From an uncultured Gammaproteobacteria bacterium (GTDB lineage Bacteria > Patescibacteriota > Patescibacteriia > 2-12-FULL-60-25): 64,000 bases of DNA. The notes below the pieces were generated by a model. That model was given only the letters and a program-made list of their open reading frames with translations. It was not told the DNA's origin and did no database searches. Positions 1 to 64,000 of the stretch are shown in pieces; positions within the stretch are counted from its first letter, which is position 1; every line of letters begins with the position of its first letter. The position numbers were made by a program, and so were the translations under genes. Location: positions 63,489 to 127,488 of the forward strand of contig CAZOQS010000004.1 in assembly GCA_964582475.1 (NCBI GenBank), written 5' to 3'.

Positions 1-1377
1 ATAAAGCGCATCAATAATGGCAGTGAGGGTTATCGTAAAATGTTACGGATTTGGTTTAACGCCGTCATTGAGATCACGGTGAACCTGATCTTGATCAATG
101 TGATCATTGCGCGCTTCGACTATCTCGTTCTGGGGGCGATGGTCCTGTTTTTTATTTTGTATTTCGTCGTATCTGAGCGCATGCGAAAGGTGTCCGGAAC
201 CGCTTCCTATCGCGTGAACGAACAAGAGGAACAGGTCAACGGTGTTTTCTTTGAAGCGATCAATAACGTTCGGACGGTGAAAGTGATGGCCATGGCGGAT
301 GTGCTCTACGGGACTCTCACAAAGCACATGGATGAGCTGATGAAGCGTATCGGAATACGTATTTTTTGGAATCAATCGAGAGATAGTTTGCTCGTTTTCT
401 TGGCGCTTAGCTTCCGCTTGCTCATGACCGCATTGATTATCCGCGGCATCCTGAAAGGCCAATACGATATTGGATTCTTGGTTTTGTTCAGTACCTACTT
501 CTCGAACTTATCTGGATCGGTCGACCAACTCGCGAGCGCTTCCCAAGAGCTTGAGATGGCGCGTCTGAGCATCGCGCGTATGAAGCATATTCTGAATGAA
601 CCGGTTACCATCGATCAAGAAGAGGGGAAGAAAGCCTTTCCACGACAATGGGAAAAGGTTACGTTTTCAAACGTTTCCTTTGCGTATGAGGAGAATCAAG
701 TCTTAAAGAATATTTCGTTTGAGATCAAACGTGGAGAAAAAGTGGGGATCATCGGGCTGTCTGGAGCCGGAAAATCAACCCTGTTCAAGCTTTTGTTGAA
801 GGAGCGAGAAAACTTCACGGGGGACATTCTATTCGATGATCTTTCGATGAAAGACATCGGCGGAAAAGATTATTTCAAACATGTGTCTGTTGTGTTGCAG
901 GATACGGAAGTCTTCAACTTCTCGTTACAAGATAATATTACGATGACGAACAGTAAGCAGAAGAATAATCAAAAACTCTTGAAACAGGCGCTGGAAACCG
1001 CTCACATCTCAGACTTTGTCGGAAAACTTCCAAATGGAATTGATACGGTGATTGGTGAAAAGGGCGTGAAGCTGTCTGGAGGAGAACGCCAACGGTTAGG
1101 GATCGCCCGTGCTATTTTCAAAGAGCCGCAGATCCTCCTCTTGGATGAAGCAACCTCTCATTTAGACTTAGAATCAGAAGAAAAGATCCGTGATTCGTTA
1201 CACGCCTTCTTCGAAAACGTCACCGCGATTGTAATTGCGCATCGTCTGACGACGATCAAGGAAATGGACAAGATTATTGTGATCGAAGGTGGGGAAGTCG
1301 TGGAGTCGGGGAACTTTGAAGAGCTGCAAGCAAAGAAGGGGAGATTCTATCAGCTCTGGAAAAAGCAGAAGCTGTAA
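1..1377 (+). CDS. ABC exporter, fused permease + ATP-binding protein (5' end outside window)
   Basis: Frame 1 is open from nt 1. The C-terminal NBD has Walker A GLSGAGKST, ABC signature LSGGERQR, Walker B ILLLDEATS and H-loop IAHRL. The N-terminal part is hydrophobic. Confidence 0.9.
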   Translation: MKRINNGSEGYRKMLRIWFNAVIEITVNLILINVIIARFDYLVLGAMVLFFILYFVVSERMRKVSGTASYRVNEQEEQVNGVFFEAINNVRTVKVMAMADVLYGTLTKHMDELMKRIGIRIFWNQSRDSLLVFLALSFRLLMTALIIRGILKGQYDIGFLVLFSTYFSNLSGSVDQLASASQELEMARLSIARMKHILNEPVTIDQEEGKKAFPRQWEKVTFSNVSFAYEENQVLKNISFEIKRGEKVGIIGLSGAGKSTLFKLLLKERENFTGDILFDDLSMKDIGGKDYFKHVSVVLQDTEVFNFSLQDNITMTNSKQKNNQKLLKQALETAHISDFVGKLPNGIDTVIGEKGVKLSGGERQRLGIARAIFKEPQILLLDEATSHLDLESEEKIRDSLHAFFENVTAIVIAHRLTTIKEMDKIIVIEGGEVVESGNFEELQAKKGRFYQLWKKQKL

Positions 1378-1383
1378 GACGAG

Positions 1384-1430
1384 CAAACAAACACACCTCT
1401 CATTTGAGAGGTGTGTTTGTTTGATTTTTG
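1384..1430 (+). terminator. Rho-independent terminator after the ABC transporter gene
   Basis: Perfect 18-bp stem CAAACAAACACACCTCTC / GAGAGGTGTGTTTGTTTG with a 4-nt loop, followed by ATTTTTG. Confidence 0.8.
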
Positions 1431-1431
1431 G

Positions 1432-2007
1432 TTATTGTTGCGTCGAGCTCGCGGTCGCCATCAACCCTTTATCCTGATCGATACCCGTCGTATTCTTTAC
1501 CTCACTCTCAGGAGAGAAATCATTGAAGGTGAGAACGGTTTGGCCTTCTTTGTAGTTGGTGAAGAATGAATCTGGGAGGTCATCCACTTTGGTACTCCAA
1601 TCTTTCCCGTAGAGTTGTTCCGCCACTTCTTCTGTTTTGATCCAGCGAAGCACGCCACCACGAGTGATCGCATAGACTTTTGGATCCGTATCTACCTTGA
1701 TTAAGCGCACGCCAGGCTTATAGGTGACATTCCCCCCAAGCGGGGTTTTGATGAGCTCCGCATCCGCAATCTGTTTCACATAGGTAAATGTATCGAACCA
1801 AGAAAGGTAGGTTTTATCATTCGGAAAGACGTAGCGTTTTCCATCAGGTCCAAGATAGTAAACGGTGGTCCAGGAAGTGCCTTTGATGAGGCGCCCGTTT
1901 GTAGGGTCGGCTGGTTTGGTGGGGGATGGGGCGGGTGAATCTTTCGAACAGCCAGCGCCAGCGAGGGCGAGAAAGAAAATACTCGAGATGAGAAGGAGTT
2001 TTTTCAT
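1432..2007 (-). CDS. Hypothetical lipoprotein
   Basis: Signal peptide MKKLLLISSIFFLALAGAGC with lipobox L-A-G-A-G-C. Host-like GC and a pyrimidine-type start context. No recognisable catalytic motif. Confidence 0.6.
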   Translation of the reverse strand: MKKLLLISSIFFLALAGAGCSKDSPAPSPTKPADPTNGRLIKGTSWTTVYYLGPDGKRYVFPNDKTYLSWFDTFTYVKQIADAELIKTPLGGNVTYKPGVRLIKVDTDPKVYAITRGGVLRWIKTEEVAEQLYGKDWSTKVDDLPDSFFTNYKEGQTVLTFNDFSPESEVKNTTGIDQDKGLMATASSTQQ

Positions 2008-2064
2008 AGTAATCTTAGTCTACTACGGTTGGAGGAACAAAAGTATCATTTGTAAGGCTTCTGA

Positions 2065-2093
2065 TTGACAAAATGCCTATTTTATAGTATAGT
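2065..2093 (+). promoter_or_regulatory. Sigma70-like promoter reading toward the high-GC lipoprotein gene
   Basis: TTGACA (2065-2070), 17-nt spacer, TATAGT (2088-2093), in an AT-rich intergenic stretch. Confidence 0.45.
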
Positions 2094-2241
2094 TCTCCGT
2101 TAATTTACAATGCGAGATCGTACCAAAGTAGGCTAGAACACCGCCTTAATTCGTGGATAGAGCTTCAAGGAAGTGGCGCTTGAGGTCCTGTCCGCGATTC
2201 GCGGCTGGAGAGTCAATAGTGCATGAAGGAGGTCGACGACG

Positions 2242-3309
2242 ATGAGAAGCAAGAAGATTGGTTTGGGTCTCGGTGCGGTGCTGACGACGATCATGGGCTG
2301 TGCCCAGATCGAGATCGGTCCGCAGACGCGACTCCGGAGGGTCGAGGACACCGGCACGACGCTGCCGCCCTCGGCCAACAACACCTCGCCCCCCGTGGAC
2401 GAGCCCGACACCGGTACGCTCGTCTCCGACGACGTGCCCTACGTCGAACCGGCGGAGGACGGTGGCTCGATGGAGCTGCCGGTCGACGCGGGTGACCCCA
2501 TCGAGCCGGAGGACGTCCCGACCCCGGTCGAGCCCGACGCCGGTCCGATGCTCCCGCCCGGGGAGCTGACGGCTTCGCGCTTCGACCTCACCCTCAGCCC
2601 CGGACGCATCATCGGCGGGACGTACCAGGACCTCCTGGGGCTCGTCTTCCGTTCGACCGGTGCGCCGGTCGCGCTGAAGATGTTCCGTATCGGGTTCACG
2701 ATCGGCGGCGCCATGAACGGCGACCCGATTCCGAACTGGACGCTCAGCGACCTCGCCTTGCGCGGGACCGCGAACATCCCCGGGCTCCGGATGTCCATTC
2801 GCAGCGAGCGGATCCTGCCGAGCATGGGGTTCGAGGGTGGGTACACCAACACGGTGGTCACCTTCGTCTACGACCGCGAGCTCATCGTCACCCGGGACGG
2901 CGTGACGGCGACCTTCGGCGGCCGCTCCACGGGTGATCTCCGCCTCGGCGACCGCCTCTACACCAGCTTCGTCTTCGGTGAGGGGCGATACACCTACGCG
3001 GGTAGCTCGGAGGGCGCACTCCTCCCGGGCAACTACCTGTTCCCGAGCTACAGCGAGGTCACGGCGGACGGGCCCCACCTGTTCTACGGTACTGGCCGCT
3101 GCGACACCATCGTGCCGGCGGCCTACCACATGCCGGGCAACGCCACGCGCGGCATCATCCTGTGGTCGCCGCGCCTGCCGGGCCACAATGAGCTCGATTG
3201 CAGCAACGGCGGATCTGCCGACTGGCACAACGTGCTGGCTGCGCAGTACGACGGCCACGGCGGCGGCCCCATCAACTCGTACAGCACGGAGTACACCGCC
3301 GTCCCCTGA
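2242..3309 (+). CDS. High-GC hypothetical lipoprotein (compositionally foreign)
   Basis: ATG preceded by AAGGAGG (2226-2232). Signal peptide MRSKKIGLGLGAVLTTIMGC. GC3-rich codons (42/60 G+C in row 2401-2460). Acidic/Pro-rich linker followed by a globular domain. Confidence 0.65.
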   Translation: MRSKKIGLGLGAVLTTIMGCAQIEIGPQTRLRRVEDTGTTLPPSANNTSPPVDEPDTGTLVSDDVPYVEPAEDGGSMELPVDAGDPIEPEDVPTPVEPDAGPMLPPGELTASRFDLTLSPGRIIGGTYQDLLGLVFRSTGAPVALKMFRIGFTIGGAMNGDPIPNWTLSDLALRGTANIPGLRMSIRSERILPSMGFEGGYTNTVVTFVYDRELIVTRDGVTATFGGRSTGDLRLGDRLYTSFVFGEGRYTYAGSSEGALLPGNYLFPSYSEVTADGPHLFYGTGRCDTIVPAAYHMPGNATRGIILWSPRLPGHNELDCSNGGSADWHNVLAAQYDGHGGGPINSYSTEYTAVP

Positions 3310-3436
3310 ACCTTCCCACCCCGCTTGGTCCTGAGCTAACAGGACCGTCAGAGCAGCGCTCACCCGCTGCGGCTCCCCGGATGCCCTGACCATCCACTCC
3401 CTCCTTTGTCATTCTCTCTGAGGATGAAAGAGGTCG

Positions 3437-3472
3437 CACAAACACCGAGCTGAGCTCGGTGTTTGTGTTTTT
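3437..3472 (+). terminator. Rho-independent terminator
   Basis: Stem CACAAACACCGAGC / GCTCGGTGTTTGTG followed by TTTTT. Confidence 0.7.
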
Positions 3473-3839
3473 AGGAGAATGGGGTTTTAAGGAGCGCTCA
3501 AGAAACAACTCTCACCGCGCCCCGCGGACAGCAACACACTGCGTGCTGATCCCAGGGGTGCGTTGTTGTATTCAGGGGAATGTCTCACCAGTTTTTGAGG
3601 TTTTTATTGAGTACAATAGGCTATACTCCAGCATATGATTGATGGAAGAGCGCGTATAAGTAGCGAGGCGAACTCGTGGGCCGCTCCCTCTTGTAGGAGA
3701 AAGAGAGTAAAAGATATTGAGATAATATTTTAATACACATATTAGTTGTATTCTCTTTTCAGTACAAATAAAAACACCTCTCTTACGAGAAGTGTTTTTG
3801 TTTGTACCAATCTCAGCTTGTATATCGAGCTGAGCTCGA

Positions 3840-3914
3840 TGGAGCGGGTAGGGGGAGTCGAACCCCCATCTCGTCCTTGGCAAGGACGCATAATAGCCGC
3901 TATACGATACCCGC
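3840..3914 (-). tRNA. tRNA-Gly (anticodon GCC), CCA encoded
   Basis: The reverse complement reads GCGGGTATCGTATAGCGG...CGTCC-TTGCCAA-GGACG...GGGGGTTCGACTCCCCC-TACCCGC-T-CCA. It has a 7-bp acceptor stem, a T-loop GGTTCGA and discriminator U. Confidence 0.93.
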
Positions 3915-3973
3915 TTGGGCGCTATTTACGCGCCCAGGATAGTACCAGGGGTAAAGCCGGCTTGCAAGGCCGT

Positions 3974-6508
3974 TTAGGTGGTACTTGGAATAGGTTGTTT
4001 CGGAAGGAGCTGGGTGGCTTTTCGTTTTTCGAGCCAGCGACGGATGCCTTCGACGGCGCCAATGCTTCCGAGGGCAATGCCGATGGCGTTCCAGGGGAGG
4101 TTGGTGCTGCTTGGGCTGGTGGCGGCTGTCTTGGTGGTTGGCTCTGGATGACGAAGGATCACAATGTCAGCCGCTTTCGAGGGTTGGATTTTCCAGACGC
4201 CACTTCGCCCATCAAAGATGCCGCTGACTTCGATTGTATCGCCTGTTTTTACGCGTTGCGCGCGATAGCCAAGGATGGCTTTGATCGGGATCGTTACTTC
4301 TCCAATCTGTGCCTCAAGCGTGATGGCGGAAGCGCGACTGTCGGTAACGAGGCCTTCGAGTTTGGTGAAGCTCCATTGATCTTCGATGCCGGGAGCGGTC
4401 CATTCAACGAGGCGTGGACTTGAAGTTGTGGTGAGCGCTACCGATTTCCAGGTATCGCCTGCTTCCATCTGAAGTTGGACCCCTTCATCATTCGCAAACA
4501 GGAGTCCGGTGATTTCAATTGTTTCGCCGAGTTGAGGACTGGGTTGAGCGGTTGTGGCTTTGACAAGCAGGCCGCGTCCATCTGGGGCGAGGAGTACGAA
4601 GCGCTGCTTTCCAAAGACGCCAACCGTTGATCCGACCAAGCCTTGAAGCCGTACGCGAACACGTGGCGTGAGCTGTTCGGCAGGGATCTGTTCGAAGTGA
4701 GTCACAGAAGAGGGGAGAACAAGAGATTTCTTAGTGGATGTTGCGGGAGCTTTTTTAGCTGTGGGTTTGGCTGTGGCCCTTTTCTTCGCAGGCGTTTTCT
4801 TGGGGACTGCAGTCTTCTTTTCGGTGGTATTACTGGATGAATCGGTGGAGCTCTTCGCAGCCGTTCCGAGAGTCTTAACTTCGCCTGTACTCTTCGGTGC
4901 AGTAGACGGGGGTGCAGATTGCTTAGCTGAAGCGACAGACTTGGGTTGAGTACCCGTCTTCGCTGTGACGGTCTTTGGAACGGGGGTTGCTTTCACCGCT
5001 GGTGTGGCTACGGTAGCCGCTTCAAACACGTTTGGAGCGTTCTTAGTGGGACGACGAGTGAGCTTCCAGGTGGATGAGAGATCATCTCTCATCCAAGAAG
5101 TGCCTTTCAAGCTCGCTCCATAGCGTACTTCTTGCGCAATTGTTCCGTCGGCACGTCTTAATCGAACAAGCGCGCCAGCATTTTTCAGTTTCGCGGTTTT
5201 CCAAGCGGGAAGGAGATACGCTCCTTGAGGATTCAGGGCTTGGATCGTTGGAGCCGTCAACGAGAAGATGAGTTTTCCATCGGCTTCTAATTTCCAATCA
5301 ATATAGCGGAGGGGGCTCGCGTTCTCTGGGAGTCTGAGCTCGATCCACTCTTCTTCGCCGGGAGCAGGGGCAGCCATGATTTCCGTGATAACCAGATCGA
5401 AGGCGGCGGAATCGAGAGGAGTTAAAACAGGAGCAGAACTTGGTGGAGCACTGGGGGGTATTACAGCAGGAGAAGGTACGGCTACGGAGGAGATTGTAGA
5501 CGTAACGTGTTCAATGGTGCTGGTTACAGGGGGAGTTGAAGTTGGGGTGATGACGAGTGTGGAAGTCCCCGACTCGAACGGGAGGATCTCGTCCGTACTT
5601 GTGACAGAAATGATTTCGGGAAGCTCGGGAGTTTCTTGTATCTCTGGTAGAGCTGATGTGCTCGTTGGGAGAGGAGCGGGTTCATAGGGGGAAGGTGCGG
5701 GTAAGTCAGATTGTTCTTCGATCAGGTCGGCAGGAGTCACTCCGTAGAGCAACTCCTCCTCCGGGTCTAAGAGAGGTGGCTCGGGCGCAGGCACGGGCTC
5801 TTCGGTGGGAAGGGTGCGTACTTCTTCCACCTCTTCGGGCAAGGGAATAGATTCGGTGACGATAGGAGTGGTGCTGGTGGTTGCGGGAAGAGCGTTTTCA
5901 GCCCCTGGCTTTGGTATCGGCGTGCATTCATCACAGACGCCGGGAGTGCCAAGATCAGGAGCGCTCGGGTTGAAAACGCTTGTAGCCGACTTCCAAATCC
6001 ATCCAGTCGTTGAAGCGGTTCTGATCATGCTCGTATTGAGTGGAGTGGAAGCGCCAGCCGGAGGCTTTGTTCCCGTTCCCGCGCTATCTCTGAGCGCACC
6101 GGTTTGATCACGCAGCTCAATCAAGAGGCGATCATTTGTAAGCGATAAGGTGCTGGTTGAAAGAGCGATGGTTTGGGTTGTGAGCAGCGTCTTATCCGAT
6201 GTGTTCGTGTAGTTCGCGATGAGGAGCGTTTGTTGTGGAGCGATGCTGTCTGTCTGGGTGAAGAAGATAGGTGTATCGCTGACACCAGTGAGTGACCAGC
6301 CCGCAAGAGAGACGGGCTCGGTGCTAATGTTCCATAATTCGAGCCATTCATCTGCGGTCGAGCGGGAAGACCCAGACCACTGGATTTCACCGATGAGAAT
6401 CTGAGTGGATGGTTCAAAGGCCAAGGTGGCTTGAAGCGGAGTGAATAAGGTACACCAAACCAACAGAGACGAGAGCAGAGCTCGTCCCCTTGAGCTGGGG
6501 CGGGGCAT
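3974..6508 (-). CDS. Large secreted/anchored surface protein with two lamin-tail (LTD) domains and C-terminal OB-like domains
   Basis: N-terminal signal sequence. LTD-type motifs GEIQWSGS...DEWLELWN and ITEIMAAP...EEWIELRL. Long P/T/S/E linkers and a K/T/A-rich basic linker. C-terminal TM helix WNAIGIALGSIGAV followed by basic residues. Confidence 0.75.
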   Translation of the reverse strand: MPRPSSRGRALLSSLLVWCTLFTPLQATLAFEPSTQILIGEIQWSGSSRSTADEWLELWNISTEPVSLAGWSLTGVSDTPIFFTQTDSIAPQQTLLIANYTNTSDKTLLTTQTIALSTSTLSLTNDRLLIELRDQTGALRDSAGTGTKPPAGASTPLNTSMIRTASTTGWIWKSATSVFNPSAPDLGTPGVCDECTPIPKPGAENALPATTSTTPIVTESIPLPEEVEEVRTLPTEEPVPAPEPPLLDPEEELLYGVTPADLIEEQSDLPAPSPYEPAPLPTSTSALPEIQETPELPEIISVTSTDEILPFESGTSTLVITPTSTPPVTSTIEHVTSTISSVAVPSPAVIPPSAPPSSAPVLTPLDSAAFDLVITEIMAAPAPGEEEWIELRLPENASPLRYIDWKLEADGKLIFSLTAPTIQALNPQGAYLLPAWKTAKLKNAGALVRLRRADGTIAQEVRYGASLKGTSWMRDDLSSTWKLTRRPTKNAPNVFEAATVATPAVKATPVPKTVTAKTGTQPKSVASAKQSAPPSTAPKSTGEVKTLGTAAKSSTDSSSNTTEKKTAVPKKTPAKKRATAKPTAKKAPATSTKKSLVLPSSVTHFEQIPAEQLTPRVRVRLQGLVGSTVGVFGKQRFVLLAPDGRGLLVKATTAQPSPQLGETIEITGLLFANDEGVQLQMEAGDTWKSVALTTTSSPRLVEWTAPGIEDQWSFTKLEGLVTDSRASAITLEAQIGEVTIPIKAILGYRAQRVKTGDTIEVSGIFDGRSGVWKIQPSKAADIVILRHPEPTTKTAATSPSSTNLPWNAIGIALGSIGAVEGIRRWLEKRKATQLLPKQPIPSTT

Positions 6509-6868
6509 GTTGTGAGGCGACTGATCCGCCGACGGATCGGGTGAAGCGTCGTTGTTCTCAGGCCTTCTTCTCCATCATGTCATGGGTTTTTTCTTGCATG
6601 TGGAAAGGCTGTTTACGAGCAGAAAATAGATGTACGGAGGAACGAGTCTGTTTAGGTAAGACGAGAATGACTTCGTTAAAACTTCTGAGCGAGAAGAGCT
6701 ATCTCCAGGTTTTATCTTTGTTAGGTGTTAATCAAACGAATTACAAAACAATTTTGACGTTCCGTGTCTTGACGTAGGGGAGTTGAAGCTCGTTTTCGTA
6801 GAGGCGTTGTCCCCAGTTGAACAGTCTCTCTGTGGATAAGAAGAGGAAGTAGAGGAATAGTAGGCATC

Positions 6869-6902
6869 TTGACGGTGTTCTGTTTCTGTTCTACTTTTGT
6901 TC
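6869..6902 (+). promoter_or_regulatory. lexA promoter with candidate SOS operator (GTTC-N7-GTTC-N7-GTTC)
   Basis: TTGACG at 6869-6874. GTTC at 6877-6880, 6888-6891 and 6899-6902, each separated by exactly 7 nt. Weak -10 TACTTT at 6892-6897, 17 nt from the -35. Confidence 0.5.
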
Positions 6903-6905
6903 TAT

Positions 6906-7529
6906 ATGGCGCTCGCTCTTACCCCAAAACAGAAAGAGGTACTGGACTTCATTGTTCAGTACATCCACGACCGCGGCTTTGCCCCTTCCTATCGCGAAAT
7001 CGCGACTGGTCTGGAGTTGGCTTCGCCCTCGACGGTGCACGTGCATGTCCAAGCGCTTCGTCAGCGTGGGTATTTGCGTGATTCAGAGGGAGACTCGGGG
7101 AATCGTGAGCTTGAACCAACCGACCAAGCTGTTCGCTGGGGCCGAAGCGTTGTGCTGCCCCTGATTGGATTGATCACCGCTGGTCAGCCGATTGAAGCGA
7201 TCGAAGATCGTCGCGAGACACTAGCTGTTCCATCCGAGCTGGCCTCGGACCCATCTAATAGCTATATCCTGAGAGTAAAGGGCGAATCGATGATCGATGA
7301 GGGGATTCTTGATGGCGACTACGTCGTGATCGAACGGAACCCAGCTCCGCGTAATGGAGATGTGGTAGTTGCTCTTCTTGATAACGCCTACGCCACTCTT
7401 AAAAAGTTTTACCGTGAACGTGGACGCGTCCGACTGCAGCCTGCAAACAAAACAATGAAACCGATCTACTGTGATGATCCATTGATTCAAGGAGTAGTAA
7501 AAGGCGTGATTCGATCCTTTAGTCATTAA
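6906..7529 (+). CDS. lexA: LexA repressor (S24 peptidase)
   Basis: N-terminal winged HTH LTPKQKEVLDFIVQYIHDRGFAPSYREIA. Cleavage site ITAGQPI. Catalytic GESM and LKKF motifs. ATG at 6906 in a host-type context (ttctatATG). Confidence 0.92.
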   Translation: MALALTPKQKEVLDFIVQYIHDRGFAPSYREIATGLELASPSTVHVHVQALRQRGYLRDSEGDSGNRELEPTDQAVRWGRSVVLPLIGLITAGQPIEAIEDRRETLAVPSELASDPSNSYILRVKGESMIDEGILDGDYVVIERNPAPRNGDVVVALLDNAYATLKKFYRERGRVRLQPANKTMKPIYCDDPLIQGVVKGVIRSFSH

Positions 7530-7607
7530 ATCAAATTCTTTTCAACGCTCTTCTTTCCAAGGCTCGCTTGGCGCTTCTTTTTGCTCTCTTTGTTTACTTC
7601 CTCTTCT

Positions 7608-7895
7608 ATGATCTATCGAAAAGTGCAGGCTCCCATCGATGTGATGATGTGTTTTCGTGATGGGCACCCTGAACCGATGTTTTTCAAATGGAATGATCGT
7701 TTTCATCAAGTGAAGCGCGTCCTCTTTATGCACGCAGAACGGGTAGGGCAGAGACGTGTCTATTTTTTCTCCGTTTCAGATGGCTCTCAGGCCTTCCGCC
7801 TCCGTTTCTGCACCGAGTCCCTCAATTGGTCGCTCGAAGAGGTTTGTCGTATAGAGCGCAGTGTAACCCCTGTGCTTGAGGCGGTTTTGGCCTGA
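7608..7895 (+). CDS. Small hypothetical protein downstream of lexA
   Basis: ORF with ATG in the host-type context cctcttctATG. No recognisable motif. Confidence 0.45.
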   Translation: MIYRKVQAPIDVMMCFRDGHPEPMFFKWNDRFHQVKRVLFMHAERVGQRRVYFFSVSDGSQAFRLRFCTESLNWSLEEVCRIERSVTPVLEAVLA

Positions 7896-7918
7896 AAAGC
7901 AAAACATTGTGCGAAAAG

Positions 7919-7992
7919 TCGGGGTGACAGGACTTGAACCTGCGGCCTCCTGCTCCCAAAGCAGGCGCTCTAGCCAACTGAGCTACGCCCCG
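7919..7992 (-). tRNA. tRNA-Pro (anticodon TGG), CCA not encoded
   Basis: The reverse complement reads CGGGGCGTAGCTCAGTTGGCTAGAGCG-CCTGC-TTTGGGA-GCAGG...GCAGGTTCAAGTCCTGT-CACCCCG-A. One C-A mismatch in the acceptor stem. Confidence 0.88.
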
Positions 7993-8137
7993 ACTCTTTT
8001 CACAATGTGCGGGGATAATAGCGGGAAATGAGAAACTTGCCAAGCTCCTTTTGAAACGGTCCCGTAAATGATACACTATGGGCGATTGACGGATTCGTTT
8101 AGCCCTTCAATCGATTGATGATCCTTTGGGACATTTC

Positions 8138-10981
8138 ATGCGTGATCCTGCCTCCAGAGCGGACCAAGAACCGGACGCGCTTTCTCAAGATGAACAGATC
8201 TTTTTAGATGGATTGCTCTCTCGAGTAGGTGGACCGGTTCCCGCACAGCCAGCGAAGCGTCGAACAAGAAGAAAACTTCGACGGAGTGCTTCGCGTACAC
8301 AAAGTTTGCAGGACGCAGAATCGATTGAGCAGCCAACAATTCACCTCCGTACTTCACATAAGGGTCCAGTTCGAATCCCTGTTCAGCATCGTCCCCACAC
8401 GCAGAGTCCTTTTTTGGTCACCGTCCAGGGATTGGTCCAGCCAATTTACGAAGAAGAGCGGTCTCCACGCGAGCATTCCATTCATGAGTGGGAATTACCC
8501 GCTGAGCTATCCGTTTCTTCCGAGGCGTTGCTTGCCGAAGCGTTGGATTTACACCTTCCTGATGTTGATCCGTTTATTTTTCATCAGCAATTCACCCCAG
8601 GTGATGCGGATGTTGCGTATGCGCAGACCTATGGATTTTGGACACGTGTTCGTAGGCCCTTTATTCGCTGGGAAGTCTCGCGTGCGGAAAAGCGAGCGAA
8701 TGTCCCGGTAAGACCTGTTCAGGCTGTACGCGTTACAAGTGAAGAGCATCTTCTTCCGTCGGACTTCGATTATCAGTGGACTACACAGACAGGAGCGAAG
8801 CGCACAGCCTTGCGGCACCAGCTAGCGCTTGTACGGCATCGCGTTTCTGCATTTTTCTTGCGCACAACTGAGACGATTGAAGATACAGTTACTGAATTTG
8901 AAGAGCGTGAGGAGGGAGTCATTACAGAGACTGAGCAAGCTTGGGGCGTACCTGTTTTGGTCCCACGGTTGGACTTCATAAAGATTTTTGGTGGGTTAGC
9001 AGCCTTACTCCTTGTTGCGAGTTTGCCTGCAGGGGCAGTTTCCTTGTCTCGCTCCTTCCGAGGGACAGTCGAACAGAGCTTGGGTCAGAGTCGATCGGCT
9101 GTGGAAGAGGTGACGCGCATGACCGACTCAGCGAATCCATTGTTGATGGCGCCATCGGCGTTGGCGGCTGCCTCTGAGCAGTTCCGTTTGGCTGAAGACG
9201 GGCTTCGCCAGGTGAATGGTCTTACGACCCTGATCGTGCGTTCGTTGCCACAGACTCGCGAAGCCTATCGAACGAGCGTCGCGCTGTTAGATGCGGGTAC
9301 GCAGGCAACGAAGGCGGGTCGACTCGTAACGGAGGGCGTACAAGAAGCGCTCACCATGCAGGTCCGTCATCCTATTGAACGCATTACAACGCTTCAAACA
9401 TTCGTGGATGCTGCGATTCCAACGCTTCGCAAAGCAAGTGATCGCATGGGGGATGTGAATGAGGAGCTCCTGCCTGAGGGGGAGCGAGAGAAGGTGGTTC
9501 AGGCGCGAACAGCGATTGAAGGTGGGTCACGTGCGCTGGAAGATATTTCCAAAACGCTTAGCTTTGCCCGTTTGCTGATGGGGGAGGCGCGTGAACAGAC
9601 CTATCTCCTCGTGTTCCAAAACCAGGCAGAGCTTCGTCCAACGGGTGGATTCATGGGATCGGTCGCCGAGGTTATGATCGATCGTGGAGATATTGATCAG
9701 GTGTTTATCCCAGGAGGTGGCCCTTATGATTTGCGTAGCCAGCTGAAGAGTCGTGTGCTCGCGCCAAAGCCTCTCCACCTTGTAAATCCACGTTGGGAGT
9801 TCCAAGACGCGAACTGGTTTCCAGACTTCGCCGCTTCGGCCGAAAAGATTAGCTGGTTCTGGAGTCAGGGCGGACAGTCCACGCTGGATGGGGTGATTGC
9901 GGTGAATGCCTCTGTCCTTGAGCCGCTCCTGCGCTTCACGGGCCCAATTGACCTGCCAGACTATGGAAAGAGCTTCACGGCGGATAACATCCAGTTAGAG
10001 CTGCAAAAAGCGGTGGAACTTGAATACGACAAGACAGAAAACAAGCCAAAGAAGATCATTGGAGATCTCTTCCCAGTGTTGCTTGAGCGTCTCCGGAACG
10101 CCCCACCGGAGGAAACATTGAAGCTCATTTCTATTTTGGACGAGTCGCTCCGAAAGAAGGATATCCAGTTGTGGTTCCGTGATCAGGAATTGCAAACATA
10201 CACCGAACGCTTTGGTTGGGCGGGTCGCATCAAGCCCACAAAGGGTGATGCGTTGAGTCTGATCGAGGCAAACATCGGTGGCCAGAAGACGGATGCGGTT
10301 ATTCGAGAAGCGATGGATCAACGCGTTCAGATCCTGCCAAATGGTCAGATTGAAACGATTGTTACGCTGGATCGCACGCATGACGGAAAACAGGGGCAGC
10401 TGTTCCGTGGAGCAAATAACGTCGAGTACGTTCGTTTGTATGTTCCTCTCGGTTCCGAACTCCTTTCAGTTGAAGGGGTCCAGCCTCCGACGACCACGGC
10501 TTACAAGTTGCCAATCGCCCAAGATCTTCCAGATCCTGATTTAGCGAGATACGTGAATTTGCCACGTGTCGGTCCAGCAGGGGTAGATATTACGCAGGAA
10601 TTCGGCCGTACGGCCTTTGGTGCGTGGGTGCAGCTCCGACCGGGGGCAAGTTCTCGAACCGTGTTCCGCTATCGATTGCCGTTTACGGTTCAGGAGCTGT
10701 CCGAGCGAGCCATGTCTGACTACGGAGGAGCGACTCCAGAACGTGGAGGCGCCTATACGCTCTATCTCACCAGCCAATCAGGGAAGACGGATCGAAGTTT
10801 AAATCTCCACGTACATTATCCAGAAGCGTGGAACGTTCGTTGGTCGAATCGTGAAGACCTTATCCAGAAGCCAGGCGTCTTGACCTGGTCCGGTCCGATG
10901 GCCGAAGATCAGATTTTTGCCTTGTCCTTTGCCCTCCCTTCGTCCTATGAACAAACCACCGTCCGACAAGAAGGAGAGTAG
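8138..10981 (+). CDS. DUF4012-family large membrane-anchored protein
   Basis: Contains the DUF4012-type signature FQNQAELRPTGGFMGSVAEV and one TM helix (IFGGLAALLLVASLPAGAV). First ATG at 8138; the ORF track starts at a TTG at 8126. Confidence 0.75.
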   Translation: MRDPASRADQEPDALSQDEQIFLDGLLSRVGGPVPAQPAKRRTRRKLRRSASRTQSLQDAESIEQPTIHLRTSHKGPVRIPVQHRPHTQSPFLVTVQGLVQPIYEEERSPREHSIHEWELPAELSVSSEALLAEALDLHLPDVDPFIFHQQFTPGDADVAYAQTYGFWTRVRRPFIRWEVSRAEKRANVPVRPVQAVRVTSEEHLLPSDFDYQWTTQTGAKRTALRHQLALVRHRVSAFFLRTTETIEDTVTEFEEREEGVITETEQAWGVPVLVPRLDFIKIFGGLAALLLVASLPAGAVSLSRSFRGTVEQSLGQSRSAVEEVTRMTDSANPLLMAPSALAAASEQFRLAEDGLRQVNGLTTLIVRSLPQTREAYRTSVALLDAGTQATKAGRLVTEGVQEALTMQVRHPIERITTLQTFVDAAIPTLRKASDRMGDVNEELLPEGEREKVVQARTAIEGGSRALEDISKTLSFARLLMGEAREQTYLLVFQNQAELRPTGGFMGSVAEVMIDRGDIDQVFIPGGGPYDLRSQLKSRVLAPKPLHLVNPRWEFQDANWFPDFAASAEKISWFWSQGGQSTLDGVIAVNASVLEPLLRFTGPIDLPDYGKSFTADNIQLELQKAVELEYDKTENKPKKIIGDLFPVLLERLRNAPPEETLKLISILDESLRKKDIQLWFRDQELQTYTERFGWAGRIKPTKGDALSLIEANIGGQKTDAVIREAMDQRVQILPNGQIETIVTLDRTHDGKQGQLFRGANNVEYVRLYVPLGSELLSVEGVQPPTTTAYKLPIAQDLPDPDLARYVNLPRVGPAGVDITQEFGRTAFGAWVQLRPGASSRTVFRYRLPFTVQELSERAMSDYGGATPERGGAYTLYLTSQSGKTDRSLNLHVHYPEAWNVRWSNREDLIQKPGVLTWSGPMAEDQIFALSFALPSSYEQTTVRQEGE

Positions 10982-12914
10982 GCCGGTTACACGTAAGAAG
11001 GCGGCCTCCAAACCGATGAAGGCGGAGCTGGTTGAGATTGAGGAGGGTGGGCGCGAGGGTGAGTCTGTCGAAGAGCGATTATCGAATATCTATCGTGATG
11101 ATCAAGGAGATCTTCCCGATTTTAATCAATTCGACCGAAAGCGAAGCTTTTGGTGGCTACGTACGACCGCGTGGATTGTAGTGGTGACATCGATTGTGAG
11201 TGTTTGTGCGTGGGCGGGCTTTATGGCTTGGCGTCCGTGGCGTACGGATGGACCACCCGCGATCGCTTTACGGATTGAAGCTCCCGGTGAAATCAGTCCC
11301 GGAAAAGAAGAAGAGATCCGTATCTATTGGGAGAATACGGACTTGCGTCCAGTACGCGAAACGGATCTACGGGTTTTTTTACCGACCGACTTTGTTTTGC
11401 AGAAAGCAACGCCTGTTCCGACCAGTGCTTCGTCCACCCTGTGGTCCTTGGGGCTTCTCCCTCCGCAACAAAAGGGGATGATTACGCTACGAGGAGTGTT
11501 CTATGGAGCTACCGATCGCCAAGCGACGATTCAGGCGCTGGCTACCTATCGCTATGATTCGCTTGATCGAGAGCGCCAACTGGCGGAGACGCTCCGCTTG
11601 GCCTACACGACTTCAACGGTTAACGGTGTTCTCACGGCTCCAGAGCGTATGTTGCCCGGCGACCAGGTGACGCTTCGCTATCAGGTGACAAATCGCTCGG
11701 ACCAGGTCCTTGGGCCGCTCGTTGCTCGTTTTGTTTTGCCAGATGGGTTCGTGGTCTCGGCTTCGTCTTCACCTGGCTTGAATCAAGAGGGGCAGACACT
11801 GACCTTCCCAATTACGCGTTTGCCACCGGGATCGGTGACAACGCTTCAAGTTGGTGGAACGATGCTCTCGGGTCATCCGGGGGATGCGCTTATCACAGCA
11901 GCGGTTGGCCGAGCGGATGTACGTGGCGCCTTTGTTTCCTTGGCAATGTCAGAGGTTCGTTCTGTGGTCTTGGCGGGGGATCTGGCTTTGCGGCTCATCG
12001 TGAATGGAAGTCCAACAGAGTCTCCGATTGATCCAGGGACGCCACTTCGTATCACGTTAGGCTACGAAAATACGAGCGGAGAAGAATTGAAGAACGTTTC
12101 TTTGACGCTTTCAACGGAATCATTGATAAACGCCAAGCGGCAGGCGGGGACAGTTGGGCTGATCCAATGGAGTGCGCTCGAAGATCTTCAGCGCGCCGCT
12201 TCGAGCACCAAAGGGCAGACGCAGACCTTGAAGCTCACCTCAGCTCAGGTCCCAAGTCTCGCTTCGCTCCCAGCGGGGGCAAAGGGCTCATTTGATTGGA
12301 TCATCCCTATCCGAAGCGCTCCAACGGGCACGAGAGACGCCGTCATTCAGATTGCGGCTCTCGCACATATCGACCGCGTTGGAGCGACCGTGGGAGCACG
12401 AGATGTTCGTGTGATGCCTTTCAATTTACGTTACAAGACGGATGCAGATCTACGCGTAGAAGCGCAGTACGCAACCGAAGAAGGGGCGCCGATCGGTTTT
12501 GGTCCATTGCCGCCAGAAGTAGGGAAGACCACCGGCTATCGAGTGAACTGGCGTATTACAAAGAAAGTGCACGAATTGGATCGAATGACCGTTAAAGCAA
12601 AGTTACCAGCGATCGCAACCTGGACGAAAAATATTCAAGTCGAACGTGGGACGGTGACCTACGATGAAGCGACGCGCGAAGTTCGTTGGACGATCCCGAG
12701 TCTTCCACTCGATGTCGCGAGCATAGCAGCTTCCTTTGATGTGCAGGTGACGCCAGCGCGTGCAGACGTAGGACGGTTCGCGCCACTCATCGGAGAAGCG
12801 ACGTTCGAGGCGCAGGATAAACAATTAAATACACCGCTTTTACGAGTAAAACCAGCCCTTACGACGGACCTTCCGGGTGATGAGCTCGCGCGTGGTCGTG
12901 GGGTCGTACGCTAA
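10947..12914 (+). CDS. Large membrane-anchored protein with repeated beta-rich (DUF11/CARDB-like) domains
   Basis: ATG in the host context cgtcctATG, overlapping the upstream gene by 35 nt. Basic N-terminus, TM helix AWIVVVTSIVSVCAWAGFMAW, then repeated roughly 100-aa segments. Confidence 0.6.
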   Translation: MNKPPSDKKESRPVTRKKAASKPMKAELVEIEEGGREGESVEERLSNIYRDDQGDLPDFNQFDRKRSFWWLRTTAWIVVVTSIVSVCAWAGFMAWRPWRTDGPPAIALRIEAPGEISPGKEEEIRIYWENTDLRPVRETDLRVFLPTDFVLQKATPVPTSASSTLWSLGLLPPQQKGMITLRGVFYGATDRQATIQALATYRYDSLDRERQLAETLRLAYTTSTVNGVLTAPERMLPGDQVTLRYQVTNRSDQVLGPLVARFVLPDGFVVSASSSPGLNQEGQTLTFPITRLPPGSVTTLQVGGTMLSGHPGDALITAAVGRADVRGAFVSLAMSEVRSVVLAGDLALRLIVNGSPTESPIDPGTPLRITLGYENTSGEELKNVSLTLSTESLINAKRQAGTVGLIQWSALEDLQRAASSTKGQTQTLKLTSAQVPSLASLPAGAKGSFDWIIPIRSAPTGTRDAVIQIAALAHIDRVGATVGARDVRVMPFNLRYKTDADLRVEAQYATEEGAPIGFGPLPPEVGKTTGYRVNWRITKKVHELDRMTVKAKLPAIATWTKNIQVERGTVTYDEATREVRWTIPSLPLDVASIAASFDVQVTPARADVGRFAPLIGEATFEAQDKQLNTPLLRVKPALTTDLPGDELARGRGVVR

Positions 12915-12952
12915 TCAACACTGTGGATATCGAATCTGTGCTATGATTACCG

Positions 12953-14287
12953 ATGTTCTTTCCCTTTTGTATGCCTATCCGCGGATCCCGTCGTCCTAAC
13001 GTAGTCCCTATCACTGCTCCTTCGTTTTCCACCCCTCCCCGTTCCTACCTCTATCGTAAAATCGCATTTGGATTTATTGGACTGACTGTCTTGCTCGTTG
13101 CGGCGATTCTCTGGTTGTCTTCGGTGAAGGCGCAGGTCATTGTCCACGTAAAGAAAGAGCCAGTAGCGGTTGATACAGTGGTGGAATTGGCGAAGGTTCC
13201 AAAAACAGGACAGCTCCTTGGCCGTGTGGCTCAAGGAACATTTGAGAATCGCAAAGAATTTCCTATTCGTACAGCGGGTGACAGTGCAGTTACAACCACG
13301 CCCGTTGCTTTGATCCCTTCATCGACGACCGTTGCGGCTGCGCCTACCGCAACCACACCCGTGATTGCGCCAAACGCGCTTGCACGTGGCACCGTGAAAA
13401 TTGTAAACACCTATTCACGCGCACAACCACTTGTACGTACAACGCGGTTGTTGACGGCTGATAACAAATTATTCCGCATCGATAAAGCGGTGAATGTTCC
13501 AGCAGGTGGTTCGGTAGAAGTAGAGGTGTATGCTGATAAACCGGGTCCAGGATTCGAAATTGGTCCAACGAAATTCACCATTCCAGGCTTGTTCGTCGAT
13601 CTTCAGAAATTTATTTACGCAGAATCAACGACTGCCTTCAAACTCGAAACAGTTCCAGTCCCTGCGCCAACTCCTGCTCCGCGTACGCAGCCAACCCCAG
13701 CTCCACGGACGACGCCTCGTGCCGGCGCCCTCACTCCAACGCAAGAAGAGCTTGATGCAGCTGAACGCCAGGCGATCGATGAGACACTCGAGCGTGCAAA
13801 ACGTCAGTTAGCTTCGGAGGTGACTGAATCAGCTTCGTTGGAAGGAGTCTATTTCACCAAAGTCCGTAAAGAAATCCTTCCTGGATCAACCCCACAATCG
13901 TTTATTGTCTATATCCAGGCAGACGTAACAGCCGTTTACTACCCAAAGGATGACATGCTGGTCTTGGTCCGCAGCAAGCTGCGCGAAAAAGTACCTTCCG
14001 ATCGTGAGATTGTCCCATTCGATGGAAAATCGATCCGTTATCAGATCGAGTCGGTTGATCCACGCTCCGAAACGGCCACGGTCCGCGTCCAGACAGACGC
14101 GACCTCTCGCCTAACGCCCTCAAGTGATGGATTGAAGAAAGAAAATATGGTCGGCAAGTCAAAGCAAGAATTGGTCGATACGCTGAAGAAGATCGATGGA
14201 GTCGAATCGGTTGACGTCATCACCTCACCAGGTTGGTTACGCAAAATTCCAAGCATGCAAGAACGGATTGAGTTGAAGGTGGAATAA
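12953..14287 (+). CDS. Membrane-anchored hypothetical protein with a Pro/Thr linker
   Basis: TM helix IAFGFIGLTVLLVAAILWLSSV and linker PVPAPTPAPRTQPTPAPRTTP. Same strand and tightly spaced with the two upstream genes. Confidence 0.6.
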   Translation: MFFPFCMPIRGSRRPNVVPITAPSFSTPPRSYLYRKIAFGFIGLTVLLVAAILWLSSVKAQVIVHVKKEPVAVDTVVELAKVPKTGQLLGRVAQGTFENRKEFPIRTAGDSAVTTTPVALIPSSTTVAAAPTATTPVIAPNALARGTVKIVNTYSRAQPLVRTTRLLTADNKLFRIDKAVNVPAGGSVEVEVYADKPGPGFEIGPTKFTIPGLFVDLQKFIYAESTTAFKLETVPVPAPTPAPRTQPTPAPRTTPRAGALTPTQEELDAAERQAIDETLERAKRQLASEVTESASLEGVYFTKVRKEILPGSTPQSFIVYIQADVTAVYYPKDDMLVLVRSKLREKVPSDREIVPFDGKSIRYQIESVDPRSETATVRVQTDATSRLTPSSDGLKKENMVGKSKQELVDTLKKIDGVESVDVITSPGWLRKIPSMQERIELKVE

Positions 14288-14298
14288 CAACGCCAAAG

Positions 14299-14328
14299 AA
14301 AACCCCACGCAAATACGCGTGGGGTTTT
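14299..14328. terminator. Bidirectional intrinsic terminator
   Basis: A-tract, stem CCCCACGC / GCGTGGGG, T-tract. Lies between convergent genes. Confidence 0.7.
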
Positions 14329-14340
14329 CTGTTTAACGCA

Positions 14341-15009
14341 TTAAGGAGAAATGTTGTATCCAATTTTGACCACCCCTTGTTTCTGCTTGATATATCGAAT
14401 GTGCAGGCCGCCAATCTCACCCAAGGCTTGCACATGTGTTCCGCCACAAGGGACGGATTTGTCTCCTAATCGAACAATCCGCGTTGTTCCCTGAAGATCG
14501 ATGGTTGTGGGTGTGTTCGTTGCAATAAGTGCTGCGGCAGTCGCTTCGATACGAGCGGCTAACTCAGTGTCAGGAGTCTCTTGCGTCTGATACTCAACGT
14601 ACGGACCATCTGCAAAGTGATACCCTTTTCCGGGTTGCCACTGGATAGAAAGCTGATCCAGTACGACGTCGAGGAGATGTCCCGCCGAGTGGAGGCGACT
14701 GTGAAGTTGTCTCCAGGCGGTATCAATTTCACACAGAACCTCTTCACCAGGTTCGATCATTCCATCGGACATGGTTCCTATGTGCTCTATGGCTCCATCT
14801 TCACGTTTCCTTACCTGGGTGACCTTCAGGATCCCCTGAGATCCCAGTATTTCTCCACGGTCGGCTGGTTGGCCGCCGCCTTGTGGGTGGAAGATGGTGT
14901 CCGCGAGCGTGACGACCACGAGTCCATCACGTAGTTCAGAGCTGAGAGCTGTTGTCGAAAGCTGGGTGCACTGCATGTCGGCGTAATAGCGTGGGAGAGG
15001 ATTGCTCAT
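14341..15009 (-). CDS. alaX: Alanyl-tRNA editing protein (AlaX-type, threonyl/alanyl-tRNA synthetase SAD domain)
   Basis: Zinc-binding motifs HSRLHSAGHLL and CGGTHV. Size about 220 aa. Confidence 0.8.
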   Translation of the reverse strand: MSNPLPRYYADMQCTQLSTTALSSELRDGLVVVTLADTIFHPQGGGQPADRGEILGSQGILKVTQVRKREDGAIEHIGTMSDGMIEPGEEVLCEIDTAWRQLHSRLHSAGHLLDVVLDQLSIQWQPGKGYHFADGPYVEYQTQETPDTELAARIEATAAALIATNTPTTIDLQGTTRIVRLGDKSVPCGGTHVQALGEIGGLHIRYIKQKQGVVKIGYNISP

Positions 15010-15091
15010 AGTTCATGAAGATAGGTGGAATATGGACGCATCGTACGAGACCTTTGGTCAGGGTCAAAGAAAAACAGCAGATAGCACAAAA

Positions 15092-15120
15092 ATGACAGAT
15101 ATGTCATAAATATGACATAT
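15092..15120. promoter_or_regulatory. Candidate operator: alternating ATGACA / TGTCAT half-sites
   Basis: ATGACA (15092-15097), 4 nt, TGTCAT (15102-15107), 4 nt, ATGACAT (15112-15118). This gives two overlapping perfect inverted repeats that abut the ATG at 15119. Confidence 0.45.
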
Positions 15121-15823
15121 GCGTTTAATTGCGGAAGGGGTCCGGAAACAGGTCTTGCAAGATCCGATTGCCTACGACGCGTTGGTCGCCGGGATCCTTA
15201 ATTGCCGCGCCTATGCCAAATCCATCGTAAAACCCGTGGGTGACTGGTGCCGTAAGCCGGTCAAAGTCGATACCGTTATGGCGGTGCTTTTGCGTTTACG
15301 ACGCACGCTACAGCAAACACAACAAGAAACAGGGAGACTCCCGCTGATCCCTGATTTTTCCATCTCCTCGCTGACATTAAAAACGAGCCTGGCAGAAATC
15401 GCCTTCGATCTCACAAAGGATATCGATCAAGTCACACATTGGCTCGAAGCCTATCCTAAGCAAAAAGACGCAATGGTCATCACGATTCGCGGGAATCACG
15501 AACTGGCAATCATTGCTCCGCATCAAATCGTCCTCGACCTTCAAAAAACGTTTCCACGCCGTAAACCAAAAGGCGTTGCCCTCGGCTTAGCCGCGGTGAC
15601 CGTTACCTACCCCTCGGCGGACTACCTGTTTACTCCAGGGATTACGTACGCGTTGATTCGCCAGATTGCCTTGCAGCGCATTAACCTAGTCGAGAAATGT
15701 TCCACTTACTCAGAAGAAACATTCTTCGTTGCCGAGGAGGATGCGGCTGCTACCTTCGAATGTTTAAAGCCTTTCCTGAAAACAAAGAGTGATTCTGAAC
15801 TAAAACAAAAACGGCCACGCTAA
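15119..15823 (+). CDS. Hypothetical protein, possible ACT-domain protein
   Basis: 234-aa ORF. The C-terminal half has an ACT-like pattern (VTVTYPS...TPGITYALIRQIALQRINLVE). The assignment is weak. Confidence 0.5.
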   Translation: MRLIAEGVRKQVLQDPIAYDALVAGILNCRAYAKSIVKPVGDWCRKPVKVDTVMAVLLRLRRTLQQTQQETGRLPLIPDFSISSLTLKTSLAEIAFDLTKDIDQVTHWLEAYPKQKDAMVITIRGNHELAIIAPHQIVLDLQKTFPRRKPKGVALGLAAVTVTYPSADYLFTPGITYALIRQIALQRINLVEKCSTYSEETFFVAEEDAAATFECLKPFLKTKSDSELKQKRPR

Positions 15824-15836
15824 GTGGCCGTTTTTG
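15807..15836. terminator. Bidirectional intrinsic terminator
   Basis: AAAA-ACGGCCAC-gctaa-GTGGCCGT-TTTT. Overlaps the stop codon of the + strand gene and lies downstream of rplA. Confidence 0.75.
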
Positions 15837-15851
15837 TTATATTTTTTTGGA

Positions 15852-16559
15852 TTACGCGACGAGTGTGCTGCCGTCGACTTTGACGCCTGGACCCATCGAG
15901 GAAGTCACTGTGATTGACTTGATGAACACGCCTTTCGAGGAGGCTGGCTTTGCTTTGCGAATCGCTTCCACCAACATCGTGAGGTTCGCAAGAAGCGCGT
16001 TTACGTCCATCGAAGCTTTTCCGATCGCTTGGTGAATGTTTCCAGTCGTATCGTTCTTGAAGGATACTTTACCCTTCTTAATTTCTTCGACCATTTTCTT
16101 CACGTTTGGGCCAACCGTGTCTGTCTTTGGGTTAGGCATGAGACCGGCAGGACCAAGAATTTTCGCGAGCTTGGCGAGCTTAGGCATCATGTCTGGGGTC
16201 GCAACCGTGATGTCACAGTCGATCTTTCCGTTCTTGATGATTTCCGCAATCAATTCTTCGCCACCAACGACGTCAGCGCCAGCATCTTTTGCTTCTTTTT
16301 CGCGGTCAGCGGAAACGAAGGCGACGACTTTCTTCGACTTTCCAACAGAGTGGGGGAAGACGAAGGTCGTACGGACCTGTTGATCACCCTTTTTTACATC
16401 GATGCCCAAGTTCAAGTGGACTTCGACGCTAGAATCAAACTTCACGTTTGAGGTCTTTTTGACGAGCTCAAGTGCTTCGAGGCCAGAGTAAACCTTCTTG
16501 CTATCAATAAGCTTTGCGAGCTCGGTGTAGCGTTTTCCGTGTGCAGTGGCGTTAGCCAT
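15852..16559 (-). CDS. rplA: 50S ribosomal protein L1
   Basis: MANATAHGKRYTELAKLID... with typical L1 length and sequence. ATG at 16559 chosen over the upstream TTG of the ORF track. Confidence 0.95.
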   Translation of the reverse strand: MANATAHGKRYTELAKLIDSKKVYSGLEALELVKKTSNVKFDSSVEVHLNLGIDVKKGDQQVRTTFVFPHSVGKSKKVVAFVSADREKEAKDAGADVVGGEELIAEIIKNGKIDCDITVATPDMMPKLAKLAKILGPAGLMPNPKTDTVGPNVKKMVEEIKKGKVSFKNDTTGNIHQAIGKASMDVNALLANLTMLVEAIRKAKPASSKGVFIKSITVTSSMGPGVKVDGSTLVA

Positions 16560-16621
16560 AGACTGAATGTGGTGCAAACCTCCGTTTGAGCGGAGTCCCA
16601 CGAACAAGAGTAAGTGGCCTG

Positions 16622-16650
16622 ATAATAGCCATTTAAGCCAAAAATGTCAA
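16622..16650 (-). promoter_or_regulatory. Stand-alone sigma70-like promoter for rplA
   Basis: On the minus strand: TTGACA (16650-16645), 17-nt spacer, TATTAT (16627-16622). It is followed by a roughly 60-nt leader containing GGGACUCCG-cucaaa-CGGAGG. Confidence 0.6.
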
Positions 16651-16747
16651 AGGTTGCTCGGTTCTCTAAGCTCTGGCTTAATATGGGCGACTCGAATAGG
16701 AATGTTCGAGAAACGAGGACAAGTTCGCTCGAGAGGAGACGAGGACG

Positions 16748-17635
16748 ATGGCGCTGAACAATCTCGCACAGCGGTTCGTGGTGGCTAGTGTTGCTATCCC
16801 GGCGCTTCTGGGAGCGCTCTACTTCCGACAGGGGATCATCTGGTTCGTCCTCTGTCTGGTCTTCGCCCGTCTGGCGGCGAAAGAGTTCCTGGCGCTGGTC
16901 GCGCCAGACGAACCGGAGTCGACGGGCTACCACCCGCTGTTCTACCTCCTGTATGGAGGGGTGTTCGTCACACTCTTCCTGGCAGTGTCGCGGCACAGCC
17001 TGTTCGGCCTGCACTTCGAGGGGCTGCTCCCGCTGCTCTATGGCGGCCTGATCCTCGCGGTCGCAGTGCTCCTCTCCATCCTGATCTTCCCGCCCCTGCT
17101 CACACAGAAGCGGTTGAAGATCGGTGGCCTGGCGCTCGGGCCCTTCTACCTCGCGGGGCCCTTCGCTCTGCTCGCGCTCATTCGGCTGTACGGTACGTCG
17201 GCCGAGGGAGCGGGGCTCTGCATCTTCACGCTGTCAGTCGCCTGGCTCGGGGACTCGGTCGCCATGCTCTTCGGCAAGACGTTCGGCGGTCCGAAGCTCT
17301 ACCCGACCGTCTCGCCGGGGAAGACCTGGAGCGGCGCCGTGGGCGGGCTCATCGGCTCGGCCTCGGTCGTGCTCTTCGCCAAGCTGCTCTTCCTGCCCAG
17401 CCTCCCGGTCGGGAAGGGGATCGCGCTCGCGCTCTTCGCCGGCGCCTTCGGGCAGCTCGGTGACCTGTGCGAGTCAGTTCTCAAGCGTACGACCGGGGTC
17501 AAGGACTCGGGCAGCTCGCTGCCGGGCCATGGAGGCTTCCTCGACCGCGTCGATGCGCTCTTGTTCGTGACCCTGGTGGTCTTCGGCGCGCTCCAGTCGG
17601 GCTGGCTCGGTTTCTCGTTGCCGTCCACTCGTTAG
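16748..17635 (+). CDS. cdsA: Phosphatidate cytidylyltransferase (CDP-diglyceride synthase), high-GC
   Basis: CdsA signature SVLKRTTGVKDSGSSLPGHGGFLDRVD. Multi-TM protein. 42/60 G+C in row 17341-17400. AGGAG at 16734-16738 upstream of the ATG. Confidence 0.88.
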   Translation: MALNNLAQRFVVASVAIPALLGALYFRQGIIWFVLCLVFARLAAKEFLALVAPDEPESTGYHPLFYLLYGGVFVTLFLAVSRHSLFGLHFEGLLPLLYGGLILAVAVLLSILIFPPLLTQKRLKIGGLALGPFYLAGPFALLALIRLYGTSAEGAGLCIFTLSVAWLGDSVAMLFGKTFGGPKLYPTVSPGKTWSGAVGGLIGSASVVLFAKLLFLPSLPVGKGIALALFAGAFGQLGDLCESVLKRTTGVKDSGSSLPGHGGFLDRVDALLFVTLVVFGALQSGWLGFSLPSTR

Positions 17636-17741
17636 CGCTGATCGACTACCGGAACAATCAACCCACCTCTCCGGCCCTCGGCTGGAACGATGACGCACCT
17701 CTCGCTTCCGTTCCAACGAGGGCCGCGTCATATTCAAATAC

Positions 17742-17777
17742 AAAACTCCCAGCGAGGGTTGAGCTCGCTGGGAGTTT
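17742..17777. terminator. Bidirectional intrinsic terminator between cdsA and rplK
   Basis: 13-bp stem AACTCCCAGCGAG / CTCGCTGGGAGTT with a 7-nt loop, flanked by A- and T-runs. Confidence 0.75.
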
Positions 17778-17791
17778 GTTCGTTGTGATTC

Positions 17792-18214
17792 TTAGATCAC
17801 GTCGACGCCCATGTTCTTGGCTGTGCCTTCGATCTGGCGCATTGCCGCTTCGATCGTGGTGCAGTTCAAGTCAGGCATTTTCTTTTCGGCAATTTCCCGG
17901 ACCTGGGCTTTTGTGATCTTTCCAACCTTCTCCGTGAGCGGTTTAGCCGATCCCTTAGCGATCTTAGCCGCTTTTTTGACGAGCTCCGAAGCCGGAGGCG
18001 TCTTCAGGATGAAGGTGTAGGAACGATCTTCGTAGAGGGTGATAATCGCTGGAACAACTTCGCCGAGACGATCTTGCGTTGCCGCGTTGATCTTCTGACA
18101 AAATTCAGCGATGTTCATTCCGTGCTGACCAAGGGCCGGACCAAGTGGTGGAGCTGGAGTCGCCTTGCCACCCATGACCTGGACCTTGATAAGTGCTTTG
18201 ACTTTCTTGGCCAT
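17792..18214 (-). CDS. rplK: 50S ribosomal protein L11
   Basis: [35 protein letters not shown]... canonical L11. Confidence 0.97.
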
Positions 18215-18267
18215 AATGAGAGAAATAATCCGTTATAAGCGCCTGGATGGGGCGAGAAGCGTCCCTA

Positions 18268-18816
18268 TTAAATCTTTTTTACCTGGGTGAAGTCAAGTTC
18301 GAGCGGTGTCTCACGGCCGAACATGCTCACCAAGACCTTCACTTTGCCACGCGAACCGTCGATGCCGATCACCTTGCCTTCGAAGCCTTTGAACGGACCT
18401 TCGCCGATACGAACAGCCATTCCTTCCTGCAAATCGATCGTGATTTCTGGATCTTGGCTGGAGCCCATGCGCTTCAAGATGGAAGCGACCTCTTCGGCGG
18501 CGAGGGGGCTTGGTGTTGTTCCCATGCCGATGAACTGGGTGACGTTTGGCGTGTTGCGTACAACATACCAAGAGTCATCCGTCACAGTCATTTCGACCAA
18601 CACATACCCCGGCAAGATCTTTTCTTCGACGACGCGGCGCTTTCCGTTCTTGATTTTGATCTTCTTTTCCTTTGGAACAACCACATTGAAGATCTTTTCC
18701 TGCATCCCGAGCGCCTCGAGACGCTGCTTCAAGTTGTTCATCACATTCTCCTCGTAGCCCGAGTAGGTGTTGATGGCGTACCAGCGTCGCCCGTACTCCG
18801 CGGTTTGCTTAGGCAT
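18268..18816 (-). CDS. nusG: Transcription termination/antitermination factor NusG
   Basis: NGN domain (RWYAINTYSGYE) and C-terminal KOW motif (GEGPFKGFEGKV). Confidence 0.95.
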   Translation of the reverse strand: MPKQTAEYGRRWYAINTYSGYEENVMNNLKQRLEALGMQEKIFNVVVPKEKKIKIKNGKRRVVEEKILPGYVLVEMTVTDDSWYVVRNTPNVTQFIGMGTTPSPLAAEEVASILKRMGSSQDPEITIDLQEGMAVRIGEGPFKGFEGKVIGIDGSRGKVKVLVSMFGRETPLELDFTQVKKI

Positions 18817-18845
18817 AGAACCTTAGTAGATCAATGAAATGAGCA

Positions 18846-19214
18846 TTAGTTACCGGCGGGAGCCACTGGAGCGGGTGTGTTTGGGGCAACGGGAACCTGT
18901 TCCACTTGGATGTCGGCCGCACCCCCGTCTGGATTGGTGGCTTCGATTTCAATTGGGCTGACGTCCACGGCACCTGGAGCCTGCTGGATCGGCGTTGCAG
19001 CGTTTTGAGTCGTTCCGGTCTTTGAGGTGATGATCGCTTGGATCCCCGCATTGATGACGAAATCGAGGGCGCTGAAGAAGATTCCGAAAACGATGACGGT
19101 CGCGATGACGAGACCGGTGTAACGGATGATATCTTCACGGCTTGGCCACGCGACGGCGAGCAGTTCTTCTTTTGAGGCACGGAAATAGTTGCGGCTGCGA
19201 TCAATGAGGTTCAT
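18846..19214 (-). CDS. secE: Preprotein translocase subunit SecE with a C-terminal Pro/Ala-rich extension
   Basis: RNYFRASKEELLAVAWPSREDIIRYTGLVIATVIVFGIFF (SecE TM segment). Position upstream of nusG. Confidence 0.85.
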   Translation of the reverse strand: MNLIDRSRNYFRASKEELLAVAWPSREDIIRYTGLVIATVIVFGIFFSALDFVINAGIQAIITSKTGTTQNAATPIQQAPGAVDVSPIEIEATNPDGGAADIQVEQVPVAPNTPAPVAPAGN

Positions 19215-19314
19215 AGAGGGGCTAGATCTTTAAAAAGCCCTTTTGGGGCCGTTTGCGCCTATTATACAGGAAAAGTTGATTTTGGCAATGGCTTTGCGTT
19301 ATCCTTTTCTGCGC

Positions 19315-19391
19315 CGGGGTATAGCTCAGTTGGCCAGAGCGCCTGCATGGGGTGCAGGAGGCCGCAGGTTCAAGTCCTGTTACCCCGACCA
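19315..19391 (+). tRNA. tRNA-Pro (anticodon GGG), CCA encoded
   Basis: CGGGGTA-TA-GCTCAGTTGGCCAGAGC-G-CCTGC-ATGGGGT-GCAGG-AGGCC-GCAGGTTCAAGTCCTGT-TACCCCG-A-CCA. Perfect acceptor stem. Confidence 0.9.
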
Positions 19392-20944
19392 TCAAGGAAA
19401 TCTCCTTGCAAGAGGAAGTCGCTGAACGGCTGTAATAGGCTAATGTCAGCGACTTTTTCGTTATCCACGACGAAGTTCGAGAACATCAAACGGATCACTT
19501 GGTCGCGGTATGCTAAATCGTCCGTGTTTTGCAGCGTTTGCCCAATGTTTCCAAACAGTTCGAGAAAGGTCTCATACGTCATCGGCGCGTCCTTGGATTT
19601 GGCGATCAGCTCCTCTGTTTCTTTGATTGTTTTTTCAATGTCGGCTTTGTCCGCCTTCACTTTTTCCATGTCGCCCTTGAAATGCTCGGTGAGCATATCG
19701 TCGTTTTTGAGCATGATACCTTTGACGCGCTCCATGGTTTTCTCGTTTTCCGTATGTGCCCTATGAAGGGATTTGAGACGGCTTTCCAGCTCCTCACGGT
19801 GCTGAATGCTCTCGATGGCGACGGTACGGCAAAATCGGTCGTAGTTCGAGCGTGTAGCGAAGACATGGGTTTCGAGGAAGTCGAGGACGTAACGCATAAC
19901 GACACGGGCGCGCAGGTTCCGTTTTGGCCTCTCACACGTTTTTGTTTCGCAACGGTAGTAGTAGATGCCCGTCGTGCCGTTCGCCTTTTTCGGCTTGGTC
20001 GTGATACCTGATCCCATGGGTCGTTTGCAGTACGAACAAATAACCATGCCTCGTAGGAAGTCTGCTTTCGCGCCCTTTCGCTTTTTCGTCGGCTTCACCA
20101 TTTTGAACGCCGCCCCAATGTCGGAGAGAGCGTTGATTTTGAGAAACGCATCAACGGACACGGCTGGCACGAAGTCGTAGGCTTCGGTGAAATCAACGAT
20201 CGTGCCGCCATGCATAAGTACGCCCGCATAGATGGGATCATGAAGTATGTTGGCGACTTTGTTGATCGTCATGTGATATGGCTTGCGAACTTCTCCCTCG
20301 GTGGGAGCGCGGGTATAGCGAGACTTGTTCAAAAACTCGGCTACTTCTTCCTGCGTCTTTCCTTCGGCGCGAAGCTCAAACGCACGCTTCACCATGACCC
20401 AATACTCCCCATCAGGACGAAGGTGATCGTTTGGGTCTTTGTAGTAGCCATGTTTAGCGATGTGGATGTACTTGCCCTCCTCCAAGGCTCTACGTTGCCC
20501 GCGTTGCACAACTTCGCTCAAATGGTCGCTGTATTGCTTGGAGAGGACGAAACTGATGCCAAGAAGCATTTTGCCCATCGGGGTATCCTCGAAACTAAAC
20601 GTGGCAAAAGAAAGGTTTTTGATGATCTTTTTATCGAGTAAGTCGATGATCTTGCCCGCGTCGGCCATGTTGCGGGCGAGACGGTCAGGGTGCCATGTGA
20701 GAATGGCGTCGTACTTGCCGAGCTTGATGGCTTCGATCATCTTTTTGAACTTGTCGCGTATGTCAGGCTCTTTTGCACTTTCCTGTTCCTCGACCACTGT
20801 GATGTGACTTTCAGGGATACCAAGACGCTTCGCCGCATCAAAACAGTCGAGTTTTTGGTCGGGAATGGAGCGTTCTTGCCTCTCGTCCGAGGTCGTTGAC
20901 TTGCGCACGTACATGACAAAACGGAGCTTGGTGATGTCTATCAT
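19370..20944 (-). CDS. Large serine recombinase (resolvase/invertase N-domain + recombinase domain + zinc ribbon + coiled coil)
   Basis: Catalytic-Ser region FVMYVRKSTTSDERQERSIPDQ, followed by DRLARN. Cys cluster CSYCKRPMG...YYRCETKTC. Start set at the ATG at 20944, which is preceded by GAGGAGG with a 5-nt spacer; the ORF is open up to 21088. The stop lies inside the tRNA-Pro 3' end. Confidence 0.85.
   Translation of the reverse strand: MIDITKLRFVMYVRKSTTSDERQERSIPDQKLDCFDAAKRLGIPESHITVVEEQESAKEPDIRDKFKKMIEAIKLGKYDAILTWHPDRLARNMADAGKIIDLLDKKIIKNLSFATFSFEDTPMGKMLLGISFVLSKQYSDHLSEVVQRGQRRALEEGKYIHIAKHGYYKDPNDHLRPDGEYWVMVKRAFELRAEGKTQEEVAEFLNKSRYTRAPTEGEVRKPYHMTINKVANILHDPIYAGVLMHGGTIVDFTEAYDFVPAVSVDAFLKINALSDIGAAFKMVKPTKKRKGAKADFLRGMVICSYCKRPMGSGITTKPKKANGTTGIYYYRCETKTCERPKRNLRARVVMRYVLDFLETHVFATRSNYDRFCRTVAIESIQHREELESRLKSLHRAHTENEKTMERVKGIMLKNDDMLTEHFKGDMEKVKADKADIEKTIKETEELIAKSKDAPMTYETFLELFGNIGQTLQNTDDLAYRDQVIRLMFSNFVVDNEKVADISLLQPFSDFLLQGDFLDGRGNRT
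19416..19459 (+). terminator. Intrinsic terminator downstream of tRNA-Pro(GGG)
   Basis: Stem AAGTCGCTGA / TCAGCGACTT with a 20-nt loop, followed by TTTT. Lies inside the 3' end of the recombinase reading frame on the other strand. Confidence 0.6.
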
Positions 20945-21110
20945 TTTCGCCTCCTCGGGCTTATGGAAGGCTATGAGGGCTTCGTATAGGTCTTTTGAGG
21001 TGTGCATACGGGGCTCATTGTAGCGGAAAAGGCTGATTTTGTGAGTTGGCGGCTTTTGCTGTAACGTGGCTAATGGGTTGTCCTGCAAAGGTATTATCCA
21101 AAATCTACAT

Positions 21111-21761
21111 ATGAAGTCTTTTTCGAAAATAAACGCACCAGAGATCTATGCGGTTCCGATTCAAGAGAACGGGGAGCCTCTTGTAGACCTTTTGATAGAT
21201 TGTCCCGACATTTTCGTCGATCAAACGCGGCAATACGCACAAGACGTTTCAAAGTCCATTTCATGCGTTCGCAAGCAAGTTGCCGAGCGGTTGAAACAGG
21301 CGGCCGCTCAACTTCCTGCGGGGATTCGTTTCAAGATCGTTGAAGGTCATCGCTCATTAGGGGCGCAACGCCATATCTTCGCCGAAGTGATGGACGACGT
21401 TAGAAAAGACCATCCGAGCTGGAACGAACAAGAGATTTACGATGAAACATCGACTTTTGTTGCTCCACCCGATAACACGCCCCCACATTCAACAGGAGGA
21501 GCCGTTGATCTCACTTTGATGGCAGTGGATGGCACAGAACTCGACATGGGGGCAGATCTCAACGATGGATACTCGGGCATTTGTTATACGTTTTCGGAAT
21601 CAATCTCGGAAGAGGCGAAAAAGAACCGCCAGATCCTCATTCAGGCGATGCAAGGCGCGGGTTTTGCCAACTATCCTGCGGAATGGTGGCACTGGTCTTA
21701 CGGTGATCGCTACTGGGCATTCATGACGGGTGCATCCGTTGCTATTTACGGTTCAATGTGA
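21111..21761 (+). CDS. D-alanyl-D-alanine dipeptidase (VanX/DdpX-like, peptidase M15D)
   Basis: Motifs EGHRSLGAQ, PPHSTGGAVDLTL and AEWWHWSYGD match the VanX zinc/catalytic arrangement. ATG at 21111. Confidence 0.8.
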   Translation: MKSFSKINAPEIYAVPIQENGEPLVDLLIDCPDIFVDQTRQYAQDVSKSISCVRKQVAERLKQAAAQLPAGIRFKIVEGHRSLGAQRHIFAEVMDDVRKDHPSWNEQEIYDETSTFVAPPDNTPPHSTGGAVDLTLMAVDGTELDMGADLNDGYSGICYTFSESISEEAKKNRQILIQAMQGAGFANYPAEWWHWSYGDRYWAFMTGASVAIYGSM

Positions 21762-21787
21762 TAAGGAAGTCGCACAGGAGGTAGGTG

Positions 21788-22348
21788 ATGCAAGGTGTCT
21801 ATCGTCGTCCGTTTCCATTCACTCGGCGTGAGTTTCCGTTCTTCTTCTGGTCGCGCATCGAGCCCAACTCGGTCGCGCATGTGGGGCGTGACAAACACGC
21901 CGTCGACTTCCTCGTTCCCGAGGGGACGCCCGTCTGCGCTCCGCGTGATGGTGTCGTGACCGAGGTCAAGGACGGTTCAGATCGTGGAGGGGCTGATCGA
22001 GCCTTCGAACATGACGCCAACTACATCGTGATCGACCACACGAGCGCGACGTTCAAGGTGATGGGCTACTCGCGGCTCGCGTGGAGCGATGAAGAGCTGG
22101 GAGGAGGCCACAACCCCGTCATCGACGAGGACGAGGGTCAACGCTCGATCATCATCCACCTCGCCAAGGACAGTGCCCGCGTGAAGGTAGGCGACCACGT
22201 TCGAGCGGGTCAGATCATCGCCATGCAAGGGTCTACTGGCTGGACGTACGCGCCACACATCCACTTCGCCGTGTACCAGAACGGCACCAGCGTTCCGATT
22301 CACTTCCGTTCATCCGTGGAAGTGGTCGGGGATCTGCTGATCCAGTAA
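21788..22348 (+). CDS. M23-family metallopeptidase (high-GC)
   Basis: HxxxD motif (HAVDFLVPEGTPVCAPRDG) and HxH motif (APHIHFAVY). AGGAGG at 21776-21781, 6 nt before the ATG. 41/60 G+C in row 21901-21960. Confidence 0.8.
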   Translation: MQGVYRRPFPFTRREFPFFFWSRIEPNSVAHVGRDKHAVDFLVPEGTPVCAPRDGVVTEVKDGSDRGGADRAFEHDANYIVIDHTSATFKVMGYSRLAWSDEELGGGHNPVIDEDEGQRSIIIHLAKDSARVKVGDHVRAGQIIAMQGSTGWTYAPHIHFAVYQNGTSVPIHFRSSVEVVGDLLIQ

Positions 22349-22401
22349 TCAAATACACAGAAGCCCGCGTCACATGACGCCCCGCCTGCTTCTGTGCAAC
22401 T

Positions 22402-22440
22402 CCCCGCAACGCGAACTCGCTTGTGGGGTTCGTCGTTTTT
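22402..22440 (+). terminator. Possible terminator after the M23 gene
   Basis: CCCCGCAA ... TTGTGGGG stem followed by TTCGTCGTTTTT. Confidence 0.4.
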
Positions 22441-22556
22441 ATAAGGCTTATTGTAGCGGATAAAGAAACAAAGCAAGTTGAGGCTTATCAATCACAAGAC
22501 TGGGATAGAACTCGTGGATCGGTAAAGAAACGGAAAACAAAAGGTCAACTTTTTTT

Positions 22557-22961
22557 CTACACCTCGCACGTTCCCTGTACCGCGATGTCAAAATCCGCCA
22601 CGTCTCGCGTGTACTCGAACACAAGCGGTTTTCGTTCCCGTCGTACCTCCTCCAAAACCTTGAAGAGCAGTCCATAGAGCTTGTCAGTCGGTACATCGAA
22701 GATGGAGCGGCTTTCGAGTTCTTTTTCTATGGATTCAAGCCGTCGTGAAAGGATGTGAAGCTCATGTTCTTGGGTCAGGCGGTACTTCTCCCGTAGTGCC
22801 TCGTCGTGAATCGCGCGTAGGTTGCGTATCTGTTCAGCCAATTCTCGGCTCCATAGCATGAGAGTAGGCTTGGAGACGTTGATCTCTTCGCTGATACTCG
22901 AAAAGCTCTTGCCTTGGCTACGCAATTCAACGAACCGATCCTTGCAGGCAGCATCTTTCAT
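22557..22961 (-). CDS. Small helix-turn-helix protein (phage/element regulatory or terminase-small-like)
   Basis: N-terminal HTH RSQGKSFSSISEEINVSKPTLMLWSRE followed by a coiled-coil-like region. Confidence 0.55.
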   Translation of the reverse strand: MKDAACKDRFVELRSQGKSFSSISEEINVSKPTLMLWSRELAEQIRNLRAIHDEALREKYRLTQEHELHILSRRLESIEKELESRSIFDVPTDKLYGLLFKVLEEVRRERKPLVFEYTRDVADFDIAVQGTCEV

Positions 22962-23482
22962 AGGGGTACACGCTCACCGTTCAAGACCTTCTCTCATGGA
23001 GAGGGTTTTGTTTAGTTGCGCGGGTTTTTCTCGCCAAGTTCGATCCGTTCACCGCTTGGAAGACGGACGATCATGGGATCGCTCCCACCCGAAGAAGACT
23101 GGGGCGTTGAGGGCGGAGGCGTTGGCTTGCTCTGCAATGCGCCTGCGAGGTCGCTTTGATTGTCTTTGGTTGGCATAGGTTTGCCCTTATTCTACGCGCT
23201 CATAACGAAATAGCAAAGGCAGTAGCGACGGACTTCCATGCGGTCAAGGCTTGGAGCTTCTCATTCGTTTTGAGATACGTGTCGATGAGGGCGATGATGT
23301 CGTAGGTGAGTTCAAGAGAGGTCTTTGAACCCCGACCAGCGAGAACGCCGCCCATCTAGGGCGGTTTTTCGTTGACAGAGGGGGAGATTTGGAAGAGATT
23401 GAGAGGTCCATCTAAAGGGTGGCCCCGGTGACTAGGTTGGTCATGCGGTCCTACGGATCAGCGGAGAGGAGTTGAGTATCCA

Positions 23483-23947
23483 ATGAAGTACGTCGTCTTC
23501 GTTCGTCACGGGTCCTACAGCGAGAACACGGGGAGACTGAATGGGTGTGGGGTTGAACAGATGCGGCTGCTAGCCGAGAAGCTGAGACTTCTCTCGTCTG
23601 ATAGCGGACGATTCCGCCTGATCTGTTCGATTGCGCCTCGCGCGGTCGATAGCGCTCTCGAGCTCTTTGATGCCCTCAAGCTGGACGGGTTCGAGGCGCA
23701 CGGGCTCCTGTGGTCCGATAATCGGCACCAGCAGAGGGATGATGCGGCGCTCGAACTCATCAGGCACCGCGGTGAGGGGGCGGATTCACTGATCGTGGTA
23801 TCGCACCTTGATTACGTCCGCGATCTCCCGCCTAAGTTCGCCAAGCGCACGCTCGGCCAGACGATCGAGACGATCGAGCTCTCGAAGGGGCAGGCGCGGC
23901 TGATCGACTGTCGTGCCGCTCGCCCGACCGATCTGATCCTTTCCTGA
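23483..23947 (+). CDS. Histidine phosphatase family protein (SixA-like), high-GC
   Basis: RHG motif (VFVRHGSY) and a second His (VVSHLDYV). GGAGAGGAG at 23463-23471. 38/60 G+C in row 23641-23700. Confidence 0.7.
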   Translation: MKYVVFVRHGSYSENTGRLNGCGVEQMRLLAEKLRLLSSDSGRFRLICSIAPRAVDSALELFDALKLDGFEAHGLLWSDNRHQQRDDAALELIRHRGEGADSLIVVSHLDYVRDLPPKFAKRTLGQTIETIELSKGQARLIDCRAARPTDLILS

Positions 23948-24038
23948 AGGATGGGTGTTGCAGTCAACTGAACCGTGAGGCGGGAACTCCCGCCCCAAGT
24001 CCCCACGGGCAACCCTGCGTCCGTGGGGTTTGCTAGTT

Positions 24039-24104
24039 AAGTGGGGTATAATTTTTACGTTATCCCCATGTTTTCTTGTGCTTCTAGTGGGGTATACGTA
24101 TAAT
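24039..24104 (+). promoter_or_regulatory. Tandem candidate promoters upstream of hup
   Basis: Repeated AGTGGGGTATA (24040-24050 and 24086-24096). Perfect TATAAT boxes at 24047-24052 and 24099-24104. Confidence 0.45.
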
Positions 24105-24157
24105 TCCCTTGCATTTACTTATTCTTTTCGTGTTTTTTCGCACATCTCTGTATGAAA

Positions 24158-24430
24158 ATGACAAAATCGCAGCTCATGAAGGAATTGTCGGCCAAGACGG
24201 ATCTTCAGAAGAAGGACGTTGTTGCCTTCATGGAACAGCTCGTCAAAATCGCTTACACACAGGTCAAAAAGAACGGAGAATTTGTTCTTCCAGGTTTTGG
24301 CAAGTTGGTGAAGCTTGATCGCAAGGCACGCATGGGCCGCAACCCAGCTACAGGCGAATCGATCAAGATCCCAGCGAAAAAAGTTGTGAAATTCCGCGTT
24401 GCAAAAGTTGCGAAGGAAGCAATTTTGTAA
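24158..24430 (+). CDS. hup: DNA-binding protein HU/IHF family
   Basis: MTKSQLMKELSAKTDL...GFGKLVKLDRKARMGRNPATGESIKIPAKKVVKFR is the canonical HU fold sequence. An alternative ATG exists at 24152. Confidence 0.93.
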   Translation: MTKSQLMKELSAKTDLQKKDVVAFMEQLVKIAYTQVKKNGEFVLPGFGKLVKLDRKARMGRNPATGESIKIPAKKVVKFRVAKVAKEAIL

Positions 24431-24490
24431 TTAGTTATTTTGCTGAAAAAGGAGATGGGAAACCATCTCCTTTTGTTATATACTGAATAC

Positions 24491-25303
24491 ATGCCCAAGA
24501 AACGCTCTGTCGCTCCTTCTTCATCTGCCGTAACGCCTTCCAAACCCAATCCAAATGTCATCTTGGGTGGGCAGACGTGCGAGATCCAAAATCCGCATCA
24601 ACGCATCCAGCAATGGCTGGCACGCCCGCATGCGCCGACTACTGCCTCAACCTCTATTTTTGAAGGGATGGATGGAAGTATGAGCTGGCGCATTTTCCGC
24701 ATCTTATCCGAATTTGTGGAAGGGTTTGATTTTCTCTCAAAGCAATCTAAGACGGTGACGTTCTTTGGAAGCGCTCGCTGTTCCTTTGCGAGCTACGGTT
24801 ACCAACAAGCAAAAAAATTAGGGTATCTCTTGGGAAAAGAGGGTTTTACTATCATTACGGGAGGAGCGCCGGGGGTGATGGAGGCGGGGAACTGGGGTGC
24901 CTACGAGGCTGGCGCGCATTCCGTGGGACTGAACATTCAGTTACCGCATGAGGAGCGGAAGAACCAATACGTAAAAGAAAGTATTGCATTCCAACATTTC
25001 TTTACACGCAAGGTGATGTTGTCAGCGGCTGCTCAGGCCTACGTGTATTTTCCGGGAGGGTTTGGAACGCTCGATGAATTGTTCGAAATTGTAACCTTGA
25101 TTCAGACCGGAAAGATTGCGAATAGAGTACCTGTGGTGCTTGTTGGAAAAAAGTTTTGGACGCCAATGTTCGATTGGATCCGTAGCGAAATGTGGGATGA
25201 GAACTTGTTTATCGATAAGCACGATATGGACCTGATGTTTCTGGTGGACTCTGCCGAAGAGGCGTACGAAATTATTTTGGCGGTGAAGCACGAGATGGCG
25301 TAA
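24491..25303 (+). CDS. LOG-family (TIGR00730) nucleotide phosphoribohydrolase
   Basis: Motifs GGAPGVMEA and PGGFGTLDELFE. ATG at 24491. Confidence 0.85.
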   Translation: MPKKRSVAPSSSAVTPSKPNPNVILGGQTCEIQNPHQRIQQWLARPHAPTTASTSIFEGMDGSMSWRIFRILSEFVEGFDFLSKQSKTVTFFGSARCSFASYGYQQAKKLGYLLGKEGFTIITGGAPGVMEAGNWGAYEAGAHSVGLNIQLPHEERKNQYVKESIAFQHFFTRKVMLSAAAQAYVYFPGGFGTLDELFEIVTLIQTGKIANRVPVVLVGKKFWTPMFDWIRSEMWDENLFIDKHDMDLMFLVDSAEEAYEIILAVKHEMA

Positions 25304-25325
25304 TAAGAAAACAACTGCATCTGAG

Positions 25326-25367
25326 AATAAAGAAATACCTCCCCAAATGGGGAGGTATTTCTTTATT
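25326..25367. terminator. Bidirectional intrinsic terminator
   Basis: Perfect 19-bp stem AATAAAGAAATACCTCCCC / GGGGAGGTATTTCTTTATT with loop AAAT, between convergent genes. Confidence 0.8.
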
Positions 25368-25379
25368 CCTTTGATCGAT

Positions 25380-25577
25380 TTACGCCTTCTCTTCGTGCTG
25401 GGTACCGACGAACTTCTTGATCGTTCGGAGGGTGCGGGCGGCGACGCGCATACGCTTGCCGTTGATGCGAACAACCTGAAGGTTGACGTTCTGACGACGT
25501 CGGGAAGCGATGTTGGAGTGACTGCGGGAGTTGCCGAAGATGGCACTCTTTCCGCTCAGCTGACAAATTCGGGACAT
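25380..25577 (-). CDS. rpmB: 50S ribosomal protein L28
   Basis: MSRICQLSGKSAIFGNSRSHSNIASRRRQNVNLQ... canonical L28. Internal ATG at 25577. Confidence 0.93.
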   Translation of the reverse strand: MSRICQLSGKSAIFGNSRSHSNIASRRRQNVNLQVVRINGKRMRVAARTLRTIKKFVGTQHEEKA

Positions 25578-25682
25578 AAGAAGTAATGCAATAGACGGCA
25601 AAATAATGGCCGTAGGATAAGGGAAGTGGTCCGATTTGGCAAGCGCTCGTCCACACGGCATCATAGAGAGCATCCTCTCTTT

Positions 25683-26330
25683 ATGAATTTATCTCTGCTC
25701 TTTCAGGAGCCCTGGCTGTTCCTGGTCTTCATAATCGCCTTCCTTTTGACGCTTGCTGTGCATGAATTTTCCCATGCCTGGATGAGTACCATGCTGGGCG
25801 ACCAGACGGCTAAGCGGGAAGGGCGTTTGACCCTCAACCCCGTGTCCCATGTGGATATCTTGGGGTTTTTGGCGCTTGTGACCGTTGGTTTTGGCTGGGG
25901 AAAGCCCGTTCCGTTCAACCCATACAACCTGAAGTATCAGAAGTGGGGACCTACCTTTGTGGCAGTTGTTGGTCCTATCTCCAACTTATTATTTGGAACG
26001 CTCTGTATCTTGCTCGCAGGGGTATTTAGCCGCGCCTTTGGCTGGTCGCCTTCAAATCTGTTGATTACGGCCCTGTCCTTCATGGGATATCTCAACTTCT
26101 TACTACTTCTGTTCAACTTGATCCCATTACCCCCCTTGGATGGATCAAAGGTGCTTTTAGCCCTTCTGTCTTCAGAAGCGCATCGACCCGCGCGTCAGGC
26201 GCTTGAACAACATGGACCCGTGCTTTTGCTCGTCCTCATGATTCTGGATGCGGCGACGGGGATTGGATTCTTTGCTTGGATTGGATCGGTCGCTCGCTTT
26301 ATGGTCGAATTCATTGCTCGTCTCACGTAG
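25683..26330 (+). CDS. Site-2 protease family (M50) membrane metalloprotease
   Basis: HEFSHAW (HExxH) in the first TM region. Multiple TM helices. LIPLPPLDGSKV motif. Confidence 0.85.
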   Translation: MNLSLLFQEPWLFLVFIIAFLLTLAVHEFSHAWMSTMLGDQTAKREGRLTLNPVSHVDILGFLALVTVGFGWGKPVPFNPYNLKYQKWGPTFVAVVGPISNLLFGTLCILLAGVFSRAFGWSPSNLLITALSFMGYLNFLLLLFNLIPLPPLDGSKVLLALLSSEAHRPARQALEQHGPVLLLVLMILDAATGIGFFAWIGSVARFMVEFIARLT

Positions 26331-26348
26331 GGATAGCGAACCTCCAGT

Positions 26349-27968
26349 ATGTGGAAAAATGCTCCTGCAGCAGGAACGGTGCGCCTTTTCGGACGGGTCT
26401 TGGGTACGGCGTTGATACTCTCGATTGTATCGGCGTTGGTAGAGTCGATCGCGGGGGTCGCTGGAAGAACCCGCCTCATCGATCTCACGAGCGTGTTCAT
26501 CGAGCACCCCTTCTGGATTGTTGTATTTGGTAGCTGGGCCACCTGGATTGTGCGCCGCTTGCAGGGGGTGCCCTGGTCGTCCGCGATAGAGCGCGCACTA
26601 TCATTTGCCCCGCTCGTGCTCCTTATCCCCAGCGTAAACTGTGTTGTGGCTTGGCTAGGGCTAGAGTCGCTGGTACCTGCGTTTGTGAATGTATTGGAAG
26701 CCCCGGTGTCGATTTTGACTTTCGGTTGGTGGCCACGTTTTCTCGCCTCGCCTGGTGTATTGGTACTTCTCATCGTGGTTGCCGCGCTTTTTGTTTATCA
26801 ATCCTGGAAAGAAAAGCACCCACCCAAACGCATTCTGGGAGCGGTTCTGATGTGGCTCGCGGGAACATTGGGAGTCCTTTTGCTTCCCTCGCTCGTTTCC
26901 TGGGCCACGGTTTCAAATGAGGTCTCACCCTTGAACGCTGGTCCGAATGTATTAGCGCGCACCTGGGTTGCCTTGTCTCAAGAAGGGTATTGGTGGCGTT
27001 CGATGCTTGAGCGCTTCCCAGGGGTATTAGAGGGCGAAACGCAGGCCTCTGTGCGTTTCCTGCAGATAAGTGGCGCTTGGTTGATCGCGCTCGCACTTAG
27101 CGTCTTTGTCTTTTTCCGTCAGGTCTCCTCTTCGCCTCGCGAACTCCTTTCGTGGTTTAAGCCGGTTCGAGGCGTTTCTTTCCTAGGGGCGGCTTTTTTT
27201 GGCCTGTGGGTTGGGGTGCTGTTTGGGGGAAGATTTTTTGTGCGAGTCGTGGATGGAATCCCATTTTTGCTCTTTCTTGTGACGATTTTGGCTGTTTGGG
27301 GAGTGAGTGTCTGGAGAAACGACGTCCACGATCTAGAGCAGGATGTGGCTGCCGGACGGAACGATCGTCCTTTGGTGAAAGGGGAAGTACGACCAGCGGA
27401 TTTTGCTTGGGTGGGAAAGGCGTTATTATGTGTCGCTGGTATTGGTGGGTGGTTGCTTGGTTGGTCGATTTTCCTACCACTGGCAGGGTTTTTGGTACTA
27501 CAAGAAGGGCTGGGTGCTCCCGGTTTACGTTGGAAAGAGCGCTTGGTTGGGGGTCCTCTCCTCGCGCTATCCTTCGTGTGTGTAGCCGCTTCGGGGATCT
27601 TCTTCACTCTTCGAACAGCAGCCGTTCCTCTTCTCCCTGCAACTATTTGGCTGATGTTAGCGGCTTTTTATCTTTTTCAAGCAATTCCAAAGGCGATTCG
27701 TTGGTCTCCACGGCTGCTGCAAGTGTTCACAGGGTCTTTGCGTGTGCCACCGCGGATGTTGATCCCAGTCGCCTTAGCGTTGGGGTATCTCTCAGTCCCG
27801 CTCTTGTCTGGATGGACGGTCCTTTGGTGGCTCGCATTACCGTGCGCTGTTGTAGCTCTTTTACCGCTTCTGGGAAGTGGTCGCTGGGATGAGCGAAAAA
27901 TCGTAGGTTGGCAAACAGCCTTCCTCATTATTGCGTTTCTCTTACTGTCCGTGCGCCCATCCTCTTGA
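26349..27968 (+). CDS. Polytopic membrane protein with a C-terminal UbiA-type prenyltransferase domain
   Basis: NDVHDLEQDVAAGRNDRPLVKGEV matches the UbiA NDxxDxxxD...RPL motif. It is preceded by about 290 aa of extra TM helices. Confidence 0.65.
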   Translation: MWKNAPAAGTVRLFGRVLGTALILSIVSALVESIAGVAGRTRLIDLTSVFIEHPFWIVVFGSWATWIVRRLQGVPWSSAIERALSFAPLVLLIPSVNCVVAWLGLESLVPAFVNVLEAPVSILTFGWWPRFLASPGVLVLLIVVAALFVYQSWKEKHPPKRILGAVLMWLAGTLGVLLLPSLVSWATVSNEVSPLNAGPNVLARTWVALSQEGYWWRSMLERFPGVLEGETQASVRFLQISGAWLIALALSVFVFFRQVSSSPRELLSWFKPVRGVSFLGAAFFGLWVGVLFGGRFFVRVVDGIPFLLFLVTILAVWGVSVWRNDVHDLEQDVAAGRNDRPLVKGEVRPADFAWVGKALLCVAGIGGWLLGWSIFLPLAGFLVLQEGLGAPGLRWKERLVGGPLLALSFVCVAASGIFFTLRTAAVPLLPATIWLMLAAFYLFQAIPKAIRWSPRLLQVFTGSLRVPPRMLIPVALALGYLSVPLLSGWTVLWWLALPCAVVALLPLLGSGRWDERKIVGWQTAFLIIAFLLLSVRPSS

Positions 27969-28017
27969 CGCGGGGCAAAAAAAGCTGATAGATTAGCGCC
28001 CATCAACTTACTTTCCC

Positions 28018-28449
28018 ATGCCTACTATTAACCAGCTGGTTCGACGCGCCCGCAAGCCATTGGCCGTCAAATCAAAGAGCCCTGCGCTCCAATTCAAGAT
28101 GGACACGCTGCACCGCGTTCGCACGGAATACAAACGTGGATCCGGTTTGAAGCGTGGCGTATGTGTCAAAGTCACAACGATGACACCAAAAAAGCCAAAC
28201 TCTGCTATTCGTAAAATTGCGCGTGTGCGCTTGTCGAATGCACAGGAAGTAACAGCTTATATTCCTGGAGAAGGGCACAACCTTCAAGAGCACTCGATCG
28301 TCTTGATCCGTGGAGGTCGCGTAAAGGACTTGCCAGGTGTGCGCTATCACATCGTGCGTGGTGTCTACGATACGCAAGGTGTCCAAGGTCGTCGTGGCAG
28401 CCGTTCTCTGTACGGTGCTCGTCGTCCAAAGGAAGACAAGAAGAAATAA
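28018..28449 (+). CDS. rpsL: 30S ribosomal protein S12
   Basis: [13 protein letters not shown]...[10 protein letters not shown] canonical. Confidence 0.98.
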
Positions 28450-28472
28450 TTTTCAGTCTTTGATATTCAATT

Positions 28473-28940
28473 ATGCGCGGAAAGAAAGCCCCTCGTCGCA
28501 AGGTTGCGAACGACCCGAAGTACAACAACGCTGTTATCACCAAGTGTATTAACTACTTGATGATCGGTGGAAAGCGTCAGCTTGCTCAGAAGATTGTCTA
28601 CGGAGCATTGGCTATCGCTGAAGAAAAGCTTCAGAAGCCAGCCGCAGAAGTGTTCGAAGAAGCGATGAAGAACGTTTCCCCAATGCTCGAGGTCAAATCT
28701 CGCCGCGTGGGTGGAGCGAACTACCAAGTTCCTCTCCAGGTGCGCGCTGATCGCCGTGTGCAGCTCGCGTTGCGCTGGATGATTACCGCCGCTCGTTCTC
28801 GCAAGGGAAAGCCGATGATCGAGAAGCTCGCAACAGAATTCATCGACGCTGCTCAGAACCAAGGAGAAGCGGTTCGCAAGAAGACGGACGTACAGCGCAT
28901 GGCCGAAGCCAACCGCGCCTTCGCTCACTTCGCCAAGTAA
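28473..28940 (+). CDS. rpsG: 30S ribosomal protein S7
   Basis: Canonical S7 sequence (VEVKSRRVGGANYQVP) in str-operon position. Confidence 0.98.
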   Translation: MRGKKAPRRKVANDPKYNNAVITKCINYLMIGGKRQLAQKIVYGALAIAEEKLQKPAAEVFEEAMKNVSPMLEVKSRRVGGANYQVPLQVRADRRVQLALRWMITAARSRKGKPMIEKLATEFIDAAQNQGEAVRKKTDVQRMAEANRAFAHFAK

Positions 28941-28962
28941 CAGATTATTTAGTGAATACCGA

Positions 28963-29014
28963 GTAGCTAGTAGCGAGTAGCAACCGAAAGCGCTACACCT
29001 ACTAGCTACTTTTG
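28963..29014 (+). terminator. Hairpin/terminator between rpsG and fusA
   Basis: 11-bp stem GTAGCTAGTAG / CTACTAGCTAC with an inner hairpin, followed by TTTTG. Confidence 0.5.
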
Positions 29015-29061
29015 CTCTTAGCCAGTTCAGCTCATCTCTCATCTTCTCTCACTCCATTCGT

Positions 29062-31143
29062 ATGCCCCGTGAATATTCATTGAAAGACACTCGCAACTTC
29101 GGAATTATCGCTCACATCGATGCAGGAAAGACCACTGTGTCTGAGCGTATTTTGTTTTATACAGGAAAGAAGCACAAAATTGGAGAAGTGCACGAAGGTG
29201 AAGCGACGATGGACTGGATGGAGCAGGAACAAGAGCGCGGAATCACGATTACTGCCGCTGCGACAACCTGTTACTGGAAGGGCTCGCGCATGAACTTGAT
29301 CGATACTCCAGGACACATTGACTTCACGATTGAAGTGCAGCGTTCACTTCGTGTACTCGACGGAGCTGTAACCGTGTTCGACGGTGTAGCTGGTGTGGAA
29401 TCACAGTCCGAAACGGTGTGGCGCCAGGCGGACAAGCACAATGTGCCTCGTATTTGTTTCATCAACAAACTCGACCGCATGGGAGCGAACTTCTATAACG
29501 ACGTGAAATCGATTCACGATCGTTTGACGAAGAATGCACATCCAATTCAGTTGCCGATCGGTGCGGAAGAAAACTTCATCGGGATCATCGACCTCGTGCG
29601 CATGAAGGCCGAGATGTACAGCGATGAAATGGGTCAGAACATCGCAGAAGTTGAAATTCCAGAAGACATGATGGAGAAGGCGAAGGAATATCGCGCAAAG
29701 ATGATTGAAGCGATTTCTGAGACGGACGAAGACATGATGAACCGCTATCTCGCAGGCGAAGAATTCACGGTTGAAGAAATCAAAGCTGGGATCCGCCGCG
29801 CAACGATCGCGAACCAGATCAATCCAATTTTGTGTGGCTCAGCGTTGAAGAACAAGGGTGTACAGTTTTTGCTCGACGCGATCGTGGAGTATCTCCCATG
29901 TCCGTTAGACATCCCTCCAACAAAAGCAACGGAAGTCGATGACCTCGATGTCTCCTTAGCGATTACCCCACAAGACAGCGAGCCATTCGCAGCGTTGGCC
30001 TTCAAGGTCATGGCTGACCCATTCGTCGGAAAATTGATTTTCTTCCGCGTCTACTCCGGAATGTTGTCTGCTGGATCTTATGTGATCAATGCACGTACAG
30101 GGGAAAAAGAACGTATTGGTCGCATCGTCCGCATGCACGCGAACGATCGTGAAGAGGTCTCAGAGGTTTTCTCTGGTGACATCGCCGCTGCCGTTGGATT
30201 GAAAGGAACATTGACGGGGGACACGCTCTTCGATGAAAAGCGTCCTTTGAAACTTGAATCGATCATCATTCCAGAGCCAGTTATTTCGCTCGCTGTTGAA
30301 CCAAAGACAAAGGCTGACCAAGAAAAGATGGGTGTCGCGTTGCAGAAGTTGGGTGAAGAAGATCCTTCCTTCCGTGTACGTACCGACGAAGAAACGCTTC
30401 AGACCATTATCAGCGGGATGGGTGAATTGCACCTTGAAATCATCGTTGATCGCATGAAGCGCGAATTCAAAGTGGACGCGACGGTTGGTAAGCCACAGGT
30501 TGCCTATCGTGAAGCCTTGAAGGGATCTGCTGAAGGAGAAGGGAAATATATTCGTCAGTCTGGTGGTCGTGGTCAGTACGGTCACTGTGTGATCACGGTT
30601 GAACCAAACGAACGCGGCAAGGGCTACGAATTCGTTGATAGTATCAAGGGTGGTGTGATTCCTCGCGAATTCATCCAGCCAATTAACAAGGGTATTCAAG
30701 AAGCGATGCTGCGTGGCGTGTTGGCTGGTTATCCAATGCTCGATGTGAAGATCACGTTGACCGATGGAAGCTACCACGACGTTGACTCGTCCGAAGCATC
30801 TTTCAAGGTCGCTGGATCACTCGCCTTCCAGGATGGTTGTCGCAAGGGTGGTGTCGTCATTCTTGAGCCAGTCATGAAAGTCGAAGTCGTTACTCCAGAA
30901 GCCTTCATGGGAGACGTTATCGGTGACTTGAACGCCAAGCGTGGACAGATCGAGGATGTGGCAGACCGTTCGAGCGTGAAAGTCATTCGCGCCTTGGTCC
31001 CACTCGCTGAAATGTTCGGCTACTCGACCTCGCTTCGTTCTATGACCCAGGGTCGCGCCAGCTCCACTATGGAATTTGGCCAGTACGAAGAAGTTCCAAA
31101 CAACATCTCAAAGATCATCATCGAAGGTCGCACCAAGAAATAA
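29062..31143 (+). CDS. fusA: Elongation factor G
   Basis: G-domain motifs [14 protein letters not shown] and NKLD. Full-length EF-G. Confidence 0.98.
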
Positions 31144-31173
31144 GACGCGTAGAACCGATCGGCGGTTCAAACG

Positions 31174-31210
31174 AAACCCAGCCTCTGGCAGTATGCCTAG
31201 GCTGGGTTTT
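31174..31210 (+). terminator. Intrinsic terminator after fusA
   Basis: Stem AAACCCAGCCT / AGGCTGGGTTT followed by a T-run. Confidence 0.7.
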
Positions 31211-31241
31211 CGGTTCACGACGCGTAGGGTAGGCTGCTGCC

Positions 31242-31727
31242 ATGGCTATACCTGCACTGACCCGGCTGCTCGAACTCGTTCACCGTACCCGCTTACCGCT
31301 GATCGTTCAGTCTTCGGATGCCAGCGAGCCCTGCGTCGTCCTACCTTTGAGTGTCTATGAGAAACTGGTAGGGGGAGTATCTGAAGTTTTGGGAGGGGAT
31401 GAGTCCCAATCTCTCCCTATGGCTGAGCCTCAAGCGTCATTGGCAGACTTCTTGACCCCTGCATCAGATCGCTCATCTGCCGCGTCGAGTGGCGCACCTG
31501 ATCGTTCGGAGTTAGAATCTAGAAACAGCCTCCGACTTCAAGATCTCCTTCAGGTCCAGGCTGAAATACCAGCCAAATCGCCAGTATCCGCAGTTCTTCC
31601 CCAGGTGGGTTCGGTGGAAGACCACTTTGCTTTCGATGGGCTTGATGTGAGAATTTTGCCTAAGACAAGGCAAAAAATAGGTGACATGCAAGATGCTCTT
31701 GACGGAAGTGGGCAGACTCTTGCCTGA
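31242..31727 (+). CDS. Hypothetical protein between fusA and tuf (N-terminus resembles a Phd/YefM-type fold; disordered acidic/Ser tail)
   Basis: 161-aa ORF bracketed by the fusA terminator and the tuf promoter region. N-terminal pattern LTRLLELVHRTRLPLIVQSSDASEPCVVLPLSVYEKL. Confidence 0.45.
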   Translation: MAIPALTRLLELVHRTRLPLIVQSSDASEPCVVLPLSVYEKLVGGVSEVLGGDESQSLPMAEPQASLADFLTPASDRSSAASSGAPDRSELESRNSLRLQDLLQVQAEIPAKSPVSAVLPQVGSVEDHFAFDGLDVRILPKTRQKIGDMQDALDGSGQTLA

Positions 31728-31795
31728 AATCAACGTCTTTGTTATCATCATGCCACTCATAATTACGTATTTTTAGTCTTATTTGACCTGCTCCT

Positions 31796-32986
<1,191 letters not shown>

Positions 32987-32994
32987 GCTAAACC

Positions 32995-33055
32995 GGGGAG
33001 GTTCCCCGCCTCGTAAAGAGCATCTCGCATGTTCTACGAGGTGGGGAACCTCCCC
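32995..33055 (+). promoter_or_regulatory. Long stable hairpin between tuf and rpsJ (21-nt arms, no U-tract)
   Basis: GGGGAGGTTCCCCGCCTCGTA (32995-33015) pairs with TACGAGGTGGGGAACCTCCCC (33035-33055). It ends 10 nt before the rpsJ ATG. Confidence 0.6.
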
Positions 33056-33065
33056 TCCATTGCAC

Positions 33066-33416
33066 ATGTCCGATATCAAGACAAAGGCAGCCCCAGTAGT
33101 GAAAACAGCGGGAGCACAGCGCGTGCGGATTAAGATCCGTGCCTATGATCATAAGATCATTGACCAGGCGACTCGCATGATCATCGAAACGGCTGAACGG
33201 AATGGTGGGAAAGTGATCGGCCCGATCCCGTTGCCGACAGAAAAGAAGAAGTGGACCGTCAACCGTTCCACGTTCATCTACAAGGACGCTCGTGAGCAGT
33301 TTGAAATGCGCATTCATAAGCGCATTGTCGACATCTTGGATCCAAATCCAAAGACGATCGATTCGCTCACCTCTCTCAACCTCCCAGCGGGTGTTGATGT
33401 AGAGATCAAAATGTAA
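33066..33416 (+). CDS. rpsJ: 30S ribosomal protein S10
   Basis: [38 protein letters not shown] canonical S10. Confidence 0.97.
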
Positions 33417-33551
33417 GAGTGTGTGGTTCCCAAGGAGAAAGTTGTCTGAAGGCTTACTTCAAAACGTGCTCGTTTAACGAGTGCGTGACATAACCTCCCT
33501 GCAGTGAATCGTGAAGTTCCGAAACGTCGGTTCAGCCTCTTCTAGGTTGAG

Positions 33552-33602
33552 ACCGGGAGTTTGGAGACAAACGATTGTCTGCAGACTCCCGGTTTTGTTT
33601 TT
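33552..33602 (+). terminator. Strong intrinsic terminator/attenuator inside the rpsJ-rplC spacer
   Basis: ACCGGGAGTTTGGAGACAA-acga-TTGTCTGCAGACTCCCGGT (about 19 bp, one mismatch) followed by TTTTGTTTTT. Confidence 0.7.
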
Positions 33603-33629
33603 ATCCATCCGCGACCAATCCGATCGCAT

Positions 33630-34235
33630 ATGAAATTCATCCTCGGTAAGAAACTCGAGATGTCGCAAATTTACGGAGCAGATGGAAATCTGATTCCCGT
33701 AACTTTAGTGCAGGCGGGTCCATGTGTTATCACGCAGGTTAAGACGAAAGAGACGGACGGCTACGAAGCGGTGCAGGTTGGATTTGGCACTTCCCGTACG
33801 CTGACACGTCCAGAGGCTGGTCACTTGAAAGATCTTCCTCAAGCTCCTCACTTGTGCGAATTCCGGTTGTCAGATGTCGCGTCCTTCAAGCGTGGTGACG
33901 CGATTGAGGCAGCGGTCTTCCAGCCAGGTGATAAGGTAAACGTTCGTGGGACATCGAAGGGCAAGGGCTTTCAGGGTGTGGTGCGTCGTCATCACTTCCA
34001 TGGTCACCCAACGAGTCACGGTCACAAGGACCAAGAGCGTATGCCAGGTTCTATCGGTGCCGGTGGTGTTCAGCACGTGTTGAAAGGCCGCCGTATGGCC
34101 GGTCACATGGGCGACGAATCGGTCATGGTGAAGAACTTAGTTGTCGTCGAAGTGCGTGAAGGGGGAATCCTCGCTCTGAAAGGAGCCGTCCCAGGAGCCC
34201 GTCATTCTTTGATTGAAATCGTTTCCGCTTCCTAA
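33630..34235 (+). CDS. rplC: 50S ribosomal protein L3
   Basis: MKFILGKKLEMSQIY...GKGFQGVVRRH canonical L3. ATG at 33630. Confidence 0.95.
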   Translation: MKFILGKKLEMSQIYGADGNLIPVTLVQAGPCVITQVKTKETDGYEAVQVGFGTSRTLTRPEAGHLKDLPQAPHLCEFRLSDVASFKRGDAIEAAVFQPGDKVNVRGTSKGKGFQGVVRRHHFHGHPTSHGHKDQERMPGSIGAGGVQHVLKGRRMAGHMGDESVMVKNLVVVEVREGGILALKGAVPGARHSLIEIVSAS

Positions 34236-34237
34236 AT

Positions 34238-34864
34238 ATGGCTAAGACATCGATCTACAACTACCAGGGTCAATCAGTCGGCCAGATGGAACTTCCGGAC
34301 CGTCTGTTCGCTGTGACTCCAGATCCAGCTCTCGTGCACGAAGCCGTGATTGCTCAGCGCGCCAACGCACGTCATGCAATTGCTGCAACGCAAACCAAGG
34401 GAATGGTGCACGGAGGCGGAAAGAAGCCATGGAAGCAAAAGGGAACTGGTCGCGCCCGTCAGGGATCGATTCGTTCTCCTCAGTGGAAGGGTGGAGGTGT
34501 CGTGTTCGGTCCAAGTTCCGAACGCAACTTCTCGCTCAAGATGAACCGCAAAGCGAAGCGCAAGGCTTTGTCGATGGTACTCACCGACAAACTTATGCGT
34601 GAAAAACTCATTGTGCTCGAGACGATCATGAAAGAGCCAGTGAAGACCAAGACGTTCCTCGCGATGATGCAGAAACTTCCTGTTGATCGCACGACGCTCA
34701 TGGTGCTTGGTGGCTCGGATCCAGTCGCAGTTCGCATGGCTCGCAACCTTCCATCCGTGAAGGTCGTGACCGTCAACAGCTTGAACATGCTCGATCTCTT
34801 GACCTACCGTTCCGTAGTCTTTTTGAAAGACGCTATTTCGGCGTTGGAACAGATCTACGCCTAA
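34238..34864 (+). CDS. rplD: 50S ribosomal protein L4
   Basis: GGGKKPWKQKGTGRARQGSIRSPQWKGGGVVFGP canonical L4. Confidence 0.97.
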   Translation: MAKTSIYNYQGQSVGQMELPDRLFAVTPDPALVHEAVIAQRANARHAIAATQTKGMVHGGGKKPWKQKGTGRARQGSIRSPQWKGGGVVFGPSSERNFSLKMNRKAKRKALSMVLTDKLMREKLIVLETIMKEPVKTKTFLAMMQKLPVDRTTLMVLGGSDPVAVRMARNLPSVKVVTVNSLNMLDLLTYRSVVFLKDAISALEQIYA

Positions 34865-34873
34865 TATTCTCCT

Positions 34874-35290
34874 ATGGGAATTATTGACCGCATCCGCAAG
34901 CAGCCGGCTGACAAAGCCACGAAGGACGCTGCTGCTCCAAAGACAAAGAAGACGGCAAAGAAGCCAGAGGCTGATTTGTCCGTCAAAGCTCCTACAACCG
35001 TCCTTCCTTCTTGGATGTACTCCGTTGTTGGCGCGCCTCGCGTAAGCGAAAAGGCTTCCCGTTTAGTAACGGAAACCAACACCTACACCTTTAATGTGCC
35101 AATCGCTGCTGAAAAGGTTGCCATCCGCAAAGCAATTGAAGCTCGTTACGGCGTGAAGGTGGTCGCTGTTCGCACAATTCGTGGCGCTGGAAAAGTCGTC
35201 CGCCGTGGACGCATTGAAGGTCGCCGCAATGCCTGGAAGAAGGCTTTGGTTGAGCTTAAACCAGGATCATCGATTGATCTCTCCGCGTAA
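34874..35290 (+). CDS. rplW: 50S ribosomal protein L23 (Lys-rich N-terminal extension of about 45 aa)
   Basis: The C-terminal 90 aa match L23 (YTFNVPIAAEKVAIRKAIEARYGVKV). Operon position. Confidence 0.92.
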   Translation: MGIIDRIRKQPADKATKDAAAPKTKKTAKKPEADLSVKAPTTVLPSWMYSVVGAPRVSEKASRLVTETNTYTFNVPIAAEKVAIRKAIEARYGVKVVAVRTIRGAGKVVRRGRIEGRRNAWKKALVELKPGSSIDLSA

Positions 35291-35295
35291 TTGTT

Positions 35296-36135
35296 ATGCC
35301 TATTAAGCAATACAAGCCTGTTACCAAAGGCCGCCGTTTCTCCTCGGTTCAGGATTTCTCCGACATCACGACCAACGAGCCAGAGAAAACGCTTATCTCG
35401 TTCCGCAAGAGCCGAGCAGGTCGTTCGAATGGAAAGATCACCGTTCGTCACCAGGGTGGTGGCAACAAGCGTTATACGCGTGAAATTGACTTCGTCCGTT
35501 CTCGCTACGACATCCCAGCGAAAATCGTTTCGATTGAATACGATCCAAGCCGTGGTGCCCGTATCGGTCTCGTGAACTACGCCGATGGTGTGAAGAGCTA
35601 CATCCTTCTTCCATTCGGTTCAAAGGTAGGGGACACCATTGTGTCTTCGCGCACAGAAGCTGAAATCACGGTTGGAAACCGTTTGCCACTTGAAAAGATC
35701 CCTGTCGGTACGCAGGTCCACGGAGTTGAATTGAATCCAGAGCAGGGCGCGAAAATCGCTCGTGCCGCTGGAACGTTGATCAGCTTCATGGCGATTGAAG
35801 GCGACACAGCTATTTTGAAGATGCCATCCGGCGAAGTCCGCAAGGTTCCAAAATCTTGCTCGGCAACAATCGGAACAGTTTCGAACCCAGACTGGCACTT
35901 GGTGCGCTGGGGAAAAGCTGGTCGTATGCGTCATCGTGGGATCAAGCCTACCGTCCGCGGTAAGGTGATGAACCCGGTCGATCACCCACACGGTGGTGGT
36001 GAAGGTAAGCATCCAATCGGTATGAAGTACGCCAAGACGAAGTGGGGTAAGCATGCGCTTGGTGTGAAAACACGTCGCACGCACCGCTCCTCTGATCGCC
36101 ATATTCTTACCCGTCGTCGCGGGAATACGCTCTAA
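35296..36135 (+). CDS. rplB: 50S ribosomal protein L2
   Basis: Canonical L2 (MNPVDHPHGGGEGK). Confidence 0.98.
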   Translation: MPIKQYKPVTKGRRFSSVQDFSDITTNEPEKTLISFRKSRAGRSNGKITVRHQGGGNKRYTREIDFVRSRYDIPAKIVSIEYDPSRGARIGLVNYADGVKSYILLPFGSKVGDTIVSSRTEAEITVGNRLPLEKIPVGTQVHGVELNPEQGAKIARAAGTLISFMAIEGDTAILKMPSGEVRKVPKSCSATIGTVSNPDWHLVRWGKAGRMRHRGIKPTVRGKVMNPVDHPHGGGEGKHPIGMKYAKTKWGKHALGVKTRRTHRSSDRHILTRRRGNTL

Positions 36136-36141
36136 CCTCCT

Positions 36142-36453
36142 ATGTCACGTAGTCTTAAAAAAGGTGCTTTCACCGATGCCAAGCTTCTTGCAAAGGTCAT
36201 CGCTCAGAAGGCTGGGGATAAAACCCCCATCAAGACGTGGTCTCGTGCTTCGACGATCACTCCTGAGATGGTCGGTAAAACAATGGCAGTCCACAATGGT
36301 AAGATGCACATTGCGGTTGTTATCGTTGAGAACATGGTTGGACACAAGCTTGGAGAGTTCTCTCCAACGCGTAAGTTCGTTCGTCATGGTGGTAAATTAG
36401 CTAAGTCGGATGCTCCAGCGGCCAAGCCAGCTGCAGCTCCAGCTAAGAAATAA
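36142..36453 (+). CDS. rpsS: 30S ribosomal protein S19
   Basis: [10 protein letters not shown]...VHNGKMHI canonical, plus an Ala/Lys-rich tail. Confidence 0.97.
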
Positions 36454-36456
36454 TCT

Positions 36457-36882
36457 ATGGACGTTCACGCATTTCTCCGTTCCCTCCGTATCTCACCTCG
36501 CAAAGTGCGTTTAGTGATCGATGCGGTTCGTGGAAAGTCTGTGAAAGACGCGGATATCCGTTTGTCTCTCATGAACAAGGGTGCTGCCTTGCCAGTGCTC
36601 AAGCTTTTGCGTTCCGCGATTGCAAACGCAGAACATAACTTCAAAATGGAATCGAGCTCGTTGTACATCAAGTCGATTACAGCGGACGGCGGACCAACAT
36701 TGAAGCGCTCGCGCCCTCGCGCCTTTGGTCGAGCAGCGCCGATTCGCAAGCGAACCACGCATCTTTCGATTGTGTTGGCTGATCGTGCCGAACTTGCGGA
36801 CAAGAAGAGCACAAAGAGCAAGAAGGTTGAGAAAGTTGAAAAGACTGTCAGCCCTAAGAAGTCCTCTTCTTTGAAGGCCTAA
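36457..36882 (+). CDS. rplV: 50S ribosomal protein L22
   Basis: RISPRKVRLVIDAVRGKSV canonical, plus a Lys-rich C-terminal tail. Confidence 0.96.
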   Translation: MDVHAFLRSLRISPRKVRLVIDAVRGKSVKDADIRLSLMNKGAALPVLKLLRSAIANAEHNFKMESSSLYIKSITADGGPTLKRSRPRAFGRAAPIRKRTTHLSIVLADRAELADKKSTKSKKVEKVEKTVSPKKSSSLKA

Positions 36883-36887
36883 CCTCT

Positions 36888-37706
36888 ATGGCACACAAAG
36901 TTCATCCATTCGTTTTCCGTCTCGGAACCACGACCCAGTGGCCATCCCGTTGGTTTGCGCGCAAAGAAGTATTTAGCACGCACTTGCAACAGGATCACGA
37001 CATTCGTTCGTACTTCGTTACGCAGTTGAAAGACGCCGCCTTGAACCGTGTTGATATTGAACGCTCACGCGGAAATATCACGGTCACTCTTCACACGGCT
37101 AAGCCAGGTGTAGTGATCGGACGTTCAGGCGCCGGGATTGAAGAGCTTCGCAAGAAGGCGACTAAGCGCTTCTTCCCAATGCAGCGCGGAAAGATGCTCT
37201 TCACCATTGCTGTGCAAGAAGTTGCACGTCCAGGGATTGAAGCGCAGCTCGTCGCACAAGGAGTTGTCCAAGATCTCGAACGCCGCATGGCCTTCCGCCG
37301 TGTGTTGAAGATGACGCTTGAACGTATCCGCAAGGCGGGTGCGCTCGGTGCGCGTGTCGCGGTCGCTGGACGTTTGAACGGCGCAGAAATTGCCCGTACA
37401 GAAAAACTCGGTTGGGGAAAAATCCCTCTGACAAACTTGCGCGCAGATATTGACTACGCGTCCACGACAGCTCGTACGATCGCAGGAGCGATTGGGGTAA
37501 AGGTCTGGATTTACCGTGGAGATATCTTTGCTCAGGACCGTTTGTCCCAGTACCAGCCAAACACGCCTGCGCGTGGAGGTCGCTCGGATCGTTCCGGTGA
37601 TCGCCGCGACGGAGGTGCGCGTCGCCCAATGGGAGGCCCACGTTCCATGCCAGCTCAAGCTCCAGCGCCAGCCGTTGAATCCACTGAAGCGCCAGCAGCG
37701 GCTTAA
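36888..37706 (+). CDS. rpsC: 30S ribosomal protein S3
   Basis: MAHKVHPFVFRLG..., KH domain, C-terminal Arg/Gly/Pro-rich extension. Confidence 0.97.
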   Translation: MAHKVHPFVFRLGTTTQWPSRWFARKEVFSTHLQQDHDIRSYFVTQLKDAALNRVDIERSRGNITVTLHTAKPGVVIGRSGAGIEELRKKATKRFFPMQRGKMLFTIAVQEVARPGIEAQLVAQGVVQDLERRMAFRRVLKMTLERIRKAGALGARVAVAGRLNGAEIARTEKLGWGKIPLTNLRADIDYASTTARTIAGAIGVKVWIYRGDIFAQDRLSQYQPNTPARGGRSDRSGDRRDGGARRPMGGPRSMPAQAPAPAVESTEAPAAA

Positions 37707-37721
37707 TCGAACCCACGCATT

Positions 37722-38132
37722 ATGTTAATTCCAAGCAAAGTTAAGCACCGCAAGTGGCACAAAGGACGTGCGCGTAATATCCGCACGGCCTCCGACAAGG
37801 TCGGAATCGCCTTTGGATCACATGGTTTGAAAGCGATCACCCCATCCTGGGTCTCGAGCCAGCAGATCGAAGCGGCTCGTCGTGTTCTCACGCGCTACAT
37901 CAAAAAGGGAGGCAAAGTCTGGATCCGTATCTTCCCAGATCACCCTGTCACAAAGAAGGGAAACGAAGTTCCGATGGGATCCGGTAAAGGAGCGGTTGAC
38001 CACTACGTGGCCGTCGTTCGCCCAGGAACCGTGCTCTTCGAGATGGATGGTGTCACTCCTGAAGCAGCGAAAGAGGCTCTGGAAAGTGCTGCGTTTAAAC
38101 TCTCGAGTGTCTGTAAGTACATCGCGAAATAA
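37722..38132 (+). CDS. rplP: 50S ribosomal protein L16
   Basis: MLIPSKVKHRKWHKGR canonical. Confidence 0.98.
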   Translation: MLIPSKVKHRKWHKGRARNIRTASDKVGIAFGSHGLKAITPSWVSSQQIEAARRVLTRYIKKGGKVWIRIFPDHPVTKKGNEVPMGSGKGAVDHYVAVVRPGTVLFEMDGVTPEAAKEALESAAFKLSSVCKYIAK

Positions 38133-38134
38133 GT

Positions 38135-38335
38135 ATGGACATGAAAGAACTCCTCACCCAGACGACCGAAGAACTCTCGCGCATGCTCGGAGAAGCGGAG
38201 CGTGACGAGCAGGCCCTTCGTCGGAAGCTCGCCTTGCGCACGTATGCCAAGACAGCGGAATCGACAACGATTCGTCGGCAGGTCGCCCGTTTAAAAACGG
38301 TGATTGCCCAACAGAAGCGTTCCACTACCGTATGA
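38135..38335 (+). CDS. rpmC: 50S ribosomal protein L29
   Basis: Size, position and a helical KELLTQTTEELSRML pattern. Confidence 0.93.
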   Translation: MDMKELLTQTTEELSRMLGEAERDEQALRRKLALRTYAKTAESTTIRRQVARLKTVIAQQKRSTTV

Positions 38336-38601
38336 TGACCACTCCTCCAACCACCACTCCTCACCGCCGTCTGCAGGGAGTCGTTGTATCTAACAAGATG
38401 CAAGCGACAACTGTTGTGCGTGTGGACCGTCGTGTTGCTCACCCGAAATACGGAAAGTATTTTACGGTTTCGAAGCGTTTCAAGATTCACTCCCCAGGAG
38501 TGACGCTCGATCTCGGAGATATCGTCCAGTTCGAAGAGTGCCGACCTATTAGCCGCGACAAGCGCTGGCGCTATATTGCAACCTTGAAGAAGGTTGCGTA
38601 A
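38332..38601 (+). CDS. rpsQ: 30S ribosomal protein S17
   Basis: [30 protein letters not shown] canonical. ATGA overlap with the rpmC stop. Confidence 0.95.
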
Positions 38602-38608
38602 TCCCTTT

Positions 38609-38980
38609 ATGATTCAACACCGATCGATGATCGCCGTCGCGGATAACACCGGAGCAAAGTTGCTTCAGTGTATCGGCGTACAGGGCGGCTACAAGATGCG
38701 CTATGCGGGTCTTGGAGACGTGGTGACCTGCGTCGTGAAGGAAGCAGCCCCACGCGGTATGGTAAAGAAGTCCGATATCGTTCACGCCGTGCTCGTGCGT
38801 ATCCGCAAGGAAACACGCCGACCAGATGGAACGTATATCCGTTTTGATGAAAATGCAGCGGCGATTATTGACCCGAAATCTCTTGATCCAAAAGGCACAC
38901 GTATCTTCGGCCCAGTTGCACGCGAATTGCGTGGACGTGGCTTCTCGAAGATCGTGTCCTTAGCTCCAGAAGTGCTCTAA
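38609..38980 (+). CDS. rplN: 50S ribosomal protein L14
   Basis: [17 protein letters not shown] canonical start. Confidence 0.97.
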
Positions 38981-38982
38981 CT

Positions 38983-39291
38983 ATGGCGACTCATCCAGTA
39001 AAGACCGGCGACACTATCGAAGTGATCGCGGGAAAAGATCGTGGGAAAACTGGGAAAGTGCTGCAAGTGTTTCCTCGCTTGGCGCGCGTTTCCGTACAGG
39101 GGATTAATCTCATGAAGCGTCACATGCGCAGCCGACGCTCAGGAGACAAGGGACAGATCGTCCAGTTCCCAATGCCCATCCATCTTTCAAACGTTCGTGT
39201 AAGCTCCGCAACGGAAAGCGCTTCTGAAAAAGCTCCGGAGAAAGAAGCTCCTGCTAAAAAGAAGGCGACGACACGTAAGACGAAGACCTAA
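38983..39291 (+). CDS. rplX: 50S ribosomal protein L24
   Basis: KOW motif GDTIEVIAGKDRGKTGKV plus a Lys-rich tail. Confidence 0.96.
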   Translation: MATHPVKTGDTIEVIAGKDRGKTGKVLQVFPRLARVSVQGINLMKRHMRSRRSGDKGQIVQFPMPIHLSNVRVSSATESASEKAPEKEAPAKKKATTRKTKT

Positions 39292-39294
39292 CCT

Positions 39295-39834
39295 ATGACC
39301 ACCCTTAAGGAACAATATCAGGCCCAAGTCGTTCCGGCCCTCCGCGAACAATTTGGCATCAAGAACGCCATGGCCCTTCCGAAAGTCACGAAGGTCGTGG
39401 TTTCTGTTGGCTTGTCACAGGCGATCAAGGATCCAAAGGTAATGGAAATGGTTGAACAGACACTCACGCGCATTACGGGTCAAAAGCCAGTGCGTACCAA
39501 GGCGAAGAAGTCCATCGCCAGTTTCAAAATTCGTGAAGGAATGATTGTTGGAATGATGGTGACGCTTCGTGGTCCACGTATGTGGGACTTTTTGACGAAG
39601 TTGACACGCATCACCTTCCCTCGTATTCGTGACTTCCGTGGGATCAGTGCCAAATCCATCGATGCGCAAGGAAATGCCTCGATCGGGTTCCGCGAGAACT
39701 TGGCGTTCCCTGAAATCCGCCCAGACGAAATCGAGCGTACTCATGGTCTTCAGATCACGATTACGACAACCGCCGGAGCCAAAGACCGCGGTCTCGCGCT
39801 TCTTAAAGGGCTTGGCTTTCCTTTCCAGAACTAA
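39295..39834 (+). CDS. rplE: 50S ribosomal protein L5
   Basis: Canonical L5 sequence and position. Confidence 0.97.
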   Translation: MTTLKEQYQAQVVPALREQFGIKNAMALPKVTKVVVSVGLSQAIKDPKVMEMVEQTLTRITGQKPVRTKAKKSIASFKIREGMIVGMMVTLRGPRMWDFLTKLTRITFPRIRDFRGISAKSIDAQGNASIGFRENLAFPEIRPDEIERTHGLQITITTTAGAKDRGLALLKGLGFPFQN

Positions 39835-39846
39835 TCCAACGATCCT

Positions 39847-40032
39847 ATGGCTACTGAAGCTCAAATTGCCAAGTCCCGTCGCAAGCCGAAGTTTTCTTCG
39901 CGCCTTGTTCGACGCTGCTGGCGCTGCGGCCGCACCCACGGATTCATGCGTATCTTCGGACTCTGTCGCATCTGCTTCCGCGAGATGGCGAACCGCGGTG
40001 AAGTCCCAGGTGTGACCAAATCCAGCTGGTAA
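39847..40032 (+). CDS. rpsN: 30S ribosomal protein S14, short zinc-binding (type Z) form
   Basis: 61 aa with CWRCGRTHG...CRIC. Confidence 0.96.
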
Positions 40033-40043
40033 TATCCCACGTT

Positions 40044-40436
40044 ATGTCTACTGACCCGATCAGCGATTTCCTCACCCGTATCCGTAACGCACATCTCGTG
40101 CGCCACGACGTGGTGACCGCCCCAAGTTCTCGCATCAAGCGAGCGATTGCCGATATCCTTCAGCGTGAAGGCTATATCGAATCCGTCGAAGAGAAGTCTG
40201 AAGGTGCGAAGCGTACGATCTCCGTTCGCTTAAAGTATGTCGGAAAGCTGCCAGCGATTCACCAGCTCACGCGTATTTCGAAGCCTGGCCGCCGCGTGTA
40301 TCGCAAGAATGATGAACTTCCTCGTGTCCTGTCTGGACAGGGGATGGCGATCATCTCCACTTCCGTTGGTCTCATGACGGATCGTGAAGCGCGTGCTCGT
40401 AAGCTGGGGGGAGAAATCTTGTGTGAAATTTCCTAA
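40044..40436 (+). CDS. rpsH: 30S ribosomal protein S8
   Basis: DPISDFLTRIRNA canonical. Confidence 0.97.
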   Translation: MSTDPISDFLTRIRNAHLVRHDVVTAPSSRIKRAIADILQREGYIESVEEKSEGAKRTISVRLKYVGKLPAIHQLTRISKPGRRVYRKNDELPRVLSGQGMAIISTSVGLMTDREARARKLGGEILCEIS

Positions 40437-40445
40437 CCTCCGCTT

Positions 40446-40997
40446 ATGTCACGTATTGGAAAAAAACCAGTCCTCCTCCCTGCCGGCGTCGATGCCACCA
40501 TCGAAGCAAAGCAGGTGACGATCAAAGGACCGAAAGGGACGCTGCACGTTGGTCTTCCAGCGGCGGCTAAGATTGAGATGCAAGCCGATCCTCGTGCGTT
40601 GCTTGTGACGGTTACCCGTCCAGAGCACGTCGATGACCGCGCCATCTGGGGTCTTGTTCGTCAATTGCTCTCGAACGCCGTAGACGGTGTTCAGAAGCCA
40701 TTCGAAAAGGCGCTCGAATTCGTCGGAGTTGGATTCAAGGTCGCGCTCGAAGGTCGCAAGCTCATGATGGATCTTGGATTCTCGCACCGCGTTCCGTTTG
40801 AACTCCCAGAAGGAATCGATGGGAAGGTCGAGAAGCAGGTTTTGACGCTCTCCGGCATCGACAAAGCTCTTGTTGGAGAAACGGCTGCTCGCATTCGTCG
40901 CAATCGTCCACCAGAGCCTTATAAGGGCAAGGGTGTGAAGTATGTTGATGAAGTAATTCGTCGCAAGGCTGGTAAGACAGCTAAGTCTGCTGGCTAA
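40446..40997 (+). CDS. rplF: 50S ribosomal protein L6
   Basis: MSRIGKKPV canonical. Confidence 0.97.
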   Translation: MSRIGKKPVLLPAGVDATIEAKQVTIKGPKGTLHVGLPAAAKIEMQADPRALLVTVTRPEHVDDRAIWGLVRQLLSNAVDGVQKPFEKALEFVGVGFKVALEGRKLMMDLGFSHRVPFELPEGIDGKVEKQVLTLSGIDKALVGETAARIRRNRPPEPYKGKGVKYVDEVIRRKAGKTAKSAG

Positions 40998-41003
40998 CCC
41001 CTT

Positions 41004-41366
41004 ATGAAGATCTCCCTAGCAAACCAACAAAAGGCGCGTCGTATCGCACGTGTTCGCGCGACTATTTCCGGAACAGCTGAGCGTCCACGTCTCGCTGTCT
41101 TCCGCAGCCTCGCGCATATTTCTGCGCAGGTGATTGATGATACCTCCGGCAAAACTCTTGCCGCGGTCCGTGATGTCGAATTGTCCGAAGCAGAGCGCAA
41201 AGGCAAGAAGAAGCTTGAAATTGCGAAGGCTGTCGGAATGCTTCTCGGAACGCGCGCCATGGAAAAGGGTGTGAAAGCGGTCGTCTTCGATCGTCGCGAT
41301 AAGAAATACCACGGTCGTGTTCGTGCTCTCGCTGAGGGCGCGCGCGAAGCGGGTCTCACATTTTAA
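41004..41366 (+). CDS. rplR: 50S ribosomal protein L18
   Basis: Canonical L18 (RPRLAVFRSLAHISAQVIDD). Confidence 0.96.
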   Translation: MKISLANQQKARRIARVRATISGTAERPRLAVFRSLAHISAQVIDDTSGKTLAAVRDVELSEAERKGKKKLEIAKAVGMLLGTRAMEKGVKAVVFDRRDKKYHGRVRALAEGAREAGLTF

Positions 41367-41369
41367 TCT

Positions 41370-42179
41370 ATGATGAACGAAGAACAGCAACCAACCTCCG
41401 CGCCAGAGGCGCCAGAAGCAGCAGCTGCTCCAGCTGCTGAAAACACAGCCGCTCCAGCGGCAGCGGCGGCAACGCCAGCTGCAGCTCCTGCGTCTGCTTC
41501 GGCTGCAGCACGTCCATATGGTGGAGGTGCCCGTGGTCCAGGCGGTGGCTTCCGTGGCGGAAGCCGCGGTCCAAGCGGAGGTGCTCGTGGCGGCCAGGGT
41601 GGTCGCGGCGGTGCTGCCGGTGGTCGTGGAGGTCGAGGTCCAGGCGGCCCAGGTGGTCGCGGTGGACGTCGCGATGGTCAGTCTGGAGATGTTCCAGCCG
41701 AAGCCGACTACGACGAAAAGAACTTGGAAGTCTCACGTGTTACACGTGTGACCCAGGGTGGAAAGCGCATGCGCTTCCGCGTGTTGAGCGTGATCGGAAA
41801 CCGCAAGGGACGTGTTGGATATGGCTTGGCAAAAGGATTGGATGTCGCAGCTGCTTCCACCAAGGCCGCAACCAAAGCACGCAAAGCCCTTCTGACAGTT
41901 CCACTCATCAACGAAACAATTCCTCACATGGTGCGTGCAAAGGCGGGTGCCGCTGTCGTCTTGTTGAAGCCAGCGCCAAAAGGAGCTGGAATCAAAGCCG
42001 GTGGTGCAACGCGTGCCGTACTTGAAATCGCTGGTGTACCAAACGTTGTTTCGAAGCTCCTCGGATCTTCCAACAAGGTGAACGTCGTGCGCGCAACTTT
42101 TGCCGCCCTGCGCATGCTCCGCATGCCAATCAGCAAGACGGACGATAAACAGCCTAAGGAAGACGCTCCAAAGGCCTAA
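41370..42179 (+). CDS. rpsE: 30S ribosomal protein S5 with an N-terminal Ala/Pro then RGG-repeat extension of about 110 aa
   Basis: The S5 core starts near LEVSRVTRVTQGGKRMRF. The preceding residues are AAAPAA... and GGARGPGGGFRGGSRGPSGGARGGQGGRGG... Confidence 0.93.
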   Translation: MMNEEQQPTSAPEAPEAAAAPAAENTAAPAAAAATPAAAPASASAAARPYGGGARGPGGGFRGGSRGPSGGARGGQGGRGGAAGGRGGRGPGGPGGRGGRRDGQSGDVPAEADYDEKNLEVSRVTRVTQGGKRMRFRVLSVIGNRKGRVGYGLAKGLDVAAASTKAATKARKALLTVPLINETIPHMVRAKAGAAVVLLKPAPKGAGIKAGGATRAVLEIAGVPNVVSKLLGSSNKVNVVRATFAALRMLRMPISKTDDKQPKEDAPKA

Positions 42180-42190
42180 TCTCACCTGCT

Positions 42191-42658
42191 ATGTCATTAA
42201 GTCTTCACACAATTGCCCCGAACGTAGGCTCACATGAGCGCTCGTTCCGTATCGGTCGTGGTCACGGCTCCGGTCGTGGCAAAACGGCAGGTAAGGGAAC
42301 AAAGGGTCAGAAGTCCCGTTCCGGTGGAAAGGGTGGCTTGAAAATGCACGGCATGAAGCAGATGCTTCTCTCCTTCCCAAAGGTCCGTGGGTTTAAGAGC
42401 TTTGCGTCGAAGTTGGTCTCGATTCCTGTTCAGCGCTTGGATGTATTTCCAGAAGGAACGACGATTGACTTGAAAGCCATGCATGCAGCCGGTCTCTTGC
42501 ATCGCGGAGAACATACCGTCAAAATTATTGGGGGAACAGCTCCAACGCACAAACTGACAGTTGTCGGCTTGCGTATGACTGCTTCTGCGAAGGAATTGAT
42601 CGAGAAAGCTGGTGGATCGGTCGTTGCTGGTGACAGAAAGAAAAAGAAGACTGCCTAA
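42191..42658 (+). CDS. rplO: 50S ribosomal protein L15
   Basis: GRGHGSGRGKTAGKGTKGQKSRSG canonical. Follows rpsE directly, with no rpmD between them. Confidence 0.96.
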   Translation: MSLSLHTIAPNVGSHERSFRIGRGHGSGRGKTAGKGTKGQKSRSGGKGGLKMHGMKQMLLSFPKVRGFKSFASKLVSIPVQRLDVFPEGTTIDLKAMHAAGLLHRGEHTVKIIGGTAPTHKLTVVGLRMTASAKELIEKAGGSVVAGDRKKKKTA

Positions 42659-42697
42659 TTCCGTGTCTTTCCCTCGAAGCTGAGGGAAGATTCCTCT

Positions 42698-43975
42698 ATG
42701 TGGGACAAACTCCTTCGTGCGTGGCAGGTCAAAGAGGTTCGACATGGGTTGCTGTTCGTGATCGCCATGATGGTGATCTTCCGAGTAGTCGCTCATATTC
42801 CGTTGCCTGGTGTTGATCTTGCAGCGCTCCAACAGTTTTTTGACGCGAACCAAGTCTTGGGTGTCTTGAACTTGTTCTCAGGTGGAACGATCCGAACATT
42901 CAGCATTGTGGCGTTGGGTGTCGCTCCATACATCACCGCTTCGATTATCTTGCAGCTCTTGGCAGTCATCATCCCTCGTTTGGAAGAGATCCAGAAAGAA
43001 GGAGAAAGCGGCCAGCGTAAGATCAATCAGTGGACACGTCTTCTGACGGTTCCGCTTGCGCTGATTCAAGGAGTAGGGCTTCTGACGCTTATGCGTCAGT
43101 CGCAGGTGCCTATCTTGACCAGAACGGATCCGGTTCACATCGCTGCCATCTTGATCGCCGTCACAGCAGGAACCTTGTTCCTCATGTGGATTGGCGAATT
43201 GATCAGCGAAAAGAAAGTCGGAAATGGTGTTTCCTTGTTGATCTTCGCGGGTATTTTGGCGGATCTTCCAAGTTCGCTTGGACAGTTCATCACAACCTTC
43301 GATTCGTCACAGTGGATCATCGTCTTCATCTACGCAGCGATTGCGATTTTGATGGTTGCGGGTGTAGTCTTCGTTACAGAAGGTCAGCGCAACATTCCAA
43401 TCCAACACGCGCGCAGTGTTCGTGGGCAGGCTGGGTCAACAGGTGGAGTAGCCTCGAGCTTGCCACTTCGTGTGAATATGGTGGGTGTGATGCCGATTAT
43501 CTTCGGTATTTCATTCCTCACGTTCCCAACAATGTTGGCGCAGCTCTTCGCTCAGGCGAATAATCCAAGTCTGCGCAGTGCAGCTGCTTGGATCCTGACG
43601 ACGATGCAAAACCAAACGATTTACGCCATTCTGTATCTGGCATTGGTTGTTGGCTTTACCTACTTCTACACGGCGGTTGTGTTCCATCCAGAACGGGTGG
43701 CAGAGAATCTCCAGAAGCAAGGAGCCTTCATCCCGGGTATCCGCCCAGGGCCACCAACGGCAAGCTATTTGGAAGGAATCGTTGGTCGTATGACGTTAGC
43801 CGGAGCCATCTTCTTGGGTCTTATCGCGGTGCTGCCAATTGTCGCTCAAGGGCTGACAGGGACGCAGACATTGGCGATTGGAGGAACCTCTATGCTGATC
43901 GTCGTGTCGGTGGTGATCGAGTCTGTAAAACAGATTCAGTCGCAAACAACGATGCGTGAATACGATACGTACTAA
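42698..43975 (+). CDS. secY: Preprotein translocase subunit SecY
   Basis: 10-TM protein with canonical SecY motifs (LGVAPYITASIILQLL, GISLLIF-like). Confidence 0.97.
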   Translation: MWDKLLRAWQVKEVRHGLLFVIAMMVIFRVVAHIPLPGVDLAALQQFFDANQVLGVLNLFSGGTIRTFSIVALGVAPYITASIILQLLAVIIPRLEEIQKEGESGQRKINQWTRLLTVPLALIQGVGLLTLMRQSQVPILTRTDPVHIAAILIAVTAGTLFLMWIGELISEKKVGNGVSLLIFAGILADLPSSLGQFITTFDSSQWIIVFIYAAIAILMVAGVVFVTEGQRNIPIQHARSVRGQAGSTGGVASSLPLRVNMVGVMPIIFGISFLTFPTMLAQLFAQANNPSLRSAAAWILTTMQNQTIYAILYLALVVGFTYFYTAVVFHPERVAENLQKQGAFIPGIRPGPPTASYLEGIVGRMTLAGAIFLGLIAVLPIVAQGLTGTQTLAIGGTSMLIVVSVVIESVKQIQSQTTMREYDTY

Positions 43976-43994
43976 CCGAAAAAAGCATAACCGG

Positions 43995-44030
43995 TACACA
44001 ATGAGAACCCACCAGGGTTCTCATTGTGTA
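43995..44030 (+). terminator. Strong hairpin after secY (weak U-tract)
   Basis: Perfect 16-bp stem TACACAATGAGAACCC / GGGTTCTCATTGTGTA with loop ACCA, followed by TTCT. Confidence 0.5.
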
Positions 44031-44054
44031 TTCTGGGTGGTAGGCTTCCACTAT

Positions 44055-44411
44055 ATGACCCCTGAATACACCGATGCGGCTCATTATCTTGGAAAGAGTG
44101 TTACGGTTCTGATTGATCGCCCCCTAGGGACTAAGCACCCAAAGTATGGCTACAGATACCCGATTAATTACGGGTTTGTTGAAGGGACGATTTCTCCCGA
44201 TGGGCGAGAATTGGATGCATATGTTCTCGGGGTAGATGAGCCGGTGGGAGAGTATACGGGGCGCTGTATCGCCATTATCCGTCGAATTACTGCTCCAGAT
44301 GATAAATTGATTATTGTCCCTGAGGGAAAAACCTTTTCGCAAGAAGAGATTCGTGAAGCGACGCACTTTCAGGAGCAGTTTTTTCAGATTGAAATGATCT
44401 TCCCCTCGTAG
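44055..44411 (+). CDS. Small inorganic-pyrophosphatase-like protein (tentative)
   Basis: 118 aa. YPINYGFVEGTISPDGRELDAYVLG resembles the PPase YPxNYGFxPxT...DGDPxDxxV core. ATG at 44055 in the host context (ctatATG). Confidence 0.45.
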   Translation: MTPEYTDAAHYLGKSVTVLIDRPLGTKHPKYGYRYPINYGFVEGTISPDGRELDAYVLGVDEPVGEYTGRCIAIIRRITAPDDKLIIVPEGKTFSQEEIREATHFQEQFFQIEMIFPS

Positions 44412-44555
44412 GAGAGGGCCTCGATCGTTTGTTGTCGGATAGGCTCATTTTGGCTATTCTTACGGGTATATGCAACGTGAAGATGGACATCGGTTCAAGC
44501 TACTCTCGCCGTCAGCAGAGGGACTACTGTCTCCACCGGTCGTGTAGCGGTTTCT

Positions 44556-45227
44556 ATGCCACGTAAGCGTGTTCGGGCCGTGTTATTCGGCCCTCAAGGA
44601 GCGGGAAAGACGACTCAGGCACAATTGCTGTCTGAGTGGTTTGGAGCAGCTTCCCTGAGCTCGGGGCAGCTTCTGCGTGGGGAGATGGAAGAAGGAACAC
44701 CGCTTGGACAATTAGTGAAGCGCTACGTCGAGCATGGGGTGTTGGCGCCAGACGAGGTAGTGAATGCCATTTTGCGGAAACGGCTACTGTTGGAGGTGGA
44801 ATCAAAACAAGGATTCTTCCTAGACGGATTTCCTCGAAACGTAGAACAGGCGGGGGATTTAGATAAATATACAAATATTAATCTAGCGATTCATCTGAAG
44901 GTGTCCGATGCAGTTGCGGAATCTCGTATGCTAGGACGACTCTTCTGTGAATCCTGTCAGGCGGTTTATCATGAGACATACGTTCCCGTCTTGAAGGCGG
45001 GAATCTGTACTATTTGCGGAGGTCCTGTAAAACGACGTCCAGATGATGCCGATGATGGGTCGGTGCGCGACCGGCTGCTCGCATATCACTTCATGACCGA
45101 GCCGCTTGTGACCTATTATCGGCAGCAGGGAGTGCTTCTTTCGGTGAATGCGGATCAGCCGATCCCATTCTTATTCCAGGAGCTGGTAAAGAAGCTTACG
45201 AAGTTAGGATTTGTGCCGGGACAATAA
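44556..45227 (+). CDS. adk: Adenylate kinase (zinc-lid type)
   Basis: P-loop GPQGAGKTT. Lid CESC...CTICGG. Confidence 0.95.
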   Translation: MPRKRVRAVLFGPQGAGKTTQAQLLSEWFGAASLSSGQLLRGEMEEGTPLGQLVKRYVEHGVLAPDEVVNAILRKRLLLEVESKQGFFLDGFPRNVEQAGDLDKYTNINLAIHLKVSDAVAESRMLGRLFCESCQAVYHETYVPVLKAGICTICGGPVKRRPDDADDGSVRDRLLAYHFMTEPLVTYYRQQGVLLSVNADQPIPFLFQELVKKLTKLGFVPGQ

Positions 45228-45247
45228 TTCCGTTACGCTCACTGCCC

Positions 45248-46027
45248 ATGTCACTTATCAAAACCCCCCTAGAAATAGAGAAGCTGAAAGCTGGCGGAAT
45301 CATCCTCTCAGCTATTTTGCGTGAGCTCAAAGCAAAGTGTATTGCTGGCGCTGAAACAGCTGAATTAGATGCATTGGCGCAGAAGCGTATGGCAGAGCAT
45401 GGAGGAAAGCCCTCATTCTTAGGCTATACTGCCGCAAAAGACGTAGCCCCCTTTCCCGGAGCTGTCTGCATTTCAATCAACGAAGAAGTTGTGCATGGAT
45501 TGCCAACCCCTACGCGCACGATAAAAGAAGGCGATATCGTTGGTCTTGATATTGGCATGTGGTACGAGGGGCTCGCGACAGATATGGCGACGACTGTTGT
45601 TGTCGGAAAGATTTCTGATTCGGTACAGGCCTTAGTTACAGAAACACGCGCCTCACTTGAAGTGGCGTTGATGCAGGTAAAAGCAGGAAAGTGGATTCAC
45701 GATATTGGGAATGCGATTGATGATTATCTCACGCCGAAAGGCTATGGAATCGTTCGTGATCTTGTCGGCCACGGCGTAGGGCATGCGGTTCATGAAGATC
45801 CACAGATCCCACACTTTCGTGATCGTTATACGCCACGCGTAAAAATGCAGGAGGGGATGGTGCTTGCGATTGAGCCGATGGTAACACTTGGAACTTGGAA
45901 GGTGCGTGTGAAGCGCGATGGCTGGACAATTGTTACGACCGATGGAAAGCCGGCAGCGCATTTCGAGCTTTCGGTTGTCGTCACGAAGACGGGGTACGAG
46001 CTCGTTACTCCTTGGCCAGACGTTTAA
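45248..46027 (+). CDS. map: Methionine aminopeptidase, type I
   Basis: Metal ligand pattern (DIGMWYEGLATD, HGVGHAVHE, LAIEPM). Confidence 0.96.
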   Translation: MSLIKTPLEIEKLKAGGIILSAILRELKAKCIAGAETAELDALAQKRMAEHGGKPSFLGYTAAKDVAPFPGAVCISINEEVVHGLPTPTRTIKEGDIVGLDIGMWYEGLATDMATTVVVGKISDSVQALVTETRASLEVALMQVKAGKWIHDIGNAIDDYLTPKGYGIVRDLVGHGVGHAVHEDPQIPHFRDRYTPRVKMQEGMVLAIEPMVTLGTWKVRVKRDGWTIVTTDGKPAAHFELSVVVTKTGYELVTPWPDV

Positions 46028-46048
46028 ACACAGGATCGAAGCTTCTCT

Positions 46049-46873
46049 ATGCCAGAGCTTCCAGAGGTGGAAACCATCCGCCGCCAACTCGATCGACACT
46101 TGCGTGGGGCGATCATTAAAAAGATTGAATTATTTCGCACGGGTCGTGAACGTCCTGCGGGGAAGGTATTTGTTGATGCACTCACCGGCCAGGCGATTCG
46201 TTCTATCGATCGACGCGCGAAGCTTTTAATTTGGCGGCTTAAGAGCGATCAAGCGGTCCTCGCGCATCTGAAGATGACGGGGAAGTTCCTGTTTGTAGAT
46301 CAGGAGTATGAGATAACTAAGCATGATGCGATTCGGTTCACGTGTGAGGACGTGCAAGGAAAAGAGCTTTTTCTCGTCTGGAACGATGTACGTAAATTTG
46401 GGTTTATGGAGCTCGTATCGGCGGAGGAGCTAAAAGCGAAGCTTGAAACATATGGTCCAGAACCGCTCGAAGCTACAACGCAGATGTTGGCTGACTGTTT
46501 GCGAACGCCAAAAACGCGCCTCCTGAAAGCGGCGCTCCTCAATCAAGCCTGTATCGCGGGGATCGGGAATATCTACGCCGATGAAGTCTGTCATCGCGTA
46601 GGAATTCATCCTCGTCGTACGTTAAGGGCGTTATCTGAGGCAGAACGACTTCGCTTAGCGGAAGCGATTCAGGCGGTTCTGTTAGAGTCGCTTAATCAAC
46701 GTGGAACGAGCGCGCATACGTATATGGATACGTCCGGTTCAAAAGGAGGCTTTCTGTCATTCCTTCGGGTCTATGGTCGAGAAGGGGACCCGTGTCGTAC
46801 GTGTGGCACCCCGATTGAAAAATTCCGCTTAGTTCAGCGAGGAACGCACGTCTGCCCTACGTGCCAATCTTAG
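46049..46873 (+). CDS. mutM: Formamidopyrimidine-DNA glycosylase
   Basis: MPELPEVE N-terminus, H2TH region, C-terminal zinc finger CRTCGTP...CPTC. Confidence 0.94.
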   Translation: MPELPEVETIRRQLDRHLRGAIIKKIELFRTGRERPAGKVFVDALTGQAIRSIDRRAKLLIWRLKSDQAVLAHLKMTGKFLFVDQEYEITKHDAIRFTCEDVQGKELFLVWNDVRKFGFMELVSAEELKAKLETYGPEPLEATTQMLADCLRTPKTRLLKAALLNQACIAGIGNIYADEVCHRVGIHPRRTLRALSEAERLRLAEAIQAVLLESLNQRGTSAHTYMDTSGSKGGFLSFLRVYGREGDPCRTCGTPIEKFRLVQRGTHVCPTCQS

Positions 46874-46915
46874 GCAGATCAAAAAAACACGCTGAGCTGC
46901 TATACTTGATTAGCT

Positions 46916-47857
46916 ATGTTAGGTCGTACCCTCGTCCCTCTTTTTTCTGCGCTCCTGCTTCTAGGATCTGTACAAAGCGTGTCAGCCGCTTTATACGATG
47001 CTTCCATTGGTTCGAATGATGTTTCTTTTTCGCCCGAAGAATTGATTTTGGGAGACGCGACCCGTATTTATGCAACGATTTCAAATGCGGGTGAACGAGA
47101 TGTAGAGGGGACCGTTCGTTTTTATGACAATGATACCTTGATTGGTGCGAAGCCTTTTTCCATTCGTGCGAACCTTCGACCGGAAGACGCTTGGGTTCGT
47201 TGGTCGCCGCAAGCGTATGGATCTCATACGATTCGAGTGGTTGTGGACAATGATCCTGTCTATACAGATGGAACTCCTGCAAATAACACCGTAACCGTGA
47301 CCGCTTTCGTTGATCGAGATACGGATCGGGATGGGGTTCCGGATCAGCAGGATGAAGATCGCGATAATGACACGATCTTGAATCGTGATGAGGTGACGCG
47401 TGGAACGGATCCGTTTAATCGAGATACAGACGGGGACGGCGTGGATGACGCGAAGGATGTCTTTCCGCTGGATTCGAAGCGATCAGTGACGCCGCCTCCA
47501 GTCCCGACATCAACGGCAAGGGTGGTGGCGCCTGTTCCCACGCGTCCTCGTGTTGCCGCACCTACCCCAACGGTTACTCAGGCACCTACGGTACGGAATG
47601 TGGTGCCTGCACCGAGTTCGTTAACGATACCCGCCACAAGCTCACCTCTGATCCTTGAACCAACCTCTACTGTGGTGATGGTTGAGGTTACATCGACGCC
47701 TGCGCTCCCCGTGATGGAGCCAGTCGCGCCTCTTGCCGTTTCTTCGACACCGACAAGTTCTGCGTCATCAAATCCCTGGAATGCTATTTTAGCTGCAGCG
47801 GCTGTTCTTTCTGCTGGTGCGGCGGGAATGTTTGTCTGGCTTGGCCGCAGGTCCTAG
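46916..47857 (+). CDS. Secreted, C-terminally anchored surface protein: CARDB-like domain + thrombospondin type-3 Ca-binding repeats + Pro/Thr stalk
   Basis: Signal peptide. DRDTDRDGVPDQQDEDRDNDT...DTDGDGVDDAKD repeats. C-terminal TM AILAAAAVLSAGAAGMFVWLGRR. Confidence 0.7.
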   Translation: MLGRTLVPLFSALLLLGSVQSVSAALYDASIGSNDVSFSPEELILGDATRIYATISNAGERDVEGTVRFYDNDTLIGAKPFSIRANLRPEDAWVRWSPQAYGSHTIRVVVDNDPVYTDGTPANNTVTVTAFVDRDTDRDGVPDQQDEDRDNDTILNRDEVTRGTDPFNRDTDGDGVDDAKDVFPLDSKRSVTPPPVPTSTARVVAPVPTRPRVAAPTPTVTQAPTVRNVVPAPSSLTIPATSSPLILEPTSTVVMVEVTSTPALPVMEPVAPLAVSSTPTSSASSNPWNAILAAAAVLSAGAAGMFVWLGRRS

Positions 47858-47862
47858 CTGCT

Positions 47863-48693
47863 ATGGATCGATCGTTGGGCCGCCTGCTTGTGTTAGCGTC
47901 ATGCATCGTGTTGTTTGGTGTTGGTTGCGAAAAGCTAGTCCCAGTTACCTTGCCGGTCGTATTGCAGCGCTCAGCGACAACGACGGCGACGGGCGCACCG
48001 CCGAGTGCGGTGATTGGCTGGAGTGCGCGTGGGCCGGGGGTTGATCGGACAGCTTTTCGTTTTTCGACTTCAACAGCCAGTGAGGTGGTTATCTATCGTT
48101 TCTCCCGTACGAAGCATACCTTTGGTTTTCGTCATTCAACCTCAAGTGCCGCCGTCTCTGAATGGATGGGTCGGGAGTCGGAGGCACTGTTTGCTGCGAA
48201 TGGCGTATATTTTCATGAAGACGAACTTCCAAGCGGATGGTTTCGAACCGAAGGGAAGGTCATAGGGGCACGCTCGTTTGATGCAGATAAGAGTGCGCTC
48301 CTTGTCTTGGAGCCAAATCCAACGATTCTCGTAAACACCTCAGAGCAAAAAGCGGCGAAGCAAAAAGCTCGGGACGCGGCCCAAAGTTTCCCCCTTCTCA
48401 TTTCAGGCGGAGTCGCGGCGGTTAAAGAAGACTCGGGAAAGGTCGCGCGTCGGACCTTCGTGGGGACGGATAAAACGCAAGAATATCTCTATGTTGGGAT
48501 TGTTCCGTACACGGGCATCTCTTTGTATGAACTAAGTCAGGCGCTGACACGTCTTCCTGTCCGCTGGGAAGCGGTCTTGAACTTGGATGGGGGGCCTTCG
48601 TCGGGTATAGTTTTCAGGGCGCCAGACCAGTCGGAAACGATCGATAGTTATGTGACCGTTCCGAACGTTCTGGTCATCCATCCAAAAAACTAG
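47863..48693 (+). CDS. Phosphodiester glycosidase family protein (DUF2233/NAGPA-like), lipoprotein
   Basis: Lipobox LFGVGC. Motifs LLISGG, RTFVGTD and NLDGGPSS. Confidence 0.7.
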   Translation: MDRSLGRLLVLASCIVLFGVGCEKLVPVTLPVVLQRSATTTATGAPPSAVIGWSARGPGVDRTAFRFSTSTASEVVIYRFSRTKHTFGFRHSTSSAAVSEWMGRESEALFAANGVYFHEDELPSGWFRTEGKVIGARSFDADKSALLVLEPNPTILVNTSEQKAAKQKARDAAQSFPLLISGGVAAVKEDSGKVARRTFVGTDKTQEYLYVGIVPYTGISLYELSQALTRLPVRWEAVLNLDGGPSSGIVFRAPDQSETIDSYVTVPNVLVIHPKN

Positions 48694-48696
48694 CGC

Positions 48697-49341
48697 ATGT
48701 TTTCTACGCTGACACACCATCTGTTGGCTCTGAGTCAACAAGTTCCGTTGCCCGTTTTTACAGCGGTCGGCTCTTTTATTGAAGAAGTTATTTCGCCCCT
48801 CCCGAGTCAGGCGATCATGGTCTTTGGCGGATCATTGGCGCGAGCAGCGCGAACGGGTCAGGTTATGCTGGCATTTATGGCCGTGACGGGCGCGATTGGA
48901 AAAACGCTGGGTTCGCTCCTCTACTATGTGTTCGCGGATAAGATCGAAGACATCATCGTGCCCCGCTACGGAAAATACGTTGGGATCAGCCATGAGCAAC
49001 TTGAACAGGTGGGAAAGAAATTAGGTCGGGGATGGGGGGATGATGTCGCGTTGTTTCTTCTCCGTCTTATTCCGGCTGTTCCGAGTAGCCCGGTTTCGGT
49101 GGCGTGTGGGTTGATCAAGATTGATCTCCGAACATTTATCGTAACCGCACTTCTCGGGTCTTTCTTCCGCAACTGGATGTATCTCTTGATTGGATTTTAT
49201 GGATGGGAAGCGTACCATCGCTTTCTGCGGCCTTTTTTGCCGTACCAACGATACGCTATTCCCGCTCTGTTGCTCGGCTGTATGGGGCTCGCGATCTGGG
49301 GATACCGTTACTGGCAACGAAAGAAGCGATTGTCGGTTTAG
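48697..49341 (+). CDS. DedA/VTT-domain membrane protein
   Basis: Four to five TM helices with a DedA-like pattern (LLRLIPAVPSSPVSVACGL). Confidence 0.7.
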   Translation: MFSTLTHHLLALSQQVPLPVFTAVGSFIEEVISPLPSQAIMVFGGSLARAARTGQVMLAFMAVTGAIGKTLGSLLYYVFADKIEDIIVPRYGKYVGISHEQLEQVGKKLGRGWGDDVALFLLRLIPAVPSSPVSVACGLIKIDLRTFIVTALLGSFFRNWMYLLIGFYGWEAYHRFLRPFLPYQRYAIPALLLGCMGLAIWGYRYWQRKKRLSV

Positions 49342-49357
49342 TTCCGGATAGTTTATC

Positions 49358-50923
49358 ATGGTCCTATCTATGGACGCGTCCTTTGCAGCTACCCCCGTCT
49401 CACTTACGCCATCAGATCTTCGCGCATTGATGGAGAAGTTGTCTCAAGGATCGCTGACGCCCTTTCAGGCATCTGAACAAGCCTTGGGTGGTGAGGTATT
49501 GCTGACGCGAGATGCGGAATTATTTTTTGGAGAGGCACTGAAACACGGAGGTGCTCAAGTAGCGAATTTAATCGTCGACCATCTTTCCGTCTTGCGTGTT
49601 GGACATACGTCAGCATCAACCGCGAAATATTTAGGGAATCTCCTGCTCGATTATTCAACGGATCCAGATGTGAGTCGGAAGATTCTGGCTTGGTATCCTG
49701 ATTTTATCGATGTGCCAGCAATCCTTGAGCATCTTTCGATTCAGGATGAACGGGACCTCTCATTTTATCAGGAGTTATTTCGTCGACTCATTCGTGAGGG
49801 TGATAGCTATTCGGCGGGGGATCGTATTTCCAAACTGCTTGTTGCTGTCTTGAAACTTGCACCAGCCTGGATCGGTCGTCTACTGTCCGCGCTTGATCAA
49901 GTTCAGACGGAGATTGATTTAGAGCCATTTTTAAAGATGGCGGCCGAAATTGGTACCGCAAAAGAGGAGATTTATGAGCAGCTTCCGCTTATTGGACGGG
50001 TTGCGACTCAGCGAATGCGTTTGATGGATTGGGTCTTCCGTGTCTACCCGGAGCGGCGTATAGAGGCGCTCGGTAGAATCCTTGAACAAGCTCGCTTCAC
50101 TTCCATGAATGCGGAAGATGCCTTTGTTTCGCTTGCGCGTGGATTAAATACAAAGGATCTGCCTGCATTTACTCAGCTGCTTGAACGCTATCGAAAGCAG
50201 GAGGACTGGCCGCGGAAAGTGGTGATTGAGCTGCTCTACAATCCAAATATCCCAATGGAAGAGCTCGTTGACTCACAGCGTTCTTTTTCGCTGTATCGAA
50301 ATGTCATCAACTGTCTTTCCGACCTCTTGGATCGTACATCAGACGGAGATCGGTCACTCGATATCAAGCGCCTCCTCACGCGAATTGTCGATGATACAAA
50401 TTTCGGGACCTTGGACGTGACAACCTACAGTGCGCTCCTGTATGAAGTTTCACGTCGCAAGGGACAAGGAGATTTAAACCCGTTACGTATCTTGCTTCTG
50501 GAACGGATCGATTTCAAACACGCGACAATTTTTCATTCAGCCTTTTTTGAAGCGCTTCGAGGGTACTTTATTGAACCGATGCATGCGCAGCGTATCTTAG
50601 AAAAAATCGTCCGATATGGAAAATATCCGTTTCATGAGACGGATTTCCTCCTCCAACTTCTGGAGTGTGTAGACCAAGAAGTCTTTGCGAACTTTACGTT
50701 ACGGTATAGCCAAGCCCTTTTTGATACGGCCTACACGGCAGAGCGTTTCTACTTAGCTCTTGCGGGTACGCTCCCTGAGCGTTTTGCGCCGGTATATATG
50801 TTCCATCGAAAGATCTTTAAGCGTTCCTTCGCCAAGTATTCTGATACCGACAAGACGATTTACAAACTGTGTTGGCCGTATCTCTCGTTCGGTCAACGAT
50901 TCAAGGCGTTTATCTTTGGTTAG
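49358..50923 (+). CDS. Large all-helical cytoplasmic hypothetical protein
   Basis: 521-aa uninterrupted ORF with host-like composition. No recognisable motif. Confidence 0.6.
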   Translation: MVLSMDASFAATPVSLTPSDLRALMEKLSQGSLTPFQASEQALGGEVLLTRDAELFFGEALKHGGAQVANLIVDHLSVLRVGHTSASTAKYLGNLLLDYSTDPDVSRKILAWYPDFIDVPAILEHLSIQDERDLSFYQELFRRLIREGDSYSAGDRISKLLVAVLKLAPAWIGRLLSALDQVQTEIDLEPFLKMAAEIGTAKEEIYEQLPLIGRVATQRMRLMDWVFRVYPERRIEALGRILEQARFTSMNAEDAFVSLARGLNTKDLPAFTQLLERYRKQEDWPRKVVIELLYNPNIPMEELVDSQRSFSLYRNVINCLSDLLDRTSDGDRSLDIKRLLTRIVDDTNFGTLDVTTYSALLYEVSRRKGQGDLNPLRILLLERIDFKHATIFHSAFFEALRGYFIEPMHAQRILEKIVRYGKYPFHETDFLLQLLECVDQEVFANFTLRYSQALFDTAYTAERFYLALAGTLPERFAPVYMFHRKIFKRSFAKYSDTDKTIYKLCWPYLSFGQRFKAFIFG

Positions 50924-50926
50924 GAT

Positions 50927-52669
50927 TTAGTAGTTTGGAATGCAGGCCTCCAATTGTTCGAGTGTAGGTGGAGCGACGCTGTCTGTACGCGAAACGTTTC
51001 TGAGTTCCTGGCGAATGGAATCGGCTCGTCGTCTGGCGCCTGGGACCCCTCCACGACACCCAAGCTCAACGAATTTTTCAAGGAAGCAGTCGATGCGCTC
51101 GCTTTCGCTCGCACCTGAATGAGAGCGACAAGCCTCGAGCACGATTCCAAATCCGGCACCGCATCTTCCCGGGTTATTTGCGACGGTTGCCCACATGGCT
51201 TGGCCATAGGACGAACGAAAACCATGACTTGCGGCGGCTCTCACTCGCTGAGAGTATTTTTCGTACGAGTCTTGGAGCTGGGCGAGTGCGAACGCTCTCG
51301 TTGGGAGTGCAGTCTGAAGCATGTTTCGATAGTCCGCATTGCAAATAAACCCACGATCCGTCTGATTGGATGCGCAGAGTGCAGAGGCGGACGTGTCACG
51401 ATTGTTTCCGGCGGTCACGACGCGATTGTAAACAGCCGCATCTTTTTGTTGAAGTTTCCGCATTAATTGAGGGAGGTTTTGCTGCATATACCCTAAAATT
51501 CCGTAGGTACCTCCATCGAGCCCTTCAAGCGATCGGAACGTCTTTCCGGTACAGTTCCCAGTAACGGAAGCGAGGAATTGTCCATAAGAACCACCACATC
51601 TGCCAATTAGCGCTGGACAGGCGGGATCTGGACCTCCAACGATTGTGGTACCGCAGGAGACTTGGCTTTGGCAGGCAGCACACCAGACGGTGCTGTTGTT
51701 TGGTCGTGGTCGAGCGGCAAGTGTTTGCCGGCAAAAGCGTGCGGGCCCGGCTCCTGTCGCAGTCCCGGTCGCGCCTTCTTCGGCTGAGCGATCTGGGTCC
51801 GCATCTCTAGCGATGCTGTCATAGGCACTGTCGTCGGATGGTGGTATCGCTTGAACATGCTGGACGCGAACCGGATTCATTTCGACCAGCTTCGGATTGA
51901 TCGTCTTCAAGATCAAGAAGCTACTAAGAAGAACTACCAGCCCAATAAAGGCATCTTGGATAATCGTTTTCCCATCAGACACACCCGGAGCAGAAGCCGA
52001 CAGCATGTAGCGGAACCCTCCATAAACAATCATGATGGCTGCCAAAATCGCACCTAATCCAACGGATAGGCGATAAATACCCGAGATGTATTGCGCGAGA
52101 TAGGGGACGCTAATAATGCCACCCTCCTCGGTTGCGGGGGTGAAACGAACACCCGGGATTGGTACGGCGGGGTTTGGTGGGATGGGGGTGAATGGGCGTT
52201 GGGCGGCAGGCTCTGTTCCGCCCGCAATCGCCTCATCTGCCGGACTTTGGACCGTTGTTGTTGGAGGAGTGGTTGGGGGTGTTGCAGGAGGTGTGGTTGT
52301 GCCGGCTGCAGCGGCCCTTGTCGCACAGCTCGCCCGAACGGGATTGCTTCCGATCGCTCGATTGAGGCTTTCTGCAAACGACGGTTCACAGGCTCTGGAG
52401 ATCGTACAGCTAAAGACACTAGGATCAAATCGACCACTTAAAGGAGCGTTTTCGCAGCCTGAGCGTGCTTCTGATCGCTGGTCGCTGGTCGCTAAACTAG
52501 CAAGTTCGCTTGGAGACCTGCCTGAAACTATACCCGTCCCGGTGATGGTACAGAGACAGCTCGACGCTTGCGCGAACGCGAGACCAGGTATGGTCAGGCC
52601 GATAATCAAAAATGAGAGGGTCGAGACGGCGAGAAGATCCCTCAGACGCTTACTCCAATGAAGAGGCAT
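50927..52669 (-). CDS. Secreted Cys-rich protein with a central VirB2/TrbC-like (CPR 'T4SS pilin'-type) two-TM module and a large C-terminal domain
   Basis: Signal/TM at the N-terminus. PATPPTTPPTT linker. YLAQYISGIYRLSVGLGAILAAIMIVYGGFRYMLSA...AFIGLVVLLSSFLILKTINPKLV. C-terminal region of about 290 aa with LEGLDGGTYGILGY. ATG at 52669. Confidence 0.6.
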   Translation of the reverse strand: MPLHWSKRLRDLLAVSTLSFLIIGLTIPGLAFAQASSCLCTITGTGIVSGRSPSELASLATSDQRSEARSGCENAPLSGRFDPSVFSCTISRACEPSFAESLNRAIGSNPVRASCATRAAAAGTTTPPATPPTTPPTTTVQSPADEAIAGGTEPAAQRPFTPIPPNPAVPIPGVRFTPATEEGGIISVPYLAQYISGIYRLSVGLGAILAAIMIVYGGFRYMLSASAPGVSDGKTIIQDAFIGLVVLLSSFLILKTINPKLVEMNPVRVQHVQAIPPSDDSAYDSIARDADPDRSAEEGATGTATGAGPARFCRQTLAARPRPNNSTVWCAACQSQVSCGTTIVGGPDPACPALIGRCGGSYGQFLASVTGNCTGKTFRSLEGLDGGTYGILGYMQQNLPQLMRKLQQKDAAVYNRVVTAGNNRDTSASALCASNQTDRGFICNADYRNMLQTALPTRAFALAQLQDSYEKYSQRVRAAASHGFRSSYGQAMWATVANNPGRCGAGFGIVLEACRSHSGASESERIDCFLEKFVELGCRGGVPGARRRADSIRQELRNVSRTDSVAPPTLEQLEACIPNY

Positions 52670-52676
52670 ACGCGTA

Positions 52677-53933
52677 TTACAAACGCATCTTAATGAGCTG
52701 ACCGCTATTTCCATCTGTTACAAAGGCGGATTGCCCATCGCCTGAAACGCGCACTGCACGCACGGCTACGTTAGGGCCTGGATCGCCAAGTGGAGTGACT
52801 TGTCCATTTGCAAGATCGAGTTTGAAGAGTGTATCTGGGCCGACATCGAACAATGTTCGTTGTAAACCAGCTCCATTTGGCATTTCCTTTGGAACGCCAC
52901 AGATAACCGTTGTTCCATTTGCCCATGTGCATTTGTCTGCCCAGGTTTCGATACTCATACGTCGACGATTCGCGTTCACTTCATCGCCCGAGGCGCCACT
53001 CAACCAGAGAGAGGGGCGATAGCCTTCGTCACCGCTCCATACGCTGTACAGGAGCTGGGATCCATCCGGGGACCAATTTGGAGTAAAGCCACGTCCTTCC
53101 ACGATGAGACCTTTAAAATTCTCCTGATTTTTTCCGACGAGTAAAATCTGTTCACGATTTGCGCCCATGGCTTCGCCTGTTCGAGAAAAAGCGACGGTTT
53201 GGTTGTTCGGTGCCCAGCTTACCAATACCTTGTCCTGGTTATTCCCAAGTTCCTCAATTGGACGAGGTTCGGATCCGTCGCTGCCGGCAACGATTAAGAA
53301 GCGGTTGGTTGGGTTGCTCCCTAAGCTTTTGGCTACAATTTGATCATCGTCAGGGGAGAATTGAAGCTCTTGCCAATAGCGGGGGATGGTCGTTTGTTTG
53401 TCTTGGGAGAAGTCGTAGATCACCTGATTTCCATCTGGGAAGCCTAATACAGCTTTCTCGCTCTTGTTTCCCCAAGTGATGCGATCAACGTTTGGGAAAA
53501 CAGTTTCAGACAACGGAACCTTTGTTCCATCATCGAGGATAGAGTAAAAACGTCCATCATTTGGATCATAAAAACGAATCGCGTTTCCACCGCCTTTCGT
53601 TGTTGCGATAGGGAGGCGTACGTCTTGAGCGATTACCGACACGCGTGGCGCATCTGGTAGAAGCGAGTTATCCGGAAGCGTTGGAATTTCTCCTAGATCC
53701 ACCGATCCCGTATTCTGGGCCGGTTGGAGGCTTCCATCGCCCAAATTTCCAATCGTACCAGGCGTGCCATCCTGTGCACGTGGAAGGGAATTCCCTGTTC
53801 CAGGTAGTTGTGTTCCGGGAGTCTCCGTTGGTCGGATCGCTCGGAAAAAGAGCAGATACAACACCGTCGCGATCCCTACGACCGCGAGTATGAAGAGGAA
53901 CACAAAGAGCAGCTTCTTGCGACGTTCGTCCAT
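52677..53933 (-). CDS. Membrane-anchored TolB-like beta-propeller (PD40 repeats) protein
   Basis: N-terminal TM LLFVFLFILAVVGIATVLYLLFF. Repeats of the type SPDDDQIVAKS, WAPNNQTVAFS and WSPDGSQLLYS. Confidence 0.7.
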   Translation of the reverse strand: MDERRKKLLFVFLFILAVVGIATVLYLLFFRAIRPTETPGTQLPGTGNSLPRAQDGTPGTIGNLGDGSLQPAQNTGSVDLGEIPTLPDNSLLPDAPRVSVIAQDVRLPIATTKGGGNAIRFYDPNDGRFYSILDDGTKVPLSETVFPNVDRITWGNKSEKAVLGFPDGNQVIYDFSQDKQTTIPRYWQELQFSPDDDQIVAKSLGSNPTNRFLIVAGSDGSEPRPIEELGNNQDKVLVSWAPNNQTVAFSRTGEAMGANREQILLVGKNQENFKGLIVEGRGFTPNWSPDGSQLLYSVWSGDEGYRPSLWLSGASGDEVNANRRRMSIETWADKCTWANGTTVICGVPKEMPNGAGLQRTLFDVGPDTLFKLDLANGQVTPLGDPGPNVAVRAVRVSGDGQSAFVTDGNSGQLIKMRL

Positions 53934-54006
53934 AGATACCCGAAGTATAGCACGGTTACGCGTGCTTCAATATGCCTCGGAAGTGAATTGTGGTTTTGTT
54001 TTCTTT

Positions 54007-55416
54007 TTAGATACTCAAGTCGCCTGTTGAGGGACGAGTTCCACGATAGCCGCCACTACTTCCACCGCTGCGGCGACCTCCAAAGCGAGAGGAAGATGGT
54101 CGTGAAGATGATGAGCCTCCTTGGCTTGAGCCATACGAAGAGGAAGAACGGGATCCGTATGAACGGCCAGAAGATGGGCGTCCGTTACTACCGCCTCGAC
54201 TTCCTCCGTAACTTGAACCGCCTCCACGTTGTGGATAGCTTGGACGATCGTCGTAACTTGTGTCAGACATCGAAGGCATTGGAGGCAATACGGGCAAGGT
54301 GGGTAGAGGACTGACAGGGAGTGGAAGACGAATCAAGCGCTCAATCATGCGGACATCGCGTAATTGATCAGGTGTTGCAAATGAAATAGCTTTTCCAACG
54401 GCACCAGCACGGCCTGTGCGACCGATGCGGTGGACGTAGTCTTCGGCTTGGTCTGGTAAATCAAAGTTGATGACAAGCTCGATGCCCTTCACGTCAATTC
54501 CACGAGCAGCGATGTCGGTTGCAACAAGGACGCGGTAGCTGCCAGTGCGGAAACCCTGAAGAGCTGTCTGACGTTGAGCTTGTGTACGATCGGAGTGAAT
54601 TTCAGCGGCCGTGTGACCAAGAACGCGAATCGAGCGGGTCAGCTTGCGGGCTCCGTGCTTCGTACGAGAAAAAATCAGGGTTGAGCCGCGGTGCTCCTGA
54701 AGAATTTTGGAAATGAGGCGCAACTTTTCTTCTTTGCGTACAATGAAGAGCTCTTGGGTCACGCCTTCGGCGGTTGTGCCTTGGCGCGCAATTTCAACCT
54801 GAGTTGGCTGCTTCATGTACTTGCGGGCGATCTGAATGATGTCCGTAGGCATCGTCGCTGAGAACAGCATGGTCTGGCGATCGGCAGGGATCGATTCAAA
54901 AATGCGCTTCAACTGAGGAGCGAAGCCCATATCAAGCATGCGGTCCGCTTCGTCCAGTACAAGAATTTTGAGATCACTCATACGGAGCGAGCCTTGTTCC
55001 ATGTGGTCAAGAAGACGACCTGGGGTCGCGATGATCACGTGTGGAGCGTTGCGAAGCGAGTGCAGCTGACCTCCCATTGGGACGCCACCGATCAATACGG
55101 CTGTGCGCAAGCCAATCGATGCACCTACTTTTTTGATGGATTCATCCACCTGAACAGCGAGTTCACGGGTTGGAAGAAGCACGAGGCCGCGTCCTTTGTG
55201 CTGCGCGAGACGCTGCAACATTGGTAAGCCGAAGGCGAGTGTTTTACCTGTTCCTGTTTGGGCGATCCCAACAATATCGTTGCCTTCCATGGCAACCGGA
55301 ATCGCTTGGCGCTGGATCGGGGTAGGTTCTTGCATCCCAAGCTTGCTGATGATCTCGAGCAAGGCGGGGGCGATTCCAAGGCCATGGAATCCGGTGGACG
55401 ATGAAGGGGTCGGCAT
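54007..55416 (-). CDS. DEAD-box ATP-dependent RNA helicase with an RGG/Ser-rich C-terminal tail
   Basis: Q motif, AQTGTGKT, DEAD, SAT and HRIGRTGR. Tail GGGSSYGGSRGGSNGRPSSGRSYGSRSSSSYG... Confidence 0.95.
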   Translation of the reverse strand: MPTPSSSTGFHGLGIAPALLEIISKLGMQEPTPIQRQAIPVAMEGNDIVGIAQTGTGKTLAFGLPMLQRLAQHKGRGLVLLPTRELAVQVDESIKKVGASIGLRTAVLIGGVPMGGQLHSLRNAPHVIIATPGRLLDHMEQGSLRMSDLKILVLDEADRMLDMGFAPQLKRIFESIPADRQTMLFSATMPTDIIQIARKYMKQPTQVEIARQGTTAEGVTQELFIVRKEEKLRLISKILQEHRGSTLIFSRTKHGARKLTRSIRVLGHTAAEIHSDRTQAQRQTALQGFRTGSYRVLVATDIAARGIDVKGIELVINFDLPDQAEDYVHRIGRTGRAGAVGKAISFATPDQLRDVRMIERLIRLPLPVSPLPTLPVLPPMPSMSDTSYDDRPSYPQRGGGSSYGGSRGGSNGRPSSGRSYGSRSSSSYGSSQGGSSSSRPSSSRFGGRRSGGSSGGYRGTRPSTGDLSI

Positions 55417-55558
55417 ATATTGGGGGAGTCTATCAGAAAACGCGAATTTTGTCTAGTTTTAGCCAACAGTTCGCTTTTAAAGACGATTATCCCCAAGGCA
55501 TTTTGCCTTGGGGATAAGTCGTCCTTGATCGAGAATGTTTTATTTTAGCTAGTTCTGG

Positions 55559-56121
55559 CTATTTTTGCTCGTCAGGGATGAACGCGAGCGCGTCACCGTT
55601 CATACAATAGCGGAGACTTGTGGGTTCTGGCCCGTCAGAAAAGACATGGCCGAGATGGTCTCCGCATTTCGAGCGAATCTCTGTTCGTTCCATAAATAGA
55701 CCTTCGTCCTTTTGTTCGATGACCGCGTCGGGTTTGATCGGAGCCTAAAAACTGGGCCAGCCCGTGCAAGAATCGTATTTCTGTTCAGAGCGGAAGACAG
55801 GCCCGCACAATCTGCGGTTACGTAGGTACCAGGCCGTTTTTCATCCAAGAGCAGGCTGGTGAAGGGTGTTTCCGTCCCGGCTTCACGCAGGATGTGGCAC
55901 TGCTCAGGCGATAAAATACTCTTCCAGTATTCCTCGGTGCGAGTAGCTTTCACAGGGTGATTCACCCGCTGTCTGGAGATTCGTACCCCAAATCCACCCA
56001 CCATAAGAAGAGTGGCGAGTGCCGTGATACCCGTGTATCGGGTGTGGGTTTCGTTGGGATTGGCAGCGTAGAGTGAAAATGATTTTAGGTTGTGGCAGGA
56101 GTTTCTTCTACGGTGGTACAC
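55559..56121 (-). pseudogene. msrB: Membrane-anchored methionine-R-sulfoxide reductase MsrB, disrupted (1-nt frameshift + in-frame TAG)
   Basis: The upstream frame gives ...EEYWKSILSPEQCHILREAGTETPFT...PGTYVTADCAG. From about 55803 the MsrB sequence continues in another frame as PVFRSEQKYDSCTGWPSF-TAG(55745-55747)[57 protein letters not shown], ending at 55559. Confidence 0.75.
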
Positions 56122-56816
56122 ACCTGTATCAGGGTTTCAACGAGGTCAAAGAGCAAGTCAGCTGCTTCACGATCTTTTAATGTAACCAGCTTGCATTGTT
56201 TGCGTGTTTCTTCGTACTGAGGCGCGGATAAAAAAGAAAGAAACTTGCGTAGATACTCAGGTGAACGAATGTACATGTTACAGAGCTCAACCGTATCTTC
56301 TATGACCTGCATATCCACTCCTTGAGCTGCGTAGACTCGAAGAGATCCAAGGGTAGAAAAACCCTTCCCTGTACTTATTCTTGCTGCCTTTATTTTTTGA
56401 ACAAGCAGGCTATGAAGTTCTTTGGCATCAGGAATTTTCTGTGCTAAGTCCTCAACAAGGTGATGCGTTAGTTCATGAGAGAAACGATACGCGACTTCAG
56501 CTTCAGGAGTGAAACTTGCTTCATCAAATAAGATAAGACTTCGTTCTTGAGGTGATAATAGCTTGAGTCCAACCTGCAATATTCTGAAACGATCAGTTTC
56601 AATGGTCGTACCACTATGCCAATTATTTGGATCCACCTGGACTCGGTCTGGGAAGCATCCATTACGATCGAGAGCTAGAGTGACAGCTTCTCCATGTTGC
56701 GTTTGAGTTCCTAACAAATCAAAAAGCTGACCTGCCGCCTCCTCTGGTCTTTGTCGAGCGGTTTCAATCAACTTCGTATGCCAACTTTTCGGACCAGCCA
56801 TCTCGTAATGATTCAT
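56085..56816 (-). CDS. Hypothetical protein with an HExxH motif (possible metallopeptidase)
   Basis: 243-aa ORF with FSHELTHHLVED. Confidence 0.5.
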   Translation of the reverse strand: MNHYEMAGPKSWHTKLIETARQRPEEAAGQLFDLLGTQTQHGEAVTLALDRNGCFPDRVQVDPNNWHSGTTIETDRFRILQVGLKLLSPQERSLILFDEASFTPEAEVAYRFSHELTHHLVEDLAQKIPDAKELHSLLVQKIKAARISTGKGFSTLGSLRVYAAQGVDMQVIEDTVELCNMYIRSPEYLRKFLSFLSAPQYEETRKQCKLVTLKDREAADLLFDLVETLIQVCTTVEETPATT

Positions 56817-56824
56817 ACTCAGTG

Positions 56825-57457
56825 TTACAAGGAATGAAGTGCCGTCTCCAATACTCGTGCAAACACTTCATCCTGCGTCCCTTGTCCGTCTACGCGCTTC
56901 CAGCGAGCTTTGAGTAGGTCGTGATCAGCGAGAGCGCGATAGCCTTCAACGCAGGAACGGAAGAAGGCGATTGGCAGGGTTTCGAATTTATCGCCACGGG
57001 CATCGAAGGTGCGTTTCAATCCGATCTCAGGGTCGAGATCCATTTCGATGATGAGGTCGGGGAGAAAATCTTTCACCGACGTTTTGTTCACCTCAAGAAT
57101 GGTTTCGAAGCCCAAGCCGCGTCCGAAGCCTTGCCAGGCGATACTTGTACAGAAGCTACGATCAGAGACGACGATTCCTCCTTTTGCGAGCACAGGAAGA
57201 ACGACGGTTCGTAACGATTGCGCGCGGGCCGAAGCATACAGATAGGCTTCGCACATTGGATCCATCGGTTCGTTGAACGGAGTCGCTTGAACCAGTGTGC
57301 GGATCGCTTCTGCGATTTCACTGCCGCCTGGTTCACGTGTCCAGATGATTTCTTTTTCGGGAAAGCGTTTCTTTAATTCTTCGACTAAGCGTTTTGATTG
57401 AGTGGTTTTTCCCGTCCCAACAACTCCTTCGAAGACAAGGTAGCGGCCAGTGGTCAT
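56825..57457 (-). CDS. tmk: Thymidylate (dTMP) kinase
   Basis: P-loop FEGVVGTGKTTQ, DR(S/Y) motif VVSDRS, lid region. Confidence 0.92.
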   Translation of the reverse strand: MTTGRYLVFEGVVGTGKTTQSKRLVEELKKRFPEKEIIWTREPGGSEIAEAIRTLVQATPFNEPMDPMCEAYLYASARAQSLRTVVLPVLAKGGIVVSDRSFCTSIAWQGFGRGLGFETILEVNKTSVKDFLPDLIIEMDLDPEIGLKRTFDARGDKFETLPIAFFRSCVEGYRALADHDLLKARWKRVDGQGTQDEVFARVLETALHSL

Positions 57458-57491
57458 ATGCCGTTATCGTGCCAGGTCGATATCGTGTCGT

Positions 57492-59243
57492 CTAGCCGAA
57501 GGTGAAGGTGTAGGCTTCCAGTCCGCTCGCTTCCGCTTCAAGTTCGAGTAGGTGTTGGCCAGCACCGGCTGTGTCGTTGATGAGATGGTAGAGCTGCTCA
57601 TCCTTAATCAAGGCATAGCTTTGGTCACCTTCAAAAAAGATGTCTGATCCGGCGGTCTCGCGTGTCAGTGGTTTTCCATCGCGGGTGACCTTGAGCTTCA
57701 CGGGCTTGATAGCGCTCGCAACAAAGAAGACATTGCGTGCCGTATAGCGATAGATGATCTGAGCGTTTCGTGTTTTATTCTCCGCGCGTTCCCCATCGAA
57801 ATTCCAAGTTCCTGCGAGGTATAGCGCATTTTGAGCAATATCGGTTGGACGTTCTAATTGTTGTTCGCCACGTGTACCGAACCGACCGTTTGCGAGCGTG
57901 CTGTTTCGGTCCGAGCCGAAGTAGACTTCAGGGCTTTGATCGCGTGTTGGACTACTCGTCTCTTGCGGTTTGACTGCTCCTGTTGGTACCGATAGCACGG
58001 CTTGATTGTCGCGCGCCATCTTTTCACGCAGGAGTTCTTGAATCTTCTTTTCTGTTTCTTCGTAGCCACCTTCTCCAATATGATCGTAGACCACTTTGCC
58101 GTCGATATTAATTAAGTATTTACGTGGCCAGTAGTTATTCCCCCAGGCATTCCAGGTGCCATAGTCATTATCCAGAACGACAGGAAATGTGATCCCATAT
58201 TTTGTCATCGCTTTTTTGACGTTTTCAAGATTCTTTTCAAATGCGAATTCTGGCGTGTGGATGCCGACGACCTCGAGGCCTTGGTCCTTGTACTTATCGT
58301 ACCAAGCGTTGAGATAGGGGAAGGTGCGAATACAATTGATGCAGGTGTAGGTCATGAAGTCGACCAGAATCACTTTCTTTCCCACAAGGCCACCGAGCGT
58401 CACGCTTGAGGTGTTTACGAAGCCAGAGGGATTTGTAATTTCACGATACTGCGGAAACATCGTGTCGGCAGTTGCTGTCGGAGAAAGGGTGCCTGAGTTC
58501 AGTGCAGGCGTATCCATCTTTTCTGTCGATTGAAGAATCGTTTGTTCGAAGTTCGTAATATTAAAGTAACCTTTTTCTAACAAGAATGTTTGTACGCGCT
58601 TGTCCGCTCCCGTCAGGATGAAGATTCCGACCAGGATGAACAAAATACCTAAGCTACGTTTGAACCATCCATTCGGATTTGCTGCCCAGCGCGCTTTTTG
58701 AATAAAGCGCTGTCCAAGCAAGCTGATCAAGAGCAAGACGAGGGCGAGTCCAAGGGCATAGGCGATTAAATACACGATCCCCGTCGCGAGGCTGCGAGGG
58801 AGAACCGTTGCGAGAATGAGGAAATACGTAGGTGAACAGCTTGAGAAGACTGGTCCGAGGGATAGACCGATCAACACATCACCTAGACGAGTTTTCTGTT
58901 CACGGGATGAGTTCAGGAGTTGTTCCGACCGGTTGGCGAGACCGAGCTTCACGCTGATGGCGTCCCAGGCTCTTGGGAAGAGGCTGATTAGTCCGAAGAT
59001 AATAAGGATGCCTCCTGAAATCGCGCTCCAGACACCCTGAGGAATGTTGATGAAGGCGGTGCTGAACTTGAGGGCGAGTGTAAATAATACGATCGCGACG
59101 GCGAGTGATCCGGTGATGATGTACGGATTACGCTTTTGTCCGCCTTGAACGGAGCCACCGATAATGATCGGCAGAACCGGCAAAATGCAGGGCGCGAGCA
59201 CCGTAAGCGCGCCCGACAAGAAAGAAATGAGGAGCAGCAGCAT
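57492..59243 (-). CDS. DipZ-like protein: CcdA/DsbD-type thiol-disulfide transporter fused to an extracytoplasmic thioredoxin-like (TlpA/ResA) domain and a C-terminal beta domain
   Basis: CcdA Cys motifs LAPCILP and SSCSPTY. CxxC TYTCINCIRT in a redoxin-like domain. About 6 TM helices. Confidence 0.85.
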   Translation of the reverse strand: MLLLLISFLSGALTVLAPCILPVLPIIIGGSVQGGQKRNPYIITGSLAVAIVLFTLALKFSTAFINIPQGVWSAISGGILIIFGLISLFPRAWDAISVKLGLANRSEQLLNSSREQKTRLGDVLIGLSLGPVFSSCSPTYFLILATVLPRSLATGIVYLIAYALGLALVLLLISLLGQRFIQKARWAANPNGWFKRSLGILFILVGIFILTGADKRVQTFLLEKGYFNITNFEQTILQSTEKMDTPALNSGTLSPTATADTMFPQYREITNPSGFVNTSSVTLGGLVGKKVILVDFMTYTCINCIRTFPYLNAWYDKYKDQGLEVVGIHTPEFAFEKNLENVKKAMTKYGITFPVVLDNDYGTWNAWGNNYWPRKYLINIDGKVVYDHIGEGGYEETEKKIQELLREKMARDNQAVLSVPTGAVKPQETSSPTRDQSPEVYFGSDRNSTLANGRFGTRGEQQLERPTDIAQNALYLAGTWNFDGERAENKTRNAQIIYRYTARNVFFVASAIKPVKLKVTRDGKPLTRETAGSDIFFEGDQSYALIKDEQLYHLINDTAGAGQHLLELEAEASGLEAYTFTFG

Positions 59244-59247
59244 ACGA

Positions 59248-59790
59248 TTAGATTATTTGGGCGACGATGGATTGAAGCGTCGAGCCGCCACTCCACTTTT
59301 TTAGCAGCGTTCCTTGGGCATCAACTTGCACAAATGTGTGCTGGTAGGTGACGCCATACTTCTTTTTCAGTTCTGTCGAGGAGTCGTAATCCACAATGAG
59401 TAACGAGAGATCATTCGGAAGGCCTTTAAGATGGTTCTTTATATCCGTGTTAACCGTTTTGCATGTTGGGCACCACGGTGCATAAAAGAATAAAACAACA
59501 TTCCCTGTTTCTGCCCGGCTAAGTTTTGATGCTTCATAGGCTTCGTAGCTCCCCTCGGTGTTCACGAGTATGTTCGTTGCAATCATGGCACTGGTTGATG
59601 TCATGGAATTTGAGGCTTCCATTCGTCCCCCAGAAGCAGGTTCCATAACAGGTTCCATTTTTTGCATTGCAGCCGGTTGTGCGGCTGGCTGCATAGGTTG
59701 AGAATTTAGTTTGGATGGACCTTCGCAGCCAGCACCAACAAGGATCAAGACGGAAAAGGCTGAGAGAAGGAGGGTGGGGAGTTTGAACAT
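59248..59790 (-). CDS. Thioredoxin-like lipoprotein
   Basis: Lipobox LVGAGC. Active site FYAPWCPTCK. Confidence 0.85.
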   Translation of the reverse strand: MFKLPTLLLSAFSVLILVGAGCEGPSKLNSQPMQPAAQPAAMQKMEPVMEPASGGRMEASNSMTSTSAMIATNILVNTEGSYEAYEASKLSRAETGNVVLFFYAPWCPTCKTVNTDIKNHLKGLPNDLSLLIVDYDSSTELKKKYGVTYQHTFVQVDAQGTLLKKWSGGSTLQSIVAQII

Positions 59791-59837
59791 AGAATGTGAG
59801 AGAGGAGCAATGGACCTATCATAGAACAGACAAAAAA

Positions 59838-59861
59838 CTATGTAAAGTTAACTTTACATAG
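59838..59861 (-). terminator. 24-bp perfect palindrome: weak terminator for the XRE operon and/or operator over the trx-dipZ promoter
   Basis: CTATGTAAAGTTAACTTTACATAG, followed on the minus strand by TTTTTTG. On the minus strand its half-site supplies TTTACA (59846-59841), 17 nt from TATGAT (59823-59818). Confidence 0.5.
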
Positions 59862-59880
59862 TCCCTTGAAGCTCTGCATT

Positions 59881-60252
59881 TTAGTTCGTGGAATCTTTGT
59901 ACAAACGTGCAATCAGTTTTGTGATCACCATGCCGCACAATACAATCAGGAGCCATGGGTCGAGTTGATGCTGAAGTGTTTGAACGATGATCCCTGTCAC
60001 AAGGAGCCCCGTTCCTACAAGAAAGCTGATGCGGCCCGCAACTTGGCGATGAAGCTGTTCGCGCTCGTCGCCGGTCGTTTCTTTCCAGATAATACCAGCC
60101 AGCAAAAGGAAAGCTACGATAAAGGCGAGTAAAACCATGCTCATGAACATGGTCGGCATCCAGAGTTTTTGAAAGGGATTCAGAAACAAGAGGGTGAGTC
60201 CAACGAGGATGAGGGACAGAACGAGCTCGCTACGTAAAATACTATTTTTCAT
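59881..60252 (-). CDS. Small four-TM membrane protein (DUF2178-like partner of the XRE regulator)
   Basis: Hydrophobic 123-aa ORF overlapping the XRE gene stop. ATG at 60252. Confidence 0.6.
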   Translation of the reverse strand: MKNSILRSELVLSLILVGLTLLFLNPFQKLWMPTMFMSMVLLAFIVAFLLLAGIIWKETTGDEREQLHRQVAGRISFLVGTGLLVTGIIVQTLQHQLDPWLLIVLCGMVITKLIARLYKDSTN

Positions 60253-60454
60253 AGGCAATAGAGAAGATATCTTCTACGGGTTTCTTGAAAAATTTGGCGA
60301 TCTTGAGTGCCAAGAGTACGGAGGGCGTATAATTCCCTTTTTCAATCGCAATCACCGTTTGACGACTGACGCCGAGGGCATCCGCAAACGTTTGCTGAGT
60401 AATGTCGGCCTTGGTTCGGAGAGGCGCGACACGATTGTGTGTCACTTCTGGCAT
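60242..60454 (-). CDS. XRE-family helix-turn-helix transcriptional regulator (short, YozG-like)
   Basis: ITQQTFADALGVSRQTVIAIEKGNYTPSVLLALKIAKFF. ATG at 60454. Confidence 0.85.
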   Translation of the reverse strand: MPEVTHNRVAPLRTKADITQQTFADALGVSRQTVIAIEKGNYTPSVLLALKIAKFFKKPVEDIFSIAYEK

Positions 60455-60479
60455 GGGGGCATCAAACCACAGAAAGCGT

Positions 60480-60499
60480 ATGTCAAGCAAGCTTTACAT
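60480..60499. promoter_or_regulatory. Candidate XRE operator in the divergent XRE / VIT1 intergenic region
   Basis: ATGTCAAGCAAGCTTTACAT shares 16/20 positions and both 8-nt half-sites with the palindrome at 59840-59859. Confidence 0.45.
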
Positions 60500-60540
60500 G
60501 AAGGAAGCGCACACATCTGCTAGTATCTAGCGGATCTCCT

Positions 60541-61482
60541 ATGAACCATTTTTCTCCGTCAACCTTAGTTTTGGATGAGATGGCTGATTTAGCGCTCTAT
60601 CAGAACTTTCGTAAAAATCTGCAGCAACCAGAATTGATTCGCTTGTTTGATACCTTAATTATCGAGGAGAAAAAGCATGTTGCGTTTTGGCAGAAGAAAA
60701 CGGAAGTAGTTCCAGAATCACTCGGTATCGTGCGGACACTCAAGGTGGGAGCATTGACGCAATTTGGTCGTCTATTCGGGATCCCAGGAATCTTATTGGT
60801 GTTAGAGGCGATTGAAGTCCATGGAATCCGAAAATATTTAGACCTCTGGAGCTCAACTTCTGAAGTCTCGCTAAAAGCAGACGTAATGTCGATTCTGAAG
60901 GATGAACTGCAGCACGAAGATCACATGATTACGAATGTTGCAGGACGAAGCGTTCGACCAGAAGTGATCCGCAACGCCTTTCTGGGTTTTAACGATGGCT
61001 CGGTTGAAATCTTGGGGGCAGTAAGTGGGTTCTCCGCCGCCTTCGGAAATGTCTGGCATGTCTTGATCGCTGGCTCGACCGTCGCAGTTGCGGGAGCGCT
61101 TTCCATGGCGGTTGGGGCTTTCATGGCCACAAGCGCAGAACACGAAGTCGCAGCGCTCGATAAACTTCGTCGTCAGGCCCTCAGCATCGAGGGTGAGAAA
61201 CGAGAATCGGATGCACTTGCGTCGCCACTGAAGGCTGCACTGCTTGTAGGAATTACCTATCTCGTCGGAGCATTTGTACCAATCTTGCCATTTCTATTCG
61301 GTGCACAAAATGCCATTCCATCTATTTTGGTATCGGGTGTGTTGATTCTGCTCGTCTCTGCAACGCTCGCTTTCCTCTCTGGAATGCGCATTCGTCGTCG
61401 GTTACTGATGAATGGGGGATTGATTGCGTTCGCGGTCATCGTTTCAACGTTGTTTGGAATGCTGCTAGAACGGTGGAGCTGA
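60541..61482 (+). CDS. VIT1/CCC1-family iron/manganese transporter with an N-terminal ferritin-like domain
   Basis: The N-terminal EEKKHVAFW...ELQHEDH pattern suggests a di-iron site. FLGFNDGSVEILGAVSG and C-terminal TM helices are typical of VIT1. Confidence 0.8.
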   Translation: MNHFSPSTLVLDEMADLALYQNFRKNLQQPELIRLFDTLIIEEKKHVAFWQKKTEVVPESLGIVRTLKVGALTQFGRLFGIPGILLVLEAIEVHGIRKYLDLWSSTSEVSLKADVMSILKDELQHEDHMITNVAGRSVRPEVIRNAFLGFNDGSVEILGAVSGFSAAFGNVWHVLIAGSTVAVAGALSMAVGAFMATSAEHEVAALDKLRRQALSIEGEKRESDALASPLKAALLVGITYLVGAFVPILPFLFGAQNAIPSILVSGVLILLVSATLAFLSGMRIRRRLLMNGGLIAFAVIVSTLFGMLLERWS

Positions 61483-61502
61483 TTTTTTTGCACCGAAACG
61501 CA

Positions 61503-61556
61503 TACACCCGTCGAACCCAAGGGCGCGGATGTCTGCGCGGGGGTCCGACGGGTGTG
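61503..61556. terminator. GC-rich compound hairpin between convergent genes
   Basis: ACACCCGTCG ... CGACGGGTGT outer stem enclosing GCGCGG/CGCGGG pairing. Confidence 0.5.
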
Positions 61557-61564
61557 ATTGAGGA

Positions 61565-62302
61565 CTATTCGTCCAGGAGGCCCAGGTACTTGGCGAGGCG
61601 CCAGAGACCGTAGCCTTCCAGAACGAACGGGAAGAGGATGAGGAGTCCTCCGATGTAGGGGCCCACCTGCTTGAACAGGTAGACGAGCGCGAGTGCGTCA
61701 CTGATGATTGCGGCCATGAAGAGAAAACCCATGCCGACGAATTTCCCAGTGTACCTCCACGCATCGCGCTTCTGTTCGTCGGTCACCGCGTTGAGGAGTC
61801 GAGTCCCCGGCCCACCGTGCGCCTTGAGAATGACCACCATCGGTTCGACCGTCTCATGCCGAGGAGGCGCTCGCTTCACGCCCTGGGTCGGCGCAGTCGG
61901 AGATGTCAGGACGAACGGCGCCTCCTGCGGGGGCATGGGGATGGCGGCCGGGGTTGCGACGGGCGGCAGGCCACCGATCGTCCGCTTGCGCGAGGTCGCG
62001 TTCGTACGACGAAAGAGTTCTTTTGCGACAGACGCTGCCGCGAAGAACACCAGCCTCGTTCGAGGATCACCCGTGGCGGGCATCTCAGTTGCCAGCTCGT
62101 GGAGCAGGTCGCTCTCGAACGCGCGCATGATGCCCTGGAGGTCCTCATCGCTCTTCTCGGCGAGGAGCAGCTCGATCGTCTCGTGATGTCTCTGCCAGAG
62201 TCCCTGGAGAGAGCTGCTTTCGATCCGATCCAGGCCGCCTACACGGTCCACGATCAGATCAGTAGTGTCAGTTACGATTCGAATGTACCGGGCGTCGTCC
62301 AT
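61565..62302 (-). CDS. High-GC hypothetical protein with a C-terminal double-TM anchor (compositionally foreign)
   Basis: ATG preceded by AAGGAGGG (GGAGG = 62315-62311) with an 8-nt spacer. 47/60 G+C in row 61921-61980. C-terminal TM helices FVGMGFLFMAAIISDALALVYLF and IGGLLILFPFVLEGYGLW. Confidence 0.6.
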   Translation of the reverse strand: MDDARYIRIVTDTTDLIVDRVGGLDRIESSSLQGLWQRHHETIELLLAEKSDEDLQGIMRAFESDLLHELATEMPATGDPRTRLVFFAAASVAKELFRRTNATSRKRTIGGLPPVATPAAIPMPPQEAPFVLTSPTAPTQGVKRAPPRHETVEPMVVILKAHGGPGTRLLNAVTDEQKRDAWRYTGKFVGMGFLFMAAIISDALALVYLFKQVGPYIGGLLILFPFVLEGYGLWRLAKYLGLLDE

Positions 62303-62408
62303 GGGAAAACCCTCCTTGTGGGTACCTGTGTCTTAGGCGAGACGTACGTTAAACCAGGAAAAATAAGCCGTCAATGTAATAAAATACAGTTTCAATCAGG
62401 GGAAGGAG

Positions 62409-62855
62409 CTATTCGCAGGGGATTACTCGATGGATTTCTGCAAGATAGCGCGGAAAACGGACCGTTTCTTCGTGTAACTCCTTGAACTTTTGGCGAACTT
62501 TCCATTCTGCAACCAGTTGTTTTCTCGCTTGGGCGGTCTCGACCGAGCAGGCGAAGGTTAGTATCTCGACTTGATAGTCATAGGCTTCCGCTACTGCGAC
62601 GTACGGAGCAAATTCGGCCATAAGAATGTTCGTATTGTCCACCACGATCCAGGGTTCTTTTCTGAATACAGCCTCCATAAAATCACGAAATGCGCGTCGA
62701 TGAAAGTCTTTGAGCTTCGAGCCGTCAAATAGGAAGCTTCCATCCGGTTGTATGAAATAGGTGTCGGTTGAAACAACGTAGGCTTGAGGTGCTTGTGTCT
62801 TTGCCCAGGTGCTTTTTCCTGAGCCTGAGATACCTCGAAGAATCGTTACCCGCAT
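62409..62855 (-). CDS. P-loop kinase/ATPase (AAA_33 / polynucleotide-kinase-like)
   Basis: Walker A GISGSGKST. Walker-B-like IVVDNTN. 148 aa. Confidence 0.65.
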   Translation of the reverse strand: MRVTILRGISGSGKSTWAKTQAPQAYVVSTDTYFIQPDGSFLFDGSKLKDFHRRAFRDFMEAVFRKEPWIVVDNTNILMAEFAPYVAVAEAYDYQVEILTFACSVETAQARKQLVAEWKVRQKFKELHEETVRFPRYLAEIHRVIPCE

Positions 62856-63000
62856 ATAAAAAGAGTATGCGGTAAAAGAGCGAAAGGGTCAGTAGGTCAT
62901 TGTGTATAGATTGATTGACGTCGTAGGTGATCAGGACTACGCTTTTTAGGAAGGGATGTAAAAGAACGAAAAACTATCCTTATTCCTAAAGCTGCTTAAT

Positions 63001-63228
63001 ATGAATACGATGAACATTCAAGGCCAGCCCTCGGGATTTAACGTACAGTCAAATGAAATACAGACCCGTGGACGTGGGTTAGCGGCTGCCGATCCACAGA
63101 CGCGTGCACGCGTGGCGAGCGCAGGTGGACTCGCCGTGAGTCAGGATAGAAAACACATGAGTGAGATCGGGCGCTTAGGGGGCAAGCATAGTCGTCCGAA
63201 GGATCGACAAGAAGCGAGTGGCTTATAG
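63001..63228 (+). CDS. KGG-repeat general stress protein (YciG-like)
   Basis: GGLAVSQDRKHMSEIGRLGGKHS repeat pattern. 75 aa. Confidence 0.7.
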   Translation: MNTMNIQGQPSGFNVQSNEIQTRGRGLAAADPQTRARVASAGGLAVSQDRKHMSEIGRLGGKHSRPKDRQEASGL

Positions 63229-63576
63229 GTCCTTTCCGTTGAACTCCGTGACAGGCAGTCCGCTCAGATCCGTATTGTCGAGACAGCGCGCGTTTACAGC
63301 GATCATTTCTTGTCCGTCTGGGCCGGCACCGCGTGAGAAGGAGCGGACTCCGCAGTGCTTGCAGAAAAGATGGTGCAATTGTTTCTTTCCAAATTGATAA
63401 TCGGTCAGAGCATCTTGGCCTGATTCAAGTGTGAATTGAGATGCAGGAACAAATGCGAGTAACCAACCACCTTTGGAACAAATGGAGCAGTTGCAGGACA
63501 TGAGTTCTTTTAGCTCCACGTTGACCGTATAACGTACGGCGCCACAGTGACAGCCGCCGGTGTAGGATTGGTTCAT
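63223..63576 (-). CDS. GFA-family (glutathione-dependent formaldehyde-activating / CENP-V-like) zinc protein
   Basis: GGCHCGAVRY ... CNCSICSK ... CKHCG cysteine pattern. ATG at 63576. Confidence 0.8.
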   Translation of the reverse strand: MNQSYTGGCHCGAVRYTVNVELKELMSCNCSICSKGGWLLAFVPASQFTLESGQDALTDYQFGKKQLHHLFCKHCGVRSFSRGAGPDGQEMIAVNARCLDNTDLSGLPVTEFNGKDL

Positions 63577-63649
63577 AGATAGAAAGTAAAGCACACCCGC
63601 CGAATTTATTCGACGGGTGTGTCCTCGTCCTGTGCTTCTGTTCGATTCA

Positions 63650-64000
63650 TTATCTTCCTCCACGCATCATCATGCCACGACCTCCAGGACCTTTTGCTCC
63701 GTTTGAACCACCTGGGCCCCGTCCACTGCCATGGCCACCCATTGGACCAATGTGCGCAAACTGTTCAGGGATTCCATTGGTTGTCGCCCATTGCTTGAGT
63801 TCATCCATTTTTGTTTTCATGGCAGCTTGGCGCTCGGTTTCGGTTTTGTCTTTCAAACTTTCCATAAACGTCTTGAACTCCGCCTGCTTCGTGGTGATGA
63901 GGTCAGCCTGTGCTTGTGTGAGTTTGCCGTTTGTTACCGCTTGAGCAAGGCGCGTCTTGAGCGCTTCTGTATGCTTTGCGCCTTTCTCTTGCTGCATTTG
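63650..64000 (-). CDS. Hypothetical helical protein with a Gly-rich C-terminus (may continue beyond the window)
   Basis: The ORF is open to the window edge. An ATG at 63997 is possible. It has repeated Q/A/K-rich helices and a GGHGSGRGPGGSNGAKGPGGRG tail. A hairpin terminator lies at about 63590-63625. Confidence 0.5.
   Translation of the reverse strand, partial: QMQQEKGAKHTEALKTRLAQAVTNGKLTQAQADLITTKQAEFKTFMESLKDKTETERQAAMKTKMDELKQWATTNGIPEQFAHIGPMGGHGSGRGPGGSNGAKGPGGRGMMMRGGR

Follow-up and report, generated by a model that had tools for sequence, protein, structure and literature searches.

[quoted passage not shown]

Translation initiation that is independent of the Shine–Dalgarno (SD) sequence is known in Bacteroidia and in some cyanobacteria. 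In Bacteroidia, the anti-SD is sequestered by the ribosomal proteins bS21, bS18, and bS6 (PMC7797042, PMC6847099), and rpsU has a strong SD. At the start codon itself, quadruplet pairing between a U at position -1 and A37 of the initiator tRNA, U(-1):A37, has been shown experimentally in E. coli (Hollerer & Jeschek 2023, PMC10018350). In the literature on CPR bacteria that initiate without an SD or with U(-1), we found only a note on the rRNA side (PMC9297842), and no published description of a U(-1) signature on the mRNA side was found.

The DNA analysed here is a stretch of 64,000 nucleotides, referred to as the window (Table 1). Its SecY relatives are Patescibacteria/Uhrbacteria MAGs, and its sequence places it in a CPR/Patescibacteria genome that is Candidatus Uhrbacteria-like. 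SD-like 4-mers precede 2 of its 65 host genes (3%), against a random background of 13.4%. The mean duplex energy with ACCUCCUUUCU is -1.9 kcal/mol for host genes, compared with -3.5 kcal/mol for the background and -12.3 kcal/mol for the island genes described below, so the host leaders match the anti-SD more poorly than random sequence does. A T at -1 is found in 54 of the 65 host genes (83%), against a background of 24% (binomial p=1e-23), and the base frequencies in the window leaders reach 0.49 for C at -2 and 0.83 for T at -1. Over positions -10..-1, G makes up 11% of the leaders of the 65 host genes, and the pyrimidine fraction is 0.67 in host genes (n=65), 0.35 in islands (n=6), and 0.50 in the background. 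About 15% of the window genes are without T(-1) by the first-ATG rule, and some of these probably have mis-assigned starts.

Table 1. Positions and start contexts of the features discussed, in window coordinates.
Feature	Position	Strand	Details
High-GC gene	2226..3309	+	GC3 0.90; AAGGAGG 2226-2232, 9 nt before ATG 2242; G at -1
rplA (uL1)	15852..16559	-	start ...cagtctATG at 16559; Pfam Ribosomal_L1 7e-58
cdsA insertion, single-gene, 1.08 kb	16658..17734	+	cdsA 16748-17635, GC3 0.87; SD GAGAGGAG at 16731-16738 (AGGAG 16734-16738), before ATG 16748
Variable island, 4.65 kb	19396..24050		adjoins tRNA-Pro(GGG) 19315-19391
Serine recombinase	ATG 20944	-	GAGGAGG 20956-20950, 5 nt before ATG
M15 peptidase	in 19396..24050 island		host-like signals
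M23 peptidase	in island		AGGAGG 21776-21781 before GTG 21785 / ATG 21788
His-phosphatase-like gene	in island		GGAGAGGAG 23463-23471 before ATG 23483
str/S10/spc ribosomal superoperon, host	28018..43975	+	rpsL, rpsG, fusA, an ORF, tuf, rpsJ...rplO, secY
rplB-rpsS junction, example	36136..36144	+	taaCCTCCTatg: stop codon, C/T spacer, T at -1
Host genes 3' of secY: pyrophosphatase, adk, map, mutM	44001..46873	+	SD-free, pyrimidine-rich starts
High-GC gene	61565..62317	-	GC3 0.76; AAGGAGGG 62317-62310 (GGAGG 62315-62311) before ATG 62302

The ribosomal superoperon, which has no L30 gene, contributes 25 homology-anchored starts, all of them without an SD and with G-poor, C/T-rich leaders; only rpsL and rpsJ depart from T(-1). 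Most r-protein junctions are 2-16 nt long, and most genes lie inside operons, with spacers of 2-40 nt. The nine junctions quoted in the initial annotation (rpsS, rpsC, rplE, rplF, rplR, rplO, secY, mutM, and tuf) are all present as given, and its observation that host genes lack an SD holds throughout the window (2/65), beyond the r-protein operon. The same features recur in the 37 host genes outside 28018-46873, among them genes that open an operon or are transcribed divergently, and the pattern survives the re-annotation of five starts (rpsJ 33066, rplC 33630, rpmC 38135, rplN 38609, and rpsN 39847). Downstream of secY, adk and mutM begin with the contexts ...tttctATG and ...ttctctATG, and rplA has a sigma-70-like box, TTGACA-N17-TATTAT, about 60 nt 5' of its ATG.

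The high-GC and mobile genes present the opposite picture. The GGAGG sites that had been read upstream of the foreign-looking genes are in place in all six, and these AGGAGG-type sites give duplex energies of -11.6 to -13.1 kcal/mol. The comparison of SD usage that had been called for yields 6/6 island genes with an SD-like 4-mer against 2/65 host genes (Fisher p=2e-7), while T at -1 is found in 0/6 and 54/65, respectively (Fisher p=9e-5). The foreign nature ascribed to the SD-bearing genes is borne out by composition and by distribution. Five high-GC genes have a GC3 of 0.73-0.90, compared with about 0.5 in host genes, and the serine recombinase is only mildly raised (GC 0.51; GC3 0.64; longest ORF 19370-21088). 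The cdsA insert is flanked by the rplK terminator and the rplA promoter, and other strains have empty sites; the 4.65 kb island likewise has empty sites in other assemblies, being absent from loci L205, L212, and L215; and some strains carry the gene at 61565-62302, whereas others have a replacement. At least these three regions show strain-level presence or absence and are therefore recent acquisitions. The gene at 2242-3309 was present in every related contig seen, and neither it nor the 61565-62302 gene has a Pfam match.

Beyond the window, starts were anchored by homology, with the -1 base left out of the choice. In a logo of 525 unique clade starts, T(-1) reaches 93% and carries 1.69 bits. 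At strictly anchored starts, it amounts to 97% in the relatives (n=424) and to 93% in the wider CPR group (n=283), compared with 39% at anchored starts of SD-using CPR; in E. coli, the same operons have T(-1) at 1 of 30 starts and an SD at 24 of 30. Where SecY identity is 64-92%, none of the 424 anchored starts has a purine at -1, and at 53-63% A and G together account for about 5%. Across all long ORFs, T(-1) is found at 0.53-0.70 of first ATGs versus 0.14-0.26 of internal ATGs. The SD 4-mer fraction of the clade (0.09-0.15) is close to the internal-ATG background (0.10-0.12), whereas that of SD-using CPR is 0.43. G is reduced to 6-14% at -9..-1, against a background of 28%, and the information at -9..-2 in the clade logo (0.1-0.4 bits) reflects chiefly G-avoidance and TAA stops, the A excess at -7..-5 coinciding with TAA stops upstream. 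Predicted folding is weaker in 40-nt windows centred on starts than within genes (-4.3 versus -7.4 kcal/mol, p=5e-12). The signature is common to Uhrbacteria, Magasanikbacteria, Komeilibacteria, and most Kerfeldbacteria-labelled MAGs.

Among the orthologues compared, no host gene class has a consistent SD. Weak SD-like complementarity (<= -7 kcal/mol) is seen in 27% of rplB, 22% of rpsJ, and 16% of rplX orthologues, and rpsJ is a consistent exception to the U(-1) rule, 11% of its 36 orthologues having T(-1). Two possible signs of selection on UAUG were no more pronounced in this clade than in SD-using CPR. T is depleted before internal Met codons to much the same degree in both (OR 0.64 in the clade, OR 0.66 in SD-using CPR), and the effect is probably a general avoidance of TpA. 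AUG is depleted about 2-fold near starts, as in Bacteroidia, and the equal depletion in SD-using CPR makes this measure non-discriminating. The host signal is a near-invariant U(-1) together with G depletion, and not CCTCC. The initial annotation had proposed SD-independent initiation with an unusual upstream signal; the proposal stands, but the signal is not the TAA-CCT/CCTCC motif that it named.

The window contains no 16S or other rRNA gene, and a search of 84 SecY loci for a 16S gene had a sole yield, L017, a clade member with 67% SecY identity; no relative above 75% SecY identity gave a 16S sequence. The L017 16S (Rfam, 804 bits) ends GGATCACCTCCTTTCT / GGAUCACCUCCUUUCU, and its locus has an SD fraction of 0.00 and a T(-1) of 0.95. 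Among CPR 16S ends that share the helix-45 variant of L017, 90 of 120 (75%) are canonical, and the genes flanking them have a T(-1) of 0.60 and an SD fraction of 0.18; the other 30 have altered or lost tails, for example CAUCUCC, AACAACUCC, AAAAUUUCUUU, and ACCACCAUUCUAA. No closer 16S was found by DNA and protein similarity among these 120 metagenomic CPR ends, the best protein matches being short and at most 77% identical. The window encodes uL1, so the organism falls outside the subgroup of Parcubacteria reported to have neither uL1 nor the anti-SD (PMC9297842). The linked relative and the uL1 correlation suggest that the anti-SD has probably not been lost, and the loss or change implied by the initial annotation is not supported, as L017 combines a canonical tail (CACCUCCUUUCU) with SD-free operons and the window has uL1.

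On these sequence features, we consider it likely that native genes initiate independently of an SD, their leaders being G-poor and little folded and their starts marked by the four bases UAUG. The 30S subunit would load on the unstructured, G-poor leader, or would arrive by coupling from a stop codon a few bases upstream, and the start would be fixed by UAUG. The partner of U(-1) is probably A37 of the initiator tRNA, and this extra pair beside the CAU anticodon would replace the anchoring energy of the SD–anti-SD helix. The retained anti-SD may be masked or kept for other uses, and the donor SD would persist in foreign genes whose adaptation to host signals is still to come. A bolder reading, which we advance tentatively and with less than even confidence, is that a whole class-level CPR clade has replaced the SD with a near-obligatory UAUG read by the initiator anticodon and A37, the anti-SD being kept unused or masked. 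Beside CPR 16S genes, nine of nine initiator-like tRNAs, none of them of the window's lineage, have A37. Since almost all initiator tRNAs have A37, finding it here does not discriminate. Eight of the nine have an unusual, eukaryote-like CCCAUAA (C33) anticodon loop, which may assist if UAUG has replaced the SD.

A Bacteroidia-like, SD-blind ribosome is a possible but somewhat doubtful alternative, in which the 30S platform sequesters an anti-SD that is still there, useless or harmful SDs have been purged, and U(-1) and the G-poor leader are secondary tuning. Flavobacterium johnsoniae offers a precedent (PMC7797042, PMC6847099), and the retention of the anti-SD in L017 beside SD-free operons, as well as host leaders whose anti-SD complementarity falls below background, would be expected of such a ribosome; no bS21, bS18, or bS6 gene is present in the window. 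However, the leaders are C/T-rich, unlike the A-rich context of Bacteroidia, and a blind ribosome would have no use for the strong SDs of strain-variable foreign genes, unless these genes are too recent to have changed. An SD-blind ribosome does not conflict with the SD-independent initiation at UAUG that we consider likely, and it would explain why the SD is avoided.

We regard it as unlikely that the anti-SD of the window organism has itself been lost or mutated, the SD having decayed for want of a partner, as reported for about half of the Parcubacteria. A subgroup of that lineage is reported to be without the anti-SD motif (PMC9297842), a quarter of the sampled CPR ends have altered or lost tails (30/120), and the organism's own 16S was not recovered from the window, the SecY loci, or the CPR 16S ends. 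Against this, the reported anti-SD-less lineages overlap the group lacking uL1, which the window has; L017, the sole r-protein-linked 16S of the clade, is canonical; and so are 75% of the sampled tails.

Less probable still is a "reverse SD", in which the pyrimidine tract (CCUCC/CUCU) is a specific binding site for a purine-rich stretch of rRNA. The window and its close relatives often have C/T-rich leaders (pyrimidine 0.58-0.71 at 68-92% SecY identity), in keeping with the pyrimidine richness noted in the initial annotation, but not in many other clade members (about 0.4-0.5), and many members with T(-1) of at least 0.9 have a pyrimidine fraction of just 0.38-0.50. CCTC/CTCC is found in 18 of 65 leaders against 11.3 expected from shuffles, yet motif and spacing are not fixed, and the CCTCC singled out earlier is enriched over mononucleotide shuffles no more than CTCT/TCTC, as a by-product of C/T tracts would be. 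Positions -9..-2 hold a mere 0.1-0.4 bits, and a conserved complementary rRNA partner was not identified; CCUCC matches the core of the anti-SD rather than complementing it, and so cannot pair with it. It is equally hard to credit an artefact of translationally coupled r-protein genes (termination–reinitiation, plausible at junctions of mostly 2-16 nt), mis-annotated starts, or leaderless transcripts, given that the 37 host genes outside 28018-46873 are alike, starts were anchored independently of the -1 base, and E. coli operons are equally compact and keep the SD in 24/30. Leaderless initiation was rejected as impossible for operon-internal genes with 2-40 nt spacers and at odds with the sigma-70-like box of rplA, about 60 nt 5' of its ATG, and coupling as the only explanation was rejected since first-in-operon and divergent genes are alike and E. 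coli keeps the SD.

A near-invariant U(-1) in a large uncultured clade that keeps the anti-SD would be a solution different from those of Bacteroidia and Parcubacteria and, if true, a natural genome-scale case of initiator-tRNA quadruplet pairing, so far known only as a weak tuning effect from E. coli and chloroplasts. Starts in these MAGs may be misplaced by gene callers built around SD or A-rich motifs, and several alternative start calls for one gene occur across assemblies. The contrast between SD and U(-1), at 6/6 versus 2/65 and 0/6 versus 54/65, makes start context usable in CPR genomes of this clade as a simple indicator that DNA was acquired recently and, if UAUG has indeed replaced the SD, as a built-in clock of foreign-gene amelioration.

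Compared with the described systems, the window clade resembles Bacteroidia such as Flavobacterium johnsoniae (PMC6847099, PMC7797042, PMC13000453) in that the SD is absent while the 16S anti-SD is probably retained (as it is in L017). Weaker folding around the start, a brief "Kozak-like" context next to the AUG, and AUG-dominant starts are also common to both. The context itself differs, as Bacteroidia have adenines at -3, -6, -12, and -13, which were not found as determinants in the window leaders, whereas the window clade has U(-1) in C/T-rich, G-poor surroundings. The anti-SD-lacking Parcubacteria (Tsurumaki et al. 2022, PMC9297842) belong to the same superphylum, and they too are presumed to form no SD helices; that subgroup is without uL1, whereas the window encodes uL1 and its relative L017 has a canonical anti-SD, and the study, confined to the rRNA side, does not describe U(-1) or the start context of mRNAs. 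The acquired islands are like other such islands in their deviant GC3, a recombinase beside a tRNA gene, strain-level presence and absence, and the retention of donor SDs, but their contrast with the host is unusually clean (SD 6/6 versus 2/65; U(-1) 0/6 versus 54/65). As in the U(-1):A37 quadruplet (PMC10018350, and the earlier studies of chloroplasts and E. coli that it cites), a U immediately 5' of the AUG would favour initiation through an extra pair with A37; in E. coli, U(-1) is a modest tuning effect and rare in the same operons (1/30), whereas here it is near-obligatory (93-97%) and coincides with the absence of the SD.

Judged from SecY, the host is an Uhrbacteria-like CPR bacterium, because the relatives of this protein are confined to Patescibacteria/CPR MAGs, with identities of 89–92% in five related loci (L005–L009), 66–72% in relatives named Candidatus Uhrbacteria, and 53–58% in Magasanikbacteria, Komeilibacteria, and Kerfeldbacteria. 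The GC content of this host is ~52%. The ribosomal superoperon lacks an L30 gene between S5 and L15, and downstream of secY lie a pyrophosphatase gene, adk, map, and mutM. Ribosomal protein S5 (269 aa) carries an Ala/Pro/Glu-rich N-terminal extension of ~110 aa, with its Pfam S5 domain beginning at residue 115, and this extension accounts for a local GC rise to 0.59. The 161-aa ORF, which has no Pfam match, may not be a real gene, given the C at −1 and the lack of a Shine-Dalgarno (SD) sequence.

The initial annotation had claimed that host genes lack an SD sequence and have C/T-rich junctions, GGAGG being confined to foreign-looking genes. The nine junctions that it quoted are all present as written, and the 28 homology-anchored genes of positions 28018–46873 have no purine-rich SD, also after five starts were corrected by frame reading (rpsJ, 33066; rplC, 33630; rpmC, 38135; rplN, 38609; rpsN, 39847). 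The comparison was extended to 65 host genes over the whole window, with the first in-frame ATG taken as the start irrespective of the −1 base. GGAG, GAGG, or AGGA occurs at −20 to −4 in 3% of host genes (2/65), versus 13.4% of random positions and 6/6 of the flagged genes in high-GC or mobile DNA (Fisher p = 2e-7, host versus island genes), whose SD positions had all been placed correctly. The best duplex with ACCUCCUUUCU averages −1.9 kcal/mol in host genes and −3.5 kcal/mol at random positions, and reaches −11.6 to −13.1 kcal/mol in flagged genes; at −10 to −1, pyrimidines make up 67%, 50%, and 35%, respectively, and G makes up 11% in host and 42% in flagged genes. In the corresponding E. 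coli K-12 operons, used as a control, 24/30 genes have an SD 4-mer, with a mean duplex of −7.1 kcal/mol and a pyrimidine fraction of 0.28. The dichotomy between host and island genes is real and strong. The sole SD-like string near an operon gene is the GAGGGA arm of a hairpin (TTCCCTC-gaagct-GAGGGAA) in the rplO–secY spacer, where it is paired within the stem; this arm also lies directly 5' of secY in the close relatives L005, L007, and L009.

Features of the window, in window coordinates
Feature	Position	Length	Remarks
Flagged gene	2242–3309		In all contigs seen
rplA promoter, sigma-70 type	16560–16660		Canonical, TTGACA-N17-TATTAT, ~60 nt 5' of rplA; 6210–6317 in the compared contig L212
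cdsA insert	16658–17734	1,077 bp	Exactly between rplK terminator (clean, intrinsic, 3' of rplK) and rplA promoter
Recombinase island	19396–24050	4.65 kb	Abuts tRNA-Pro(GGG)
str/S10/spc ribosomal superoperon	28018–43975		rpsL, rpsG, fusA, unknown ORF, tuf, rpsJ through rplO, secY
ORF	31242–31727	161 aa	Between fusA and tuf
Long-range hairpin	32990–33065	~21 bp	Ends ~10 nt before the rpsJ ATG
S5 gene	41370–42179	269 aa	
rplO–secY spacer	42659–42697		Hairpin
Flagged gene	61565–62302		Some strains have the gene, others replacement sequence

The five high-GC flagged genes have a GC3 of 0.73–0.90 versus ~0.5 in host genes, and the serine recombinase ORF is mildly raised (GC 0.51, GC3 0.64). Pfam matches name three of the six as CdsA, an M23 peptidase, and a large serine recombinase; a fourth has a weak histidine-phosphatase match below the Pfam cutoff, and two have no match. 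The cdsA gene is present on 17 contigs, and rplA comes directly after rplK in three compared contigs with an identical L11 protein (L212, L213, and L217), the flanks in L212 being 97–98% identical to the window. At the site of the recombinase island, L205, L212, and L215 have 0.36–0.6 kb of other sequence. This island is, by its composition, a mosaic, since it contains an M15 peptidase gene and a 134-aa ORF that are host-like and have T immediately 5' of the start codon, T(−1). The reading that an SD marks foreign DNA thus gains independent support from the insertions revealed by other assemblies.

The most informative upstream position is −1. Host starts are overwhelmingly AUG, and T(−1) is found in 54/65 host genes (binomial p = 1e-23 against a 24% background) and in 0/6 of the island genes (Fisher p = 9e-5, host versus island); for several of the 11 host genes without it, the gene calls of other assemblies use a TATG lying a few codons further downstream (e.g., 49370). 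Starts in relatives were located by tblastn projection of the window proteins onto related loci, disregarding the −1 base. Loci at 64–92% SecY identity supplied 525 unique upstream sequences, in which T(−1) reaches 93% (1.69 bits), G falls to 6–14% at −9 to −1 versus a 28% background, and an SD-like signal is absent. In a strict set, limited to starts whose projected N-terminus coincides with an ATG and without rpsJ, T(−1) is 97% at 64–92% SecY identity (n = 424; the remainder C, with 0 purines), 93% at 53–63% identity (n = 283), 70% in more distant SD-poor CPR (n = 78), 39% in SD-using CPR (n = 54), and 1/30 in the same operons of E. coli. A cruder test on all long ORFs gives T(−1) of 0.53–0.70 at first ATGs versus 0.14–0.26 at internal ATGs, with SD 4-mers at the internal-ATG background in the clade and at 0.43 in SD-using CPR. 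A Kerfeldbacteria-labelled MAG (L044), compared with L061, stands apart within a clade that otherwise has T(−1) and no SD: 60% of its operon genes have an SD and only 53% have T(−1), and the contig could be mis-binned or represent a reversal. A consistent exception across the clade is rpsJ, with T(−1) in 11% of 36 orthologues. A long leader hairpin (CGGGGAGGTTCCCCGCCTCGTA ... TACGAGGTGGGGAACCTCCCC) precedes this gene; it matches no Rfam family and may serve as a leader or attenuator of the S10 operon.

An unusual upstream signal, as the initial annotation proposed, thus exists in the form of T(−1), but not as a C/T-rich or CCTCC motif, as many clade members with T(−1) ≥0.9 have a pyrimidine fraction of merely 0.38–0.50. 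Strong pyrimidine richness is largely a feature of the window and its nearer relatives (0.65–0.69 in the closest loci; 0.58–0.71 in several loci at 68–74% SecY identity). CCTCC is a by-product of C/T tracts, since its enrichment over shuffles is no greater than that of CTCT/TCTC; sharing its sense with the anti-SD core, it is unable to pair with the anti-SD.

The window contains no rRNA. In L017, a clade relative with SD-free operons (SecY 67% identical, SD fraction 0.00, T(−1) 0.95), secY is followed after 8 kb by a complete 16S gene (Rfam SSU_rRNA_bacteria, 804 bits), which ends in ...GGATGGATCACCTCCTTTCTAG, the canonical anti-SD. The decoding region of this gene (L017 20930–20960) reads TTCTCTACCGCCCGTCACATCAAG in place of the usual GTACACACCGCCCGTCACACC, making its 1390–1410 region unusual for a bacterial 16S. 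A metagenome scan with the L017 helix-45 variant yielded 120 CPR 16S ends, of which 90 carry CACCUCCUUUCU and 30 have altered or lost tails (e.g., CAUCUCC, AACAACUCC, AAAAUUUCUUU, and ACCACCAUUCUAA); long ORFs flanking canonical-tail genes have T(−1) of 0.60 and SD of 0.18. Tsurumaki et al. found the anti-SD motif missing in roughly half of Parcubacteria, overlapping the uL1-lacking group (PMC9297842). Because the L017 tail and 90/120 tails are canonical and uL1 is encoded in the window, we infer that the host most likely retains an anti-SD that is unused, a reading drawn from relatives, since the 120 16S loci include no close relative of it. At the 16S 3' ends of L085–L204, sequence just downstream (GGGAG/AAGGAG) is able to pair with the tail, with apparent co-variation (CUCCC..AAGGGA; UUUCC..GGGAA), which suggests a conserved pre-rRNA hairpin.

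With a host start at its centre, a 40-nt stretch folds at −4.3 kcal/mol, versus −7.4 kcal/mol inside genes (p = 5e-12). Nine initiator-like tRNAs adjoining CPR 16S genes, near-identical to E. coli tRNAfMet and mismatched at 1:72, all have A37. Experiments with ~45,000 E. coli leaders and compensatory tRNA mutations have shown that U(−1) pairs with A37 of tRNAfMet and thereby boosts initiation (PMC10018350). The clade ribosome would bind G-poor, unstructured leaders, or reinitiate after a nearby stop codon, and the start would be set by a four-base UAUG:CAU-A37 interaction in place of SD anchoring. Neither T depletion before internal Met codons nor AUG depletion near starts is stronger in the clade than in SD-using CPR, and both are uninformative on UAUG selection. 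Leaderless initiation is not the mode in the window. In eight of the nine tRNAs (L089, L094, L103, L107, L141, L152, L180, and L188), the anticodon loop reads CCCAUAA and so carries C33; most of them also have an A1.A72 mismatch and A29-U41 replacing the third G-C pair. U33 is near-universal in tRNAs, and eukaryotic cytoplasmic initiators also have a CCCAUAA loop.

The literature searched, which included few subscription journals, held no account of CPR mRNAs that lack an SD or carry U(−1), the sole related report found being an rRNA-side remark on anti-SD loss (PMC9297842). SD-independent initiation with near-obligatory U(−1), clade-wide in CPR, thus appears to be new, and the window provides a clean contrast between U(−1) host genes and recently acquired SD-bearing genes. 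The window falls outside the Parcubacteria subgroup lacking both uL1 and the anti-SD. The closest known system is that of Bacteroidia, in which, as here, SD sequences are absent, the anti-SD is retained (here probably, as read from relatives), structure is low, and the start context is Kozak-like. The defining feature of the Bacteroidia system is a sequestered anti-SD (PMC7797042), and the anti-SD of the present clade may likewise be masked. The start context of Bacteroidia is adenine-based (PMC6847099), whereas that of the present clade is U(−1).

Follow-up and report, generated by a model that had tools for sequence, protein, structure and literature searches.

A VirB2-like pilin hairpin fused to a head of GH46/lysozyme-like predicted fold in a Patescibacteria genome

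The 64,000-nt stretch of DNA analysed here (the window), from an ultrasmall bacterium of the Patescibacteria (CPR), encodes a 580-aa protein, P0001, in which a two-helix hairpin of the VirB2-like T4SS_pilin family (PF18895) is followed by a Cys-rich head domain with a predicted fold resembling GH46 chitosanases and lysozymes. Since the predicted fold of the head is chitosanase/lysozyme-like and two further head types carried by the same hairpin in relatives are probably of wall-cutting kinds, the protein is likely a cell-surface tool for cutting walls. In its full form, this reading makes P0001 a Patescibacteria enzyme that is exported by Sec, tethered to the membrane and active outside the cytoplasm, where its GH46/lysozyme-like head cuts cell-wall glycan; we consider it about evenly balanced between right and wrong. 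The features of the locus, all on the minus strand, are as follows.

52677..53933 (-), P0002, the upstream operon partner, a 418-aa membrane-anchored PD40 beta-propeller protein (PD40 match, N-terminal TM helix)
52670..52676 (-), 7-nt spacer tacgcgt between the stop of the PD40 gene and the start of P0001, read directly
50927..52669 (-), P0001, pilin-hairpin/GH46-like-head fusion, 580 aa plus stop (ORF, translation, homologues)
52571..52669 (-), predicted signal peptide, aa 1-33 (translation; AF2 helix 5-25; equivalent N-termini in homologues)
52319..52570 (-), N-domain, optional and putatively extracellular, aa 34-117, containing 6 Cys (AF2 mixed alpha/beta, pLDDT 60-74)
52199..52318 (-), Pro/Thr-rich disordered stalk, aa 118-157, PATPPTTPPTTTVQSP... 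(pLDDT 25-44)
51854..52198 (-), conserved module of motif plus hairpin, aa 158-272 (PF18895 match, hhalign, paralogue on contig C2)
52001..52069 (-), TM helix 1 of the hairpin, about aa 201-223, LSVGLGAILAAIMIVYGGFRYML (AF2 helix 190-226, pLDDT about 80-84)
51899..51952 (-), TM helix 2 of the hairpin, about aa 240-257, AFIGLVVLLSSFLILKTI (AF2 helix 232-257)
51683..51853 (-), acidic disordered tether, aa 273-329 (pLDDT 27-45; length varies among homologues)
50930..51682 (-), head domain, aa 330-580, mostly helical, GH46/lysozyme-like predicted fold (AF2 pLDDT 85-97)
51488..51538 (-), signature motif F378-RSLEGLDGGTYGILG-Y394 in a small beta region of the head (family consensus GLDGxT(F/Y)GI)

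The reading frame is open without interruption for 595 codons (ORF 50927..52714, minus strand), and the ATG at 52669 was chosen as the start, giving 580 aa. The sequence from the upstream stop to this start reads ...AAG ATG CGT TTG TAA tacgcgt ATG CCT...; read directly, the 7-nt spacer contains no Shine-Dalgarno sequence, and a T precedes the ATG. The start Met is matched by the homologue starts MPLPSIKRL and MALRLWVRL. A preliminary description of this locus had named a signal sequence, a Cys-rich N-domain, a PATPPTTPPTT stalk, a two-helix hairpin and a Cys-containing C-terminal region, and all of them were found in P0001. It had also considered a missed stop or frameshift artefact. Such an assembly or annotation error would have run the gene of a short pilin together with that of an independent secreted protein, and the existence of free-standing versions of the head in other phyla would suit it. 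We regard this as extremely improbable, because the frame shows no break and full-length homologues at 41-92% identity come from independent assemblies. With identities as low as about 41%, the same uninterrupted architecture recurs in 14 protein clusters, which come from assemblies of NCBI, ENA, JGI and Logan. In addition, the 36 clusters that bear the hairpin module, found in a search admitting only proteins of about 320-1015 aa, are 360-989 aa long; short versions of the module could not be found because of that size range. In each of the 38 proteins from which a tail was excised, the tail measures at least 251 aa. On this comparative sequence evidence, the fusion is confirmed as real and conserved.

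The predicted signal peptide has a basic n-region, a hydrophobic core and the cleavage motif AFA|QA (...GLAFA|QA). It is followed by the N-domain, whose six Cys span aa 38-115 and which gave no family match in a Pfam profile search. This domain is present in P0001, P0003, P0005, P0008, P0012 and the C39-type P0016, and missing from P0004, P0006, P0007, P0010, P0011 and P0013-15. Within the stalk, PATPPTTPPTT begins at aa 128, and the stalk sequence recurs in the paralogue on contig C2.

The conserved module (aa 158-272) comprises the motif RPFxPIxPNPAVPIPGVxFT and the VirB2-like hairpin, and ends with ...KTINPKLVE. TM helix 1 carries a conserved GGFxY motif that is common to canonical pilins, and I237, D239, A240, G243 and L244 ... 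N258 and P259 in the region of TM helix 2 are invariant among the homologues. Given a signal peptide and a pair of TM helices, we infer that the loop at aa 224-239 faces the cytoplasm. The PF18895 profile matches aa 194-255 of P0001 over profile positions 8-69 of 71 (E=4e-4, 20.8 bits), a score that on its own lies below the Pfam cut-off of 26.6 bits. The homologue P0013 exceeds this cut-off (27.2 bits), and hhalign aligned aa 158-272 of P0001 with a profile of the seven canonical PF18895 hairpins of the genome at 97.1% probability (E=7e-11). These profile comparisons confirm the membership of the hairpin in the VirB2-like T4SS_pilin family, as had been suspected from its resemblance to such pilins. 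The accompanying remark that pilin-type proteins are usually only about 100-150 aa does not hold in this genome, where eight of the ten PF18895 proteins are 340-3394 aa long. Between the C2 paralogue and P0001, nucleotide identity is 84.5% over nt 379-821 (aa 127-274) and amino-acid identity is 92% over aa 173-272, and identity stops just past TM helix 2.

The tail of P0001 contains 14 Cys, 13 of them in the head and one (C313) in the tether. With a pI of about 9, the head is basic; a domain-only model of it reached a pTM of 0.84. No sequence match to the head was obtained in Pfam, NCBIfam, PHROG or PDB, including a profile search of PDB, and its relatives amount to 36 clusters among 1.8 billion representatives. 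By these searches, the head defines a rare, unannotated, disulfide-rich family. Outside CPR, the family occurs as secreted proteins in Burkholderia, Myxococcales, Acidobacteria and Verrucomicrobia, and its free-standing members have signal peptides. In a Blastocatellia MAG, a gene of the family directly follows an endolysin-type M15 peptidase gene (phrog_894, E=3e-39), and in Burkholderia sp. Leaf177 a GH19-like gene lies about 0.7 kb from the family gene.

In Foldseek searches against PDB, the best seven matches were all GH46 chitosanases for both of two independent AlphaFold models, and no other PDB match was meaningful. The matches are weak (E 0.04-0.9, TM 0.35-0.50, rmsd 6-9 Å, prob 0.5-1.0; for example 4ily_B with E=0.049 and prob 1.00, and 1chk with TM 0.47), and the alignments cover 220-260 columns, which is nearly the whole enzyme. 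Matches to the head model among viral structures (BFVD) included endolysins, a phage protein named 'Glycoside hydrolase, family 46' and a glycoside hydrolase from a Streptomyces phage. We therefore regard the modelled head as having a GH46-like fold, on matches that are weak but specific. Membership of the GH46 family itself (CAZy clan GH-I) was considered and rejected. Neither the GH46 profile (PF01374) nor the solved GH46 sequences gave a match at E<=10 to P0001, to 15 family members or in a comparison of the family profile with PDB. In GH46 an invariant Glu that closes the long N-terminal helix, E22 in CsnN174, acts as the general acid, the general-base Asp (D40) and a water-positioning Thr (T45) sit in the beta sheets of the minor lobe, and an Arg-Asp-Arg network on separate helices contacts the acid catalyst (PMC4663542). 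The general-acid Glu has no conserved counterpart in the head, positions 371/372 being G/N in P0001 and variable family-wide, and the conserved subsite Asp of GH46 has no mappable equivalent. Because the acid glutamate is not conserved, the head is described here as having a GH46-like fold and not as a GH46 member. The GH46 or lysozyme-like resemblance that had been tentatively proposed thus gains support at the level of the predicted fold and none at the level of sequence family.

Among 21 members of the head family, little or no variation is seen at G383, L384, D385, G386, T388, G390 and I391, D385 being kept in 20 and T388 in all 21, within a beta region that comes after a long helix. E522, R539 and R548, on the C-terminal helices, are also conserved across the family. 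By analogy, D385-G-x-T388 may parallel the Asp and Thr of the GH46 minor-lobe beta sheets (PMC4663542), and E522, R539 and R548 recall the Asp-Arg-Arg network of GH46/lysozyme-like enzymes. E382, the glutamate of the LEGLDG segment that had been singled out as part of a catalytic region, is kept only in the CPR clade of the family, which does not favour that assignment. Such a head might instead be a non-catalytic binding or adhesion domain of lysozyme-like shape, in which case the protein would act at the cell surface as an adhesin or as a receptor that recognises a polymer of the host wall. The lack of a family-wide general-acid Glu and of any hydrolase HMM match is in keeping with this reading, as are the other PF18895 fusions of the genome, whose Ig-like or Cys-rich ectodomains look adhesin-like. 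However, D385, T388, E522, R539, R548 and K376 vary little or not at all across CPR, Burkholderia and Myxococcales, a pattern over distant lineages that is typical of an active site; the proximity of family genes to endolysin-type and GH19-like genes and the peptidase-like sister heads also speak against mere binding. We therefore judge an adhesin to be unlikely, though worth serious consideration beside the enzyme reading.

Three head types are found on one hairpin module: the P0001 type, a C39-like peptidase plus esterase-like type, and a papain-like type with Cys/His residues. The tail classes count 14, 18 and 5 clusters. The assignment of the sister heads follows from a Peptidase_C39_2 match and from a Cys...His motif in the papain-like type, and they are probably wall-hydrolase-like as well. 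No pilin-enzyme fusion was found in the searchable literature, so the suggestion that this is an unusual way to display a hydrolase agrees with the published record; on this module, P0001 is one of three head classes and not a singular case. At least three unrelated head classes on a conserved module, with a sharp break in identity after TM helix 2 and with wall-degrading kinds common among T6SS/T7SS effectors, might also suggest a polymorphic antibacterial toxin, in which a conserved trafficking module carries swappable toxic heads against competitors and a cognate immunity protein neutralises them. We consider this very unlikely. No small same-strand gene lies downstream, where a convergent gene for a cytoplasmic-looking 521-aa protein begins 3 nt away. 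In addition, the main head classes number only three, each orthologous and in fixed core-genome synteny beside DEAD helicase or radA genes, and the paralogue divergence is old, with many synonymous changes. In the related loci L013 and L014, radA or another gene comes after the fusion gene.

The gene preceding P0001 was earlier described as a membrane-anchored PD40/TolB-like propeller gene separated by 7 nt. The spacer, the TM helix and the PD40 match (22.7 bits, cut-off 20.9) bear this out, and the TolB part of the label does not stand. The TolB equivalog TIGR02800 matched residues 200-299 only, at 26.3 bits against a cut-off of 343; with the N-terminal TM anchor and with no Tol-Pal genes in view, TolB was rejected, and by its sequence P0002 is classed as a PD40 propeller. 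In L012, L013, L014, L016, L029/L030 and L031, the fusion gene is preceded by an orthologue of 416-419 aa, and the co-occurrence of the two genes thus extends to conserved synteny in six of seven relatives. A DsbA-like gene was present in the ancestral operon of the fusion gene.

The P0001 gene, on contig C4, lies outside any T4SS cluster. Profile searches gave zero matches to PF03135 and PF04610 in the genome, and the sole ATPase candidates are on other contigs, a VirB4-like gene at C2:60603-62495 and a T4CP-like gene at C5:12749-14956. Patescibacterial pilin arrays are essential, and these bacteria are expected to form a pilus (PMC12857230; PMC10633639); Ca. Southlakia epibionticum ML1 has an essential six-gene pilin array (PMC10633639; survey PMC12102498). 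A recognisable VirB1 wall hydrolase is missing from most CPR genomes with VirB2-like pilins, 'other glycosidases' have been proposed as its replacement in Patescibacteria, and peptidase and lysozyme homologues adjoining virB4 are essential in Southlakia (PMC12102498). The hairpin of P0001 could be a true T4SS pilin, extracted by VirB4 into a VirB2-type filament whose heads would decorate a host-breaching pilus. Homology to the PF18895 pilins, the two ATPase candidates, the essential arrays and the strong purifying selection on the module, evident from 84.5% nucleotide against 92% amino-acid identity between the paralogues, are all consistent with this. In structures of F and T pili, moreover, both pilin termini face outward. 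On the other hand, the VirB4-like gene is on a different contig, the literature searched shows no pilus for any PF18895 protein, and helical packing would be impeded if each subunit carried a 250-aa head and an N-domain, so that P0001 would be at best a minor pilus subunit. Incorporation of P0001 into a pilus is therefore doubtful. More broadly, Patescibacteria might possess T4SS-type filaments or platforms with interchangeable wall-degrading heads, including an unrecognised glycoside-hydrolase family of GH46-like fold; this is improbable, and if true, it would couple the essential CPR T4SS, of unexplained function, physically to breaching of the host wall.

For the membrane-tethered enzyme that we prefer, we infer the following arrangement. 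P0001 would be co-transcribed with the PD40 propeller gene, and once the signal peptide is cleaved off, the hairpin would lie in the membrane such that the short loop is on the cytoplasmic side. The two flanking parts would point outward, the N-domain borne by the Pro/Thr stalk and the 250-aa head by an acidic tether some 55 residues long. The head would be oxidised to about seven disulfides, possibly with the help of a DsbA-like protein as encoded in the ancestral operon, and would fold into a two-lobed, mostly helical domain. D385 and T388 of the GLDGxTxGI beta region, with E522, R539 and R548, form a candidate active-site or cleft network. The likeliest role of the head would be cleavage of cell-wall glycan, with peptidoglycan a likelier substrate than chitosan, against which the basic surface argues; the target wall may be that of the bacterium itself or of an attached host. 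Cultivated Patescibacteria live on host cells, and the T4SS and pilin array of Southlakia epibionticum are essential for reasons that are unexplained (PMC10633639, PMC12857230). A pilin hairpin with a lysozyme/chitosanase-fold head and peptidase-like sisters is thus a testable candidate for opening the own or the host wall, and the rare disulfide-rich head family could become a new glycoside-hydrolase family.

Compared with known systems, the head is closest to GH46 (CsnN174 1CHK, SACTE_5457 4ILY, OU01 4OLT/4QWP, MH-K1 1QGI), which provides its best and near-exclusive structural matches. The model may share with these enzymes the helical two-lobe layout, a small beta region after a long helix with a conserved Asp and Thr, and conserved acid and Arg residues on C-terminal helices. 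It differs in spacing (D-x2-T against D-x4-T in GH46), in seven putative disulfides, a membrane tether and a basic instead of a chitosan-adapted surface, and in lacking HMM-level similarity and a conserved general-acid Glu. Uncharacterised 'cluster E' GH46 proteins bear peptidoglycan-binding modules and a wall-polymer substrate has been proposed for them (PMC4663542); such a substrate is likely for the P0001 head too.

With the VirB2-like pilins of PF18895, P0001 shares the signal peptide, the two-helix hairpin with its GGFxYM...IxxAxIGLxxxxxSF motif and profile-level homology, as well as the bacterial group and the presence of several paralogues per genome. Whereas small pilins of about 100-150 aa consist essentially of the hairpin, the hairpin makes up about 70 residues (about 12%) of the 580 aa of P0001, which adds an enzyme-like head of 250 aa after it and an optional Cys-rich domain before it, and whose gene does not adjoin virB4. 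In the literature searched, accounts of Patescibacteria VirB2-like pilins treat them as small and do not report fusions of this kind. The PD40 protein likewise shares only its beta-propeller repeats with TolB; it has an N-terminal TM anchor and no periplasmic TolB N-domain, and the organism is monoderm-type. Polymorphic toxin systems resemble the relatives of P0001 in combining a conserved N-terminal module with alternative C-terminal domains, but no cognate immunity gene lies immediately downstream of P0001. Finally, VirB1-class peptidoglycan hydrolases of monoderm T4SSs, such as PrgK of pCF10 and TraG of pIP501 (PMC12102498), are wall-degrading and T4SS-coupled, and in many cases pair glycosidase and Cys peptidase in one enzyme. 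In P0001 and its C39-type sister, these two putative activities would be divided over two paralogous proteins with a common hairpin. The VirB1-class enzymes carry SLT/lysozyme and CHAP domains on an ordinary TM anchor and are encoded within the T4SS cluster, whereas P0001 has a different fold family, a pilin-type anchor and a locus outside such a cluster.

Translation of both genes at 50927-53933 confirmed the coordinates and the content that the preliminary description had given for this region. The minus-strand ORF 50927-52714 is uninterrupted over 595 codons when the window is translated. The ATG at 52669 yields the 580-aa fusion protein P0001 and lies 7 nt (tacgcgt) from the TAA of the upstream gene, with a T immediately before it and without a Shine-Dalgarno sequence. 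An alternative in-frame ATG is located 45 nt upstream, at 52714, from which the ORF would overlap the PD40 gene at its 3' end; since homologues begin at the equivalent Met, 52669 was taken as the start of P0001. The features are as follows, the parts of P0001 (all on the minus strand) having been read from the translation.

52677-53933, minus strand: PD40 propeller gene; its product P0002 (418 aa) has an N-terminal TM helix and PD40 repeats
50927-52669, minus strand: fusion gene encoding P0001
P0001: signal peptide, ending AFA, before QA
P0001, aa 34-117: 6-Cys domain
P0001: Pro/Thr stalk, PATPPTTPPTT...
P0001: conserved motif RPFxPIxPNPAVPIPGVxFT
P0001: two hydrophobic helices connected by SASAPGVSDGKTIIQD
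P0001: acidic linker between the hairpin and the C-terminal region
P0001: C-terminal region with 14 Cys
49358-50923, plus strand: convergent gene for a 521-aa helical protein, its stop codon 3 nt from that of the fusion gene (50923-50927)

The VirB2-like two-helix hairpin suspected earlier was borne out by HMM search. The Pfam T4SS_pilin profile (PF18895) aligns with aa 194-255 of P0001 over profile positions 8-69 of 71 at 20.8 bits, so that P0001 alone scores under the cut-off of 26.6 bits; its orthologue P0013 reaches 27.2 bits, above the cut-off, and several orthologues have precomputed PF18895 matches. In addition, hhalign of aa 158-272 against a profile of seven clear PF18895 hairpins, all from the source genome, gave 97.1% probability (E=7e-11) and aligned the GGFxYM and IxxAxIGL motifs. 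The AlphaFold2 hairpin consists of long helices at 190-226 and 232-257. Foldseek matches to it were limited to ATP-synthase c-subunit hairpins, which were taken as uninformative. The profile match, the orthologue scores, the hhalign result and the modelled helices thus show that the P0001 hairpin truly belongs to the VirB2-like family known from Patescibacteria, which has been described in a survey (PMC12102498) and a review (PMC12857230).

The hairpin module alone (aa 158-272), searched among proteins of about 320-1015 aa only, retrieved 36 clusters, all of 360-989 aa. Three head classes were defined by clustering the sequence past TM2: the GH46-like head of P0001 (14 clusters); the C39-type, in which Peptidase_C39_2 is followed by a GGHSAA-motif region read as esterase-like (18 clusters); and class III, a ~280-aa tail with conserved AAxC...GxHSVxF(L)GW (5 clusters), a motif suggestive of a papain/NlpC-P60-like Cys/His pattern. 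The source genome has one GH46-like copy and one C39-type copy (contig C2:94390-96870), and tblastn found no class III paralogue in it. Over nt 379-821 (aa 127-274) the two paralogues are 84.5% identical in nucleotide sequence, and over aa 173-272 they are 92% identical in amino-acid sequence; their likeness ends a few residues past TM2. These values point to a duplication that is old and has been under strong purifying selection; recent gene conversion was rejected, given a nucleotide identity of only 84.5%.

For the C-terminal head (aa ~330-580), Pfam gave nothing at E up to 10, whether the query was P0001, the free-standing members or any of the 15 rows of the domain alignment; NCBIfam and PHROGs gave no match, and phmmer and the family profile found chance-level matches only among PDB sequences. 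When 1.84 billion representative proteins were scanned exhaustively with HMMER, only 36 clusters of the head family were found. Several are CPR fusions; of the other proteins fetched, most stand alone, measure ~300 aa and have a signal peptide, and the genome records assign these to Burkholderia sp. Leaf177, Caballeronia, Ideonella, Stellaceae, Myxococcales, Verrucomicrobiae and Blastocatellia. A second homologue search with the domain alignment as query recovered few distant members. In an alignment of 21 members, eight Cys are invariant, and conservation extends to K376, Q464, N498/N499, E522, R539 and R548 and to the motif G383-L-D385-G-x-T388-x-G390-I391. Two free-standing copies look broken: one in an Alphaproteobacteria MAG (L023:207-1237), split over several frames, and one in Caballeronia (L024:425-976), cut after GILDWTQD and continued by unrelated sequence resembling a transposase C-terminus.

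The head was modelled by AlphaFold2 both within full-length P0001 (15 sequences) and alone (20 sequences, including free-standing members derived from the retrieved loci). In both models the head is confident and mostly helical, the signature motif lying in a small beta region (pLDDT 85-97; pTM 0.84 for the domain-only model). For each head model, the seven best PDB matches by Foldseek are GH46 chitosanases, aligned over 220-260 columns; 4ILY, 4OLT, 1QGI, 7XH0, 5HWA, 4QWP, 2D05 and 1CHK occur across both lists, with weak scores (E 0.05-0.9, probability 0.5-1.0, TM 0.35-0.50). PDB matches ranked lower are noise except for one GH24 muramidase, while the best matches in a viral library include a 'Glycoside hydrolase, family 46' protein, a Streptomyces phage glycoside hydrolase and endolysins. 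We conclude with moderate confidence that the head is predicted to adopt a GH46-like (lysozyme-superfamily) fold. The GH46 or lysozyme likeness proposed at first sight gains support for the predicted fold, through weak GH46 matches, and none for sequence similarity, on which Pfam, NCBIfam, PHROGs and PDB were all null.

The surroundings of free-standing heads lend mild support to a wall-hydrolase reading. In a Blastocatellia MAG, an endolysin-type M15 peptidase gene (phrog_894, E=3e-39) directly precedes the head gene; Burkholderia sp. Leaf177 has a GH19-like gene ~0.7 kb away from its head gene. The Leaf177 region (L020:5743-9281) also holds, 3 nt past the head gene, a gene for a 208-aa secreted protein that matches no family; facing the head gene are the GH19-like gene and a gene for a 312-aa secreted protein of no assigned family. 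Together these genes may form a small cluster for secreted, wall-active proteins.

The relatives' loci L012, L016, L029/L030 and L031 retain the gene order DEAD helicase, PD40 propeller, fusion gene, convergent ~520-aa helical protein and NAGPA, with fusion proteins that are down to ~41% identical. The convergent pairing of fusion and helical-protein genes is kept in L012, L016, L029 and L031; in the window, the 3 nt between the stop codons leave no room for a terminator. TolB orthology of the P0002 gene was rejected. In L013 and L014, the propeller is followed by a 217-225-aa anchored protein and radA lies downstream; L013 has a C39-type fusion immediately before the GH46-like one, and L014 a GH46-like fusion only. 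In the source genome this arrangement is split, with the propeller and the GH46-like fusion in the window and a 365-aa membrane protein, a DsbA-like gene (Thioredoxin_4, 75 bits), the C39 fusion and radA on C2. The 217-225-aa protein occupies the same position as the DsbA-like gene and was matched to it by that position. Both the presence of a DsbA-like gene and the number of Cys agree with heads that are extracytoplasmic and disulfide-bonded. The four MAGs of L012-L015, labelled 'uncultured Gammaproteobacteria bacterium', carry Patescibacteria-type pilin fusions; L012 has the gene order of the window, L013 and L014 have the related propeller operon beside radA, and the labels look wrong.

Several other PF18895 genes lie outside the window. 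Six stand in tandem at C3:122677-130349, encoding four large proteins (489, 694, 709 and 340 aa) with Cys-rich ectodomains on one or both sides of the hairpin and only one classical pilin (134 aa); past the array is a 621-aa polytopic membrane protein without a Pfam match. Two adjoining genes at C1:261004-273074 encode a 661-aa protein with a Big_5 Ig-like domain and a 3394-aa giant surface protein, both with an N-terminal PF18895 hairpin.

Alongside the architecture, homology, predicted fold, modularity and synteny established for the P0001 family, a mechanism may be proposed. P0001 would be exported by Sec and its signal peptide cleaved; the hairpin would sit in the membrane, its loop on the inner side and the two flanks exposed on the outer side. 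The source genome (96% complete) encodes a VirB4-like ATPase (P-loop_TraG, 92 bits), detected solely with the AAA_10 and P-loop_TraG profiles, and a coupling-protein-like ATPase (TrwB_AAD_bind), both on contigs other than that of the fusion gene; VirB4 PF03135 and VirB6 PF04610 profiles found no match in it. That a VirB4 machine extracts the hairpin into a filament seems to us rather unlikely. A 471-aa TrwB_AAD_bind gene, T4SS coupling-protein-like, also lies between adk and secY in a ribosomal-protein/secY region of a complete-looking relative genome (L029:15896-17311, GCA_964598725.1). The head of P0001 would fold oxidatively, reach the wall on its flexible acidic tether of ~55 residues, and cleave a wall glycan, D385/T388 and E522/R539/R548 being candidate cleft residues. 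The C39-type and class III paralogues would attack peptide stems, and the PD40 propeller would be a membrane-anchored partner.

Within the literature searched, no enzyme fusion of PF18895 is reported, and the family is mentioned only in the Patescibacteria T4SS survey (PMC12102498) and a structure-clustering preprint. According to that survey, other glycosidases may stand in for VirB1 in Patescibacteria, and peptidase and lysozyme homologues beside virB4 are essential in Southlakia (PMC12102498). In the definition of GH46, the general acid is an invariant Glu where the long N-terminal helix ends, the general base is an Asp that, like a Thr, lies within the minor-lobe beta sheets, and an Arg-Asp-Arg network contacts the acid (PMC4663542). 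In the head, D385 and T388 take a comparable place, though spaced D-x2-T, and E522, R539 and R548 could form a counterpart of the network. The family lacks a conserved acid where the preceding helix ends, P0001 having G and N there (371/372), and the basic pI of the head, about 9, is at odds with a chitosan-binding cleft. E382, which had been read as part of a GH46-type catalytic region, is Glu/Asp in the CPR clade alone, and most free-standing members have an aromatic residue there. Because the acid Glu is not conserved, E382 varies and the head is basic, it was not filed in GH46; it resembles a clan GH-I enzyme in appearance and perhaps also in the way it works. Peptidoglycan is its more probable substrate, by analogy with the uncharacterised GH46 'cluster E' proteins, for which that substrate has been proposed (PMC4663542).
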